Part shown: positions 1 through 64,000 of the stretch, piece by piece | Numbering within the stretch: the first letter of the stretch is position 1 | How the letters are laid out: every line of letters starts with the position of its first letter | NCBI RefSeq assembly: GCF_001194135.2 | Contig: NC_068983.1 | Coordinates: forward strand, 149,458,958-149,522,957 | Length of the DNA: 64,000 nucleotides | Direction: 5' to 3' | DNA from: Octopus bimaculoides | Lineage: Eukaryota | The notes under the pieces: generated by a model | Seen by the model: the letters and a program-made list of their open reading frames with translations, nothing else | What the model was told of the DNA's origin: nothing | The model's database searches: none | Position numbers and translations under genes: made by a program

Positions 1-352
1 GTATGGTAAGTAGCTTGCTTACCAGCCACATGGTTCTGGGTTCAGTCCCACTACGTGGCACCTTGGGCAAGTGTCTTCTACTATAGCCTCAGGCCAACCA
101 AAGCTTTGTGAGTGGATTTAGAAACTGAAGCCCATCGTATATATATTTATATATATACGTGTATGTGTCTGTGTTTGTGCCCCCCCCCCAACATCACTTG
201 ACAACCGATGGTGTGTCTGCATCCCCATAACTTAGCGGTTCAGCAAAAGAGACCAATAGAATAAGTACCAGGCTTAAGTCCTGGGGTTGATTTGTATGAC
301 TAAAGGCGGTGCTCCAGCATGGCTGCAGTCAAATGACTGAAACAAATGAAAG
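1..352 (+). mobile_element. tRNA-derived SINE, type A (CR1-like tail), cut by the window edge
   Basis: Head ggtaag..cttgct..ccacatggttctgggttcagtccca, central (TA)/(TG) tract, tail ggcggtgctccagcatggctgcagtc. Confidence 0.85.
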
Positions 353-1198
353 AATATATGTGTGTGTGTGTCTGTCTTTTACTGTCTCATTCCTAGTCTC
401 GACATCACGTGTGAGTCACTGTAATATAAGAGTCACTGTAATATAAGCAGTGTCCTTTGTTTCCACTCTTCTGTGGAAACCTGTCTGGTTATGGGAAAAT
501 ATTATCTTCCCTGGAAACATGAGGGTTGATGATGGGAAGGGCACCTGGCTGTAGAACATTTGCCTCAACAAAGTTCCACCTGACTGTGCGAGTAAGGAAA
601 AGTGAACATTAAATTGATGATGATGACAATCTTGGGTTTCTAGAATGGTTTGTATCAGTTACGATGTTGAAACAGCCATAAGCCAGACAAACTGCAGTTT
701 TCATGAAGATACATTCTGATGGATAAACAAATCTCATTCGAGTTAGCTGGAACACAGCAATCTATAGGAGCTAGGCAAGGATTTAAGTGCATGTGTATGA
801 TGTAATTCAAAATGTCATTGAAATCCAAACTGCTGCAATAAAAAGAAGACTTAAATGGGACAGTGTTCAACAAAATATTTTATTTAGTTTAGATTTCAGT
901 AATAGTTTACTAATAAAAATTTTTCATATTGCATTCACTGATTTCAGTTTGTTAATATTTTCAATCTTTGTTGTCTTATATTATATTTTGCCTAAAAATA
1001 CTTCACATTTTATAGAATATCTTGGCAGTTTGATAAAAGTAGTATATAAGGTAGTATTGAAATATTATTTCATACTTGCCAAAAGATGTTGGATATTCTT
1101 TAGAACTACTTAGGCATTCTATACAATACGTTAGTTCCATACAATAGGCTATTCACCTATATAGCAGTTTAACCTGTCATGTTATAGTAAATAACTCC

Positions 1199-1512
1199 TG
1201 GCTGTGTGGTTAAGAAGCTCGCTTTGCAACCATGTGGTTTTAGGCTCAATCTCACTACACAGCACCTTGGGCAAGTGTCTTCTACTATAGCCCTTGGCTG
1301 ACCAAAGCCTTGGGAATGAATTTAGTAAACAAACTATGCAAAAGCCCATCATGTGTGTGTTTGTCCTTATTATTTAGTGGTTCAACAAAAGAGAACTATC
1401 GAATAAATATCAGACTTTAAAAAAATAAGTATTGGGGTCATTTTCTTCAATTAAACTCTTCAAGGCAAATACCCCAGCATAGTCACGGTTCAGTGACTGA
1501 AACAAGTAAAAG
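1199..1512 (+). mobile_element. SINE type A
   Basis: Same head, body and tail as 1-352, more diverged. Confidence 0.8.
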
Positions 1513-3492
1513 GAAACTGATTATCTTGTGTGTTTGTGTGTTTCTGATTTATTGTGGATATTGACTAGTTAAGAAAACGTGCATGATTCTAACTGCTCTG
1601 AAGTTGATGCAACTTAACAAAGTCAAACTGTGATCATTGGTGTTGAGTGTTGGATCCACATGTTCTCTGTATAAGTTATAACACAATTTTGTTTTAGATC
1701 AATGTTAGAAATGCTTTACTGTATAGAATTAATTCGTATGCTCTTTGGTGTGTTTTCATAAACATTTCTATGACAAAAGGAATGGAAATAGTATTATCTA
1801 CACTGAATATTAGAAGTTTGATGATTATGCAATCTACTGTCATTTTTTGAAAAAAAAATTTGTGTAATTCATTAGGCTTGATTAAAGTGACGATACCATC
1901 ACTACAAATCTGTGGCCTTGTACCAGTGTAAGAAATCATTATCACATTTAAGTTATAACTGCACTAGTATCCCGTCTTCAACCTGCTCTTGATTTCATCC
2001 ACATGTGAAGATGCATAGCTTTTTTTTTATGTGATGAGTATGTGCTAGAAAGCTAAAACAAGTGAGAGATGTTAGGGGATTAGATGTTTAAACAATAAAC
2101 AGCTCTCGACATACATGTGGGTGAGTGGGTGGGTATGTGTGTGGAGGGCATTATATCTTAGGTAATTTCAGTTGTATTTGTTTTGTGTGATTTTTTTCCA
2201 ATTTCTTTAACTCTGTTCCACATTTATCATGTCTTTTTGTCACAGCTTTAAACATCCTAGCTATTTATCGGGCACTTTTGTGATTTTTATACCTTAGGTT
2301 ACATCACCCGAATTGTGTTGTGTTCAATGCATACATGTTCAATTCATATATAAACACACACATACACACACACTAAATGCATAGCCTATAAATATGTACT
2401 GCTATCATCACAAATAAACAGGTAAATGTTTTAGAAAATGACATCATCAAATGTTCTGATTAGGTTAAAAAAAAAAGACATAAGAATAAAAAGAATCAAC
2501 AGCAGTAATAACATCCATGAGTCTAAGCATAGGGGAATTGAAAACAGCAGCTGGTTTTCAAAGTTAGGCCAGTGTTGTAATGAAATCATTGATCTGTTGC
2601 TGCTGGTTCGTAGCTAGTCAATCTCTCTTTGCAGGAGCTACTTGATAAGCAGTTGTAGTAGCAGCATAAATATTACCAGTCAGGCTAGAACTACTGTTAC
2701 ACCTCCATATATAAGTAGTAAAACAGAAATAATGACAAGATAATATTGGTCATCATGGTTTGTTTCTGAAGTACTGAGAACAAACAAAAACACCCAGTAT
2801 AGCTGTTAGTTTGATTTTTTTTTCTTCTTCTTCTTCTTTGCTGTTCTCCCTGTTGCTATTGACTAAACTCATTCCGTAGTCACAGCTATCTCAGAAACTA
2901 CTCTGCCCCCCCGCTCTTGCTTTCCTTCTCTTCTGCTAAGGAGGAAGATCATATTAGTGAAACAAGAAAACAGCTAACTAGATATTTTGTTTATTGAAAC
3001 AAATTGCTATCATTCTTGTTTCTTCAAAAATAAAAAAAATAAAGAGGCTGGACTTTATTGCCTTATTTCTTTGTTAAGAATATATTTAAATAGTCAAATG
3101 TTCTGTAAATTTATTTATGCATAGCATAAATTAGCATTGAATAACTTAAAAAAGAATCTATATAGATTTGGTCTTCCCATTTATTGTACTTAGTATTCTG
3201 TTTTGAATTTACTGCTGTAATTTGTCTTTTTTCTGGCATTTAGTCTTAGAATCTGCACAAATTCTGTATCTTTATACATATTCAACACTATCTATCATGT
3301 ATGAGCATTAATCTGAGGTTTATTAGTTGAATACTTAGCATAAAGATTACTAGGGTACATATTTATATACACCAGTCTGGTTACAATAGTGAACAAAATA
3401 TCTGTGTGACAGCTGTTGTTTAGGTTGTTTATCTTTCCATTCATTTGGAATTAACTAATATCAGTGTATCAGGAAATTGTGTAAGTCTTCAC

Positions 3493-3763
3493 ATGGCTGC
3501 TACAAAGCCATCTCGACTGTTTTTATCTGGAGACCATCCTGGAAAGTACCAGCCTTTCTACTTCAGCAATGGAGATACTACCAATGAGGATATGTACCAG
3601 CCAAATGCTGCTTCTTCAGCCACCTATATGAAGTTTCTGCATTTAGTTGATACTCAGTTGTCAGATGATGAACCAAGTTCTTCACCACCACCACCAGCAA
3701 CAATGCAACAACAACCACCACAACCTCCATCTTCGTTGTCTCTTGACAATAAGCAAACAGATG
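3493..3763 (+). CDS. TPD52: TPD52-family gene, long N-terminal coding exon (probable alternative first exon): MAATKPSRLF...SLDNKQTD-G
   Basis: ATG at 3493 lies in the 3445-3897 ORF. It ends at the consensus donor GATG|GTAAGC (3764) in phase 1, matching the phase-1 acceptor at 33086 (G+GA=Gly). The sequence is Pro/Gln/Ser-rich and richer in GC than its flanks. Linkage across a 29-kb intron is inferred. Confidence 0.72.
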
Positions 3764-4768
3764 GTAAGCAAGCTTATTATCTAACTCTGTTTTTATTATT
3801 ACTTTTTTTCATAAATCTCATTCTTGTCTTTACATATATTGAAATTAATAAAAGGCTTGTAGCAAGTGTTGTAGAGCAGGGTAACGCTAGCTCCTAACCA
3901 TGTTGACTTCACAGCCTGGTTAGTCTCAGTTGTGGTCACTTCATCACACTTATGTCACTAATGTTCTTGAAAGGCATGAATGTCACACAATCTCAACTTC
4001 CCCCTTATAAATCTTGGGCTTTGTATCTTGTTAAAAGAAATCTAGAATTTTTTTTTTTATATATATATAACAATTCAACAAATATATTTTTTTATGAAAA
4101 GAAAACATTCTTAAAAATTGTCTTAATACGACCAGAAAATAAAATATAGGAAAGCTTTCACAGAAATTGAAGAAATGGTAACAAATTTTTAACAGAAATT
4201 TTTGTACTAAATTTAGACTTTCATTTATTCATTTCTATTTGCTGTTTAATTTCTTCATGTATAATGGGGTATACGCAGTACAACACATGAGATTAATATT
4301 GGAGTATTTTTTATATTAAATCAAAATCTTTCTAACTACTTATAAATTTTAATTTTGTTGCTTTATCAGGTGATGTCTCAGTTGGCAATTAATTTTTGTT
4401 TTAAATTCTACTTCCAAATAACAATACATATAAAGCTATAATTTATTAGACTAGTCACCAGTGCTCTTTACTAGAAAGGTTCTTTCAAATAAGAAAATAG
4501 GCTGATTCACTTCAGAAATTCAAAAGAAACTAGTGTATTATATCAATAGATAAAAATTATGTAAATAGGTAATGTTGGTTAATTGAGATAATTGACACAT
4601 ATTTTGCTATAAAAATATTGTTTACATACCCACCCCACTCTTAAGGATAACTGTAGTTATAGGAAGACCAGGAGGGAAATTAGCAGATGTTATTGCAAGG
4701 AAAGTGGTATTAGTCAATCCAAAGATCCAATTATTGTTAATGAGACAGCTTCAGATGTAGCTGTAGTA

Positions 4769-4800
<32 letters not shown>

Positions 4801-5393
4801 CCTTTCTACTAGAGGTACAAATCCTGAAATTTTGGGTGAGGGATTAAGCCAATTATATTGACGCCAGTATTCAACTTGTACTTATTCCATCAACCCCAAA
4901 AGGATGACAGGAAAGTCAACCTCGGTGGAATAGTAAGAATAAGAATTTATTTCTGTATTCCCACAAGGACGGTGGTTGAGAAGATGTTAGAGCAGTGTGA
5001 GGGTACAGAAATTGAAAAAATATTACAGGGAGAGGTTGCAAAAAGTGTCGAAGTTTCTACAGAAATAACATGAATAAAGAAAAAGAAAACAATACAAATG
5101 TGTGTTAGAGTGCTTAAGGAGAAAGATTATTAAGTAGTACTAGTCCAGGATCCTCATAGATCCAGGGTTACTTTGACCTCCAAGGTAAAGGCCATCTCCC
5201 AGTTGTCATCTCTTGTCTTGCAGACATGCTGAGAATAGGCCCATTATCATAATGAAAACATACCTTTGTGTGTATTTATTCTGTTAAGTTTTTTTCTTTT
5301 TTTTTTTTTGTCATTTGCTTATTGGTTTATTTGTTGTCTCAAAATTTATTCATTTTTTAAAATATTTTGTGTTAAGTTTGAAAGGGTGGAGAT

Positions 5394-5435
<42 letters not shown>

Positions 5436-6098
5436 TTAATGTCTTCCTTCCATACTGGCATGGGTTGGATGGTTTGACAGAAGCTGGTAAATCAGAAGAT
5501 TTCGCCAAGCTCTACTAATAATTTTGGTAGTAAGAAAAAATTTGTGGTTTATTTAAATATAATTAAAAACTCCTCTTCAAATTACAAATAGTTAATTATT
5601 TTCTTTATTACTATATTGTGTTGAAGAAATACATTGGTTAAGATAATGGACTGTTAGACAATAGTTAATGGGTTAAAACCACGTTAACAGCTTTCACATT
5701 CTACTGTCAAGCAATACAAAAACACTTGATATTTGCATAAATTTGTAAATATCAAAATTTTCAGAATCTTCTCAAATAATGAGGAGTCAAAATAGATAAA
5801 TGTCAAAGTAGGAAATAAATACATTATTTAAAGATTTATTTCTCTAATTTTTAAATGTTTTTTTTTTTCATTACTTTATAGTTTTGAATAATTATGTCAT
5901 AAAATAAAATCTTAATGAAACACTTCAGCTGGAATTTGTTGTCTTCCATTTAAATCTATTGAATGAAATTGCCTTCTATTCTCATAGGACATCTATTCTC
6001 CTGAAAAGAAAGCAATGAGAAATTGGTCATGTTGTATATGCTCTCTAGTTATTGACTTACTTTGTTAAAAAATACAACAAAATAAATCTGTGAATTTA

Positions 6099-6100
<2 letters not shown>

Positions 6101-6129
<29 letters not shown>
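6101..6129. repeat. (AC)n microsatellite
   Basis: Seen directly. Confidence 0.95.
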
Positions 6130-6132
<3 letters not shown>

Positions 6133-9100
6133 TGTGTCATATTATATTCATATAATTACTGACTTGATTTCTAACATTTTTACATGGAATATAAAGAACA
6201 AATGTCAAATTAAAAACTGAAAAGCTGTGAAGTTCACTAGTTTTGCAGAAATATCATGAAGGCAAGCATAATTTATTACAGACAGAGCCAGGTGACAGGG
6301 AAATTCCAAGCTGAGTTAGTGGAACAATGATATAAACAAGACGTAATTTCATATTGTAAGATTTATGGGACACCAGCAATAAATATCATGACGTAACCAC
6401 AGATAAAATGGTGATATCCTGTTGGGCTATAATAAATATATAATATAGCTAATCAGAATTTCTAGATCAACGTACAAAAATTCTAAAGATTGGCACTGTC
6501 TTTATTATACTCACTAAGAAATTTGAGAGACAGATGTGTCATCTGCTTATCATCTTTATGCTTCAAACCTCTTCCAGTGAATTCCCAACTGGGTTTTTTA
6601 TACGGATTCTTGGTTCTCCATACTGAACTAACTGGAAAGCTGTAGATCTTCAAAGATAGGGATATATGTATAAAAATAAGCTAAAAAAGAATTCTTTGGA
6701 AATAAATTAGAATCAACAATTTTATTGCAATATATGAAGTACTTAGAAAAATGTTTAAAGAAATTTGAGAATGATGATTTTGTTCTGGATTTTTCTTGAA
6801 CAAAATTAACAGATAACATTACTCTTTATTATTTATATACTGTAAATATGGTATACCTTCATGTAGCCATCTTTTTTAATTTATATTTGTCTTCTGTTAC
6901 TAAACTATATTAGTGTACTAAAGTTCCTTCAGTTTTCATTGTCTTAAGTAGTTAGTGTTTTGCTCCTTGATAGGACATTCTTTCCTAGATTTTGCTTATG
7001 GGAAGTTTTGAGCTTTGGTTACAAGCTGACAAAACACTCATCAATTAATACATTGTTGTTTAGAATATGAAATTGTATCTCCTTATGGTAACAATTTCCA
7101 GTTAGGCAGACTGAGTTAAGTATTGTTTATTCTAGACCAAGGTAGTAGGAATGATAAAATATATACTGTTGATTATTCAATGTGTAAACAAATATCGTAG
7201 CATCTTAGCCAGCTGTGACTCTGTAGATTTGTGTAATATTTCAAAATTTTAGCTTATTATATTTGCAATAATTACTTCATTTCATATATTACTGTAATCA
7301 TTTCATTTCAACATAAGGTACTTTTAAAGTAGCATTTATAAGTTGATGATCAGGTTTAATAAACATTTCTAATCTTTTAAGAAACTAAATTAGAGTTTGA
7401 GCATGCATATTGCTCAAATAGCTTTCTAGCCCCTGCATTATCTGATGTCTTACAGTGAAAATATTGTTACCAGCTGGTTGAAGAACACCTTCATCTTGTT
7501 AGTCACTCTTTACTTACAAAAATATTTCAGGCAATAGTTTACTCTGAAAAATTTGAACCAGTCTATGAAATATGGTTCTTATGTTTAGACTGCATTATGC
7601 TTTGTTTATTTATCATTTATATCAACTATTATTTTATACATGCTTACATTCTTGTACCCTGGAAAGGTTTAAAAATGTAATTATTAACTTGTAACGAAAT
7701 ACTCTTGAAGGACAGATGAATGTTGACAAATTAATGTTGGTAAAAAGTTATATGATACCTTCAAGTAATGTATGTCACTTCTTTTATAAAAACTACAGAA
7801 AAATAAGTTGTTAAATCCTCTCAAGTTTATATAGTTCATAGAAGACTTACACGGCTCCAAAAGTGATGAGGGTTATATTGTCTCAGAGAAAAATGTTGTC
7901 ACAATGGATATGTTTGAAAAAGCATAAATGTTTAAAATATTTCTGTTTCCAATAATGTATAACAAATGGAACATTTCAGATAGGTTATCCCTTACATGTT
8001 CCAATAAATAAATATTTCCTAATTTATCTTGATCATGTTGGGATTTCCACTTGTCCATATGCTTTGCAAACTTGGTTTATAGTGTCTGGATTGAATCTTG
8101 TAAAGGTTATAATTTCAGTGTAAATTGATCTCTATTGGTGTAATATTCTTTCATAACTACTCTGTAATAGACTACTAATAAACAGGCTAGATGGCATGTT
8201 CCTTCCTGCAGCAGTTACAATAGTGAACACAAAAATCAGTTTTGGGTTAGTTCAAAGTTACGGTTTTATGTACTTTATATAATTAACATATTTTCTATGA
8301 CGCACATAAAACCATTAGCAAAATCAAGGTCAACTGTTATTTGTTTAATCTTGGTTTAATTAAAATTTATTTGGTCCAAGATCACAAGACCATTTTTGTT
8401 AGCTTTTTCTAATGGTACATTAACTGTCTATAGAAACCAACTCTAAGTGAGATTTGTTACTACCAGGATTTGAACAAAAGGTTGTTTGTAATGATCACCA
8501 ATCAGGTTTTCACTCTATAGCTCTGTATTTTCTCACACCTTGTTCCTTTCCTTTGAGTTCATTTAATGATATCTGTCAAAACCTTTATTCCCACTTGTCT
8601 GCTATCTCTTGGCATGTTTATTTATCATGCATGACCTCTTTCTCTTTATTTTAGACTTTATTTGATAGACTCCTTTCATAATTTTGGAACATCATAGAGG
8701 TGGGGGTGGGGGTTGTGCTATGTTTGGCTAAAGGGTTAATTAGCTGCATACTGTATCAGAGTATCAATAAAATGCATGTCACAATGAGTTAGTATAAGTT
8801 AAAAAAATATATTAAGATATACAAATAGAATTAATAGCAATGATGATCAACAGATGTTATCCAGCAAAAGATACTAACTGAATACATTGGCTTGCCATAT
8901 GGTAAATATATTTTATATGGTAATTATTAAATATTTAGAAAATTTTGAAGCTACATCAATAGCGTAGTCAACTGAAAAATAAACATATATTGGTTTCAAA
9001 TTTTGGCACAAGGCCAGTAGAGGTAAGTTGATTACATTGACCTTAGTGTCCAACTGGCACTTATTTTATCAACCCTGAAAGGATGAAAAGCAGAGTCAAC

Positions 9101-9440
9101 CCCAACAGTATTTGAACTCTACTTGTTATAATGTTAACAGGCATGTGTGTATAAGTTTGATATAAAAATGTATCAGATGTGAAAACTATAACTTCCAATG
9201 TCTAAACTTTGACTAGTGTGTCATGTCGGGTAGTGCAGTTTACTGGTTTCAGATGCAAAATAAGAAGTAATAGTATCTTATGATGATTTTTTTTTAATAT
9301 TTTGAATGAAATTTATTAATTAGATCTTACAGTTCTTTATCTGAGAAATTTTGAACTGACTTTCATTGAATTGTTTCTTGGATATATAAATTAGATTTCT
9401 TGTAAATTATATAGGGTTAATTCAAAGAGAATATTATATT

Positions 9441-9695
9441 ATCATCATCATCATTTAACGTCCGCTTTCCATGCTAGCATGGGTTGGATGATTTGACTGA
9501 GGACTGGTGAACCAGGTGGCTACACCAGGCTCCAATCTGATTTGGCAGAGTTTCTACAGCTGGATGCCCTTCCTAACACCAACCACTCCGCGAGTGTAGT
9601 CGGTGCTTTTACGTGCCACCGGCACGAAGGCCAGTCAGGCGGTACTGACAACGGCCACGCTCGAAATGGTGTATTTTATGTGCCACCTGCACCTT
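9441..9695 (-). mobile_element. RTE 3'-tail copy (truncated LINE or RTE-derived SINE)
   Basis: Nearly identical to the 3' end of the RTE at 35715-35960. Confidence 0.85.
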
Positions 9696-9886
9696 ACGCA
9701 CCATGCTTGATGTAAACTCCAAATAAAACTGTGAATGAAGTGTTAATCTAACTCATGAATTTTTAGTTTGTATCCATCTTTTGCAATTATTTTCTTATAT
9801 CAGTGAACAAGTCACTTAACTCTTTTTACATCAGTTTAAAAAGCATTCAGAAATAGATATCAGATTTTCTGGTAATGTTCACACAG

Positions 9887-10205
9887 GTATGGCTGTATGT
9901 CTTTTATAACCTTGGGTTGGTCAAAGCCTTGTGAGTGGATTTGGTAGACAATGTGTGTGTGTATTCTTGTCTTCACATTGCTTGTTGATTGTAAATGAGC
10001 ATCATTGCCATGTCATACAAGCAGTGTTGTTCATTTTTTGTTCATCCTTCATAAAAAACATGTATGGCTATGGAGAAAATATTACCTTGCTTGAAAACAG
10101 TTGAGGGCTGGCAACAGAAAGGACATCCAGCCATAGAAAATCTGCCTCAACAAATTCCATCTAACTCATGCAAGCATGAAAAAGTGGACATTAACTGATG
10201 TTACT
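9887..10205 (+). mobile_element. SINE type F (same head family, RTE-like (GAT)n tail)
   Basis: Body atattaccttgcttgaaaacag...gaaaatctgcctcaac...gcatgaaaaagtggacatta. Confidence 0.7.
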
Positions 10206-10844
10206 TGTACAATGCTGATATTCTGTTAGAGGGTAGAATTTAACTTTTCTTCACTGTTGTGTCTACAGCTCACAAGATTTGTGAACCTCAGGAACCTTTA
10301 GAGGATATTCTTTCTTGTCTTTATATTAATAGACAACCAAAATGTAACTTTTGTTTTTAAAATATGCAAATAAAATAAAAAAAGATAAACTTGCAATCAT
10401 GCAACTAAAAGCACAATTTAAAATCTAGCTGTTTTCATGGTTGTTTTTCATGTCAGGACTACATCAATAATCCTTAATTCTGTTCGGAATTATTTTCTAA
10501 AACTAAATTTGGCAATGGTGGTTTTGTGGATATTATAATTGCTACTGCTGCTTCATGTTCGTCAGTGTAGGCCATCTGTCTTTTCATACATAATATTCTG
10601 ATTATTTCTATATATTTGTCTTGCTCTAATGCAAACTATTACTTGGACAGTCTGTTCATTGTGCTATTCTTAACATAAAGATTTTTGGTGCTACTTTAGC
10701 ATATTGTCTACCACAGTAGCCATAGTCTGTGTGGTGAAACGACCTGCCCTGGGTTAGGTTTTAGAATTAGGAATAGGGTTAGACTGCATGCTAAAGTGTA
10801 GATAGCCAGGTTGACCACACATTAAAGTAGCACCAAAATATCCT

Positions 10845-10937
10845 GTTGCCATCCGGTTTCACCAGTCCTCAGTCAAATCGTCCAACCCATGCTAGCATGG
10901 AAAGCGGACGTTAAACGATGATGATGATGATGATGAT
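10845..10937 (+). mobile_element. Short RTE 3'-tail copy
   Basis: caccagtcctcagtcaaatcgtccaacccatgctagcatggaaagcggacgttaaac(gat)n. Confidence 0.85.
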
Positions 10938-11130
10938 TGTAGACTGGCAAGAAAAGTATGACACAGGACAAAATGCCTGAGAGTTCTTTCACAAAGATAC
11001 ATTTAGTGTTCAAATCTTGTTGAAGTCAGTTTTACTCTTTATTCCTGCAGGATTGATAAAAGAAATATCTATTATGTACTGGGTTGATTGAACATTCTAC
11101 ATATATGTCCCAAAACGTCTCCCAAAAAGT

Positions 11131-11175
<45 letters not shown>
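11131..11175. repeat. (TAG)n microsatellite
   Basis: Seen directly. Confidence 0.95.
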
Positions 11176-14100
11176 ACTTGTGTTTCCCATCTTGATCCTT
11201 TACATCTGTGTTATTTGTTTTTTTTTGTCCACTAATCTACCAAATGAAATTCATTAAGAATTTTTTTTTTATTCTTCAGTTTTTCAGTTATGTATTTTTA
11301 CAATCACTTATTCACCCATGTGAAATGTACGTGTATGCATACATATGTGCACTTTTATCAACATATGTACGTTCAAAGATATTTACAAAATACAATGATA
11401 TATTATTGATATATGCACATGTATTTGTGTTTCTTTACACATATACATATACGCACACAAAGACACATAGCTACTGCTGGCCTACCTGAAAGGGTTCTGC
11501 TCAAGATATAAGTATTTCTCAGCAGGACATCTTCCAAAGTTCTTTTGAAATAGGATTGTTTGGGGAGTGATTCTATTCTTTTGGGCATTTTTTTTCTCCT
11601 TGGTACACCACACACATAGCTTTTATGTTTGACTACATTTCAAAAGCTTTCAACCCTCCCCATCCCAACTTTGTAATAGAGTAGTCTTTGATTACAATGA
11701 TTTTATTTATTGACATATCAGGGTAGTGGATAAATAAGATCTAATTATTCAAAGAGCATTGTTTATTCTTGTCTTTCACACTGTCTCCCAAGTCATCTAT
11801 ATTTTCCCCCTCTCCACTTCCTCTAATATTTCTCCCAAACATCAACCTAGAAATTCTTTCCTATTCACATTTTTTCTGCAGATGTTTACTAATATTCAAC
11901 CTAAACATTTACCATATCAATTTCACCAGTCTTGGAAAGGCTACAAAAGTCATGGCCTTTCCTCTTCTTTCTGACAAAAACCTTCAAAACATTTTTCTTT
12001 TAATTTAAGGACCTCTGGTCTTTTTAATATCCTAATAATGATTTCAGTAGAAAAGCATCCAAATAAAATACTTTTCACTTTTGACTCGGTAAAACACTTT
12101 TTTTCCAACAAAGTAGTTGATGAAATGTAATCCAGTTTATTATGAACAGTTATTTTATGTAAAACCTTGGGATTTGCATTCAAAATAGTAGTGTATTTGA
12201 GTAACTGGAGGAGTGAATGTTATCACATTTAATACACGAAGCATTTAAAATCCAAATTAAAAATCAATCTCTCTCTATATATATATCATGTTCCAAGGAG
12301 ACTGAGAAAAATTGACTCTATTTTACTCCGTTTGATCATTCTTTCTACATCTTGGCAGACAATGAGTTGTGGTTTGAGAGAGAGATTTAACTGCTATTTC
12401 TCAAAATGCAAACCTCCCCTGTGAGATGGCAACTAATAATATGGTTTTGTGAGTTTTCACTTTGAAGCTTATAAATATAGAAAGCAGACATGTATATAGA
12501 AGTAATTCATATTTATATAGAGAGATTTATGTGTATCTATGCACATATACAGGAACGAAATCTATAGTCCATTCATGTTCCATTAGAAAGGCCAAGATAT
12601 TATTCAAAATGGAAAACAGCATAAATTATGTCTAACATTATGCTTTTATGTTTAACCTGACCTTAGATTATAAATCTCTTTCATTGCTATGTCATATTAG
12701 TTTACTATTTCTTGTGAAGAATTATTTTAATTATGAAATATTCACATTCTACTTTATAATATCTTTTGGATTTTGAGAGCTAAGAAGGGTATTTCGACAG
12801 TTTATAAACATGCTCAATATAGCCTCAACATCTTTGTCTTTATGAAGATATTCATCTATTGTAAACTTTAAATTTTACAGCACAATTAGGTCTGAATGGT
12901 GTATCTACAAGACCTGTTGAATAATATAATTTACTATACCGCTTTCCAAAAATTTGTGACCTTGATTTTATAATTAATCTTATTATTGTTTGGTAGATTT
13001 GCATTTTCTGATATTAATTTTAGATTTTAGGATACTTAAAGAAAAACAGGAACCATAGCATAAGAGATGCTTTTAACTTACCGTAGATACTTGTAAATAA
13101 GTTGTGATTTTCCACTCTAAAAATACATGAAAAAAATGCATGTGACTTATTTATTGAATTTTATCATTAACATACACGTATAATTGAGTATGTCAGGTAG
13201 TTTGGCCATATAACTAATTAGTCTATATGAATATTGGTATTGCTAACAAATATATGTTAATGACATCATGTATGAAAATATAAATTATTGCTTCGGTAGA
13301 ATATAATTTCACTATAAATATGAGACTACATATTATTACATGTCTGTAATTATATGTTGTCTCACGAATTTATATATGGATAGCTTCCATATGTGGTCAA
13401 ACAATTGGTACCCTTAATGTATGCATATTGTCGATCTATCAGGACTGATTATTTAAAAGTACCATTTGATTTATTTGTTCCAGGTGTAGATCATAGAAAC
13501 ACAATATGTTATACTTATGGTTCTGGTACTTTCCTAGACAATATTAACAATAATTAAGATTATTTTGACCTTTTTTTTTTTTTTTTAAGGCAATTATAAG
13601 TTAAATTACAAACAGTATTTACAGAAAGCAACAACTGTCTTATGAAAAGCTGAAAGGATAAAGCCAAAATATTCTAAATGCAAATGGGGTACATCTTATT
13701 TATTAATGATTCCTAAATGTGTGTATATCTCATCATCATCATCATCATCTGCCTTCCATGCTGGCATAGTAGTTTTCAAAATAATCTTCATTAAAAGTTG
13801 TAACTACTAACAATAACAATTGCAAGCATGTTACTTTAAAAATAAAGGAATAATGTATAAATCTGAAAATGAAAAGCAATTAGAAAACACTACCATTCAG
13901 TAGTTATTTCTTATATTGGTACAAGATCACAGTACTTATTTTATTAATCCTGGAGGGATGAAAGGCAAAATTGACCCTAGTATTTTCTGGTTCTGACAAT
14001 TATGCCACTCAATAAAATTTAGGGGGATTTATGTCACAGAGTATGCAATCTCCAAATTGCTAAAAGTGCAGTTTCAAACTCTAATAACTGTATGATAAAT

Positions 14101-14230
14101 GCAACTTTTCATTACCACCTTATAATACTGTCTGATCATGATGAAACCAATACCAAATATAACTTTCACCAAACAAAGTGTGTTACCACACAGCCATGCC
14201 TCATCTTGCACACTTTGTTTGGTGAAAGTT

Positions 14231-14660
14231 GAGGCATGGCTGTGTGGTAAGAAGCTTGCTTCCCAATCACATCATTCCAGGTTCAGTCCCACTACATGAC
14301 AACTTGGGCAAGTGTCTTTTACTTTAGCCAAGGGATGACCAAAGCCTTGTGAGTGGATCTGGAAGACAGAAACTGAAAGAATCACATCATATATATATAT
14401 CTAGCCCATCACCTATATTATCTGTGTGTGTGTGTGTGTGTCTTTGTGTCTCTGTTTGTCCCCCACCACTACTTGACAACTAGTGTTGGTGTGTTATGTC
14501 CCCATAACTTAGCAGTTCAGCAAAAGTGACCAATAGAATAAGTACCAGGATTTTTAGATAAATAAGTACTGGAATCAATTCATTCAACTAAAAATTCTTC
14601 AATGCAGTATCCCAGCATGGCTGCATTCTAATGACAAAAAAACAAGTAAACAATAAAAGA
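14231..14660 (+). mobile_element. SINE type A
   Basis: Full head gaggcatggctgtgtggtaagaagc through the tail cccagcatggctgcattc. Confidence 0.85.
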
Positions 14661-14797
14661 TAATAACTTCTAAATATCATGTCATTCTGTTTATCATCTC
14701 TATAAAAGCATGGCTTTGAGATTATTACTAATACATGAATTTGTTAAGAAAGTCTTGTGGTTTATATCTTGCAATATTTGAAAATTATTGTTCTGAT

Positions 14798-15583
14798 TTA
14801 AAATCTTTCTTGGATCAACTTTGTTTCATCCCTCAAAATTGATAAAATAAGTACCAGCAATATACTGAAGTCAAGTAATTCACTTATACAGCTTCCATAT
14901 AAAACACAACTCTTCATGTCTTGTACAAATATTTTGCAAGTATCCAATGTTTTCAAAAAAATTACCTGTCTATGTGAATATAGAAAAACCAATACATTTG
15001 TGATAGTAAAACTTCCTCGGTTTTCCTTATATTTTGCCATCTGTTCTGTGAAAGGCATCCTTTTAAAATGCCCATCTATTTCACTTTTCAAGTAAGCATT
15101 TATGTGTATAAAATAGTTATCAAAAACTCCATAGTCTTCTTGATCACAGCAGGCTTGGAGTTAAGTAGTAACTTCATATTCATATGAGTTCTTTCTAAAT
15201 TAGCTGTCAGCCACTACTTTGGTATGGTGCATTTCATTTTTGCAAACTATTTTAGATTTTGCAGTTTTAAAATATTAATTTCTAATAAAGCCATAGGAAA
15301 TAACTAAATCACAATCAAATGTTCTGTCTACAAAATATTTAAGTTATAAGTTAATAAAAAAAGATTTTTAATCTTTCTTTGTGCAACTTCTCCTGGTCTT
15401 TAGGTTCCTGTAGTATAATTCACTCTGTTCCAAACATTCAGACCAGTTTACTTTGCTTGTTTTCCCGGCAAATATTGACTGAAAGAATTTTAGTAGAGCA
15501 GGTAACTCCATCAACTTCACAGGACTGATAAGGCCTACAAAAATCATGGATACTGCCCCCTCATCCTCTTCATATCTTGTCAT
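14798..15583 (-). pseudogene. Decayed reading frame of unknown origin
   Basis: ORFs 15368-15583 and 14798-15091 share one frame. The 262-codon span has only 5 internal stops and no frameshift. Confidence 0.45.
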
Positions 15584-15585
15584 TA

Positions 15586-15907
15586 GTGAAGGTGTATAGC
15601 TTAGTGGTTAAGGTATTTGGCTCGCAATTGTAAGGTCTTGAGTTCAATCCTTGGTGGTGTATTGTGTCCTGGAGCAAGACACTTTATTTCACATTGCTCC
15701 AGTCCACTTAGCTGGCAAAAATAAGAAGTACCTGTATTTCAAAGGGCTAGCCTTGTCATATTTTGTATCATGCTGAATCTCCCTGAGAACTACTTTAAGG
15801 GTATGCATGTCTGTGGAGTGCTCAGCCAGTTACAAGTTGATTTCATGAGCAGACTGTTCTGTTGATCAGATGAACTAGAACGCTCATCATTGTAACCAAC
15901 AGAGTGC
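15586..15907 (+). mobile_element. tRNA-derived SINE, type C
   Basis: Head gtgaaggtgtatagcttagtggttaagg..gagttcaatcc and core ttaagggtatgcatgtctgtggagtgctcagcc. Confidence 0.8.
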
Positions 15908-16779
15908 CTGTTTTGGGTTTTTTTTGGGTTTTTTGGGGTTTTTTTTTTAAAGATCTTATCACCAATATAACATTGTGTCAGAGATCAAAACACTTCAACG
16001 TTCAAGAGTAGAATGGCTCACTACTGCAAATAGCAAGTATAGCACTATTAGCAAATGTTTTTGTTAGCTTATTGTGTTGAGTTCTGGAACTTCTTTAGAC
16101 TACAAGCATGGTATTACTGTACCCATTGTGTCATGTCATTTGGAGTACATAAAATCTGCTTATCTCAGTTCACTTTGAAAATATATTCCACTCCATTTTT
16201 TTTTTTTTTTCTAATTAGTTGGTCAGGGATGGACGGACTGTCAAAACTGGTGGGAAAAAGGGAGGAGGCCATCTTCAAACCAAAGACCATGCCCTGATGC
16301 CTGCAACAAAATGAACCCTGCTAAAATCACACAAAGACCAGATGATGGTGATTAATCAAATAGATTAAATCTACTTCCCTAAATCTCAGAATATAAGGAA
16401 CCAGAACAAATACTGCAAATACTGATGCACTAACAATTCCGCCAATCTACCACTCTGGTCTAGTGCTTTATTTTATCAATCATGTAAAGATAATAGATAA
16501 AGTTGACCTCAGTGAAATTTCACAAATGAGTGATTAACCGTCAGACTATCCAGGTAAAAAAAATGTTACAACAAAGCTGATGGTACATGGACAAAGTGGT
16601 TGTAAAAAAAATCACAGTTTTCATTGTCACTATGGATTATTGTTATTATTTATTGGCAGAATTGTTAGAGTCATTTGACAGAATGCCTTGCCATATTTAT
16701 TCTAATTCTTTGATCTATATTTCATATCTTAATTAACATGTGTAATCTTTCAAACTCCTTACTGAGGTGGTATTGTTTG

Positions 16780-17905
16780 TTGGACAAATTGCATCAATAA
16801 GTATGCAAAATTTTATAACGATATCTAGTTTGCTCCTATCTCTCTATCGTATGTATTTGCAAATTTCAGAGATGTAATCCCACTGTTTTCATTTTCCGCA
16901 ACTGTCTCTGATGTAAACTTGTACCATTTCTCTGATGTAAATTTTGATTTACTTGCATATTTCCCACATGTAGGTAGCTACCTCGTTATGTCCCCTGAAG
17001 CATTATGAATTGACCACAAATGTGGTATTTAAGTTGACATTTTGCTTCAGTATATAATTTTGTTTGATGTCTAATCAGGAGGTACTAATCCTGGAAATCA
17101 TAGGCACTCAATTTTCCCTATTTGGAACCTGATGTAGCTCTATTGTTTATTGCAATTGGGTTTATTTAATCAATCTAGGAATCTGCTATGAAATGGTTTT
17201 AATTTCCATCCCTTCATCTTCTCAACTGTTTTGTATTTTACTTATTTCTTTAATTTTTTTCCTTACTTAATCTATGTACTTCTGCTAAATATTTCAGTAA
17301 TTCTTTGTCTAGTGAATACAAGGTTTTGATTTTGTCATGTTTTATAATTACTTAAAACAGAATGCTTTCTATTTGTATAGTTTTTTTCTCATTCTTTAAA
17401 ATTTTTTATGTGACAACAAGTCTCTAATCCAGCTGAAGAGAATTTAAAGACCATTCTTAGTTATATAAGGTCCCTTCCTCCATTATGTCTTTTTGGATAA
17501 TGTAATCTAAATTCTGTAGTTTACCCATGCCATCACTAAATTTTTGTGTCTCTTCTTGCAGTCAGCCAGGGGTAGTCTTACCGATTACTAATTGATCCTT
17601 CGTTCCTCTGCTCTTACGTCTACACCCCTTTTGTTCCACTGGTAGTAGGTCATTCTCATCTAGTTACTTATAGATATTGCTTGATATGATGGCTGTCATC
17701 AGTTTCCACATCAGTGGCAAACAAAATATTGGTCGGAAATTTCCAACCGCATTCCCTTTACTTGGGTCCTTCTGGCATTGTGCCATTCTTTCTTTTTGTC
17801 ATCCAGGCCGGTACTTGGATGCCACTACTTAGTATTTCATCCTGCTGTCTCACAATTCTCCTGTGCAGAGCTGTCAAGTTTTTAAGCTAAAAGCCCTGAA
17901 CCCCG
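16780..17905 (-). mobile_element. Decayed R4/Dong-like LINE remnant
   Basis: Minus-strand peptides [67 protein letters not shown] and ETVAENE. Confidence 0.75.
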
Positions 17906-17906
17906 T

Positions 17907-17926
17907 TATTATTATTATTATTATTA

Positions 17927-17969
<43 letters not shown>
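17907..17969. repeat. (ATT)n microsatellite
   Basis: Seen directly, with one interruption. Confidence 0.95.
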
Positions 17970-17970
<1 letters not shown>

Positions 17971-18204
17971 GGTGGCAAGCTGACAGAATCATTAGCTTGT
18001 CAAGCCAAATGCTTAATAGCATTTCATCCATCTTTATTTTCTGAGTTCAAATTCTGCCAAGGTCAATTTTGCCTCTCATCTTTTCAGGGTCAGTAGAATA
18101 AGTACTAGTTGGTCACTAGGGACGATGTAATCAACTAGTCCCCTCCCCCCAAATTACTGGCTTTGTGCCAAAATTTGAAATCATCATCAGCTTTATTATT
18201 ATTA

Positions 18205-18250
<46 letters not shown>

Positions 18251-18485
18251 TCTATAGTGAACTGGCAGAATTGTTAGTGCATTTGAAGAAATGCTTGAAC
18301 AAAATTGTTTAGTATCATTTCTTCCTGCTCTTTACATTCCAAGTTAACACCCAGCCAAGGTCAACCTTGCCTTTCATCCTTATAGGGTCAATAAAATAAA
18401 GTACCAGTCAAGAACTAAAGTCAATGTAATCAACTTATCTCCTCCCCTACAGATTGTTGGTCTTTTGCCAAAATTTGATAGTGTT
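17969..18485 (+). mobile_element. Two adjacent SINEs of type D (core ggtcaac/ttttgcctttcatcc..aataagtaccag) separated by (ATT)n
   Basis: Homologous units at about 17969-18190 and 18255-18485. Related fragments occur near 4.8, 9.0, 13.9, 16.4, 29.0, 43.3, 44.8 and 47.1 kb. Confidence 0.75.
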
Positions 18486-18844
18486 ATTATTATTATTTTA
18501 GCGATCACAAGTTCAATCATATAACTAGTTTAATCTGCTTAAGTTCATCATTAAGTACACGCTATATATATGTAAGTATTTATGGACGTAAGGTGAAATG
18601 TAAATTGCTTATTTATTATAAATCCACATCTGCTTGCATTAGATAGTACATGTTATATCAGTGCAGTATCATTGAACTCCAGTGTAAATGTTGAAAAAAT
18701 CATTTTCAACAGGCATTTAGACAACTGAGTTTAGTTGAATAGGATTAGGGGCCATGGACATCATGTATTTGGTTGGGGTGGGGGCTGTTACAGTATTGGC
18801 AGATAAAATTTCACGATACAGAAATTTAGTTCTCAGTTGTTATT

Positions 18845-19211
18845 GGCACTCCGTCGGTTACGACGTCGGGGGTTCCAGTTGATTCGATCAACGGAACAGC
18901 CTGCTCGTGAAATTAACGTGCAAGTGGCTGAGCACTCCACAGACACATGTACCCTTAACGTAGTTCTTGGGGATATTCAGCATGACAGTGTGACAAGGCT
19001 GACCCATTTGAATTACAGGTACAACAGAAACAGGAAGTAAGAGTGAGAGAAAGTTGTGGTGAAAGAGTACAGCAGGGTTCGCCACCATCCCCTGCCGGAG
19101 CCTCGTGGAGCTTTAGGTGTTTTCGCTCAATAAACACTCACAACGTTCGGTCTGGGAATCAAAACCGTGATCTTATGACTGCGAGTCCACTGTCTTAACC
19201 ACTGGGCCATT
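18845..19211 (-). mobile_element. tRNA-derived SINE sharing the type C 3' core, CpG-rich
   Basis: Minus-strand head gtggaggagcaatggcccagtggttaag and the same core as 15745-15907. Confidence 0.8.
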
Positions 19212-19483
19212 GCTCCTCCACTAGTTCTCAGTACCCATCTATTTATCAACATTGTACAACCAAATAGTTCAGGATTGGTTGTCCATAGGAACTAAAGACA
19301 GTCAATCCTGATAATCTTGCTCTCATACAGTCTGCTGAAGGATTGCAGAAAATATACCTTATATGAAAGGATGGTCAAGAGCCTGTGGTCTGCAGACGCC
19401 TGGTGGTCCAAAAAGGTAGTACTGGGGGTCTGTGAACTAAATTCAAAATTTCATATGTGTATGTGTGTGTGTGTGTGTGAAGG

Positions 19484-19675
19484 AGTGGCTGTGTGGTAAG
19501 AAGCTTGCTTCCTAACCACATGGTTCCGGGTTCAGTCCTACTGCATGGCACCTTGGGCAAGTGTCTTCGACTATAGCCTCGGGCCGACCAAAGCCTTGTG
19601 AGTGGATTTTGGTAGACTGAAACTGAAAGAAGCCAGTTTTGTGTATATATACATATTTATATATTTGTGTGTGTA
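19484..19675 (+). mobile_element. SINE head of type A/F running into the gap
   Basis: Near-consensus ggagtggctgtgtggtaagaagcttgcttcctaaccacatggttccgggttcagtcc. Confidence 0.85.
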
Positions 19676-20072
19676 NNNNNNNNNNNNNNNNNNNNNNNNN
19701 NNNNNNNNNNNNNNNNNNNNNNNNNNNNNNNNNNNNNNNNNNNNNNNNNNNNNNNNNNNNNNNNNNNNNNNNNNNNNNNNNNNNNNNNNNNNNNNNNNNN
19801 NNNNNNNNNNNNNNNNNNNNNNNNNNNNNNNNNNNNNNNNNNNNNNNNNNNNNNNNNNNNNNNNNNNNNNNNNNNNNNNNNNNNNNNNNNNNNNNNNNNN
19901 NNNNNNNNNNNNNNNNNNNNNNNNNNNNNNNNNNNNNNNNNNNNNNNNNNNNNNNNNNNNNNNNNNNNNNNNNNNNNNNNNNNNNNNNNNNNNNNNNNNN
20001 NNNNNNNNNNNNNNNNNNNNNNNNNNNNNNNNNNNNNNNNNNNNNNNNNNNNNNNNNNNNNNNNNNNNNNNN
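19676..20072. other. Assembly gap (397 N)
   Basis: N run flanked by TA/TG microsatellites. Confidence 1.
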
Positions 20073-20154
20073 ATATATATATATATGTGTGTGTGTGTCT
20101 TTCTCTCTTTCTCTATATATATATATAGAGAGAGAGAGAGAGAAAGAGAGAGGT

Positions 20155-20850
20155 AGCAGAGCAGATGCTAAAAACTACAGGCCCATCTCCCTGACCTCAC
20201 ATGTTAGCAAGACAAAGGAACACATTGTCAGAAAAAGGCTAATCTACTCCTATGGAAGACTTTTGTTCTCAGCCACTTGGACTACTGCTCCCAACTTTGG
20301 TCCCCAGAGAATGTGAAACAAACTGGAACTCAAAGCAATCCAGCGCAAATACACAAACAAGATTGACTTGATGCAAAAGATGGGCTACTGGGAGGGGCTA
20401 AAAGAGCTGAGTCTCTATTCCCTGGAGAGAAGACAAGAGAGATATGCAGTGATATATATTTGGAAGATCTTGGAGGGTTTAGCTCCCAATTTTGGAATTG
20501 ACAGCTATACAAATCCTTGAACTGGACAGCACTGCATCATACCAAAGATCCCGTCTTCCCCATCTAAAATAATGATACAGTACTGCAATAGTCTGGGTTT
20601 CAAGGGCCCGCAATTGTTCAACATCCTTCCAGGCAACATTAGAGATCTTCATGGTGTTGATGTGGAAGTTTTCAAGGACCGTCTGGACAGGTTTCTATCT
20701 GAGATACCAGATGAACCCACATCATGGCAGGAGATGCAAAGAAGAGCAGCTCCATCCAACTCACTACTTCATCAAAAACAATATTGGAAACAACACTGAG
20801 TAACTACAGGTGGTGCACCAGCATGACCTCAGCCTTGTAAAAGGTAAAAG
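20155..20850 (+). mobile_element. CR1-like LINE 3' fragment with internal deletion
   Basis: NYRPISLTSHVSK joined to LLWKTFVLSHLDYCSQLWSP, then LYSLERRQERYAVIYIWKILEGL, GPQLFNILP and SNSLL. Confidence 0.85.
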
Positions 20851-20879
20851 ATATATATCTATATAAGGAGAGTGGCACC

Positions 20880-21243
20880 ATTTGAGCATAATCGGTACCA
20901 GCATTTCCTCTAGCGCTTGTGCTGGTGGCACGTTTAGAAAATCATCCGAGCGAGGTCATTGCCAGGGCCGCTGGACTGGTTCCCATGCAAGTGGCACATA
21001 AAAAACACCTTTTTGAGCATGGCTGTTGCCAGTACTGTGTGACTGGCCCTCATGCCTGTGGCACGTAAAAGCACCCACTACACTCTCGGAGTGGTTGGCG
21101 TTAGGAAGGGCATCCAGCTGTAGAAACTGCCAGATCAGATTGGAGCTTGGTGCAGCCTTGTGGCTTACCAGTCCTCAGTCAAATCGTCCAACCCATACTA
21201 GCATGGAAAGTGGACGTTAAATGATGATGATGATGATGATGAA
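20880..21243 (+). mobile_element. RTE 3'-tail copy
   Basis: Homologous to the RTE 3'UTR and ends in (GAT)n. Confidence 0.85.
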
Positions 21244-21619
21244 TCATATTAAAAGGGGGCTGTGAGAAAACTCATTTAAATAAAAGGAGTCTTTGATAGT
21301 GAAAAGGTTGGGAACCACTGGGCTCAAGTCAAAAAGATAAAGTCAACATAGCAAACTGCTAGCTATTAACAGAGAACATCAAATCCTTGTATCACATAGA
21401 AAATGAATAAGTAGGACTTGAATACTGTGCAAGTGAGGTGTATACTAAATGTGCAATGAGATGTGTGGCAAATTATTAGATTATCAGAACTTTTGATGTT
21501 ATATATTCATAGGAGTGGTCAGCCACAGAAGAGAAGAACCTATAAAATAAAAGAAAAAAATGAAATTAAACAGCTTTCAAAACACAGTTAATCATTTTTA
21601 TTACTTAGTTAATCTAATT

Positions 21620-21950
21620 AGTTAGCAGGTACAGCTGTAGTGAAAGCATAGTTGTAGTGGAAGAGGTGAAAGAAATTATCTTGGTAGGTAGCAAGGAGTT
21701 TTTCTCTTCACATGAAAGGCCGACTAGATGAAGTGTGCTGAAGATGCATGATGCTAATGAGTTATGGGTATCATCAAGTACAAATGATCTGCAGAAGACA
21801 GACTTATCCTTCAGATATATAAAGTTTATTTGTATTAAAAAGCATTGCACAAGTGAGCTGAGAGAGGAGCCAAGCAGTAAAAGCATCAGCTAAAGTGTGC
21901 AGGACATAATTATTCTGAAGTGGATGTATAGTGCAAATAATCTATTAAAA
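21620..21950 (+). mobile_element. Old RTE LINE fragment
   Basis: The degenerate translation SFSLHMKGRLDEVC resembles SLSLRVKGRLYDAC in the RTE at 36.8 kb. Confidence 0.5.
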
Positions 21951-22091
21951 TGAGCCACTATTGCTGTTAGTAGAGGGATAATAAATTTTAGGAATTCGCC
22001 CCTGATTTTATCATCCAATGCAGTTAGTTCATTGTGTCCACAAACTGGAAAATCTATCTTAGCAAGTATTTATCTAGTAGTCTATCTAGAG

Positions 22092-22404
22092 CATAGATTC
22101 TCAAAGTGGGCGCTACCACCCCCAGTGGATATTGAGACGGGCAGGTGGGTGCCGGTGCCTAAGGGGACGGGGGGGGGAGTAGAGAAAAAGGAGGCATTGG
22201 GAGGAAGGCAGTGGATTGGGGGACGCTATGAATTTATTATAGTGTTGTATGCAAATTATATAATATATTAAATATCAAATGATTCATAGTATATATAAAT
22301 TAGTAAAGTATAAAATATTTATCTATACATAAAAATAGGGTGGAGGTGCGGAGGGTACTATGTGGCCATGATGGGGTGGGGCCCAAAAAGTTTGAGAACC
22401 TCTG
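22092..22404. mobile_element. hAT (Charlie-like) MITE
   Basis: Imperfect TIRs catagattctcaaa / tttgagaacctctg with an exact 8-bp TSD atctagag at 22084-22091 and 22405-22412. Confidence 0.85.
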
Positions 22405-23041
22405 ATCTAGAGGGATATTTCTTTCGCAGTTGCTTAAGTCTTTATGTAAACTATATTGATCCTATAATGTGAAGAGCTTAAAGAAACTTGACTTATCCGT
22501 ATTTTCAGTTAGTGTCTCACATTTCCATACCTCTATCATTAGTGTTGAAAATTTTTACACATTTGTTGTTCTTTGAAAGGAATATTTTTATCTAATAGCA
22601 AGCATTATGAAGTGTCATTACAGTTCAAGGCAAATCCATGAGTGGTTTTGATTCCTAGACAAAGCCATTTTGATTCAGAAATTTGAGGCCACATGCTTTA
22701 TAAATCTGAAGCTAAATGCCTTTGTAAGAAATCAATGTTTTTATTTGACTTGAAAGGTTGGTTGTTTATTATTGTTTGTCTGTGGATTTCAACTAAAAAT
22801 GATGATGGAAGAGTATTAGGTGAATGGATTCAGTTTTTGTTATTAAAATGTTTCCCCAACTAAAATAAAGCTTGAAGTGAACATTTCAAATTATCAACTA
22901 CTTAAGCATTTAACTTTAAAAGCTTTAACCTTTTAGCTTTAACTAAAAAGATGCTTTTTTTTTTTTGCTTTTTTATTGATTCCTTTTAATTTTCTTCTTG
23001 TAACTAAAGCTTAAACTTCATTCTGTGAGAAATACATGTAT

Positions 23042-23269
23042 TTAACCCTTTTGTCACCATATTTCAGTTGAGATGTTCTGTGTTTCTTTCAATTAATTTT
23101 AAATATAACAAAGAATTTAGTAAAATAATTTAGTCATCATTAAGCTATTGTTAGGAGCATAAATTGTGACTAAGATTTGGTGGAATATTTCAATTCAGAA
23201 CTTTTGAAAACAAGACATTTGTACTACAGAGCTAGAGGCAGTTTCAAGTGGGTTGGTATCAAAAGGGTT
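23042..23269. mobile_element. piggyBac-like MITE, family 1
   Basis: Ends ttaacccttttgtcacca ... tggtatcaaaagggtt (TTAA-CCC type termini). Confidence 0.7.
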
Positions 23270-24007
23270 TCCTCCAATGATTTTTAACTAACAGCAAAAC
23301 TGCAGTGAAAATCCTTGCTTTGATGTGAACTGTAAAATGTTTTGTATTAAAAAAAACTACCATTGTCTTCATTTATTTAGTTATATATTAGGAATGGAAA
23401 GTGTTTCATTGTTTACTGGACTAACACTGGGCTAACATAAAACAGCTTTATTATTCTCCCTGTTTGTATTATGTCTGGAAGATATTTCTCTGCTGTGTTG
23501 ATTTCATAGGCTATTGCAGTATGCAGCTCTCTGACAGATAATTCTCCTGCAGGAAAAGATCAATATATTTTCCCAATATCATCTTTAGAATTGCCACAAT
23601 TAAGCTCAGTTTTAGTTACTGTTGTTCAACTGTATACTATCTACTGAAAAATTCATTCCAATTTTATCCTGAGAAAGCAGGGTAGAAAATAAAGCTAATA
23701 ATTAGTTTTCTCCTTGCTACACCAAGTCTCTAATACATTGATGGGCTCTTGTAATTGCATCTAACTAGTTTAGTAATTGAAAGAGTACAATGTTAGTGAA
23801 TATGTGTGTAATGGAGGTTATCTAATTATTAGTTGATTTCTTTGTTGAAATCCAGTGAGTGTTAAATGAGAAAAGTAATTACATTTTGGAAAACAACTTT
23901 TTCAAAAAAAAAAAAGTCTTTATCCTTATCATCCTTGCTATTTGTGACCAAGGGAGTATTGTATTTTGGTGGTGGTGGTTGGTATCAGCAGTATTGATAT
24001 CACCACT

Positions 24008-24044
<37 letters not shown>

Positions 24045-24060
24045 CAGCAGCAGCAGCAGC
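24008..24060. repeat. Compound (GTA)n(GCA)n microsatellite
   Basis: Seen directly. Confidence 0.95.
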
Positions 24061-24239
24061 TACTGTTTTGTGGGGGTTTTTGTATTGTTGTCCCGATAAG
24101 TTCTATTGAGCAGGCTATATTCAGTTTGTCAGTTGAAAGGTTTAGTAGTGACTACAGCCAGAAGTCGCTATTAAAGATGATTCTTGCTGTAGTCATCAAA
24201 GCAGTTGAGGTGCAAATAATATTGTTCCAGCTTTTGAGA

Positions 24240-24665
24240 AGGGATAGACATGACTGTCTGGTGAAGAAGTTCACTTCTCCAATCATATGATTTTGAGCAG
24301 GTGTCTTATACTATAGCTTCCAAGTCAACCAAAGTGAGAGAAGCCTGCAGTGAAGTCTGTCACATATGTATGTAGATAGACATATATATGTATGTATGTA
24401 GATAGGTAGATGTGTGTGCATATGTGCATCAATGTGTTGTACCCTACAACAGTAACTTCATGCACTGCTGTTGTCACTCTTCCAGTCAACAACTTGTCCT
24501 CTTGCTTCATGCTTTTGCAGACTTGTGAAAGAAGAGATTTCTTATTTGAGAAACAGATAAGGGTTCACAACAGGAAAGGCATCCTGCTATCAAACAATAC
24601 CTCAATAATATTTTTGTCTAAACCATGCAAGCATACAAAAATGGATATAAAACTAATAAACAGAG
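24240..24665 (+). mobile_element. SINE type F, diverged
   Basis: Degenerate head plus gggttcacaacaggaaaggcatcc...ccatgcaagcat. Confidence 0.55.
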
Positions 24666-25732
24666 ATTGGGTTTAACAGCTAAGCAACTGAAAGTGCTAT
24701 TTTATTTGATGTTTTTCTGCATGTCAACACTGATGAAGGTGAAGACGTGATTATTTTGTCTTTTATTCAAATACAGTGTAGCTAGTCAGCATTATTCAGT
24801 AAGTCATTAACATTTTTGTTACTTTTTTAATAGGTTGAGTGACTGCATAAAGGCCTCCATAGTTCATATTTAAAGAGCTGTTAGTAATTTTAGGATGTTG
24901 ATGACAATGATGGTGATAGTGTTCATGTGTTTCATTAAGGTTTCCATTAATAAGTGTTTATTTTAAAATCTGTTTATTTTTGTAATAGAATTATGCCTCT
25001 GAATTTATTGCACTTGTCAAATATATAGCTTACATTTATTGTGCAGTTGATGTGTGTTTGTATTTGTAAGCAATCTGTTAGCATAATAATAGATAAAGAT
25101 AGTAAATGGGTGGTTTAAAAAAACTACACTAATTATTACAAGCTTGTGAGCTCAGACCAAGCTGCAGCTTCTGCATTAGAAATCTTATTACTCCTTAACT
25201 CAATGTGCATAACTATGAAATACTGTCACTATTCATTTCATGGTTGGATGGTTATCATTCAATAGTTATTCATATGTAAACCCTATCATTCAGCTGCTAG
25301 TTTTGAGAAACAAGTAAAACATCATTAAAACACTATTATTACTCACAAGCTGGTTAGTGAAAGTATTTCTGTGAAAATTTTTCTATGACAATGTTCATCT
25401 TGTGTGCAACAGTTTATATAAAAAAACTCTTGTGTTCTGAGAGTGTCAAAAGAACATTATTTCATACCTTGGTAATTTATTAAGTGATTTGTAATTGATT
25501 ACTGAAGGATAAGATTAGCTACCTACCAGCCAGCACTTAACCTAGTTTTTGCTGATGCAGAATTCAATATTTCAAGTGTAGGAATCTTTTGAAACAACAT
25601 CCTATAGAATAAAAGCATCATGTTTGAATGGCATCTTAAGAATAAAAAAGGTTGTAACCAAACGTTATGTCTGATTTTTGTTTCAGTGAATATTTTTGAA
25701 TATTTTCATTTTACATTATTTTACACACACAC

Positions 25733-25781
<49 letters not shown>

Positions 25782-28700
25782 TGTCAAAGACAGTAAATTT
25801 TATTTGACTATATTTTAGAAATAGACAATTATATTTTTTCATGAGAATAATGCTTGAGAATTTTTGTTTTAGGATATTGCTTTCTTTTTATATGACACAA
25901 TTCTTTTTTTTTTTTCTTTTTGTAAAAGAATGGGGTTAATAGTTGATTGAATCAACCTCGATATGAAGCTAGCTCATTCAGATAAAAGATAAACTGACAC
26001 TGGCTTGATTTGAACACAGAACATTAAGATGCTTGGCACACTAACAAAAACTTTGCTTCAACTGTCTACATTTGTTACTGTCTCTGTCATCCTACATGTT
26101 AGCTATTAAATTCTTTTTTTTTTTAAATTTCTTATGTTAGATTTCATAAAGATGAGCTTATAATCAAAGAATTGATTCCAGTATCTTACTGGTACTTAAC
26201 TTTATTGATTCCAGAAAACTAGAAAGCAATATCTATTCCAGCAGGATTTCTTCCAACTCACTGTTGTTGCTTACAATACTGAGGTATCTGTACAAATAAT
26301 GCATTTTTTAGCAGCTAATAATTGTAAATGCAGAGAAAATTTCTAGCTATTAAAATTACCATTGTTGAAATCCTGTAATTAGATTTATATCTATCTCTGT
26401 TGAAAAAAAATGATAATTTAAAAGATCTTCCCTAAGCCATTTACTAGAATGAATAGTAATAATAATATTAAGTTAAATATGTTGTCAAACTAAGTGTTAT
26501 AATAAAGAAGAGAAATTAGTTTAAATAAATGAAAAAGAAGTATTTATTCAGTCAATAATTCTGCATAACATAATTACTTTAACATTAAACTACAGCATTG
26601 TTGAAAAAAAAATACTTCAGACTATCATTGATCTGAATTGCTGTCTAATACAGAGAGTACTAGCTGCAAAGAATTGTATTTTATTTTATTTCTTTTCATA
26701 TGAATCACTGTAAAGACTATAGAGATTCTCCATTTAGATTCATAGATTATCCGTTCATTCTGTTTGTTGATTATATGAATAATGTTTTATTTTGTTTTAT
26801 ATGTTTATCCCATACATTAATGGATATGACCTTTTATGATGGAAGCAGGGAATAGTTATAATCAGTTCTGTTAATATGAGAGTAGAGAGAAATAACTATT
26901 ATGAAGTTCATGCATTTCCCAAGAAGATCAGCAATGTTAATCAAAACTGTGTGAGTCTCCTACTCTGCCACATGTGCCATACATAAAGATATATGTCTTT
27001 TGGGTCTTTTTATTTTTTTTACTGCTGAACAACAGATATATAAGACACCAATTTCCAGTATCTTTAGTTTCATCCTTGATAAAATATACTCGTAAAGCAC
27101 TAATCATTCCTCTAATGAAAATGTTCACACTATCAATTGAATCAGTTTGTTTCATCCTATAATAACTAACTAAAAGCATCTGACTCTAGTTTCTTAAGCA
27201 GATACATGATATTCTCCTGAATAACAATTTCATGCCCATTTTCCCCTCAGCTACCTAAACTGAGACTCAGAATGAAATTGTTTTGCCTGCTACAGATTTG
27301 AAATCAAAATGCATGAGCTAACAGTCCAATATATTTCTACTTGGCAATTCATTCTTAACCTAAAATAATGCAGTACAAATATTCCAATCTACTGGGGAGG
27401 AAGAATAAGAAGGTTTGACATTCTTACATTCCCTTGAAGACATTACTTTTATGAACAAAATAATATAGCTACAAAGTTAATTGTTGTGAGGACTAAACTC
27501 ATAATTATGTATCCAGTAATTCTGTATTTTATATATCTTTCAGTTATTATGTCTCGTACTTGATGTCATAATATATCCATGTTTTCTGAGTTAAAATCCT
27601 ACTGAAGTCACAAACAACTTAAAACTTGTAACAAAGGAAAAGCAAAAATTTTTGATTGTGAAAAACCTTGTTTTATCACAAGTTTATTGATGAATATATT
27701 TTTATAAATGACTTAAACATAGTTCATTTATGTTCCCTTCTTGCAGATCTGTTTGTATTCTTGTTTTTCAATGCTATCAGAATTTATGTGGAGGTCCTAT
27801 AATATCATGGATATTTAGAACAACCCTGGAGATTTTGTCTGTGTAGAGAAAATCATCTCTCTCTCTTTTTTTTAAGCAATACTCATGGTAGGATTTGAGG
27901 TTACCATTTGTCAATATCTCTACCATTACACCTACTTAATAGGTGAACTGGGCTGTCAACAGTTAAGTTTCTTTTGCTATGGACATAGATAAGCATTGAT
28001 GGTGAAATTCAAACTGCTTACTTAACTGGTAGCCAGGTACCTTATGACACATAATGATTTCTGTTTTAAGCACAAGGCTTAATTGCAGAGGTGAAAGGCA
28101 AAGTTGACCATAGCAGGACTTTTTGTCTATTGCCATAAGAATTTTTTCTATTTATTTCTCTTTGAAATCTGATTTACAGCCTATTAAACTGTATCATTTA
28201 TTGTACTTGCATAACATGCATTATCTATTTCAATCACTGTCTCGGTCATTACAATTTCTAATACAGTTAATATTTTCTCATTATTATTGTTGTTGTTCAT
28301 GTTGTTATTACCTCTTGTAACACAGCTTAAGATATTAACAGAGTACGTATAACTCTAGAGAGTTCTTTATAAAGGATATTGGCACTTCCAAGAAGTGCTG
28401 ATTTCTGTAAAGATACAAAGTGTTATTATTAGCTTGTTGATGTATGTTGTTAATTTGTTAGAAATGGAACCAAGGGCACCAATTACTATTCTTGAAATTT
28501 CCAAGCAAAGCTGAAAATAATTATCAATTTTTCTCATGATCTTTGCTAACTATATTGTGGTCACCTGGAATAGCTACATCTATAATGTAACATTTCTATG
28601 CTATAATATCTGGTCAACTGTGCTCTTTCACTTTATCATTCACCCTGGCACATGAATTACTTATGGGTACCTTCAGAACTGAACATTTTGACTGCATGTA

Positions 28701-30493
28701 TGCAGAGTACATACATACAGAACTGGTTCATGTTGTGGGATGCCTTGATCAAACCAAAGTGGTAGCTTTTCACCAATGAGCAGAGGAAGTGGCCCTTATT
28801 TGTTTGTTTTCTTTATATTTAGTTATTTATACATTCATTTCTGTAAATAAAAAGAAATTTTATTATGTCCCAATATATTGTATAATATTCTTGTCCCATC
28901 CCTCATTTTTGTATAATTATGTATGTATATCCTTATTTATCTTTGTAATTTTGTAACATCTTTATAAGACATGTTTATAAATGGACTCTGGCAGAGGCCT
29001 GAAGAAAGGACTATTATTGATGGATCGATAATATCTTTAGAATGTCAGGCAAAATGTCTTGCAATCAATATTTGTTTCTGTTCTTTATATTCTGAGTTTC
29101 AGTCCTGTTGATATCAATTTTCCAGGACTGATCAACTAAACTGTCCCTCAGAATTTGTGGACTTTTGTCTGTACAAGTTATTATTATTATTATTATTATT
29201 ATTATTTCTGTTTATATAGTAGTTTATATTTTAATGCTTACTTCATCACAGCTTTTTTTGGTTTTTGCATTGATTCTGACACTGTACTGTGCATAATCAA
29301 AACATTTACCTTTAAATAATCAGGTCCCTCTAGCTGTAAACAGGGATAACAAAACAGGTGTTGTTTTGTTGTTGGAACCTGGTACTGAGAACAAAACAGT
29401 TTCTTTTGCTATAACTAGTGGTGCTCTAGAAAAAGTAGCTTCTGAGACCTGCTGCTGTTGTCTACTTTCTGTCTTCCTCTTCTGATTCAGCTCCTCTGAG
29501 ATTCAAGTGGCACTTTAACTACAGGGTTTTCTGACCTGCACCACCAGTCTCTTTTGCCTTTCTCTAGCACCCATAATAGGGTGCAGGCCCAAGAGAGCTC
29601 TGTAATCTATCTGTATTTTTCCTGCTTGCATCAGTCTCTAAAGCAGTGATTCTCAGTTCTTCCTCTGTTATTTGCCCCCTTGGTTTCATGTTTTCCCCTA
29701 TTTATCCCCTTATTTTAATGCAAAAAGAAAAAATGTATAGCCAACATAGAGATGTGGGAAAAAGATGGAACAACTTTATTTTTAAAGTTTTCATAAAATA
29801 AATTTCGATAAAAATAAAAAACATAATCAAAAATATTTATTAAAGAAAATAACTAAAATTTATTTATCAAAAAAATGTAATATGATGATAAATTAACAAA
29901 ATTTGTCACATTTTTTGTTATACTCACTCTACTCTTAACATAATATATGTATGAACCTTTTTTGACAAAATGAAGATTTTTTGAATTTGTGAAATATTTT
30001 TAATAAATTTTTTACATTGTATTATAAAGTAATTATTTACTGAGAATACATTTTTGTTTCTATTTATTATGCTCAAAATTAATGGAATGAAATCATATGC
30101 ACATTATTATTATTAAGATTTGCTTCAATGTCTTATGGTTCTAATTCATACATAACTAAAGAGCTTACAGAAATCTCCAGGTTGTCCAGTATCTGTTTCT
30201 CTATGTTTTTGTTAAACTGTTTATCTGTTGTTGCTTTGCTACTGTTGCTATTGCTGTCCTCTACTTCTACTTTTATAGGTACCACCATTATGATAATCTT
30301 TCTGCAATTGAAAGAACTAGAGTAACAGCTTAAATTTCTTAATGCTAATGACTGGGTTGTGAAACCAGTCAGTAATGTAGGGAACAAAAAAAATGTAAAG
30401 ATTATGAGAAATAAAATATGCCGTTTTTTAATGATAATGCAGGTGCAAGTTATGAGCTAAAAATTGTATCCATAAAATATTCTTAGCTTCATC

Positions 30494-30897
30494 ATTATCA
30501 TCATCGTCGTTTAACGTCCGCTTTCCATGCTAGCATGGGTTGGACAATTTGACTGTGGACTGGTGGACCAGGAGGCGACACCAGGCTCCAATCTGATTTG
30601 GCAGAGTTTCTACACCGGGGTGCCCTTTCTAACGCCAACCACTCCGAGAGTGTAGTGGGTGCTTATACGTGCCACCGGCACGAGGGCCAGTCAGGCGGTA
30701 CTAGCAACGGCCACACTCAAAATGGTGTATTTTACGTGCCACCTGCACAGGAGCCAGTCCATCGGCACTGGCAACGATCTCGCTCAAATGTCTTTTCATG
30801 TGCCAGGGAGGCGACGTTGGTAACGATCAACGGCCACGCACGAAATGGTGTATTTTACATGTCACCTGCATAGGGGCCAGTCCATCGGCACTGGCAC
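30494..30897 (-). mobile_element. RTE 3'-tail copy with an internal duplication
   Basis: RTE tail; the unit cggccac..aaatggtgtatttta..ccagtccatcggcactggca occurs twice. Confidence 0.85.
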
Positions 30898-32132
30898 TTT
30901 TCCTTTATTTGAAATATTATGAACTTTTCTTAATTTAGCTATAACAGTCAAATAGTAGAAACATTTAGGTAAGGGTTCTGAGGACCAGGCTAAATATAAA
31001 GTATATGTCTTAAATGTTTCATGTCTCTTTAAGTTCAAATCTCACAAGGATTAATGAACCATCTGCCTCTTTAAATAAAACCATCAAATCAAATATAGTT
31101 TCTGATTTTCTTGTCAATAAAGAAAATCTGGAAAAGAATATACTGGAATGATTTTCACTTATTTTCTTGTTGCCTACAGGAGTACCTGAATTCATTTCTG
31201 TAAGGTAATGAGTTATTAATAGATTATTCTAGTTAGATAACTAATCTAGCAAAAGCTGTATATCTTGGCTATGGATACAGCAGTGCCATTCATGGAATAC
31301 CAACTGGTCACACTTCAGTGAATAGTCCAACACCCTGCCTCAATCATTTCTTACCCTCTTTATCTCTTTAGAATCACTATCATAACAACTAATAACTCTG
31401 CTGTAATGAGGTAGACGCAAACTTGGAATAGGAGTAGCATTTACTCTAATATTTGGATTTCCTCCAATGGCCGTCAAGTATTGTTGAGAAAATTTACAAT
31501 GTATAATATTCTCAATGACTCTAAATTATTTTTATTTGGAAAGCTATACTGGCTATAAATATAGTTTAAATTGGTACACACTACATCAAGCATGATTAAT
31601 TTGTCATCGCTCTAGGTATTTATATCTTCATTCCTTCATGGATTTCTTCCAAGCAATATTAATTAAAATAGACCTGCATCATTCATTTCTAAATTTAATG
31701 TGATTCATTTTTTATTTATCTATTTATTTATTTTGTTTATTTTTGGCATCATACCAAACATTTCATGTGCAGTGTGTGAATACTTTTGTTACTACCATGA
31801 TTTATTTTCCTCAGCCTTTGTGAAGACAAGTTGATGTTATTTTGGAAAATGTCACCATCAGCAAAAATTTTACATTATTTTTTTTTTATTGCAATTAACA
31901 GTTCTAACAAAGAGCAATTTTAGCTAACAAAGTAGGATTCTTAATAAATATGCTGTTGTGATAAAGTTTAATAACTAATTTTTATTGATCAGATATGTTC
32001 GGGTTTTGGAAACAGCTCAGAGTTACATTATTGTTTAATAGATAAGAAGAAAACACAACTACAGCATGTATTACGTCACGAAACTTTCAGTTTGGTAAAT
32101 GGGTGAGAGGTAGGACAAGAAGAGATGTGAGC

Positions 32133-32135
<3 letters not shown>

Positions 32136-32178
<43 letters not shown>
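32136..32178. repeat. (AC)n microsatellite
   Basis: Seen directly. Confidence 0.95.
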
Positions 32179-32180
<2 letters not shown>

Positions 32181-33085
32181 ATATGCCTGGTGTATCAGTG
32201 TGATAGTCAACTGTCACAGTAGTAAAGAAGATGTCTTAGAAGGAGTTACAGTTTTTAAATTACAAAACCAGGTCATAAAGGTTAGAGTATGTATTTGCAT
32301 TAAGTATGATACACAGATGGGTAGTTGAAATCTAATACTGCTTCTGTTGCATATAATGGATTTTTATTCAGGCAGGCTGCCATTTGCACCTCCAGTGATT
32401 GTTTATTCACTGTTTTCCCATATCAGTGCCAACAAATTTTGTTTAAGCATGCAATTGGCCGTAAGTGCACATCGTCGACAATGTCCAATGAGGCAGAAAT
32501 GCATCTAACATTCTCACCAGAGGACAATTTTCATCTACCTCCTATACATATTGTGTTTTTAAACACAGCTTGTTCATGTAAGTGTTATCTCAAGACAAAT
32601 ATCACAGTAAATTTGCCTTTCTTGATGTATTTACATTAAGTATGGAAGTTTGCTGGCTATTTTAATCTAATACTGGTTCTGCTGCATAAAACCCATGTGT
32701 GTACACACACATAGGCCCACTACATCTTTGAGAAGATGGTCAAATTATGTTTTTCTTTAAAGACATTTGAGAATTCACCAGATAGAAGTTGCTCTCAGAA
32801 TCATCTGAAGTAAAAGATAATAAACACTGCATTTGTCTACTACAAATGTTTCAATGTCTAAATATTATTTGAATTTTCATTTCTGTTTCTTAATTTAATA
32901 TTGCTTTGTCTTCAGTAATGTAATCCAACTTCTGCAAAAAATTATAACAGTGGAACATATCACATATCAAAGAAATATTTTAAAAACAAACTTATTTTTA
33001 TTTCATTGTCTTTGTAATCTTTAATTATTTTTCTTATATAGTTTCCAATGTTTTTAATATCCTTTCTTTTTTTCTCCTTGTACAG

Positions 33086-33219
33086 GAGACAATTACTATG
33101 ATCCTTTGAGCCCTCCTGCTTATGATACTGTCGCTTCAAGGGACCCTGAAACTCCAGTCTACCAAGATCCAGTTGATAAAGAACGCCAAGAAAAGGAATG
33201 GCAGGAAGAATTAAGCAAG
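33086..33219 (+). CDS. TPD52: TPD52-family exon (G)DNYYDPLSPPAY...ERQEKEWQEELSK
   Basis: Acceptor ctttctttttttctccttgtacag and donor AAG|GTAGAG. Only one frame is open. Its end matches the D52 'EEELRxELxK' lead-in to the coiled coil. Confidence 0.92.
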
Positions 33220-33818
33220 GTAGAGTTCATGAATGTCATTCATATGAAAAACTGAAGTAGTTTCTTAAAGTATACTCATAGTTTCTAATAACATTTCTAT
33301 ATTCATGAAATAAACACAGTGTCAATAACTGATAACTCATACTTTGGTTATAACCAACAACACATTGTAACCTGCCTGCAATTAAATTGTAGTTCATAAA
33401 TCTTTGAAGTATATGTATATTTAAAAGGGGAAAACATTAATCAAAATTATTTACCTGTTGGTGTGGGGCGAGAAAACCTTTTGTCTGTGTTGAAATTAGT
33501 TATAATGTTCTGCAAATTGAGATATTTGCATGAATTTATAGAGTAACTGCTTTAAAAAATAGGATATTCTAATTCCATATATTTAATTCAAGTATGAAAA
33601 TATATAGATTGATTTATCTTGCCTAAAAGATAAATTACATAGCTGAAATAATAATAGTTGACCGTAGAGGCCAGCTGAAAGATTTTTTAATAGATGTTCT
33701 AAGTGGTTATATTATCTAATTTCTTGTTTTATGCATAAGATCATTGAAAGTTTTGCACAATTAATTATGAATTGTTAATTGTTGATTAAATATGAATTGT
33801 TTTGTTTCAAACTTTTAG

Positions 33819-33967
33819 ATAGATGGAGAGATCCTCACTTTGCGACAAGTACTGACTGCAAAAGTACGCCGAGCAACAGAATTAAAACGAAAATTGGGCA
33901 TTACACCATTGCAGGAATTCAAACAAGATATTCAGAGTGGATTTCAACAACTCCGTGAAAGTGGAAC
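33819..33967 (+). CDS. TPD52: TPD52-family coiled-coil exon IDGEILTLRQVLTAKVRRATELKRKLGITPLQEFKQDIQSGFQQLRESGT
   Basis: Acceptor acttttag and donor AC|GTAAGT (phase 2). Clear match to the remembered D52 motif VEEEIxTLxQVLAAKE...ELKRKLG. Confidence 0.96.
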
Positions 33968-34654
33968 GTAAGTGCAAACATTTGCAAATCAATTTCTTGG
34001 TGTTCTTTCATTCTTTGCACCATTTTTGTTTTGTCAAAACAATTTTCGTTTCGTTTTTTATTATTTAAGTATTAGTTTGTCAAGAAATCTTACATTCAGT
34101 ATTTGTCATCAGTTTAGGTAATAATTTCTTCACAGTATAGTTTGTTGGTTGTGACTTTACCTTAGTTTTTTTATATGTTTCCTATCTAAATGCATTTACA
34201 AATTAGACTCTTTGTAATATTGATATAAAGGGGCATTTTTATGCTTTACCTATTTAATTTCATGAGACTCTAAATTAAGATTTGTTTAAAAAAAAGTGCA
34301 AATTTTAATCCATGTAAGCTCAAGGTTTTTAACACTGCATGTTTAAAAAAGTTGGTTTATAATTTTTTTTAATCTATTGCTTCAACTCCATTCTAATTTT
34401 TATTTGATTTTTAAGAAAGAATCTCTTTTCTGTAAGAGATCATCTAATATAACAAGAACATCTTATTCATTGTTAACAGATATTCAAACTTTGCTATTCA
34501 TTACTGCCAGTTGAAATTGTTGTTCCTGAAGTATTATATATATTTATGTAAAATATAATCTCTCCTGCCTCTTACATGTACAGTCTCAGTGTAAATAGAT
34601 CCCTTCTTTATATTCATTCATTATCTCATTTCTTACTTTCTCGATCTCAAACAG

Positions 34655-34678
34655 GGGAGGTGGTGCTTCTTCAATCTT
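34655..34678 (+). CDS. TPD52: 24-nt symmetric microexon A, (T)GGGASSI(L)
   Basis: Acceptor tttcttactttctcgatctcaaacag, donor GTAAGT, phase 2-2, no stop codon. Confidence 0.7.
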
Positions 34679-35625
34679 GTAAGTATCTCGCACTTGCTAG
34701 TAAATATTGTCTGTTATATAAATTATTTAAATTATATTAGTTTGCCTTCACTCATGTTCTTTAGTTGGTTTGAACCATTCTGGTTTCAGCTTTCTTTGCA
34801 AAGATAATTAATGACCTTGTGACCTTGTTTCAAATTATTGTCCATTACTAGAAAAAAGTCACTTCTTATTTGATGACTTCAAATTTCAGTCAAAAATCAT
34901 TTCCATTCCTACATTTGTGTGTGTGTCTTTCTGTGCAATCACATGTGTGCACATGCATGCACATGTGGTGTATAGATGCAGTCAGGGCCATGTGGTCAAG
35001 ACATTCACTTAGCAATCCTGTGTTTCTGATTTCACTTACACTACACAGGACACAAGACAAATGTCTTCTCTCATACCCTTGGATCAAACAAAGCCTCACA
35101 AGCAAAATTTGGTAGATAGAAACTGTGTGGGATGTGTGTATTTATGTATGTATGTATATATGCATGTATGTATATTGGCATCCGATGTCAGAATTAATGT
35201 ATAAACTGACTTTGTAGGATTGATCCTACATACATCAAGATCAGTTGATTGGGCCTTGTTTTCCTCTATAAGAAGATAAAATAAGGATTAGACAAAGAAC
35301 CGGGGCAATATAACTAACTCTTGAGGATGGTTTTCTATCATTATTCAATATACATCTGTATCAGTATTCATAGTAAAACTACAATAACTAAATTACATAC
35401 TAAATAGTAACCAATATTTAAGTCCATACAAATAATAATCCCACCAATCTTCCATAGTTTCTACTATAATAAGAGAGAATGAAAGCTTTATTCTAATTCT
35501 CTCCACGATTGAGTTTGATGGATAACATAACAATTATGAGTGAAATACATTATTTCATAATTCAAAGGTTAATAATAAAAGCACTACATACTCTTTATAT
35601 ATATTACCCTTACAAGCTATAATGT

Positions 35626-35712
35626 ATGTATATATATATATGTATGTATGTATGTATATATATATGTATGTATATATGTATGTATGTATATATATATATA
35701 TGTATGTATATA
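35626..35712. repeat. (TATG)n/(TA)n tract abutting the RTE tail
   Basis: Seen directly. Confidence 0.9.
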
Positions 35713-35714
35713 TC

Positions 35715-38410
35715 TCATCATCATCATTATCATTTAACGTCCACTTTCCATGCTAGCATGGGTTGGATGATTTGACTGAGGACTGGCAAGTCAGCAGGCT
35801 GCACCAGGCTCCAATCTGATCTGGCAGAGTTTCTACAGCTGGATGCCCTTCCTAACACCAACCACTCCGAGAGTGTGGTGGGTGCTTTTACGTGCCACCG
35901 GCATGACGGCCAGTCACACGGTACCGTTAACAACCTTGCACAAAAAGGTGTTTTTTACATGCCACCTGCACGGGAGCCAGTCCAGTGGCACTGGCAACGA
36001 CCTCGCTCGAATGATTTTCTAACGTGCCACCAGCACAAGTGCTAGAAGGTGACACTGGTAACAATTATGCTCAAATGGTGCTATTTACGGGCCACTAGCA
36101 TGGAAGCCAGACAGCTGCTCTGGCAATGAACACACTCAGACAGTGCTGTTAGTACTCCACTGGCGCAGGTGCCAGTCATCGAATATGGTTCAAATGCGAT
36201 TTCGATTTCACTTGCTCCAACAGGTCTTCGCAAGTCAAGTTAAGTGTCCAATGAAGGAGAGGTTGGCATGGGTGCCAGTCATCAGATTCGGTTCGATTTT
36301 GATATCAGATTTCAAATTCACTTGCCTCAACAGGTCTTCGCAGGCAGGTAAAGATACGAATAAGTGAGCTGGCTACACTTCTGGCAGAGGTCACAGCTTA
36401 TGCTCTCATTTGGCTTGCCAGGTCTTCTCATGTACTGCATATTTCCAAAGGTCCCGGTCACTAGTCATGACCTCGGTGAGGCCTAAAGTTCGAAGGTCGT
36501 GCTTCACCACCTCATCCCAGGTCTTCCTGGGCCTACCTCTTCCACAGGTTCCCTCAACTGCTAGGGTGTGGTACTTTTTCACATAGTTATCCTCATCCAT
36601 TCTTGCCACATGTCCATACCAGCGCAGTCATCTCTCTTGCACACCACAACTGATGCTTCCTAGGTCTAACTTTTCTCTCAAGGTACTTACACTCTGTCGA
36701 GTATGCACACTGACATTACACATCCATCAGAGCATACTGGCTTCGTTTCTTGCGAGCTTACGCATGTCCTCAGCAGTTACTGCCCATGTTTCACTGCCAT
36801 GTAGCATGGCTGTTCGTACACATGCGTCATACAGTCTGCCTTTTACCCTGAGTGAGAGGCTCTTTGTCACCAGCAGAGGTAAGAGCTCTCTAAACTTTGC
36901 CCAGGCTATTCTTATTCTAGCAGCTATACTTTCAGCGCACCCTTCTCCACTACACACTCGGTCATCTAAGTAGCGGAAGTTATCAACTACTTCTAGTTTT
37001 TTCTCCCTGGAGTGTGGCAAAGGTTGTTTTCTGCACATTTTCAGTGTTTATTGCTCCTGAGTATCTGCCACATACAAAAACTATCTTGCTAGTTAGCCTT
37101 CCTTTGATATTGCTGCACCTCTTATGTGTCCATATCTTACACTGGCTACATCTTATAGAGTTTCTACCTACGCCTTTTCTGCAGATCAGGCAGGACCATC
37201 TACCTGAAGGGGTTTGTGTCTTGTCTACCTTCCTACCTATTAGGACTTTGGTTTTAGCCAAATTGACTACCAGATAAGGGATCGGGGGACCTTGTCAAAG
37301 GCCTTCTCCATGTCAATGAAAGCCAGGTACAGAGGTTTATCTTTGGCTAGGTATTTCTCCTGCAGCTGTCTTACCAGAAATATAGCATCAGTGGTGCTTT
37401 TCCCTGGCATGAATCCAAACTGCATCTCGTCTAAACTAACTCTCTCCCTAATTAGTTGAGCTATGACCCTCTCCGTGACCTTCATTACCTGATTCAACAA
37501 CTTGACACCTCTGTAATTATTTGTATCTAAAGCGTCAACTTTACCTTTGTAGCAGTTGACTATGGTACTGCTACACCAGTCATTCGGTATGACTCCTTCA
37601 TGTATCACGTGGTTAACTATACGGGTGACTAGACTATAGCCGACACTGCCAGATATTTTGAGCCTCTCTGTGGTGATTCCTGATGGGCCGGGGGTTTTCC
37701 CTGTCTTCATACTCTTAATTGCTTTATCTACCAAGGTACTGTCAATTCGGATAGCTGGTCCCTCTGTTGGTTCGACATTCGGCAGACTCTCTTTCTCCCA
37801 TTCATTCTCTTTGGCATCTCCAAACCTCTCTCTTTGCAGCCTCATCTAGTGTAAGTGAACCATCATCCATGCGGATACATTTCTCTCCTACGACATCATG
37901 ATTCTCTCTCACACACTGTCTTGTAACACGAAACACCTCAAGTTTTTGGTCCTCACGGCACATAACATTGACGAATTTTTTCTTATCTGCTTCCCCTCTG
38001 GCTAAATAAACCTGTCTCCTAGCTTCTGTTTTGGCAGTCTGATACAATTCCCTGCTACCACTGTTCTTCCAGTCCTTCCAAGCCTGTTTCTTTTCTCTGA
38101 TAGCCCTGTCAACAACATTGTTCCACCACCACGTTGCCTTGGGTTGAGAGGGGACTCTGCATCATCCACAGATCTGGTCAGTGGCCTCTGGCAGGTTGTC
38201 CCATAGAAACCTCCAGTTGTCTTCCACATCATGTGATGCTATATCCCCTTCTATTTTGTCAAAGGCTTTGAGTAATACGTCTCTAAATCTCTGTCCATTC
38301 GCAGGATGTTTGAGCTTCCAGACCCTTCTCCTCCATACTGGTCGTCTTCTGGACATCCATTTAGCCCTGATCCTGAAGTCACTAACTACCAGTCTATGTT
38401 GTGGGGTACA
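35715..38410 (-). mobile_element. 5'-truncated, disabled RTE-clade LINE
   Basis: ORF2 fragments: PQHRLVVSDF, TWWW, YKGKVDALDTNNYRGVKLL, QFGFMPGKSTTDAIFLVRQLQEKY, KAFDKVP, KGRLYDACVRTAMLHGSETW, GRGRPRKTW. Then a repetitive 3'UTR and (GAT)n tail. Contains stops, frameshifts and an internal deletion. Confidence 0.95.
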
Positions 38411-39374
38411 TAAATACAATAGAACTTTTGGTATGTTTGTTTGTTAGATTATCCCTATTGCTTATAATTTCAAGTACCTTGAATGAGCATAGGTGCCATC
38501 CATTTAGAGAAAACCAATTCTAGTGTCAGACCAAGATATTTCGTACAGGATTTCTCTCATTTTTATGTCCCATATCAGTTTAGCGATGGATGTAGATTTG
38601 CTCTTGCCTGGGTCCTTGAATGAGTGGATATGATTATAAGATCCTTGTGTAAATTGAGACAATGTGGCCCCTATTTAGTGAAAGGTTTCAGTATTAGTGG
38701 TAGTTTTCAAAGTTCCAGTATGAGTGTAAATAGCCAGGAGTTCATGTAGAATACTGCATTTACAATACACTGGCTTTCTACCCTATCAGGACCTACAATG
38801 TGTGAGTGTGTGTGAGTCTTGACTTGTGTGCTGATTGCAAAGAAAATCACCAGTCATATTAACAGTGTCGTTTATTTGCAGTCTTTTGTGAAAGCATGGT
38901 AGATGGAAGAAACTGTGTGGAAGCCTGTCATGTTTATGTATGGGAGTCAGAAAGAGAGAACAACTGTTGCTAGGTTGTTTACACTCTTCATACCTTTGTA
39001 CTTTATCAAAAAGTGATGGATAGCATAGGTACCAAATTTTAAAATAAATACTGGGGTCAGTCTGTACAACTAAAACCTTTCGAGGCTGTGCCCTGGCATG
39101 ACCATAGTCCAATGACTGAAACAAGTTAAAGAATAAAAGAACACTCATACAACTAATCATGATTAATCACCTAACCCATGCCAGCATAAAAAGTAGATGT
39201 GAAACAATTATGATGATAAAGTGGAGGAAGATGTATGTGTTGTATATGTATCTGTGTGCTTGTTTACATTTGCACTTCTCCAAAAATTACTGAGCAGTGA
39301 CAACGTTGTCATTTCCCCTGTCAACAAGTCATCTGCTGGTTTGTGCCTCCAATGACACGTGGAATAAAAGATTT

Positions 39375-39740
39375 TTATTTGCAAAACAGGTAATATTTAG
39401 CAACAGGAAGGGCTTTCATCTATAAAAAAACCATGTTTATACTCAATAACACATGGCCTGACGTATTTTTCAGAAGAATGGAAATAAATGACACCACTTG
39501 TATGACAGTGACATTTGTTTACAACTATCATGTGATGTCGAGTCAAAAACACACATACATACATGCATGCACACACACACACACAACTGGCTTCTTCAGT
39601 TTCTGTCTACCAAATCCACTCACAGGCTCTGGTCAGACCAAGGCTATAGTAGAAGGCACTTGCCCAAAGTATTACTGTGAAACTGAACCTGAAGTCACAT
39701 GGTTGAGAATTGAACTTCTTAAAAGCACAGCCATGTCTGT
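39375..39740 (-). mobile_element. SINE type F
   Basis: Reverse complement of the type F head and body. Confidence 0.7.
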
Positions 39741-39955
39741 GCCCGCTTTGATGAACTCCCCAGTAATGTAACGATAGTAGTTTAGTAAAAGTCACATATC
39801 ATTAAATTATGTCTATTTGAGGCATAGTTCTTGCAAGCAGATGTTCTTTATCTGACTTGTTTTTCAAGTAAAGAGTCTCTTATTCCACACAGCTTCAAAT
39901 GCACAAAGTGATTGGACATTTTGTTGACAGCAGAAGCTGACAACACCACCACCTG

Positions 39956-39957
<2 letters not shown>

Positions 39958-39989
<32 letters not shown>
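39958..39989. repeat. (GT)n microsatellite
   Basis: Seen directly. Confidence 0.95.
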
Positions 39990-39990
<1 letters not shown>

Positions 39991-42079
39991 TTTATACATA
40001 TGCACTCGCAATTTGTGTTGTTGTTTTCTTTATAGTTTTTTTATAGTCTGTGTCTTATTTCATTTGATATTTATTGTATATTTGTGATAATTTAATAATA
40101 CTATATAACTTTTGTTATTGTTGTTGATTTCCTATGTGAATCACTTGTTTGTACCATTTAACACAAATTCACTTGTATTACTTAACGTAGTTGTAGTCTT
40201 TGTTTTCTGTCATTACAACACTGTTGGTCAACTTGTTTAAATAAATGCTTATTGCATATTTATTTGCATTCATATATTATATTCATATCTGAAACTTCCA
40301 TTTAATTCTGCATTTACAAAAGGCTGCCTAATTCGACTTTTTTTTTTTTTTTTTCGACATTTCATATTTCCATCATATGTCAGTAGTTTTCATTTACATC
40401 TGCTGACATTGTTATAGAATATAGTGAATCAATTACTATATCTATTACAAAACTTCCTTCCTCTAAAGATATATTGATGTACTACAATCAGTTAAAACAA
40501 TACTCAAAATCCTTTTCATCAATTTACAGTAATTAACTTTGATTTGTTGATGCTGATACATCCTATTCAGTCTGTAAATGAATATTATTACTGGTACCAT
40601 AAAGTCAAGGTACATACCTAGCAAACTGACCCAGCTTCATATTCCAGTTGTATCTGTTTCGCTTCAGTTAGTTTTTGTAAAGATATTAGCAACAATTTAT
40701 TCCAACTTTACCACACACATGTGCACACACCAACCTGAGGCCAATTGTCCATGTAAGAAGTCAATATTGCTCCATTCAATGACAATAAAAATCTTTATGT
40801 AGCAATTATATTTTTCCTGTTCAATTTATCTTCATTTAGAAAATGTGTCCTATAAGTTGGATTATAAATTTTAGATGTTTATCTTTTCCAAAAATATCAA
40901 AAGAAAATATTTCACCAAGTTGTAATTTTTCTGGTGATGATTTATGGCCAAAGATTTGGATGCTTACCTCAACCCCTAGTGCTATTTTGTTTCATTATTA
41001 GAAGCACTTCACTCTCAAATAGCTCTACAAATAGACTACATAGCTCTAATATGTATGACTAACTACTACTCACCACTATTTATTTGTAATGCTCATCTCA
41101 TATCCTTATCTAAGCACTTTTGAGGACTAAATTCCTAGCATTGATGGCAGAGCACTCCAAAAATTATGAACTTATATTCAATGAATAATATATTTGAGAA
41201 AACTATTATTCTCAATAATTTTCATTGTTAAACACATTTGCTGAAGCAGCTATGGATGTAATAATTCAGAACAATTTTAGAAACTTCAGTCTTACATCAT
41301 TATAGCTTTAGGATTGATGTTTTACTGAATAGAACCCTTAAAAATCAGGTTTTGTAATGCTTAATAAAAAGTTTTCTTCTGCTATGTTCATCAAAAACAT
41401 TTTTTAAGAGCATATTTTTGTCAGGTATTCTTCCTGATACTTAATGTATTAAGAAATATCTTCTCATGTTTACTCCTCAAGACAATTTTATCTGTGTGAA
41501 GATATAAAACCTACACTTCTTACTATACCCTATTATTGAAAGTCTGGTGTTTTATCCAAATACCTGATACTGCTTCACCTTTTAATTACCTGACATAAAG
41601 CAGTTAGTGCTAAGAGTATATGTGATATGAATCTCAAGAAGAGCATTTGTATTCTCCTGTATAAGAGGACATAAAATGGTTACAAGTAGTGCTCCTTCTC
41701 TTCCACCTCGGAAAAAAATATGTTTATTCACTAACAGACTCAGGCTTATTAAAATTGACAGAATTTTATGACTTATTTTCCTTGTATTAATGACATAAAA
41801 AAAATCATTAAGCATTTGATGAGTTAAATTTACCAATGTCATATTCAATTACTGCTAATTCTTTTCAGATAGTACTTTCTTATTAAGACATGATTTATCT
41901 CCTTGTCCTTCGGGGCTTTTCTTAATATCCTTTTGTAAAGTTCTCCATATACCTTTCAAATGGTTACTAGTTTGTCAGGTTTCCTTTGTTTATTTCACTA
42001 ATTGCTATTGCAATACTATCACACTAATTATATCTCAATCATTACTATTAAATCCAGAGGTACATTTGTTTTCAGTAGT

Positions 42080-42405
42080 NNNNNNNNNNNNNNNNNNNNN
42101 NNNNNNNNNNNNNNNNNNNNNNNNNNNNNNNNNNNNNNNNNNNNNNNNNNNNNNNNNNNNNNNNNNNNNNNNNNNNNNNNNNNNNNNNNNNNNNNNNNNN
42201 NNNNNNNNNNNNNNNNNNNNNNNNNNNNNNNNNNNNNNNNNNNNNNNNNNNNNNNNNNNNNNNNNNNNNNNNNNNNNNNNNNNNNNNNNNNNNNNNNNNN
42301 NNNNNNNNNNNNNNNNNNNNNNNNNNNNNNNNNNNNNNNNNNNNNNNNNNNNNNNNNNNNNNNNNNNNNNNNNNNNNNNNNNNNNNNNNNNNNNNNNNNN
42401 NNNNN
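42080..42405. other. Assembly gap (326 N) in the intron between microexons A and B
   Basis: N run. Confidence 1.
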
Positions 42406-42530
42406 AACCGGATGGCAACACCAGGCTCCAATCTAATTTGGCAGAGTTTCTACAGCTGGATGCCCTTCCTAACGCCAACCACTCAGAGAGTGTAGTGGGT
42501 GCTTTTACGTGTCACCCGCACGAAAACGGC
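42406..42530 (-). mobile_element. RTE 3'-tail copy emerging from the gap
   Basis: ggctccaatctaatttggcagagtttctacagctggatgcccttcctaacgcc. Confidence 0.8.
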
Positions 42531-42828
42531 CACCAAAAAGATTTTATAACATTTTTCTAACATTTTTCTGACATAATTTAAATATATACTTTAACCATGT
42601 AACACAAGCCTTCTGTAGTTTTTTCACTCTTATTATCTTTTATACATCCAACCACGTGCTTTCACATACCAACTTTCTCACCTATATATATATGTATATA
42701 TACACATAATGAAAGTACAATTTTTGGTAGTATGTTGAAGGTATTTCACATAATGATGTGTTTATGTTTTGTCTGATTTTTACTCTTATGGTTTGTTATA
42801 TTTGCTATCCTAATCCGTTTTAATTCAG

Positions 42829-42852
42829 GGCGGGTGCTTCTTCAAGTGATTT
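42829..42852 (+). CDS. TPD52: 24-nt symmetric microexon B, AGASSSD(L)
   Basis: Acceptor ctaatccgttttaattcag with a CTAAT branch-like motif, donor GTGAGT, phase 2-2. Splicing to 49864 gives SSSDL-YQKT, like QSDL-YKKT of vertebrate TPD52L2. Confidence 0.72.
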
Positions 42853-43360
42853 GTGAGTACTATGGAACAGTGTTGATCTTGCATGTTATGCTCTGTAGTG
42901 CATTTATTTTATAACTCATCAGCTAGTCAGTATAAACAATTTTTTAAAATACATTCAGTGCACATAAAATATTTCCTTTAAAAAATGTCTACAATGCAGC
43001 TATTTCTGCTAGCTTAATAAATAGCTTTCTAGTTACATATGAATTTATGTTTACTGAATTGTCTATAGATTTGGTAAAATTTGTGGATTTTGTATTGCTA
43101 TTATTATAAGAGTATTATTATTATTGTTAATATGAAAACATTATGATTGTAATTATAAAAAATATTATTAATCAGTAATATGGCAGATTAATTCAGTAAC
43201 TGTATCTTTCTCACTCAAAAATAGGCTTTGAGCCTTCTCAAATTATTATTGCTTTTCATCCTTTCGGAGTCAGATATAAATATCAGTCAAGTACTGGGGT
43301 CAATGTAATCGACTTCCCCCTCCCTTCAAAAACTGCTGGCCTTGTGCCAAAATTTGAAGC

Positions 43361-43409
<49 letters not shown>

Positions 43410-46400
43410 GTTTGATATGCAGTGGAGATTGCTGAGACAGTAGTGCACCAAATTAAATGCAATGTAGCATTTAGTTTCATTCTCCTCAATCCCAAATTTC
43501 AAATCCCTCTGGTCTTGTCCTTTCCTTTAATCCTTCTGTGTGGTGTGGTAGAGGGACAACATAAGAACTACTGATATTTTAGGGTCGATTTGATTAATCT
43601 ATATCTTGCAACCCTATTTTAACATTATTATTAACATGAAAGAAACTATTACTTCAAGTCTGTGACTGGACAGAGTTGAAAATTTTGATCATTTTTCTAG
43701 TGTAGAGTTTGCTGCTTGTTCTGAATTGCATTGTTGAATCTGTTAAAACTCATGAGATGTCAAGGAATTCATTGTGATTATGAATATCCACTTCAGCCTC
43801 CACCTCATGTGGTCAAAATGGGAATGAGTGTTTGGTCAATTCTTACTGAGATCAATTTAGATCTGCAGACTAGACTGCAACTTTGTATAGCTTTATTTAT
43901 CAGATTATCATAGTGAGCAGCATTATGTTCTCAGTTTAATATGACCGAAGGATTATGTTGAGCAGTTATTACTTGTGAGAGTGGTCAGACTGACAGAAAG
44001 ATCCATGGTGAGAATTACTCCATTGTATTTAAAATTCTGATTGCTTAGAGATAGTAGAAATAGGAAGCTGACAATATGTATAATATTTTACTGTTTGGAG
44101 TTTAAATTCTGATCTACTTGACCTTTCATCTCTCTAAAATCAACAAAAATATTAATACTAGAATTAATTCACTTGATTTTGCCCCTTTACAAAAATCAGT
44201 CATTTATTTAATCTTACCAAATATTATTATATTCATTTCAATATATTATTCACATTTAGCACTTACCATATCCTCAAATGGAGATAGAGTGAAGCAAAAC
44301 TAAACAAGGTTGTCAAAGAGACAGTAGAAAGAGACAAAATGAAAATAAAGCATATAACAAATTCATCATTATAATGATTAGAACAGTTGAGTGATAGACT
44401 AGTAGAGAACTAGAAAAGTTGTTCTCCAATATTTTGAGATTCTTGAGTTCATCTTCCTTTCCATTCTTCTTGCATTGATAAAATAAATACCAGTCATGTT
44501 GTAAAGCTGATCACATCAACTCAACTCTTCCTGCAAAATCTGTGGTCTTACACTAATGTTAGAAATTATCATTATTATTATTGCTTTCCTTTATTTTATA
44601 ATGTCACTAAAACACTGAAACATCCCAGTTAATAACATTACACAAATGTGCTTTCAATGTTTTGCAATTAAAACCAAATAACATTTTTCTTCTGATGTAA
44701 AGATGAACACTTTGAGCACTTTTACATTTATAAAACTCCATTTTTTTTTTTAAATGTATTGAATTATATATCATATACATATTATTTATTAGTGAGTTGG
44801 CAGAATTGTTAGAGTATCAGTAAAAGTGCTTTGCAATGTTTATTCTAGCTCTTAATGTTCCCAAATTCAAATCCTGTCCTTCATCCTTTTGAGGTCAATA
44901 AAATAAAGTACCAGTTGAGCACTAAGGTTGATGTAATTCATTTAGTCCCTCTCCTCAAAAAATTACTGACCATATGCCAAAATCCAAATGATAATAATTA
45001 TTATTATTAATTACTATAATTGAATATTTTATATGTAGCCCAAATTAAAATTCTGATATTATTGTTGTTAAGATGAGTGTCAGGCTAACTAATGCTAGAG
45101 CATTAAACTAAGTGCTTTGCAATAATTTTATGGTTGTTCATTCTGAGCTCACTTTCAATCAAGTCACTTTTGCCTTTTCTTTCTCTTAGAACAAGAAAAT
45201 GAGTACCAGTTGCTAACTGAGATTAGTTCAACCATCTATGCCTGTTTCCTACAAAAATTGACCTTGTGCTCATGTAAGACATCATTATCAGGCTTGGTCA
45301 ATGAGAGACTATCTCTTTATGATGCTTCATCTGATATGAACTTTATACATATTATACTTTTCCCATCCCCCCCTCCTCTTACACATATCTGTTTGCAGAT
45401 AGAAATCTTATGTTTTTTAAAGTATACTATTTATGAAAAGGCTGAAATTTCATAGCAGTAACATAGACCAATAACAATTTAAATACCAAACTACTAATTT
45501 AAGCTCCTCTTCTGATACTTAAGTGGTTTCTCTTACTTTTTTAAATGCAAATTATTATTTTGAAATGTTAATTTTGTTGATCTTAATACTTGTATTTTCT
45601 TTTTTAATTTATTTTAAAATTTTGTTTATAATTGAAAATTACTTTTGTTCTACAGCTTGCATATATTACTCTCCTTCACAAAAAAATAAAGTATGTGATG
45701 ATGTTTCTATATATTAATGAGAATTTTACTCTTATCTTCAGTTCAAGGAGAAATTAAAGTAAAATATAGTAAATTTAATTATGCAAATAAACTTATATTT
45801 TGTTGTTTTGTTTGTTTTCTTTCTTCCTTGTTCTATAGTTTTTATTGGAAGAATAGGAGTTCACAGAAGTGGTAGCATACCAGACTAAATATATTAGAAT
45901 TTTATGACTTATTCCTTCACATTCTCTATTGAATTACATTCAGTGCTTACCTTGTCTTCTGTCCCTTCAAGGTCAATAGAATAAGCACCAAGTGAGGCAT
46001 TCAATCAATCTTGATTCTCCTCTTCAACACATAGCTTTGTGCCAATGGGAAACATTTTTGTTACTCATTTTATTACTTGATGATGAAGAGTTTATTCATG
46101 CCATCATAAAATTGTACCAATTTACAATTACCTTTTTGAGATAATTTTTTCTATGGCTGTAAAAAATTTTGATCTGAAAAAAAATTTTTTGATTTTTTTC
46201 TTTTCCTGATATTTTCTTATTATTCTTTAGGTTTAAACCATTTGCAACATGGGGGAAAATTTGAAATTATTTTTTAAAAAATCATGTGCATTATTTATTT
46301 ATTTAAATTATCAATTATTTGACTTAAATTCATTGAAAAACAATTTGCTTGTTAAGAAATTGATGAAAATTTTATTTTTCTTACATACCTAATAATAAAA

Positions 46401-47171
46401 CTCCTTGTTTTCCACGGCATGGTAAGAGGAAGAACAACAGCATCCATGAATTTTTCACAGGAATGCCAAGATTAATAGTGAGGTCATAGTTTGCAGCAAT
46501 AGGAAGTAATACCAAGTTTTTTAGTTACACTCTGCCTAAACATCTGATCCAAATGTCCACAAAAAATGTCCCTGCTAAAGGCACTCACAGGCCAGCTCAT
46601 TATTTAATTGGGCAACAGGTTAAGTCTAGCTTCTGGAGCTTGTGTTCAAAATGTTACACAGAATCATAGGAAAAGACAATTCTAGTACTTACATGTACCT
46701 TATATATATATTTTATTGTAAAATAATGTTGACTAGCAGTAATATTCTGGGTGAAAATTCTCCCTTTCAAATAGAAGAAAATAGTGAGTTCAGGGAAATG
46801 TATTGTTATCAGCAGGCCTTACATATATTTATTGATATAAAGCCTGCTAAGGTAAACTTTGCCTTTCATCCTTCCAATTGATAAAATAGTACTAAAAATA
46901 CTGGGTACAATTAACTTTACTACTCTCCAAATTTTATGGTTTGCTTGCAATGTTAGAAATCACCAATATTGGATTGGCAGCATTTAGAGATAAATAATTG
47001 AACAAAAGCTCAATAAAATAATCTCAATTACATATTGAGGTCAATTAAATTAGCTTCACTCCTTCTAAATTTGTGACCTTATGTTAATGATAAAAAGGTC
47101 AGTCAATTGGCAGAACTAGCAGCAAACAAAATGTCTTACAGTATTTAGTTATATCTCTTTACAGTCTGAGT

Positions 47172-47366
47172 TCAACCCATTAGCATTTAGACTAGCTATA
47201 TCCAGCCCATATATTGTTCAAACCAACCAGATCTGGCCTCTCACCCCTTCCCTATAATGTCACATCATCAAAATCTCAAAGCTACAAGATAGTGCATGAT
47301 TAATTCAAAACAATGTGAAAAAATAAGTATTACAATTGACAGAGTAATCTAAATGCTAAAGGTTAA
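47172..47366 (-). mobile_element. piggyBac-like MITE, family 2, nested in a SINE
   Basis: Ends tcaacccattagcattt ... aaatgctaaaggttaa. It splits the SINE core ctgagttca|aatcctgcc. Confidence 0.75.
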
Positions 47367-47860
47367 ATCCTGCCCATATCAACTTTGTCTTTCATCTTTC
47401 TAAGATTGTTAAAATGAATATATTCCAAGTGCTGGCAGGGTCAGTATACTTCACTATATTCCTCTCCCAAAATTTGTCTTATGTTAGAAATTATTATTAG
47501 TCAACCTCCACTCTGGTTCAACTATCTAGGTCATGCTTTCAAATATGATACAATGCCATTCATATATAAACTAGGATAAATCCAATCAGCTGTAACTTGC
47601 TCCTATAAATTTGTTGCTTCATGCCCTTATAATAAAACAGCATGGAATGTTTCAGTTCCAAGTTTGAAACTCTTTATTATTCCCTTTATATGTCACTGGA
47701 AAAATGCAGACATTATTTCCCATGTCCCCTTTTCCACAAACATGGGGTGTTGCACTTCTGTTAAGAATAATAATTATTTTATTATTATTGTCATCGCCTT
47801 CTCTGACACACAGTCTGTGACCTGTAGAGTGTTTCTGTTATTCTTGTGACTATATTGCAG

Positions 47861-47884
47861 ATATCAGAAAACCTGTAAACAACT
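47861..47884 (+). CDS. TPD52: Candidate 24-nt microexon C, YQKTCKQ(L); donor uncertain
   Basis: Acceptor ttcttgtgactatattgcag. It starts A TAT CAG AAA ACC versus A TAC CAG AAG ACA at 49864. The in-frame donor GTCTGT is weak, and the competing donor GTAAAC at 47875 would give a 14-nt exon. Confidence 0.45.
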
Positions 47885-48433
47885 GTCTGTTTATGTTATT
47901 GCAGTGCTCTGGTGATCAATGTTTCTATGTACCTATCTAATAACACAGTACATTTAGGGAGACTAGATCACCTGACATTGGGCTCCTTATCATGTAACTC
48001 TTCATTGGTATTATTATTGTTATCATTGTCATGGTGTTTACTGATCACTTAGATTACCTTTGATACAATAATTAAGCTACTACAATATGCTCCTATTCAC
48101 TATTCCCTCTGTTTGTGTGTCATCATAAACTCATACAACCACACTCTCACACACACCCCTCAATGCAAATTATTGTTTGTGTGGTGTATGTGCATGCATG
48201 TTTACATATATATAGGAGCAGGTTTGTGGTTAAGAATTTTGCTTTACAACCACATGATCTTTGTTTCGATCCCATAGTGTGGCACTTTGGGGTTGGATGA
48301 GTTACAAAATGGCATCAAGAAGGGCACCCAGCTGTAGGAAACTGCTACAAGAATCTTATCCAACCCATGCCAGTGTGGTAAAAGCTGATGTACAAATTGT
48401 GACTATATATACACATACACACATACACATATA

Positions 48434-48795
48434 TCAGGTCATCCCATAAGTTCTGTCCAAATTTTGAATAAAGAAAACAAGTGATCAAATGTTATATTTA
48501 ATTGAAATTTAATCGTCAATGTACTTTCCCTGGTTATCTAGGACTTCCTTCCATCTATTTACAAACTTTTTAATCCCATCAATGTAAAACTCTTTTGGTT
48601 TCAAAGCAAAGCACTCTGAAATGTCAGTTTTGACCTCCTCCTGGCTTGTGATATGTAATGAAGTATCTATGTGAAATATACTGGATTGATTGAAATGGTT
48701 GACAGTGGATTGAGGAATATCAGAGTAGGAATACTTAAGTTTTTGGAAGTTGATGTTATGATAAATATAAGAAAGTGGCCAAAACTTATGCTGGG
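48434..48795 (-). mobile_element. Mariner (Tc1/mariner) remnant, transposase C-terminus
   Basis: SQEEVKTDISECFALKPKEFYIDGIKKFVNRWKEVLDNQGKYIDD*, plus TA followed by the TIR-like tcaggtcatcccataagttctgtcc at 48432. Confidence 0.85.
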
Positions 48796-49863
48796 GTTTG
48801 TTCATCACCATTTGGTAGAGCTGGTGTACTTAATTGGTAAAAAAAAAAATAGCCAACTCGGGCTCAGAGGTGATCAAAAGTATTGTAGGTCCATTTTTTT
48901 TTTTTTTTACCCTAAGGGTTAATTAGTTCTGACTGTCAATGATAGATATAAATTTTTAGAGATTTCAATCAAAGGAAATATTTTGCATGTTTCAACATAT
49001 TATATATTAGGTTTCATTTATTGTGGCTGTAGTTTTTGTCTTTATTTTCATTAGAAAATGTTTCAGCTTAATAGATCTTCAGCTATCTTTTCTGTTAGAG
49101 GCAATCTTTCACTGTTCTTGATGTTGACCATAAATTGCTTCATTCTACAAACAGAATCTACAGAATTTCAGCGTCCCATTTGATTCATTTCTCTTTTAAT
49201 CAATAAGTGTTGCTTTTTATTAACGTTTATTAGTTCCAGATTCCAACACTGCTCTGCATGACTATAGGGCTTTACTTAAAATAGCCACTTAGTCTGGTGT
49301 AACTCTAATATCCTTACTGTCAAATCCCATAATGTTCACTTCTACATTTCTTTGCAGATTTATGGCTCTGCATGAAATTTGTTTCTTTAACATTTTTGTT
49401 CTGCATGATAATTTCCTCCCAGTTTCAGCTGTTGCTGCTTATTCAGTTTGCATGCACATTTATGGTATTTTACTTGTTCTGAGAGTAACAATAATGAGAT
49501 ATGCTAAGTTTTTGCAGAAATCCTACAATAACTGAACTACTTTTGTTACTCTGACAACTTCAACAATGTATATTTTCTTAATGCATCTTTGGCATTCAGG
49601 TTTGTATTCTCAGAAAACAAAGGAATTTATTTTGTGCTTGTGTCACTTAAATTTTCTTCTAAATAATACATCCAATTTCAGTAACTCTTTAATCGCAATA
49701 TACATAATGATTTCTCCTGAAATGATCATTAATATTTTTTTTTTTTTTTTTTTTCATTTCTTTAAAGCATGTTTTCATGTCTGTAGTTTGTTGCATCGAG
49801 TCATTTTATGAATTATTTTCCTCATTTTGGTATATATAAATATGTTGGGGTTTTTTTCTATAG

Positions 49864-49965
49864 ATACCAGAAGACATCTGCTGCCATGAAGACTGCTTCT
49901 GAGAAAACTACATCTGCCATTTCAGTGCTTGGTGCTTCAGTAAGCAAAAAATTTGATGAAATGAG
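49864..49965 (+). CDS. TPD52: TPD52-family exon YQKTSAAMKTASEKTTSAISVLGASVSKKFDEMR
   Basis: Acceptor ttttttctatag, donor AG|GTAAC, phase 2-2. Matches the remembered YKKT...GQKxSAA...GS.I.KK..DM pattern. Confidence 0.95.
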
Positions 49966-51189
49966 GTAACATTTGTTTCTACAATACATAACAATTATTA
50001 AAAAGTATCTCCATATACAATGAATTGTATTGTACACCAGTTTCTAAATTGTTTTGCTAAGAATAGAAACAAGAAATAAATGTTCTGTTGTCTATGTTGG
50101 ATAATCTAATAGAATAAATGCTTAACGGACATTAAATGATGATGATGTTGGATATGTTATATATGTTGGATATGTGTAACAGAAGATTATAAAAGATATT
50201 GTTTGTCTGTGATCTTTGCATATGATGTATGTTTCATGTTTTTTTTCTGATTTATGCCTGTGTGTGAAGGCATGTTAAATTAAAAGTGAAAGAAAAAAAT
50301 TATATCATTTTCTTCAGATTAGAATGTTTTAAATTTCATTGTGACAAGGGCAGAGTTTAATCTTTTGTATTAATATTTAATGAGATATTAAGTCCTTTCA
50401 CTTATCTAAGGACTAGTCCTTAACTCTGGTTTCTGTACTACTAAATAATAAGAGCCAAACCTACTCCAAGAAAGGACACCAATTCATATTAAATATTCCG
50501 TTTATAGCAAGGTGGGACACACATAAGAAAGAAGAAAGCAAAGGACCACTGATGAGGTCACAGAAGTGTGATGAAAGAACTCTGGCCGAAATAGGATTAA
50601 TGTAATGTAATGTAATATAATGCTGAAGCAAATTAACACCAAATATACAGTGCGTGTGTTTTTATTGGTTAAACTGGCAATATGACCGTCCCCAAGTACA
50701 ACAACATCATATTAAATAAATTTCTCACAAATGCTGGTCCTTTTTTTAAAAAAAGGTAGGCAAATTGAAGCTCATGCTCAAAATAATCTGTTGAGAGTCA
50801 TTGAAAATATATGCAATGGATTTGAAATTTTGTCTCTACTAGAATATATGAACCTTAATAACACCAAACATTGATAGAAGTTGTTAATGGTATTTCAGCT
50901 TATTGTTTTATCACTCTAAGCTAGTAACTTGGATTAATGCTTATTAACTTCCCAGCTAAAGAATTAATTTGAATCTTGTCATCAATGTTACTCTTTAATG
51001 AACTTGCTCTAAGTAAGTATAGCTTGTTACTGAAAGGACTTGTTTCCTTGTGTTGTAGTGCTTATTCAAATCTAGCACCATCCCATAAGTTCCATCATGT
51101 CGTTTGACACACTATATGACTACAAACACCATCTTATGTAACTGAAAATTTTAAAAATATTCTCTTGCAAAAATTGGTTGAGCACCATT

Positions 51190-51345
51190 GCACACGCTGT
51201 AAAGTGGTTGGCATTAGGAAGGACATCCAGTCAAAGAAACCATGCTAAATCAGATTGGAGTTTAGTGCAGCACCCTGGCTTGCCAGCTCTAGTCAAATCA
51301 TCCAACCCATGCCAGCATGGACAACAGACGTTAAATAATGATGAT
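51190..51345 (+). mobile_element. RTE 3'-tail copy
   Basis: gtggttggcattaggaaggacatccag...gacgttaaataatgatgat. Confidence 0.75.
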
Positions 51346-51407
51346 CAGTTGATTTTGTTTTTGTCTGATTGATCTGCTGTATTTCCTGTTGAATTTTATT
51401 ATTTCAG

Positions 51408-51468
51408 AAATTCTCAGACATTCAAGACAGTGGAAGAACGAGTGGAGAATGCTTACACTAATGTAAAG
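51408..51468 (+). CDS. TPD52: TPD52-family exon (R)NSQTFKTVEERVENAYTNVK
   Basis: Acceptor ttttattatttcag, donor AAG|GTGAGT. Matches the D52 motif NSPTFKSFEEKVEN. Confidence 0.95.
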
Positions 51469-51941
51469 GTGAGTCCTACTTGCTAGTTAGCGCTTTCTGA
51501 ATTTTTTTTTCTTTTTTTGTCTGAATTAGGTTAAACTTTATTTAAAACAAAGGAAATAAAGAAAATATCATATTAAACAGAAATACCAAAAATATACAGA
51601 TGAATTTTTATTACTTACATTAAAACATTCACAGATCTACAGCTAGAGGCAGGCAGCACCTACATTTTCTACATATTACTGTTTTATCTGTAATGATGAT
51701 TACATACATATAAATGATAACTCTTTCCCTTTTTTTCTAATCTCACACTCCTTTTCATGTGGTTTTTATACATAGGGTTAAAGAATTTTATTAGAGAAAG
51801 AAAGATTAGAACTCAGCCTTTTTCAGTTTGGTTTAACCTCACATCTTTTTCAACACTCAAGCAGAGGACATAATTAGACTGAAGTGATTTGGTTGTTTAT
51901 GAACATTTGGGTGCTGCCTGCTATTCTTGACTTGGTCAACT

Positions 51942-52196
51942 TTAACCCTTTAGCGTTCAGATTACTCTTTCAAATGTAATACTTATTTATTCACATTATT
52001 TTGAAATAAACAGTCACGTCATCGAAGTCTCAAAGTCATGAGAGAATTCTCATGACTTTGAGACTTTGATGATGTGACTGTTTCTTTTTGAAATGACATT
52101 ATCGGATAGGTGTGAGAGGCTTGATCTGGCCAGTTTGTACATAAAACAGGTAAAATATTTGGGCCTGATGTGACCAGTTTAAATGCTAAAAGGGTT
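51942..52196 (+). mobile_element. piggyBac-like MITE, family 2, carrying an internal 36-bp hairpin
   Basis: Ends ttaaccctttagcgtt ... aaatgctaaaagggtt. Homologous to the 47.2-kb copy in opposite orientation. Confidence 0.8.
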
Positions 52197-52332
52197 TTTT
52201 TTTTGTTTTGTTTTTCTCCTATTTTCCTTGCTTGAGCTGCTTATCAAAATTAGAATTAAGCCTATTATTGGTGTATTTGTAAGTTTGTTTACTCTGTCCT
52301 GAAATTTTACTAACCATGCATATTCTGTTTAG

Positions 52333-52368
52333 ACTTCAAAGTCAATTGAGAATTTAAAAGATAAATTG
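52333..52368 (+). CDS. TPD52: 36-nt symmetric cassette exon TSKSIENLKDKL
   Basis: Perfect TACTAAC at 52308-52314, acceptor tattctgtttag, donor TTG|GTGAGT, phase 0-0. The peptide resembles D52 KSFEEKVENLKSKV. Confidence 0.75.
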
Positions 52369-53586
52369 GTGAGTTCCAGCTGTTTGTAAAGTTGTTGTTG
52401 TGCTGTAGTAGTAACTATTGAGTTGTCACCAAAGAGTATGTTTTGTCACTTCGTACTGTTTTAGTTATTATATAATGCATGTTATTTTGCTTTGATTGTT
52501 GTCAATTTGAATCCTATGAATTCTATATTATTTCATCCGTGTTGGAGAGATGAAAGGTTAAGTAGACATATACAGAAGTTGAAATATAGAGTAATGAGCT
52601 CAAGATTAGATTTTTTTTTCCACTATTTTTTTTTTTCCACGATTCTGATTCTGATAATGAGGTGATTTGTGAGTTACTAATGAGATACATAATCTGAATG
52701 CGTAATGATTTGATCATGTTTTGTGATTTCTTATGTGGATATAAGGCTTCAGGTTATTAAGCAAAGAGGGTGGAGTTTTGTGCTGTTGATGTCCTTCATT
52801 AAGAATGTATGTGTAACGAAAACCAATTAAAACTGAGTAGACTTGGTTTTTACTAGGTATTGAGATATACATTTCTTGGGGTTAAAAAAAAACTAAAAAG
52901 ACAGTGATATTATAATAAGATTTAAGAAATTTAGTTGTTAAAACAGTTTTCATTCAATATAATTTAATGATCTGTAAATAAAGTGTTCAGACTTGTCAAT
53001 AAGGAGTTTAAATTACTGACTGGACAATCTGTTGGTTTCTTCACTGTAAACTTATGAGTCTGTGCCCTTTTCAATTGTACTATGTTGTACCTGTTCAGTA
53101 GTTGAACAGTTAAAAAACAGGGCGATAATAACTCGGTAGGTATTAGAGTGCTAAACTAAACAAAAAATGATGAGATGTTTGCTGATACTCACTCCTAGAA
53201 TCAAACTCTTTCACACATTAACAAAATAATCAACATTGACTTCCTTATGAAGGAATATTAAAATAAAAGCCAACATGACCTTTTCCAACTGAAAAATAGT
53301 TTTAATCATGGTACAAATAATTGTTTCTGCACAGTCACCTAACTACTTAACTGTCTTAAACTCATTCTTTACTCTTTACTCTTGCCTATACTATGTTTAA
53401 CTTTTCTTCTCATCCATTGCAGTATCTTGCACTTCTTACTGCTCATGTTCATTCTAGTTATTTCTCTTATTTCTTTACACATTCTTTACTTCCCCACTGT
53501 AATATCTACACTTTCGTGTTTTATTGCTTTCTCAGTTTTAGTGTCCTACTTTCTTCACTCTTAGTTACACTTATTTTCTTTCTTTC

Positions 53587-53945
53587 GTGGCTGTGTAGTG
53601 TGAAGTTTTCTTCCTAACCACATAGTTTCAGGTTCAGTCCCACTGTGTGGCACCTTTGGCAAGTCTTCTATAGCCTTGGGTCTACCAAAGCCTTGTGAGT
53701 GGATTTGGTAGATGGAAACTGAAAGAAGCCCTTTGTGTGTGTGTTTGTTCCTTACCAGTGCTGGTGTGTTTGTGCCCCCATAACTTAGCAGTTTGGCAAA
53801 GGAAGTTAATAGAATAAATACCAGGATTAAAAAGATAAAAATAAGTACTGGGGTCAATTCATTCTACTAAATATTATTCAAAGCAATGCCCCAGCATGGC
53901 TACAGTTTAATGACTAAACCAATTAAAAAAAAAAAAAAAGATGAA
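53587..53945 (+). mobile_element. SINE type A
   Basis: Head, body and tail homologous to the other type A copies. Confidence 0.8.
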
Positions 53946-55250
53946 AGAAATAACTTCTTAAACTTTGCTAAAGGCAACCTCTCAAGTAAAGCAGGTTATC
54001 CAAACTATAATCAGTACAGTGCAGTGTGCAAAGAAGTCGGGAAGATAATCTATCTGATGCTAGCAACATAGAAATATTTATCCTGTTCCATCACAAATAC
54101 TGGTTCTAGGTACTAAATATAAGAACACTGCCAAACAGTATAATTCCTACAGAGAACCATTTATTGCATTTTATTTTGATAGGGTATGCATGATGTTTAA
54201 AGAGTTTTGTCAAACAGTCATAAATTGTGATTTGTGAAGTCAGCATGATGTGTAATTTGTCCTGGTTGAACTGAGACATACAACTTTGTGCCCTACTTGG
54301 TAACACAAAAAAAAAAAACTGCAGATGATATCAATTTATTATTTATTATTTGGTTACATAATACTACTCACTTTCTTTACCTCAACATCTATTCACTTAT
54401 TTGTTTTTACCTCAGTAAATAAATATATAAGCTAATAGCATATTCTGCTATTGTAGAGTGCTAAATAAAATAGCCTTTAGTATTTACAAGGCATTGCCAT
54501 ATTATCTCAAATAAAAATATATAAACAAGCAAACGGTTAAGGATCTTTGCTTATTACCTCTGTGCCATTTACTCAAATCCTTAGAATCTTCCTTTTGTGA
54601 TACACGCCACATCACATGACTCAGCCACATGTGGTTAGAGTAATTATATTCCTATTAATTTTTATTATCCATGCTGTCACAAAAAGTATTTTTGATTTTG
54701 AGAAAGAGAAAACTTGGCCTTACATGTTAAATATATTGTTGAATACCAGATACAAGTTAGTTTTAAACCAAATTGTAAATTTTATAAATTAGAATTTTGC
54801 AATTACTTGAGTAATAAGTGAAATTTTACAGTTTCTGTTTTATGTAGCTCAAAAAATTTATAATGGTCCTTTACTCTTGAAGCAAAACTATATTATTTAT
54901 CTCAAGCGCTAGTGTAGTCAGTTACTTGACCTTTCATAATCAGAGCTATTTATTAACAGGTATTAGTCTTCTCTTAACTGGGAATGAAAAAATATCAGAC
55001 TTAGATTTAAAAGTTTATTTGGGGGCAAGACATTTGAAAAATTTACTTTGAGATACTTTTTTAACTTATGTGGTCCTTTGTGTTGATAAATATTTGGTTG
55101 AAATAAAGTTAAATTGTTTAATGTAAAGAGTTATGATATTGAAATATAATGCATAGACTGAGCAAAGAATATATAAAACAAAAGTAGTGTAAATAAAGAG
55201 TAGTACTAAAAAATAACAGACCAGAAAAACCTAAAGTATCATAACTTAAA

Positions 55251-55495
55251 GGAGGCACATAGCTTAGTGATCAGGGTGTTGGACTCCTGATTGTAAGACT
55301 GTGGTTTCAATTCTTAGACTGGGCAATGCATTATGTTCTTGTACAAAACACTTTATTTCACATTGCTCCAGTCCACTCAGCTGGCAAAAATGAGTAATCC
55401 TGCAATGGACTGGTGTCCCATCCAGGAAGGAGCATACATGCCAGAGAAACCAAGAAACTGGCCTTATGCTCCTTACAGAGTAATATGGACTAACC
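55251..55495 (+). mobile_element. tRNA-derived SINE with a V-domain-like core
   Basis: Type C-like head followed by cctgcaatggactggtgtcccatccagg, which resembles the remembered V-SINE domain. Confidence 0.6.
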
Positions 55496-57826
55496 ATAAC
55501 CATTATAACTTAGATGGTGTTAATTTATATTGAATATATTTTGTCAATCATGAATTTTATACCTGTGAGGTGTAGGTAAAAATCTTATTGGCAGCTTGAG
55601 ATACTTTCAGTTTTATAATGTAATTCTAGGTTTATGAGCTGGAGGATTGTGATAAAAATAAATTTAATATAAAGGAATCAAGAAGTTAGGGAAGAATCAA
55701 TAGTAACATTTTTAGAACAGTTCAACATACCTGAACATATGAGTTACACAAAGCTTATTGCAGTCTTACTCTAGTTAATCAATATACCTCAGGTAGAAGT
55801 GTTGAAGGTGATACTTAGCAGTTTTGTCTTTTATGAGTTGTGCATTTTATGTCATTGAGTATGTCTAACATTGGTGTTACTAAGAGAAGGAATGGTGTGT
55901 TTGACAGATATTATATTTTATGTAGGTGGTTAATAAAAGAGTTTTAGTTGTGTACGTGAATGGAAATGGTGTTAACTCTGATGTCATTTGCATATGAAAG
56001 GTTATGTGGGATGGGGCGGGGCATGTAAGAAGGTGGTGTAGGTATGAGTAGAAGTGAGACTGGATATTTGCATTCCATTTATTACTGATTGTACATGTGT
56101 TGTAATTTACATAGGCTTGTTAACCTGAGAAATACTTCAACAGTCAGTGTTTTGTGTTATTCTTTAAGCGGGTGTTAGTATTTTACATATGACTAGATTG
56201 CTTGCCCCACAAAAATTTGGAGCTTAATTTGTCTAAACAAGCCACTCCCTACTGTCACAAAATGTAAAATCTAATGTTTTTTTTATAGCCGTAGTCACTC
56301 AGTAAGAAGGCCAAAATTGCATATAGTGAGATACTTTAACAATCTTTCTAATATACCATCTTTTAATACAAATCAGGAAAAAAAATAGGTTTCATAAGGA
56401 ATTTATAGAACCAATTACTAAGTTAACTGGTATTTTTTGTTATTTTGTCTTTATTCACTCAATCTATCTGTTCATTCTGCAAGATTGTTGTAACTAATCT
56501 TTTGCCTGTTATTTCTAATAACAAGACACAAAATTCACTATTAAAATGCTTTTCTGTTGTATCAGTTTTTTTGTTTTGTTTTGTTTTGTTTTTTGTGTGT
56601 GTGTGTGTTTAGTGTTTGTTTGCTTACATATTCATGCATGAAATTATGTTGTTTAATATAATTCTTTTTTACAACACTGCCATCTCTGTTCTTGTTCTAC
56701 AATACTGTCATCACTACTCTTTTGATTTAAGATGCCTTGGTAGCAAAAGGGTCAGCAGTTTACATCCATCATGCTACGCCAATATCAAAAACATTTAACT
56801 TTTTGTAGCCCTGTCCACAGTCAGTTTCTTTCTTTATTTAATTAATTTGAGTAGAGGAACAATGCATTTGACTATGGCAATGCTCAAACTGCAAATAGCT
56901 ACAATGACTATTATATTAGCTTGAATGTTGGACTCAGATCTTTATTCCCTTTGCTAGACCCTTGTTAAAAGCTAGTGTTAACACACAGCTGCCTTGTTCT
57001 GTGAAAGCTGAAATAAATCCAGCATATTTTATCTACCATACGGAGACTGTCATTATACACAAATGTCTGTGTAAAAGATCCTGTATAAACTGAGTTCAAG
57101 CAACAGGATCCTCTTGCAACACTGTAATTCTTTATTGGTCCATACTTATCTGTAGTCTCTCAGTAGTTCATTCCCCACCCTGTCTATATTTCAATGAATT
57201 TTGATGTTGTAGAAGAAAATGAAACAGTTTTACTCCATGGCCCTTCTTATCTCTAACAATCACCACTTCCATATTGGTGTACATGCCTGTTTGCCTATCT
57301 ATCTCTACCTCTACATATTAAATTGAAATTTTAACTATCATATGCTTTGCAACAGGTGTTTTCTACCCTTTTCCTTGTTTAAAGACTTATAATACACACA
57401 TACACACACTCTTATGATTCTAAACTTTCTACACTGATAAAATATGCATTTCTGCACTCATTTAATTACTGCAGCTAGGTTGATGATGGAGGGGCAGTGC
57501 TAGAGAGCTGATGGATGATGGAAAAGACTTGAGGAGGAAATTAGGTGAAGGCTTCAGTTTCACTGAGATGTACACATCTTAAGTATTGCATATCACCAGT
57601 CATCCTGGTCCTTAATCATCTGTTCCATGAGGTTCAAGGTCCTGAGATCAGCCTTCACTGCTTTATCTCATGTCTTCATGGACCTCCCTCTTCCACAAGC
57701 TTCATCAAAGCTGTGGCATCCAGCCTTAGCTACTCCTAATTTTCCAATTTCATTGTGAAACATGGAAACGGGAAACTTTTAAAATCTCATATAGAATTGT
57801 TTTAAATTATGTGATTCCATCTTCAG

Positions 57827-57868
57827 GGTACCACTGAGGTGAAGCCATCAGAAGAGTTTTCAGCAAGT
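57827..57868 (+). CDS. TPD52: 42-nt symmetric cassette exon GTTEVKPSEEFSAS
   Basis: Acceptor gattccatcttcag, donor AGT|GTGAGT, phase 0-0, open frame. Confidence 0.68.
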
Positions 57869-59429
57869 GTGAGTGAAATATTTTTTTAAAAAATGAAAAA
57901 TCCCAAACCTAACCACACTTGTTTTCTGTTAGCTGTGTTACTACACCTTTTTCTGCTTCTCCTTTCTCAGCTGGTTCTGTTCAATAAAATAAGTATCAGT
58001 CAGTATATTATTAAGTCAATATAATTGACAGTTTCCTCCTGCACGAGTTCCTAACCTTGTGCCTACATACCCACACATCCTCATTTTATATATTAATCAA
58101 TATGCTTGATAATGAGATTTTAGTACATTACAACTTACCTTTTTATTTAATATGTAGACAAACTTTAATCTGTCAATTCTGTCTTCTTATACTATTTTAC
58201 ATCCATATTTCTAACTTAGCACGACTAAAATAGCTTTTGTAATCTTGCTTACTATTAGGGCTTTTTTTTTTTTTAGTCTTCCTACCTCTCTTCCTTAGAC
58301 ATTAAAATAGGTATAAAGCCAGTTTATCAGCCAGCCAGACTGATTCAAACAGGGGTTTGAGCCATTGCCAAGGGATACTATATAACTGTTATAGTAGTAG
58401 AAAGAATCAAACTTCAAATGACATGGTCTGCAACTTTAACCTCACTGCTACTATCCTTTTTAATCCACGTATAACTTCTTTATAGAATACCTCATTTAAT
58501 ATTTTTCATTAAAAAAAAAAAATGCTTACTTTACTTATGTACAAGAAAGTTCAAACAGTACTATTTTTATATATTGCTTTTTCTATTCAAGATGTCAGAA
58601 AATTATTACTGTTGTCATATTTGCACTCACTTTGTGCTAGTCTTTTTTATATATCTCTTTACATTTGTTAATTAAACAGTATTTTTTTCTTCTTCTTCGG
58701 AAGTGTGTGTTTATGCTCATATTCATGAAGGTGATTGTGCTTATATTCATTGTGTAAATGTGTTTGAAAATATTGAAAACTGAAATAGCTTCTTTCTGTT
58801 TTTAATAGTTAATCAGCAGATATCATGATTATACCTCATGATTATGATGAAAATAAACAAGCTTATTGTGTGATGTAATTATTGCTCACATTCTATTGTT
58901 CTGTTTTCTAACGGAATTAGATGCACAGTCGATGACCTGGTGGTAATGGAATTATCTGAATGGCATGAATTTCTTGTCATTACAATGACCATCTAATCTC
59001 TGATAAATAACAACATTATTTGTACTACAAAAAACCTCCAAACAACATAGGTTAGCTGAGAGGATGTAAGACCTGTTCAGAGTGACATATATCAAAAAAT
59101 ACCTCGGACCTACTACATATGCGTATGCACACTTACTAGTGATGGCCCCTCCATGTGGTTGCTTGGCTTGCTAAAATTAACAGCCAAATTTCCCTCAAGT
59201 CAACTTCATCAATGTAAAAAAAAAAGGACACATTGGATAATGTAGGCATATATACACTATGCCTGAGAAAAAAATAGGTTTATATTGGCTGGAACATTCT
59301 TGAAGATCTGTCACCCCAGTCAGGACTGAACTAGAGCTAAGCAATACACAAACACACACATTAGCATTCACATGTACAGTAATACTCTATACATTTCTTT
59401 CACTAGTACTCACATACTTATCATCATCA

Positions 59430-59850
59430 TCATCATCATTATTTAATGTCCACTGTTCCATGCTTGTGTAAGTTGGATGGAATTTTTTAGGCAGATTTTC
59501 TACAACCAGATGCTCTTCCTGTCACCAACCTTTACCTGTTTGCAAGTAAGGTAATATTCTCCCAGACCAGACATGTTTACACAGAAGATTGGAAACAAAG
59601 ACACTGATTGCATGACTTTCATTTACAACTATCACGTAAAGTCAAGACAAGGAGACAATAATGTGCATGCACGCACACACACACACTATGGTTTTTTTTT
59701 TTTTTTTCATTTTCTCTCTACTAAATCCACTTACAAGGCTTTCCCAGCCTCAAACTATAGTAGAAGACACTTGCCCAAGGTGCCACACAATGGGACTGAA
59801 CTTGAGACCATGTGGTTGGGAAGTAAGCTTCTCACCACATAGCTATGCCT
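59430..59850 (-). mobile_element. SINE type F
   Basis: Runs from the (CAT)n tail at 59.43 kb to the head ...accacatagctatgcct on the + strand. Confidence 0.8.
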
Positions 59851-60049
59851 GTGTGTTATAGTTTATATAAAAGCAATAGGTTGTGTTAATATATTGTTAG
59901 ATTACTAGTTAATAAGACTCAAGTTCAAATTTATGATAAGTGTTTTGTTACGTGTTAGGACAGCATAGTTAATTCTATAGAACTAAGTTCACATAACCAG
60001 GGAATTGGCACTTATTTCTTCACTGTCACCAAAACAGATTTATCTCTCA

Positions 60050-61450
60050 TCTGTGTTATGCTAAACATCCACTGCCGTTCAATGAGCATGGGTTGTGGAG
60101 CACAGCTTGGCAACAAGGCCACACTTCAGTCTTTGGCAGACCACTATGAGTGTATACTCTCTGATTCCAAGCAGATGTGTGCAGTTTTTCAATGGCACTT
60201 TGCCAGATTGTTCACAAGAAGTGATAAAATGGAAATGATGGGCTTCAATCTTACCTCAGTGACCTGCTGTTGCTATTGGCTAAACATGCAGATTAGTATG
60301 TAAAAAAAAAAAAAAATCAGCTGTTGAAGTAGCAGACATGTTGAACAACTAACTGTATGATAGATAAATTGCCAAGACTGGACAGTCTGTTGTATGGACT
60401 TATTATTACATGTCTGACTTCTTTGTTGTCTTGGCAGCTGTCTATTGCAATTGGTAGTAGATTGGAAGCATTCCAAATTTTGTGAACTGGTGATGCTGTT
60501 GAGGAAGAATCTGAACAAGAGAGAATAGTGGAGACCTTCAAACCCATAACTCTGCTCATCATAAAGTAAAAGATTTTAGTTTAAGATGCTTGTCAGTAAC
60601 AGTTTAAGCCAGAGATGCAGACTTGTGCAACCCCCAGTTGATCAATCCACAATAATTTGTACTTCATGAAATAAAATATAATGTTAGCCGCAGTAGATCT
60701 GGCTTTGGTAAGTTTCTAATCAATTTAGATTAGTGTGAAGCAGATGATAGGATCAACCCTCCTACCTGGCAGTTTTCCTAAGCAGAGATGGTTTTGATCT
60801 CATTTACAGAGGCTGAATCACTACAATGTGCAGTGTCATCTGTGCTGTTGTCAAATTTAAATAGTCACCTACCAGAAGTGTTTCGTATCACATGCACACT
60901 TTGCCAAGGCTGCCTTCTCTCATCCCTTCAGTATATTTTACCTCCAGTGCCAAAGTATGTTGAAGATGTTGAGGGCAACCTGCTTGAACTGGGATATGAA
61001 AGACCTATTTTTGGATGTGCAGACAACATGAGATGGGAATTGAGGTGGTCAATAGCTGTAGACATCATGGTGCTGACACACTGGGTTTAGTCATGGTCAG
61101 TACCATTGTGGAGGAGCAGTCGGAGGCATTGGGAGCATGCATTACCCAGGGCAAGGAAAAAACTTCTGTTACTGGTTGAAGACCTTAACTTGCCAGTGCA
61201 TTTACTTGTTGAAAATAAATTCTACAAGCATAGCCATCTTGAAACCACCAGCAACTGTGCTTGTCTGAGATACATACAGAGTGGAAAGATTATCTGGCAC
61301 ACATTCGCTCAGTGTTTATGCATTGCTGATTTGTGGGTTATGTTGAACAGCTGTTATCAACTGAGTCTACCATGAAAATCAGCCCCTCATCTTCCTTTGG
61401 CGGGAGGGGTAGTATTCCTTGGCCGCATTTCCATGGCAAAGGGAGTTGTG
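60050..61450 (+). mobile_element. Decayed L1/Tx1-like LINE ORF2 remnant
   Basis: QMCAVFQWHFARLF, KLPRLDSLLY (like SPGLDGLPY), FKPITLL, CQGCLLSSLQYIL (like RQGCPLSPLLY) and GCADN (like YADD), in the expected order. Confidence 0.7.
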
Positions 61451-61729
61451 TAATGGGATATGGTTGGAAGTGTTTTTCTTCTCATACGAAACCCTAATCA
61501 ACTACAAGTAGCACTTTAAGGAAAAGGTAAGAGCAGAAAGGGAGGTTGTATGAAAGGTCCAAGAGAGTGACAAAATTAGCATAACTAAATGGACCCACAT
61601 GAACTCTGCCACCTTGTATGTAGTTTCATAAGAACTGAAAGAAAGCACTTGTTTTAATGTGTCAAGCTAATCCCAAATTGCATGTGAGGTGCCTCAAATT
61701 ACCCTAAGAGTGTAAAAGCGCTCATTACA

Positions 61730-61850
61730 TTCTTGGAGTGGTTGCCATTAGGAAGGGCATCCAGCTGTAGAAGACCATACCAAATTAGACTGGAGTCTGG
61801 TGCAGCCTTCCAATATGCCAGTATGGACAATGGACGTTAAATGATGATGG
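61730..61850 (+). mobile_element. RTE 3'-tail copy
   Basis: ggagtggttgccattaggaagggcatccagctgtag...ggacgttaaatgatgat. Confidence 0.75.
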
Positions 61851-62129
61851 TTCTCTCCTCACTCATATTTTAAGAATCTTTCTTGTTCCTATTATGTTAA
61901 TCTGTACTGTTATTACTATTCCTTATTATTTGATTATTAATGTACTTTTTTGAATGAAGTAAATACTCTACTGCTTCTTTTCTCTTATGTTACTTTGTAT
62001 TTTGCCTTTATATTATCCCTTTCTTGGGCTCTTGTGAACAATAAAAAAATTGTTGTTGGACTACAGTTTGGTATTAAAATAATTGTAACTTAGCTTCAAG
62101 TTTTATTGATGTTATTTCATTCATAATAG

Positions 62130-62530
62130 GCGCAGGCATGGCTCTGTGGTAAGAAGCTTGCTTCCCAACCACATAGTTCTGGGTTCAGTCCCCCTGCGTG
62201 GCACCTTGGGCAAGTGTCTTCTACTATAGCCTCAGGCCGACCAAAGCCTTGTGAGTGGATTTGGTAGATGGAAGTTGAAAGCAGCCTGTCATATATATGT
62301 ATATGTATGTATATTTTATGTGAGTATGTGTTTGTCCTCCACCATCACCTGACAACCAATGTTGGTGTGTTTACCTTCCTGTAACCTAGCAGTTCAGCAA
62401 AAGAGATTGATAAAATAAGTACTAGGCTTACAAAGAATACGTCTTGGGGTCGACTGCTTCGACTAAAAACCCTTTAAGGTGGTGCTCCAGCATGACCACA
62501 GTCAGGATGACTTAAACATGTAAAAGAATA
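62130..62530 (+). mobile_element. SINE type A
   Basis: Full-length copy with tail ggtggtgctccagcatgaccacagtc. Confidence 0.85.
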
Positions 62531-62684
62531 ATAATTTAATAGATTGTGGGACATAAAAATACAGTACTAGTGTAAAAGTGGTGAAAAAATAATGGAACAC
62601 ACACAAAAGCAACAGAACCAGTTTATAAGTGATGCTGTTGCACAAGTATAGATGTGTGTGTGTGTGTGAATATTTATACACTGC

Positions 62685-63065
62685 AGACATGGCTGTGTGG
62701 TATAAAGTTTGCTTCCAACCACATGCTTCTAGGTTTAGTCCTAATGCATAACACCGTGCAAGTGGATTTGGTAGGTGCAAACTGAAAGAAACCCATTGCA
62801 TATATGCATATGTATGTGTGTGTTACAGTTTCTTTGCTTTGACATTGCATGCTAGTAGTAAACTAGTGTCACCATAATGCAAGTGGTGTCCTTAATTTCC
62901 AATATTCTGTTTATGCTGGTCATGGGTAAATATTACCTTACTTGGAGACAGGTGAGGGTTGGTGATAGGAAGAGCATTGAGCCATAGAAAATCCACCTCA
63001 ATAAACTCTGTCCAACTGATTCAAGCATGGAAAAGTAGATGTTGAAATGTTGATGAGGATGATGT
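62685..63065 (+). mobile_element. SINE type F ending about 40 bp upstream of the last TPD52 exon
   Basis: Head gacatggctgtgtggta ... tail gcatggaaaagtagatgttgaaatgttgatgaggatgat. Confidence 0.8.
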
Positions 63066-63105
63066 ATATATGTATATAATACAATCTTTCATTTTCCATT
63101 TTCAG

Positions 63106-63228
63106 TCTCGAGTGAAAGGTAGCAAATCCAACCAGAGCCTCAATGAAAGTTTCCAGGCATCCAGTGAACCAAGTACTCCCCGATCAGAGGACAATCCTCC
63201 TCTGCCCGAAGAAAAGGTGCCCCTGTAG
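63106..63228 (+). CDS. TPD52: TPD52-family terminal coding exon SRVKGSKSNQ...PEEKVPL*
   Basis: Acceptor ctttcattttccattttcag, phase 0, 40 codons then TAG at 63226-63228. It begins SRV, like SKV in vertebrate D52 last exons. The U-rich 3'UTR follows. Confidence 0.9.
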   Translation, partial: SRVKGSKSNQSLNESFQASSEPSTPRSEDNPPLPEEKVPL

Positions 63229-64000
63229 ACATTGAACTTCAATAGCAGAGCTTTTTATTTCCATGAACATTTTACTTTTTCTTCCTCCTCTGTATTCCTA
63301 TTACAGTCTGGTTTTATTCCAGTCTATTTCTCAAAACTTTTTTTTTTTTTCTTTTTTGGAGACAATTGCTTCCAGTTCACTAACCAAGATGAAAGCTTTG
63401 GTTGTATCATGCAATATGACTGAAGATATTTTTAACAAAAAATATTTTAAATAGTTTTAACTCCATCCCTAAAGAAAGTCAAATTTAAAAAAGAACATGA
63501 CATATTTCCCAATATTTCATTTAGCTAGTTTTAGTGATCATTAAAAAAAAAAGCATATAGATACATATAATAATACTACTACTAATAATAATAATTATAA
63601 TTTTTTTTTTATCATTCTTCCATATAATCTCTTTAGCCTTTTCTTGTGACGGATTAACTTTTTGGCATATTTATGCTGATGAACATATCTTTCTTGGCAG
63701 TTTTGCAACACTGACCCTCTTTTCCTAGACTTAATGTCTTGGTATGATTGTAAATTGTCTGTTTATGTAGGGATGTGTATAGCAAAAGGCATAAATGGTT
63801 GCCACTGGAGTTTATCTTTGGCTCCAAAACACTTTACTAACCATTGCTCTGTGCTAACACATTAAGTCAGCTTATTGATGAAGGATGAAGGATGAAGGAT
63901 GAAACTTCAATTTAGATACTGTTGATGATGGTGATAATTTTCATAACAATGGTAATGAGAATAATGATAATGATGGGTGTTGATGAAAATGATGAAGGTG

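Follow-up and report, generated by a model that had tools for sequence, protein, structure and literature searches.

Proteins of the TPD52 family capture small, highly curved transport vesicles by means of amphipathic helices that follow a dimerising coiled coil. In vertebrate TPD54, ins2 is a 20-amino acid amphipathic module that accounts for the greater part of AH2 and takes part in membrane binding (PMC9270247), and a neural serine-rich exon, which precedes ins3, has been reported in both TPD52 and TPD54 (PMC12896813). Molluscs other than octopus have 60-nt exons of the ins2 type (YQKTNEKLHDINDKITHSTA), in one to three tandem copies. Here we describe the corresponding part of the TPD52 gene of Octopus bimaculoides. 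The picture that we consider highly probable is that four cassette exons in the 3' part of this gene, located at two intron positions that are conserved, are genuine and preserve the frame, and that a third 24-nt exon, proposed in a previous sequence-only reading of the locus, is a non-exon.

The octopus TPD52 gene and its two insertion slots

The 321-amino acid product encoded at this locus contains the TPD52 domain (Pfam PF04201; 88.8 bits, E = 3.5e-25, against a cut-off of 25), and the isoforms built from its exons match O. bimaculoides RefSeq proteins exactly, which bears out the sequence-only assignment to a cephalopod TPD52 gene. The gene spans about 150 kb in total, and its 3' 60 kb fall in the window, namely, the whole stretch of 64,000 nucleotides of contig NC_068983.1 that was analyzed; the 3' UTR continues beyond the window end. 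Gene ranges of 114-151 kb are found in O. vulgaris, O. sinensis, Argonauta and a newer O. bimaculoides assembly.

All exons lie on the forward strand. The first coding exon of the isoforms that begin with MAATKPS (3493-3763) starts at an ATG at 3493 and ends with one codon base, followed by the donor GTAAGC; its 5' UTR extends upstream to at least 2614, as an RNA-seq contig, L001, aligns to 2614-3764 at 99.9% identity. The other annotated first exons gave no tblastn match within the window, and are therefore located upstream of it. Next comes a constitutive exon encoding GDNYYDPLSPP...EELSK (33086-33219; L001 is part of the evidence), which ends in phase 0. The constitutive exon for the coiled coil and AH1 (IDGEILTLRQVL...QQLRESG plus AC; 33819-33967) ends in phase 2: it closes with two codon bases (AC|GTAAGT), and the third base opens constitutive exon E3 (YQKTSAAMKTASEKTTSAISVLGASVSKKFDEM plus AG; 49864-49965), which encodes an ALPS-like amphipathic helix. 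Constitutive exon E4 ((R)NSQTFKTVEERVENAYTNVK; 51408-51468), the equivalent of AH4, ends in phase 0, and the last coding exon (SRVKGSKS...EEKVPL; 63106-63228) carries the stop codon TAG at 63226-63228. The two junctions at which short exons had been proposed have the positions and phases originally described, that is, phase 2 after 33967, between the coiled-coil exon and E3 (slot 1), and phase 0 after 51468, between E4 and the last exon (slot 2).

Four cassettes are housed at these junctions, two in each. Slot 1 contains mA (24 nt, 34655-34678, GGGASSI(L); acceptor ...caaacAG, donor GTAAGT) and mB (24 nt, 42829-42852, AGASSSD(L); donor GTGAGT). Slot 2 contains mC (36 nt, 52333-52368, TSKSIENLKDKL; donor GTGAGT) and mD (42 nt, 57827-57868, GTTEVKPSEEFSAS; donor GTGAGT). 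All four have canonical AG/GT boundaries, strong GTRAGT donors and a length divisible by three, such that skipping and inclusion both keep the frame; as had been observed, none of them appears in frame among the listed open reading frames of at least 40 amino acids. Only mA and mB are within the strict microexon range of 3-27 nt, whereas mC and mD fit only the looser limit of up to 51 nt. An exact 13-mer, GGTGCTTCTTCAA, is common to mA and mB with an offset of 3 nt, by which mB is recognised as a paralogue of mA.

Transcript, annotation and comparative evidence for the four cassettes

Inclusion of three cassettes can be read directly from RNA. First, contig L001 (SRR32601320) joins 33967|34655-34678|42829-42852|49864 at 100% identity. 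Second, the same contig joins 51468|52333-52368|63106, also at 100% identity, with mC in and mD skipped. The sequence-only reading had named a lack of junction reads as the observation that would speak against its exons; for mA, mB and mC, L001 contradicts such a lack. This contig also splices across an assembly gap of 326 N (42080-42405) in the mA-mB intron, which breaks up a copy of a dispersed repeat (about 255 nt long); the right flank of the gap (42406-42524) is a truncated copy of this repeat. Since 34678 is joined directly to 42829, the reading frame is independent of the gap, whose flanks are in the right order and on the right strand.

The annotated proteins give the same exons. RefSeq models X1-X6 of O. 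bimaculoides (records of this gene run from XP_014780766.1 to XP_014780781.1, with the same cassettes and junctions) together contain all four cassettes, and the proteins that we built from the window are residue-identical to X1 (321 amino acids, all four cassettes), X2 and X3 (313), X4 (309), X5 (307) and X6 (305), as well as to the older X8 (293) and X9 (279). mA is carried by X1, X3, X4 and X5; mB by X1, X2, X4 and X5; and mD by X1-X4, X6 and the older X8. The form without any cassette is on record as the 279-amino acid isoform (RefSeq and UniProt), next to L001 with mA, mB and mC, and single-cassette isoforms are recorded in these databases for each exon except mB alone. Inclusion of mD in O. 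bimaculoides rests on these gene models, on models of O. vulgaris and O. sinensis and on a homologue in squid-like transcripts (L002 and L003), L001 being a form that skips it.

The models of O. sinensis (XP_036356986.1 and others) and O. vulgaris (CAI9719548-63) have the same four cassettes at the same junctions, in other combinations; the O. vulgaris annotation was built with PacBio Iso-Seq and PASA (PMC10700109). For the four cassettes, the records of the three species differ in nothing from the exons of the window, and in none of them does slot 1 have a third 24-nt exon. Among annotated Octopus isoforms, 12 of the 16 arrangements that four cassettes allow are represented, although Gnomon isoforms may be combinatorial constructs from short reads, some of whose full-length combinations may not be genuine. 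Thus, diversification by short frame-preserving cassettes at the two named junctions, and their combinatorial use, are upheld by L001 and the RefSeq isoforms. Four of the five proposed exons stand on transcript or protein evidence, and the fifth is in no record; the longest recorded product has 321 amino acids and four exons, instead of the predicted 32 isoforms of up to 329. Nor are the exons hidden, as had been claimed, being already present in RefSeq X1-X6, in O. sinensis and in the Iso-Seq-based O. vulgaris models.

The cassettes differ in their evolutionary reach. In squid-like transcripts the same slots hold a 24-nt exon (NTATTTDL), an identical TSKSIENLKDKL and a 48-nt exon, also in combinations; the squid peptides NTATTTDL and GATGYF... 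gave no tblastn match in the window. For mC, the amino acids are thus identical and 29 of 36 nucleotides match, and homologues of the form (T/S)SRSIExLKxxL occur in Patella, Pomacea, Physella, Aplysia, Lymnaea, Pecten and oysters (Ostrea, Crassostrea/Magallana). An additional constraint on mC at the RNA level was considered and rejected, six of 12 third positions being kept between octopus and squid-like transcripts, compared with 39-62% in constitutive exons. mD evolves fast, reading GATEVKSSEEISAS in O. vulgaris and, as the 48-nt exon, GATGYFLGTGNSPTEA in the squid-like species (L002 and L003). The proposal that the peptides are lineage-specific therefore fails for mC, which is found across limpets, other gastropods, scallops and oysters; it fits mA, mB and mD, which look cephalopod-specific in these alignments.

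The third 24-nt candidate and alternative readings of the locus

How far splice signals alone can go was estimated by counting open, in-phase AG-N-GT candidates of each length and comparing them with dinucleotide shuffles. For 24 nt, 28 candidates were observed against 23.3 +/- 4.8 in shuffled sequence; for 36 nt, 12 against 18.2 +/- 4.0; and for 42 nt, 25 against 16.3 +/- 3.6. A crude position weight matrix score separated the real exons poorly from decoys, placing them 5th to 12th among about 400-450 candidates per intron. By the splice-signal and frame criteria of the sequence-only reading, the real exons are not told from chance; it is transcript and protein evidence that marks out the four.

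The third 24-nt candidate of slot 1 (47861-47884, YQKTCKQ plus L; acceptor tattgcAG) most likely is not an exon. It ranks 36th of 451 candidates by splice score, and its weak donor, GTCTGT, scores about zero, compared with 4.6-12.6 for the real exons. No product of 329 or 287 amino acids containing it was found in a collection of 15 billion proteins. Nevertheless, among the 28 candidates of 24 nt it is the only non-random one, its start being significantly similar to E3 and ins2: an AG-N followed by codons for YQKT is seen at just two sites in the 64 kb, this one and the real E3 acceptor, with 0.01 occurrences expected. When the exon is extended to 60 nt, a stop codon falls within it, the ancestral frame having decayed beyond codon 8. 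The candidate is probably a decayed remnant of the start of an ancestral exon of the ins2/E3 type. Intronic open reading frames beside it, used as protein-search probes for orthologous contigs, gave no match; a genomic contig, L004 (SRR11869391), which comes from another Octopus, matches 48674-50299 at 87.9%, which puts the intron background at about 88%, and ends some 800 nt short of the candidate.

Could this sequence instead be a live fifth exon, rare or cell-type-specific, which annotation pipelines overlooked? It does have AG/GT boundaries, an open frame and the correct phase, a TGC 5 nt upstream of its acceptor and the non-random start just described. None of over 40 annotated Octopus isoforms, the Iso-Seq-based ones included, contains it, and neither do the squid-like transcripts; such absence from annotations does not prove that it is never spliced, and short-read pipelines frequently overlook microexons. 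With the donor near zero and the ancestral frame broken by a stop, we regard a live exon as unlikely. A related scenario, in which coleoids swapped the 60-nt ins2 exon of the conserved phase-2 slot for tandem-duplicated, Gly/Ser-rich 24-nt microexons, with the 47861 remnant still spliced in restricted (e.g. neural) cells under eMIC control, appears somewhat less likely again.

About equally improbable is the original model as a whole, namely, five hidden microexons yielding 32 isoforms (279-329 amino acids) in a neural, lineage-specific splicing programme driven by SRRM3/4 (eMIC). The octopus cassettes do resemble eMIC-regulated neural microexons: mA and mB in their 24-nt size, within the strict range, and all four in frame preservation, in strong 5' splice sites (GTRAGT) and in being placed next to structured modules of a vesicle-trafficking protein. 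Four of the exons do exist and are spliced in various combinations, and a vertebrate precedent is offered by the neural serine-rich exon of TPD52 and TPD54 (PMC12896813). On the other side, UGC near the acceptors is about as common as in the background: a UGC within 40 nt upstream is found for mB (-26) and mC (-16), and mA and mD are without it, that is, two of four cassettes, compared with 41.7% of 1502 intronic AG sites. mC and mD are longer than the 27-nt limit, and mC has homologues across molluscs. Furthermore, the exons were in RefSeq already, the fifth has no support, its 329- and 287-amino acid products are missing and candidates are no more numerous than chance would give. Our literature search found no paper on cephalopod TPD52 microexons, nor any that lists the SRA runs of the contigs, and the accessible part of a multi-species tissue-splicing preprint that covers O. 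bimaculoides does not mention TPD52.

The weakest reading, in which the short exons stem from chance AG...GT matches or from errors of gene prediction, has in its favour the counts not above shuffled sequence and the 5th to 12th ranks of the real exons, but it is refuted for mA, mB and mC by a de novo contig that holds them at their exact junctions, and runs against the cassette peptides kept in three Octopus species, the conservation of mC across molluscs and the homologous exons in independent squid-like transcripts. An artefact is very unlikely for mD as well, and almost no room is left for this reading overall; it is still valid for other candidates, such as 52237-52278.

Predicted consequences of cassette use and comparison with known inserts

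In the AlphaFold2 model, helices are predicted at residues 29-71 (pLDDT >90) and 75-92, with further helices at low confidence. Alignment to AH1-AH4 of human TPD54 gives a coiled coil and, after it, amphipathic helices with hydrophobic moments of 0.43-0.52, among them an ALPS-like motif. mA, mB and mD are modelled as coil and mC as a separate helix, at low confidence (pLDDT <50 over these regions); mC has a hydrophobic moment of 0.596 and is out of register with AH4. On the preferred reading of four genuine cassettes, the tandem-duplicated mA and mB would add eight or 16 Gly/Ala/Ser-rich residues, predicted as coil, at the junction of AH1 and the ALPS-like lipid-sensing helix (slot 1). In slot 2, five residues from the end of AH4, mC would add a short, charged amphipathic helix, and mD an acidic, Ser/Thr-rich stretch predicted to be disordered. 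Including or skipping the cassettes independently could alter how many membrane-binding modules follow the dimerising coiled coil and how far apart they are, and binding of the adaptor to small, highly curved vesicles or to its partner proteins would be tuned in this way. By analogy with human TPD54 biochemistry, and with the low-confidence model, we infer that the cassettes may act as linker and helix modules that tune vesicle binding.

Since the octopus exons fall between or inside helices, the isoforms are a natural series for the effects of linker length and of an extra helix on vesicle binding. Little is added by way of discovery: the four real exons were entered in public gene models years ago, and the fifth, the sole novelty, is unsupported; the evolutionary side is modest.

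Compared with known inserts, mC is the cephalopod orthologue of the pan-molluscan (T/S)SRSIExLKxxL exon, with which it shares the junction, alternative use in all cases and seven to nine of 12 residues. The bivalve versions have 14 amino acids, with an extra GL, GM or KF at the end, and the cephalopod mC has K at position 3 where the pan-molluscan exon has R. Slot 2 aligns to K175|S176 of human TPD54, inside AH4 (163-180).

The 14-3-3-binding ins3 of the D52 family and the serine-rich exon before it are likewise short alternative inserts, and belong to the same protein family. Their junction differs from both octopus slots, ins3 being placed at the equivalent of 49965|51408. No ins3/14-3-3 exon was found in the window by tblastn, nor any candidate exon or 14-3-3 motif in the 1.4-kb intron at that junction, and the octopus inserts have no RSxSxP motif.

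The closest positional counterpart of slot 1 is ins2. Slot 1 aligns to A105|Y106 of human TPD54, the start of ins2 (residues 106-125), and to ...T|YQKT in molluscs, and the mollusc 60-nt exons of the ins2 type share its position and phase. In both systems the inserts directly precede YQKT or YKKT, and in both the cassette has been duplicated in tandem. mA and mB differ in that they are Gly/Ala/Ser linkers of eight amino acids that do not resemble ins2 in sequence (YQKTNEKL.../YVKTSEKL...), and no intact ins2-type exon was found in the window by tblastn, the 47861 candidate alone beginning with YQKT. Taken at the level of these alignments, the comparison shows one intron position at which alternative inserts occur in lineages ranging from molluscs to vertebrates, with turnover of the inserted sequence itself.

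Short exons of TPD52 and their combinations

The constitutive exons were mapped by tblastn with vertebrate D52-family proteins, together with direct reading of exon borders. The first coding exon of TPD52 lies at 3493-3763, followed by exons at 33086-33219, 33819-33967, 49864-49965 (E3), 51408-51468 and 63106-63228, in an AT-rich window (G+C of 33.6%). A protein search returned TPD52 isoforms from O. vulgaris, O. sinensis and O. bimaculoides; the window encodes every residue set specific to the last species (DTVASRD, RESGT, SNGDTTNE and GTTEVKPSEEFSAS), the proteins assembled from its exons are the exact sequences under XP_0147807xx accessions, and the product matches Pfam TPD52 with 88.8 bits. 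Since TPD52 extends over about 150 kb of the chromosome-level assembly, the window contains just its 3' 60 kb, and none of the other annotated first exons (MSVPSKDDE..., AMNDEEEYMLLF, MMAESIGLSS..., MHHEQVKK, MSKRFESL) lies within it.

The sequence-only reading had proposed five hidden short exons at two junctions, and the phases it assigned agree with the exon borders: exon 33819-33967 ends AC|GTAAGT, that is, in phase 2 (slot 1, 33967|49864), and exon 51408-51468 ends AAG|GTGAGT, in phase 0 (slot 2, 51468|63106). Four of the five exons stand; no record has a third exon of 24 nt in slot 1. In slot 1 the real exons are mA (34655-34678, 24 nt, GGGASSI(L), donor GTAAGT) and mB (42829-42852, 24 nt, AGASSSD(L), donor GTGAGT), and in slot 2, mC (52333-52368, 36 nt, TSKSIENLKDKL, donor GTGAGT) and mD (57827-57868, 42 nt, GTTEVKPSEEFSAS, donor GTGAGT). 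In L001, a 2585-nt RNA-seq contig from the Logan assembly of SRR32601320, mA, mB and mC are spliced in with exact junctions and mD is skipped; the contig aligns colinearly to the window with 99.9-100% identity. Its 5' UTR covers at least 879 nt (2614-3492) and leads without a break into the first coding exon; its 3' UTR (63229-64000) extends beyond the window end. A further Logan ORF, P0140, continues through the first-exon donor at 3764, indicating unspliced or intron-retaining RNA.

The earlier interpretation is borne out in part. The four exons are already known from public annotation, and the finding itself is not new; our literature search found no paper that discusses them. The O. bimaculoides RefSeq models comprise X1 (XP_014780766.1, 321 aa, all four exons), X2 (313 aa, mB+mC+mD), X3 (313 aa, mA+mC+mD), X4 (309 aa, mA+mB+mD), X5 (307 aa, mA+mB+mC, identical to L001), X6 (305 aa, mC+mD), and the old X8 (293 aa, mD) and X9 (279 aa, none). 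With mA, mC, mA+mC and mB+mC from O. vulgaris and O. sinensis, 12 of the 16 combinations occur in gene models, although the Gnomon combinations could be inferences from short reads. The O. vulgaris annotation, built from Iso-Seq with PASA, averages 1.36 transcripts per gene (PMC10700109), against which its 16 or more coding isoforms of TPD52 are unusual. N-terminal variants from alternative first exons upstream of the window push the isoform number above the earlier estimate of up to 32.

Chance candidates, the proposed fifth exon and the intron sequence

Splice signals and frame do not by themselves exceed chance. Asking, as the sequence-only reading did, for splice dinucleotides, a length that is a multiple of 3 and an open frame in the right phase yields 28 candidates of 24 nt, 12 of 36 nt and 25 of 42 nt, compared with 23.3 ± 4.8, 18.2 ± 4.0 and 16.3 ± 3.6 in shuffled sequence. 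When splice signals are scored crudely, the real exons come only 5th to 12th among about 400-450 in-phase candidates in each intron. On the proposed neural or eMIC regulation, UGC motifs upstream of the four acceptors occur at background frequency. One decoy (52237-52278, 42 nt, open and in phase) lies 55 nt upstream of mC; its polypyrimidine tract (TCTCCTATTTTCCTTGCTTGAG) is good, its donor (GTAAGT) is perfect, and it encodes LLIKIRIKPIIGVF. It is absent from every record, and if this was the 42-nt exon first proposed, that exon is without support. If an internal GT in mD (GAG|GTGAAG), which scores well as a donor, were used, the result would be an in-frame microexon of 12 nt, GTTE (57827-57838); no annotated isoform has it.

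For the fifth exon, the best candidate (47861-47884) encodes YQKTCKQ+L. Of its 12 initial nt (ATATCAGAAAAC), 10 agree with the start of E3 (ATACCAGAAGAC), and AG-N followed by codons for Tyr-Gln-Lys-Thr is found at these two sites alone across both strands of the 64 kb (0.01 expected); the resemblance is a real homology signal. The candidate also fits the ins2-type exon (YQKTNEKLHDINDKITHSTA) found in slot 1 of other molluscs. Its donor is weak (GTCTGT), the ancestral 60-nt frame now meets a stop codon, and the 329-aa and 287-aa products that would include it are absent from the protein collection. We read it as a pseudo-exon remnant, and it is very unlikely to be spliced anywhere still. L004, a genomic contig from another Octopus (Logan SRR11869391), is 87.9% identical to 48674-50299, the introns around E3, so that a within-genus comparison is weak at showing a 24-nt element to be conserved above intron background.

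Of two N gaps, that at 42080-42405 lies inside the 8.15-kb intron between mA and mB. The sequence on its right flank (42406-42524) belongs to a dispersed repeat of about 255 nt; as this copy begins at around position 73 of the repeat unit, the gap interrupts a repeat. L001 splices 34678 straight to 42829 across it; the reading frame is fixed by splicing and not by the gap, and the two flanks are in correct order and strand. No annotated isoform of the three Octopus species has anything between mA and mB. The second gap (19676-20072) falls in the 29-kb first intron. The SINE-like repeat family (up to about 370 nt, copies 81-93% identical) has at least nine copies or fragments in the window: 9438-9692, 30494-30748, 35717-35971, 42406-42524 and 5419-5495, and, on the minus strand, 20986-21234, 51203-51345, 61712-61808 and 10844-10928. 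The slot-1 intron also holds a fragmented minus-strand retroelement (36400-38420), with one ORF (37267-37845) matching reverse transcriptase RVT_1 (44 bits) and an adjoining one (36983-37261) with a PHD/C1-like zinc finger; several chance exon candidates sit within it.

Predicted effects on the protein

Both slots were placed on human TPD54 using published helix boundaries (PMC9270247), with the numbering confirmed on 20 residues. Slot 1 corresponds to A105|Y106, where ins2 (106-125) begins; ins2 makes up most of AH2, and within AH2 the charge-introducing mutation L113D cuts liposome binding about 3-fold (PMC9270247). Slot 2 corresponds to K175|S176, within AH4. The mA and mB peptides are uncharged Gly/Ala/Ser stretches predicted as coil; mC, with a high hydrophobic moment (0.596), is predicted to form a short helix of its own that is not in register with AH4, and mD to be coil. 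The pLDDT is below 50 across these regions, as expected where segments fold on membranes. From these predictions and the TPD54 mapping, we infer that inclusion of mA or mB would lengthen the flexible tether that joins AH1 to the ALPS-like helix, and that slot-2 inclusion would place a short amphipathic helix, an acidic tail or both behind AH4.

Evolution of the short exons

An exact 13-mer is common to mA and mB, which are tandem duplicates. Squid-like transcripts have a single 24-nt exon in slot 1 (GAACACTGCCACAACAACTGATTT, NTATTTDL), with only its ends in common with octopus mB. The peptides had looked lineage-specific, which does not hold for mC: its peptide is identical in octopus and squid-like species (29 of 36 nt match), and recognisable versions of the exon occur across molluscs, in limpets, caenogastropods, heterobranchs, scallops and oysters. 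mD evolves fast, with 3 of 14 residues varying within Octopus and a squid-like homologue of 48 nt that has just the first 10 nt or so in common with it. Other molluscs, among them Gigantopelta aegis (P0092) and Crassostrea virginica (P0113), have unrelated slot-1 inserts of their own (YKWTTNV and PFAPLYTR in these two); these are 21-24 nt long and occupy the same phase-2 slot, beside 1-3 tandem 60-nt ins2-type exons. Slot 1 is a hotspot, a recurrent site of short-exon gain.

Follow-up and report, generated by a model that had tools for sequence, protein, structure and literature searches.

Two neighbouring 24-nt cassette microexons in the octopus TPD52 gene

The window analysed here, a single 64-kb stretch of Octopus bimaculoides DNA, is the TPD52 locus of this species: its spliced coding sequence is identical to the O. 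bimaculoides TPD52 RefSeq proteins XP_014780770.1, XP_014780772.1 and XP_014780775.1, and residues 123-244 match the Pfam TPD52 profile (PF04201) at 87.9 bits against a cut-off of 25. To place the exons we used an RNA-derived assembly, Logan contig SRR32601320_9361 (L003; 2,585 nt, run SRR32601320), which aligns to the window as nine colinear blocks across 60 kb and agrees with the coding sequence at 924 of 924 nt. All features of the gene lie on the forward strand. The contig carries an alternative first coding exon, one of several (3493-3763; MAATKPSRLF...), a coding exon that reads DNYYDPLSPP...EELSK (33086-33219), and a constitutive exon (33819-33967, a 100% match) that encodes the end of the coiled coil and an AH1-like helix and terminates in ...RESG(T), leaving two bases of a codon. 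It also carries the constitutive exon YQKTSAAMK...SVLGASVSKKFDEM(R) (49864-49965), which contains an ALPS-like amphipathic helix with a hydrophobic moment of 0.39-0.41, the coding exon NSQTFKTVEERVENAYTNVK (51408-51468), and the last coding exon (63106-63228), which reads ...PLPEEKVPL and then a stop codon. Two longer cassette exons lie between the latter two: a 36-nt exon, TSKSIENLKDKL (52333-52368), which has evidence in the same contig and is present in some isoforms and absent from others, and a 42-nt exon, GTTEVKPSEEFSAS (57827-57868).

The 16-kb intron between the two constitutive exons contains two further exons of 24 nt each, which we call microexon A (34655-34678) and microexon B (42829-42852). 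Microexon A, GGGAGGTGGTGCTTCTTCAATCTT, encodes GGGASSI(L) and is bounded by the acceptor ...ctcaaacag and the donor gtaagt; microexon B, GGCGGGTGCTTCTTCAAGTGATTT, encodes AGASSSD(L) and is bounded by ...ttaattcag and gtgagt. Both are phase 2-2, both have CAG immediately 5′ of the exon, and both have strong consensus donors. These sequences, phases and donors are as given in the original prediction, which had recognized two coding microexons of a TPD52-family gene from the raw sequence alone, and the mRNA contig and RefSeq bear that reading out. The contig defines three exact junctions, from 33967 to 34655, from 34678 to 42829 and from 42852 to 49864, and these contradict a scenario in which 33967 is only ever spliced directly to 49864. 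When the exons of the window are joined with A and B included, XP_014780770.1 is reproduced exactly and the frame is preserved between 33819-33967 and 49864-49965, as ...ESGT[GGGASSIL][AGASSSDL]YQKT.... Microexon A is also found in A-only isoforms of O. vulgaris, and microexon B in B-only isoforms and as a B-like exon in cuttlefish. Both have the size and boundaries of cassette microexons (at most 27 nt, a multiple of 3, AG...GT flanks). We are confident that A and B are real cassette microexons of 24 nt, adjacent to one another and frame-preserving, within the 16-kb intron of octopus TPD52, the single invertebrate orthologue of vertebrate TPD52/53/54. Two other stretches of the intron were considered and set aside: a 12-nt candidate at 38790-38801 is carried by no isoform, and a DSASSTDL-like stretch at 38153-38176 has no usable splice sites.

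The intron between A and B is interrupted by an assembly gap of 326 N (42080-42405), which ends 424 nt upstream of the B acceptor and is non-coding in any known isoform. Because 34678 is followed immediately by 42829 in the spliced mRNA contig, the reading frame is independent of this gap, and no residues are added between A and B in any isoform. A dispersed repeat has a copy next to the gap, 300-400 nt upstream of B, that stops short of the exon.

A and B have in common a 13-nt core, GGTGCTTCTTCAA, which, as originally noted, is present in both. The 64 kb contain exactly two occurrences of it, and tolerating one mismatch adds none; about 0.16 matches are expected by chance. Membership of the core in a dispersed repeat can be rejected, given that there are only these two copies and that the repeat lies outside the exon. 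The 16-kb intron holds about 3 splice-compatible candidates, which is the chance level; in 3000 simulated introns, non-overlapping candidates never shared a k-mer longer than 11, and a 13-nt identity arose in 0 of 3000. Given the shared peptide GASS, identical codons have a chance of about 0.011. Similarity beyond chance, together with equal length and phase, is what we would look for in paralogous exons; the stronger signs, homology in the flanks or a phylogenetic transition from one exon to two, are not seen, and both exon types apparently already exist in cuttlefish.

The cuttlefish counterparts are found at the same place in the gene. A cuttlefish-type transcript (L002) carries a 24-nt insert, GAACACTGCCACAACAACTGATTT (8 aa, NTATTTDL), at the same junction, and the genome of Acanthosepion pharaonis contains a B-like exon at L004:50143-50166. 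Lying 4.1 kb upstream of that exon, at L004:46045-46068, is a second strict candidate, an unannotated A-like segment of 24 nt, GGCTGGTGCAGCGTCTGCAGTTCT (AGAASAVL), which is identical to octopus B at 5 of 8 residues and to octopus A at 4 of 8 residues and 15 of 24 nt. Random open 24-mers match as well as this candidate with p ~1e-4, and an intron is expected to contain about 0.2 strict 24-nt candidates; transcript support for it was not found in the collections searched. The B-like exon and the A-like candidate in the same gene suggest that the A/B pair is older than the split between octopus and cuttlefish.

How the two exons came to resemble one another is a separate matter. Tandem exon duplication likewise yields adjacent exons of identical length and phase with a common core, but A and B differ from the usual case in that they are not mutually exclusive and in that only 13 nt of the exon show homology. 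Outside the exons no homology was found, whether A is compared with B or octopus with cuttlefish, and because of this duplication cannot be told apart cleanly from convergent evolution of a short peptide of low complexity. The duplication originally proposed is thus likely but not proven: the core, the equal length and phase and the intermediate cuttlefish A-like exon point to a shared origin for A and B, but the missing flanking homology keeps it from being established. Under this reading, one ancestral microexon would have given rise to A and B by tandem duplication before the octopod/decapod split, and, because the introns are saturated, selection may have acted on the exon itself.

A different account accepts an old pair but makes the 13-nt identity recent in Octopus, either through gene conversion between A and B or through a shared constraint at the RNA level, such as a splicing enhancer. 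The cuttlefish orthologues each match the octopus core at only about 7-9 of 13 positions, the synonymous sites within the core are identical, and microexons are known for their reliance on dense cis-signals (PMC8797185), all of which fit this account; the flanking homology that could seed conversion, however, is absent. We consider a recent identity less likely than not. Independent origins of the two exons, for example by separate exonisation, with the likeness produced by selection for a short Gly/Ala/Ser-rich linker and by the codons that the gene prefers, strike us as rather doubtful. The entire absence of flanking homology would be expected, GGT, GCT, TCT and TCA are common codons in the TPD52 gene, GGTGCTTC recurs in the next constitutive exon, and the cuttlefish A-like and B-like exons are identical at only 2 of 8 residues. 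Against this, the simulations never came close to an exact match of 13 nt between exons of 24 nt, the same four residues are written in identical codons (p ~0.01), the two exons agree in length and phase in octopus and cuttlefish alike, and the cuttlefish A-like exon takes an intermediate place between the two octopus exons.

In an alignment of about 290 family members, the A/B site is flanked in every one by ...[ST]x[TA] on one side and YQKT/YKKT on the other, and in molluscs, arthropods and vertebrates a 20-aa cassette (YQKTNEKLxQLNEKIxQxxA and relatives) is found there. In vertebrate TPD54 (TPD52L2) this cassette, ins2, sits at the same junction as A and B, where the post-coiled-coil helix gives way to YQKT/YKKT. 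It largely overlaps AH2 (Q101-V120), a membrane-binding helix of TPD54 that contributes to membrane binding along with the ALPS motif (PMC9270247), and ins2 changes the interactions of TPD54 (PMC12896813). A tblastn search found no ins2-like 20-aa exon in the octopus or cuttlefish intron, and cephalopods appear to lack the amphipathic cassette, which most other bilaterians splice in here. Whereas ins2 is an amphipathic segment of 20 aa encoded by a single exon, the cephalopod exons contribute 2 x 8 aa that are rich in Gly, Ala and Ser and are non-amphipathic, with a hydrophobic moment of 0.01-0.13 across the A+B region compared with about 0.40 for human ins2/AH2. A and B are not ins2-type exons in the sense of a ~20-aa amphipathic helix resembling YxKTxEKLxxxxEKxxxxxx, and their sequences show no similarity to ins2 beyond SDL. 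That SDL, followed by YQKT in octopus, had been read as an echo of human TPD52L2, which we take to be a 206-aa protein containing QSDLYKKT; the human sequence we used is consistent with every one of the 19 residue numbers that PMC9270247 gives.

Were the microexons shrunken remnants of an ancestral 60-nt cassette exon of the ins2 type, the echo would be true homology. In favour of this, the microexons and the cassette alike fall between the ...SxT/A codon and YQKT, cephalopods appear to lack the 20-aa cassette, and octopus, cuttlefish and human all have a [ST]x[ST]DL tail. But other molluscs, which are closer relatives, end their 20-aa cassette at this position in ...S/T-x-A and not in SDL, which argues against the echo as homology; the similarity is limited to three residues, and the amphipathic character has been wholly lost in the insert. 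We judge descent from an ins2-type exon to be improbable.

The use of A and B can be read from 44 cephalopod proteins: 21 have no insert at the A/B site, 14 have A+B, 4 have A alone, 4 have B alone, and 1 has NTATTTDL. Scans of a metagenome collection for cephalopod junction patterns gave no hits, nor did a control pattern expected to match the skipped form, which makes that collection uninformative for this question. The A-only forms are O. vulgaris isoforms P0002, P0156, P0277 and P0282, and the B-only forms are P0155, P0276 and P0278 of O. vulgaris and P0268 of O. sinensis (X3); the single-exon forms are known only from annotation models of these two sister species. Taken together, the annotated genes of O. 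bimaculoides, O. sinensis and O. vulgaris cover every combination (neither exon, A, B, A+B), and therefore A and B are independent cassette microexons, each included or skipped on its own, rather than mutually exclusive ones. Of the two arrangements first envisaged, mutually exclusive or stacked, it is the stacked GGGASSIL-AGASSSDL that occurs, in the mRNA contig and in RefSeq/ENA models. A mutually exclusive pair of which one is always chosen, as in classic clusters of tandem-duplicated exons, would suit two adjacent exons of equal length and phase with a common core, but is virtually impossible when both stand in tandem in the mRNA contig and 14 annotated isoforms carry both and 21 neither.

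The sequences around B raise the question of how the exons are recognized. Upstream of the B acceptor there is, as originally described, a TGC at -26 (42803-42805) and a branch-point-like CTAAT at -19 (42810-42814), and A, said there to lack such a TGC, has none within 60 nt upstream. The different regulation of A and B that was originally envisaged as possible would perhaps act through this TGC. A UGC/CUAAY cis-code has been described for microexons that depend on eMIC (PMC8797185), with the UGC near the 3′ splice site, a tract rich in pyrimidines and a strong branch point of the CUAAY type, and B has both UGC and CUAAY upstream of its acceptor. A differs from eMIC-dependent exons in having no UGC, and both A and B differ from them in their strong consensus donors. 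The cuttlefish B-like exon has a TGC at -5 and the A-like candidate none within 60 nt, a pattern across the A/B-type exons that is not statistically meaningful and is compatible with chance. Downstream, a TGCATG, an Rbfox-type motif, lies 28 nt from the B donor (42880-42885); this is a motif match that is not conserved in cuttlefish. More broadly, A and B resemble the bilaterian neural microexons of the Srrm234/SRRM4 eMIC programme in being at most 27 nt long, in preserving the frame, and in falling in a disordered linker of a membrane-trafficking gene.

At the protein level, the four variants differ by 0 residues, by 8 (GGGASSIL), by 8 (AGASSSDL) or by 16, and the insert falls between the AH1-like post-coiled-coil helix, ITPLQEFKQDIQSGFQQL, and the YQKT... 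ALPS-like membrane-binding region. The Ser-rich linker of the original prediction holds insofar as the insert is in frame, Gly/Ala/Ser-rich and non-amphipathic (moment 0.01-0.13). As a spacer it could alter how far apart, and how flexibly joined, the dimerising coiled coil with AH1 and the curvature-sensing helices are, and B would in addition bring a conserved [ST]3-D-L motif, which may be a site for an acidophilic kinase. A functional role of the spacer in TPD52 is something we purely infer. On the most far-reaching version of these ideas, an ancient tandem duplicate, formed before the coleoid radiation, would have replaced the ancestral amphipathic AH2 cassette; combinatorial inclusion, with a spacer length of 0, 8 or 16 aa and a choice at 8 aa between a hydrophobic form (...IL) and a phosphorylatable one (...SSSDL), would tune a curvature-sensing vesicle protein, possibly in neurons, and selection at the RNA level would have kept the 13-nt core as a shared splicing enhancer. 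We offer this version as speculative and, taken as a whole, quite unlikely.

The observation that A and B are present is correct and largely ordinary: both exons are already in public gene models, and for that reason its novelty is low. RefSeq/ENA isoforms of cephalopod TPD52 contain the very same exons, with the skipped, A, B and A+B forms all annotated (for example, O. sinensis XP_029633458.1 and XP_036356988.1, and O. vulgaris CAI9719552.1, CAI9719557.1 and CAI9719560.1), but these records are lists of isoforms, and we found no account of the relatedness of the pair, its conservation in cuttlefish, or the equivalence of the site to that of ins2; a search of the literature on TPD52 microexons or cephalopod microexons returned nothing specific. 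The comparison also indicates an unannotated, A-like candidate microexon in the cuttlefish TPD52 gene. A and B provide a clean, if biologically modest, case of an invertebrate vesicle-trafficking protein whose microexons are used combinatorially, and, without being a new kind of system, may offer a small test case of the evolution and recognition of microexon pairs. They also mark the post-coiled-coil junction of TPD52 as a recurrent site of alternative cassettes across bilaterians.

Microexons A (34655-34678, encoding GGGASSIL) and B (42829-42852, encoding AGASSSDL) are both 24 nt long and preceded by a CAG acceptor, with GTAAGT and GTGAGT donors, respectively. They have a 13-mer in common, GGTGCTTCTTCAA, which occurs at these two sites of the window and nowhere else even with one mismatch (0.16 expected); outside the exons, the flanking introns of A and B have no likeness. 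The exon at 33819-33967 translates as IDGEILTLRQVLTAKVRRATELKRKLGITPLQEFKQDIQSGFQQLRESG(T) and leaves two codon bases at its end, and that at 49864-49965 translates as YQKTSAAMKTASEKTTSAISVLGASVSKKFDEM(R). Both are genuine TPD52 exons, as the original prediction held, and its coordinates, sequences, splice sites, phase and common core for A and B were likewise borne out. Because the start of either microexon completes the open codon and both end in TT, the reading frame is kept with skipping, A, B or A+B.

Scanning the 16-kb intron for AG, an in-phase open stretch of 3n nucleotides (9-60 nt) and GTRAGT returned A, B and one further candidate, 12 nt long (38790-38801). Simulated introns yield two to three by chance, so the count by itself carries no meaning; across 3000 of them, however, non-overlapping candidates never had more than an 11-mer in common. 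An in-frame DSASSTDL stretch at 38153-38176 has no usable acceptor, donor or pyrimidine tract, and its 5/8 match to a cuttlefish B-like peptide is probably chance.

Searching exhaustively with the 50-aa exon query recovered a 299-aa Octopus vulgaris TPD52 (98% identical) with GGGASSIL between ...SGT and YQKT, and the full-length query recovered Octopus isoform families, whose accessions come from cluster listings. Coding exons assembled from the window (3493-3763, 33086-33219, 33819-33967, A, B, 49864-49965, 51408-51468, 52333-52368 and 63106-63228) give an A+B product identical, residue for residue, to O. bimaculoides XP_014780770.1, and two skipped forms are XP_014780772.1 and XP_014780775.1. 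This identity, together with a Pfam TPD52 match of 87.9 bits, establishes that the window is the O. bimaculoides TPD52 locus and that RefSeq annotates both microexons. Two further cassettes, of 36 nt (52333-52368, TSKSIENLKDKL) and 42 nt (57827-57868, GTTEVKPSEEFSAS), vary in presence among annotated isoforms, making the gene a cluster of short alternative exons. Several annotated 5′ exons (MSVPSKDDEMFSPESTK, MMAESIGLSSYAIEFDTDID, MHHEQVKK and a 12-aa AMNDEEEYMLLF cassette) were not found in the window, and in O. vulgaris the gene extends over 151 kb; its start thus evidently lies far upstream of the window.

The exact A+B protein is encoded by a Logan contig of 2,585 nt (run SRR32601320). It aligns to the window in nine colinear blocks across 60 kb with 924/924 CDS bases identical, and contains exactly the 88-nt string made of the end of exon 33967, A, B and the start of exon 49864. 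Spliced RNA alone can explain this structure, and A and B are thereby directly shown to be co-included in one transcript. Splicing is therefore not confined to the direct 33967-to-49864 junction, and the stacked arrangement, one of two originally proposed, does occur. The other, mutual exclusivity, is excluded by this contig and by a tally of inserts in 44 cephalopod proteins from our searches: 14 carry both inserts (all three Octopus species), 21 none, four GGGASSIL alone (O. vulgaris), four AGASSSDL alone (O. vulgaris; O. sinensis isoform X3) and one NTATTTDL. With all four combinations in the tally, A and B are independent cassette exons, the single-exon forms being annotation models.

An N run (42080-42405) lies inside the A-B intron, 424 nt upstream of B. 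The spliced contig joins 34678 straight to 42829 and isoforms of the three Octopus species have no additional residues between A and B, so the true gap length is irrelevant to the reading frame; a further rare exon within it is conceivable, though nothing suggests one. Adjoining the gap is a ~100-nt dispersed repeat (42429-42530) that ends about 300 nt before B and probably caused the gap; copies 84-93% identical lie at 9533-9628, 35812-35912, 30589-30683, 21142-21050 (-) and 61792-61712 (-). Elsewhere, a repeated ORF fragment, xWHLGQVSSTIASG..., probably a transposable-element family, occurs at 53-115, 19543-19605, 62196-62258 and 59785-59753 (-), one copy directly before a second assembly gap (19676-20072).

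NTATTTDL belongs to a protein encoded on a 1,198-nt Logan transcript (run ERR12945499), which shares 98-100% identity with the genome of the cuttlefish Acanthosepion pharaonis; the transcript's insert, GAACACTGCCACAACAACTGATTT, is 24 nt long and in the octopus phase. The same strict scan of the equivalent 20.5-kb intron (locus L004, CAHIKZ030002379.1) gave four candidates, two of them 24 nt long, against an expectation of about 0.2 strict candidates of that length per intron. One is the B-like exon (L004:50143-50166, NSATTTDL, GTAAGT donor); 4.1 kb upstream of this transcript-supported exon lies an unannotated A-like candidate (L004:46045-46068, GGCTGGTGCAGCGTCTGCAGTTCT, AGAASAVL) whose splice signals are strong, its GTAAGT donor being paired with an extended pyrimidine tract. 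This candidate shares 5/8 residues with octopus B, and 4/8 residues and 15/24 bases with octopus A, values that random open 24-mers of this intron attain at p ~1e-4; it is absent from all proteins of the searched collections. Neither A and A-like nor B and B-like flanks are alike between octopus and cuttlefish; introns are saturated between these lineages. We conclude from these comparisons that both exon types, order kept, probably predate the octopod/decapod split, the cuttlefish A-like exon being a candidate. The deposited A. pharaonis gene model P0158 skips the YQKT exon, reads through intronic sequence and looks mis-built.

A common origin of A and B, as first proposed, seems to us reasonably likely. 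It is favored by the 13-nt identity, equal length and phase, adjacency and a cuttlefish A-like exon of intermediate type, beginning AGA... as octopus B does and ending ...[IV]L as octopus A does; against it, homology does not extend beyond the exon and each peptide is low-complexity. With GASS common to both peptides, the chance that the codons also agree is about 0.011 at this gene's codon usage, which points to retention of the core under RNA-level constraint, or to homogenisation. Separately, the 8-mer GGTGCTTC has just three sites in 64 kb (34662, 42833 and 49931, all + strand), all in-frame Gly-Ala-Ser: in A, in B and in VLGASVS, an ALPS-like stretch of the constitutive exon that follows (49864-49965). 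Codon bias could account for this, or the microexons may have arisen from that exon.

The cis-code of eMIC-dependent neural microexons includes a UGC close to the acceptor and a branch point of the CUAAY type (PMC8797185). As originally noted, B has TGC and CTAAT upstream of its acceptor (at -26 and -19). It also has TGCATG 28 nt past its donor, and none of the three motifs accompanies A. In cuttlefish, TGC lies at -5 for the B-like exon and is lacking for the A-like one. These counts are chance-compatible, so eMIC-type regulation of B is a possible lead only.

Aligning about 290 family members by anchors showed that alternative cassettes recur where the post-coiled-coil helix meets YQKT or YKKT. 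This junction is a recurrent site for them, and it appears to gain small ones repeatedly. Molluscs (YQKTNEKLHQLNEKIxQSSA type), lepidopterans and spiders have a 20-aa exon there, teleost tpd52l2b has one of 16 aa, vertebrate TPD54 has ins2, and some arthropods carry inserts of 9-10 aa; the 20-aa cassette was not found in cephalopod isoforms or in octopus and cuttlefish introns. Short inserts there include arthropod SGLGIFTTPA, YGIGALPASA and FPGIFSSTA and, in the snail Gigantopelta, YKWTTNV (family proteins P0187, P0092, P0198 and P0012). Because cassettes end otherwise in closer relatives, the SDL echo of human TPD52L2 first proposed for B is probably coincidental. Residues Q101-V120 of human TPD54 are mostly ins2. 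They form amphipathic helix AH2, which with the ALPS motif AH3 mediates curvature-sensitive membrane binding (PMC9270247), and ins2 changes TPD54 self-interaction (PMC12896813). The octopus A+B insert occupies the same site, but its hydrophobic moment is 0.01-0.13, whereas that of human AH2 is ~0.40; the octopus counterparts of AH1, the ALPS motif (TSAISVLGASVSKKFDEM) and AH4 reach 0.5, 0.4 and 0.43.

A and B were already annotated in RefSeq/ENA isoforms of three Octopus species, and our literature search found no paper discussing them. The original observation was correct and its interpretation essentially so; the finding is of modest interest, with little new beyond annotation. What is added is direct junction evidence from the window's own species, the exclusion of mutual exclusivity, evidence for a pair older than the octopod/decapod split (including the unannotated cuttlefish candidate) and placement at the ins2/AH2 site. 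The best-supported reading, based on sequence and family knowledge, is that the microexons would separate the dimerisation/AH1 module from the membrane-sensing helices by one or two Gly/Ala/Ser spacers that are flexible and non-amphipathic, with B-type exons adding a conserved [ST]3-D-L tail that may be an acidophilic-kinase site.
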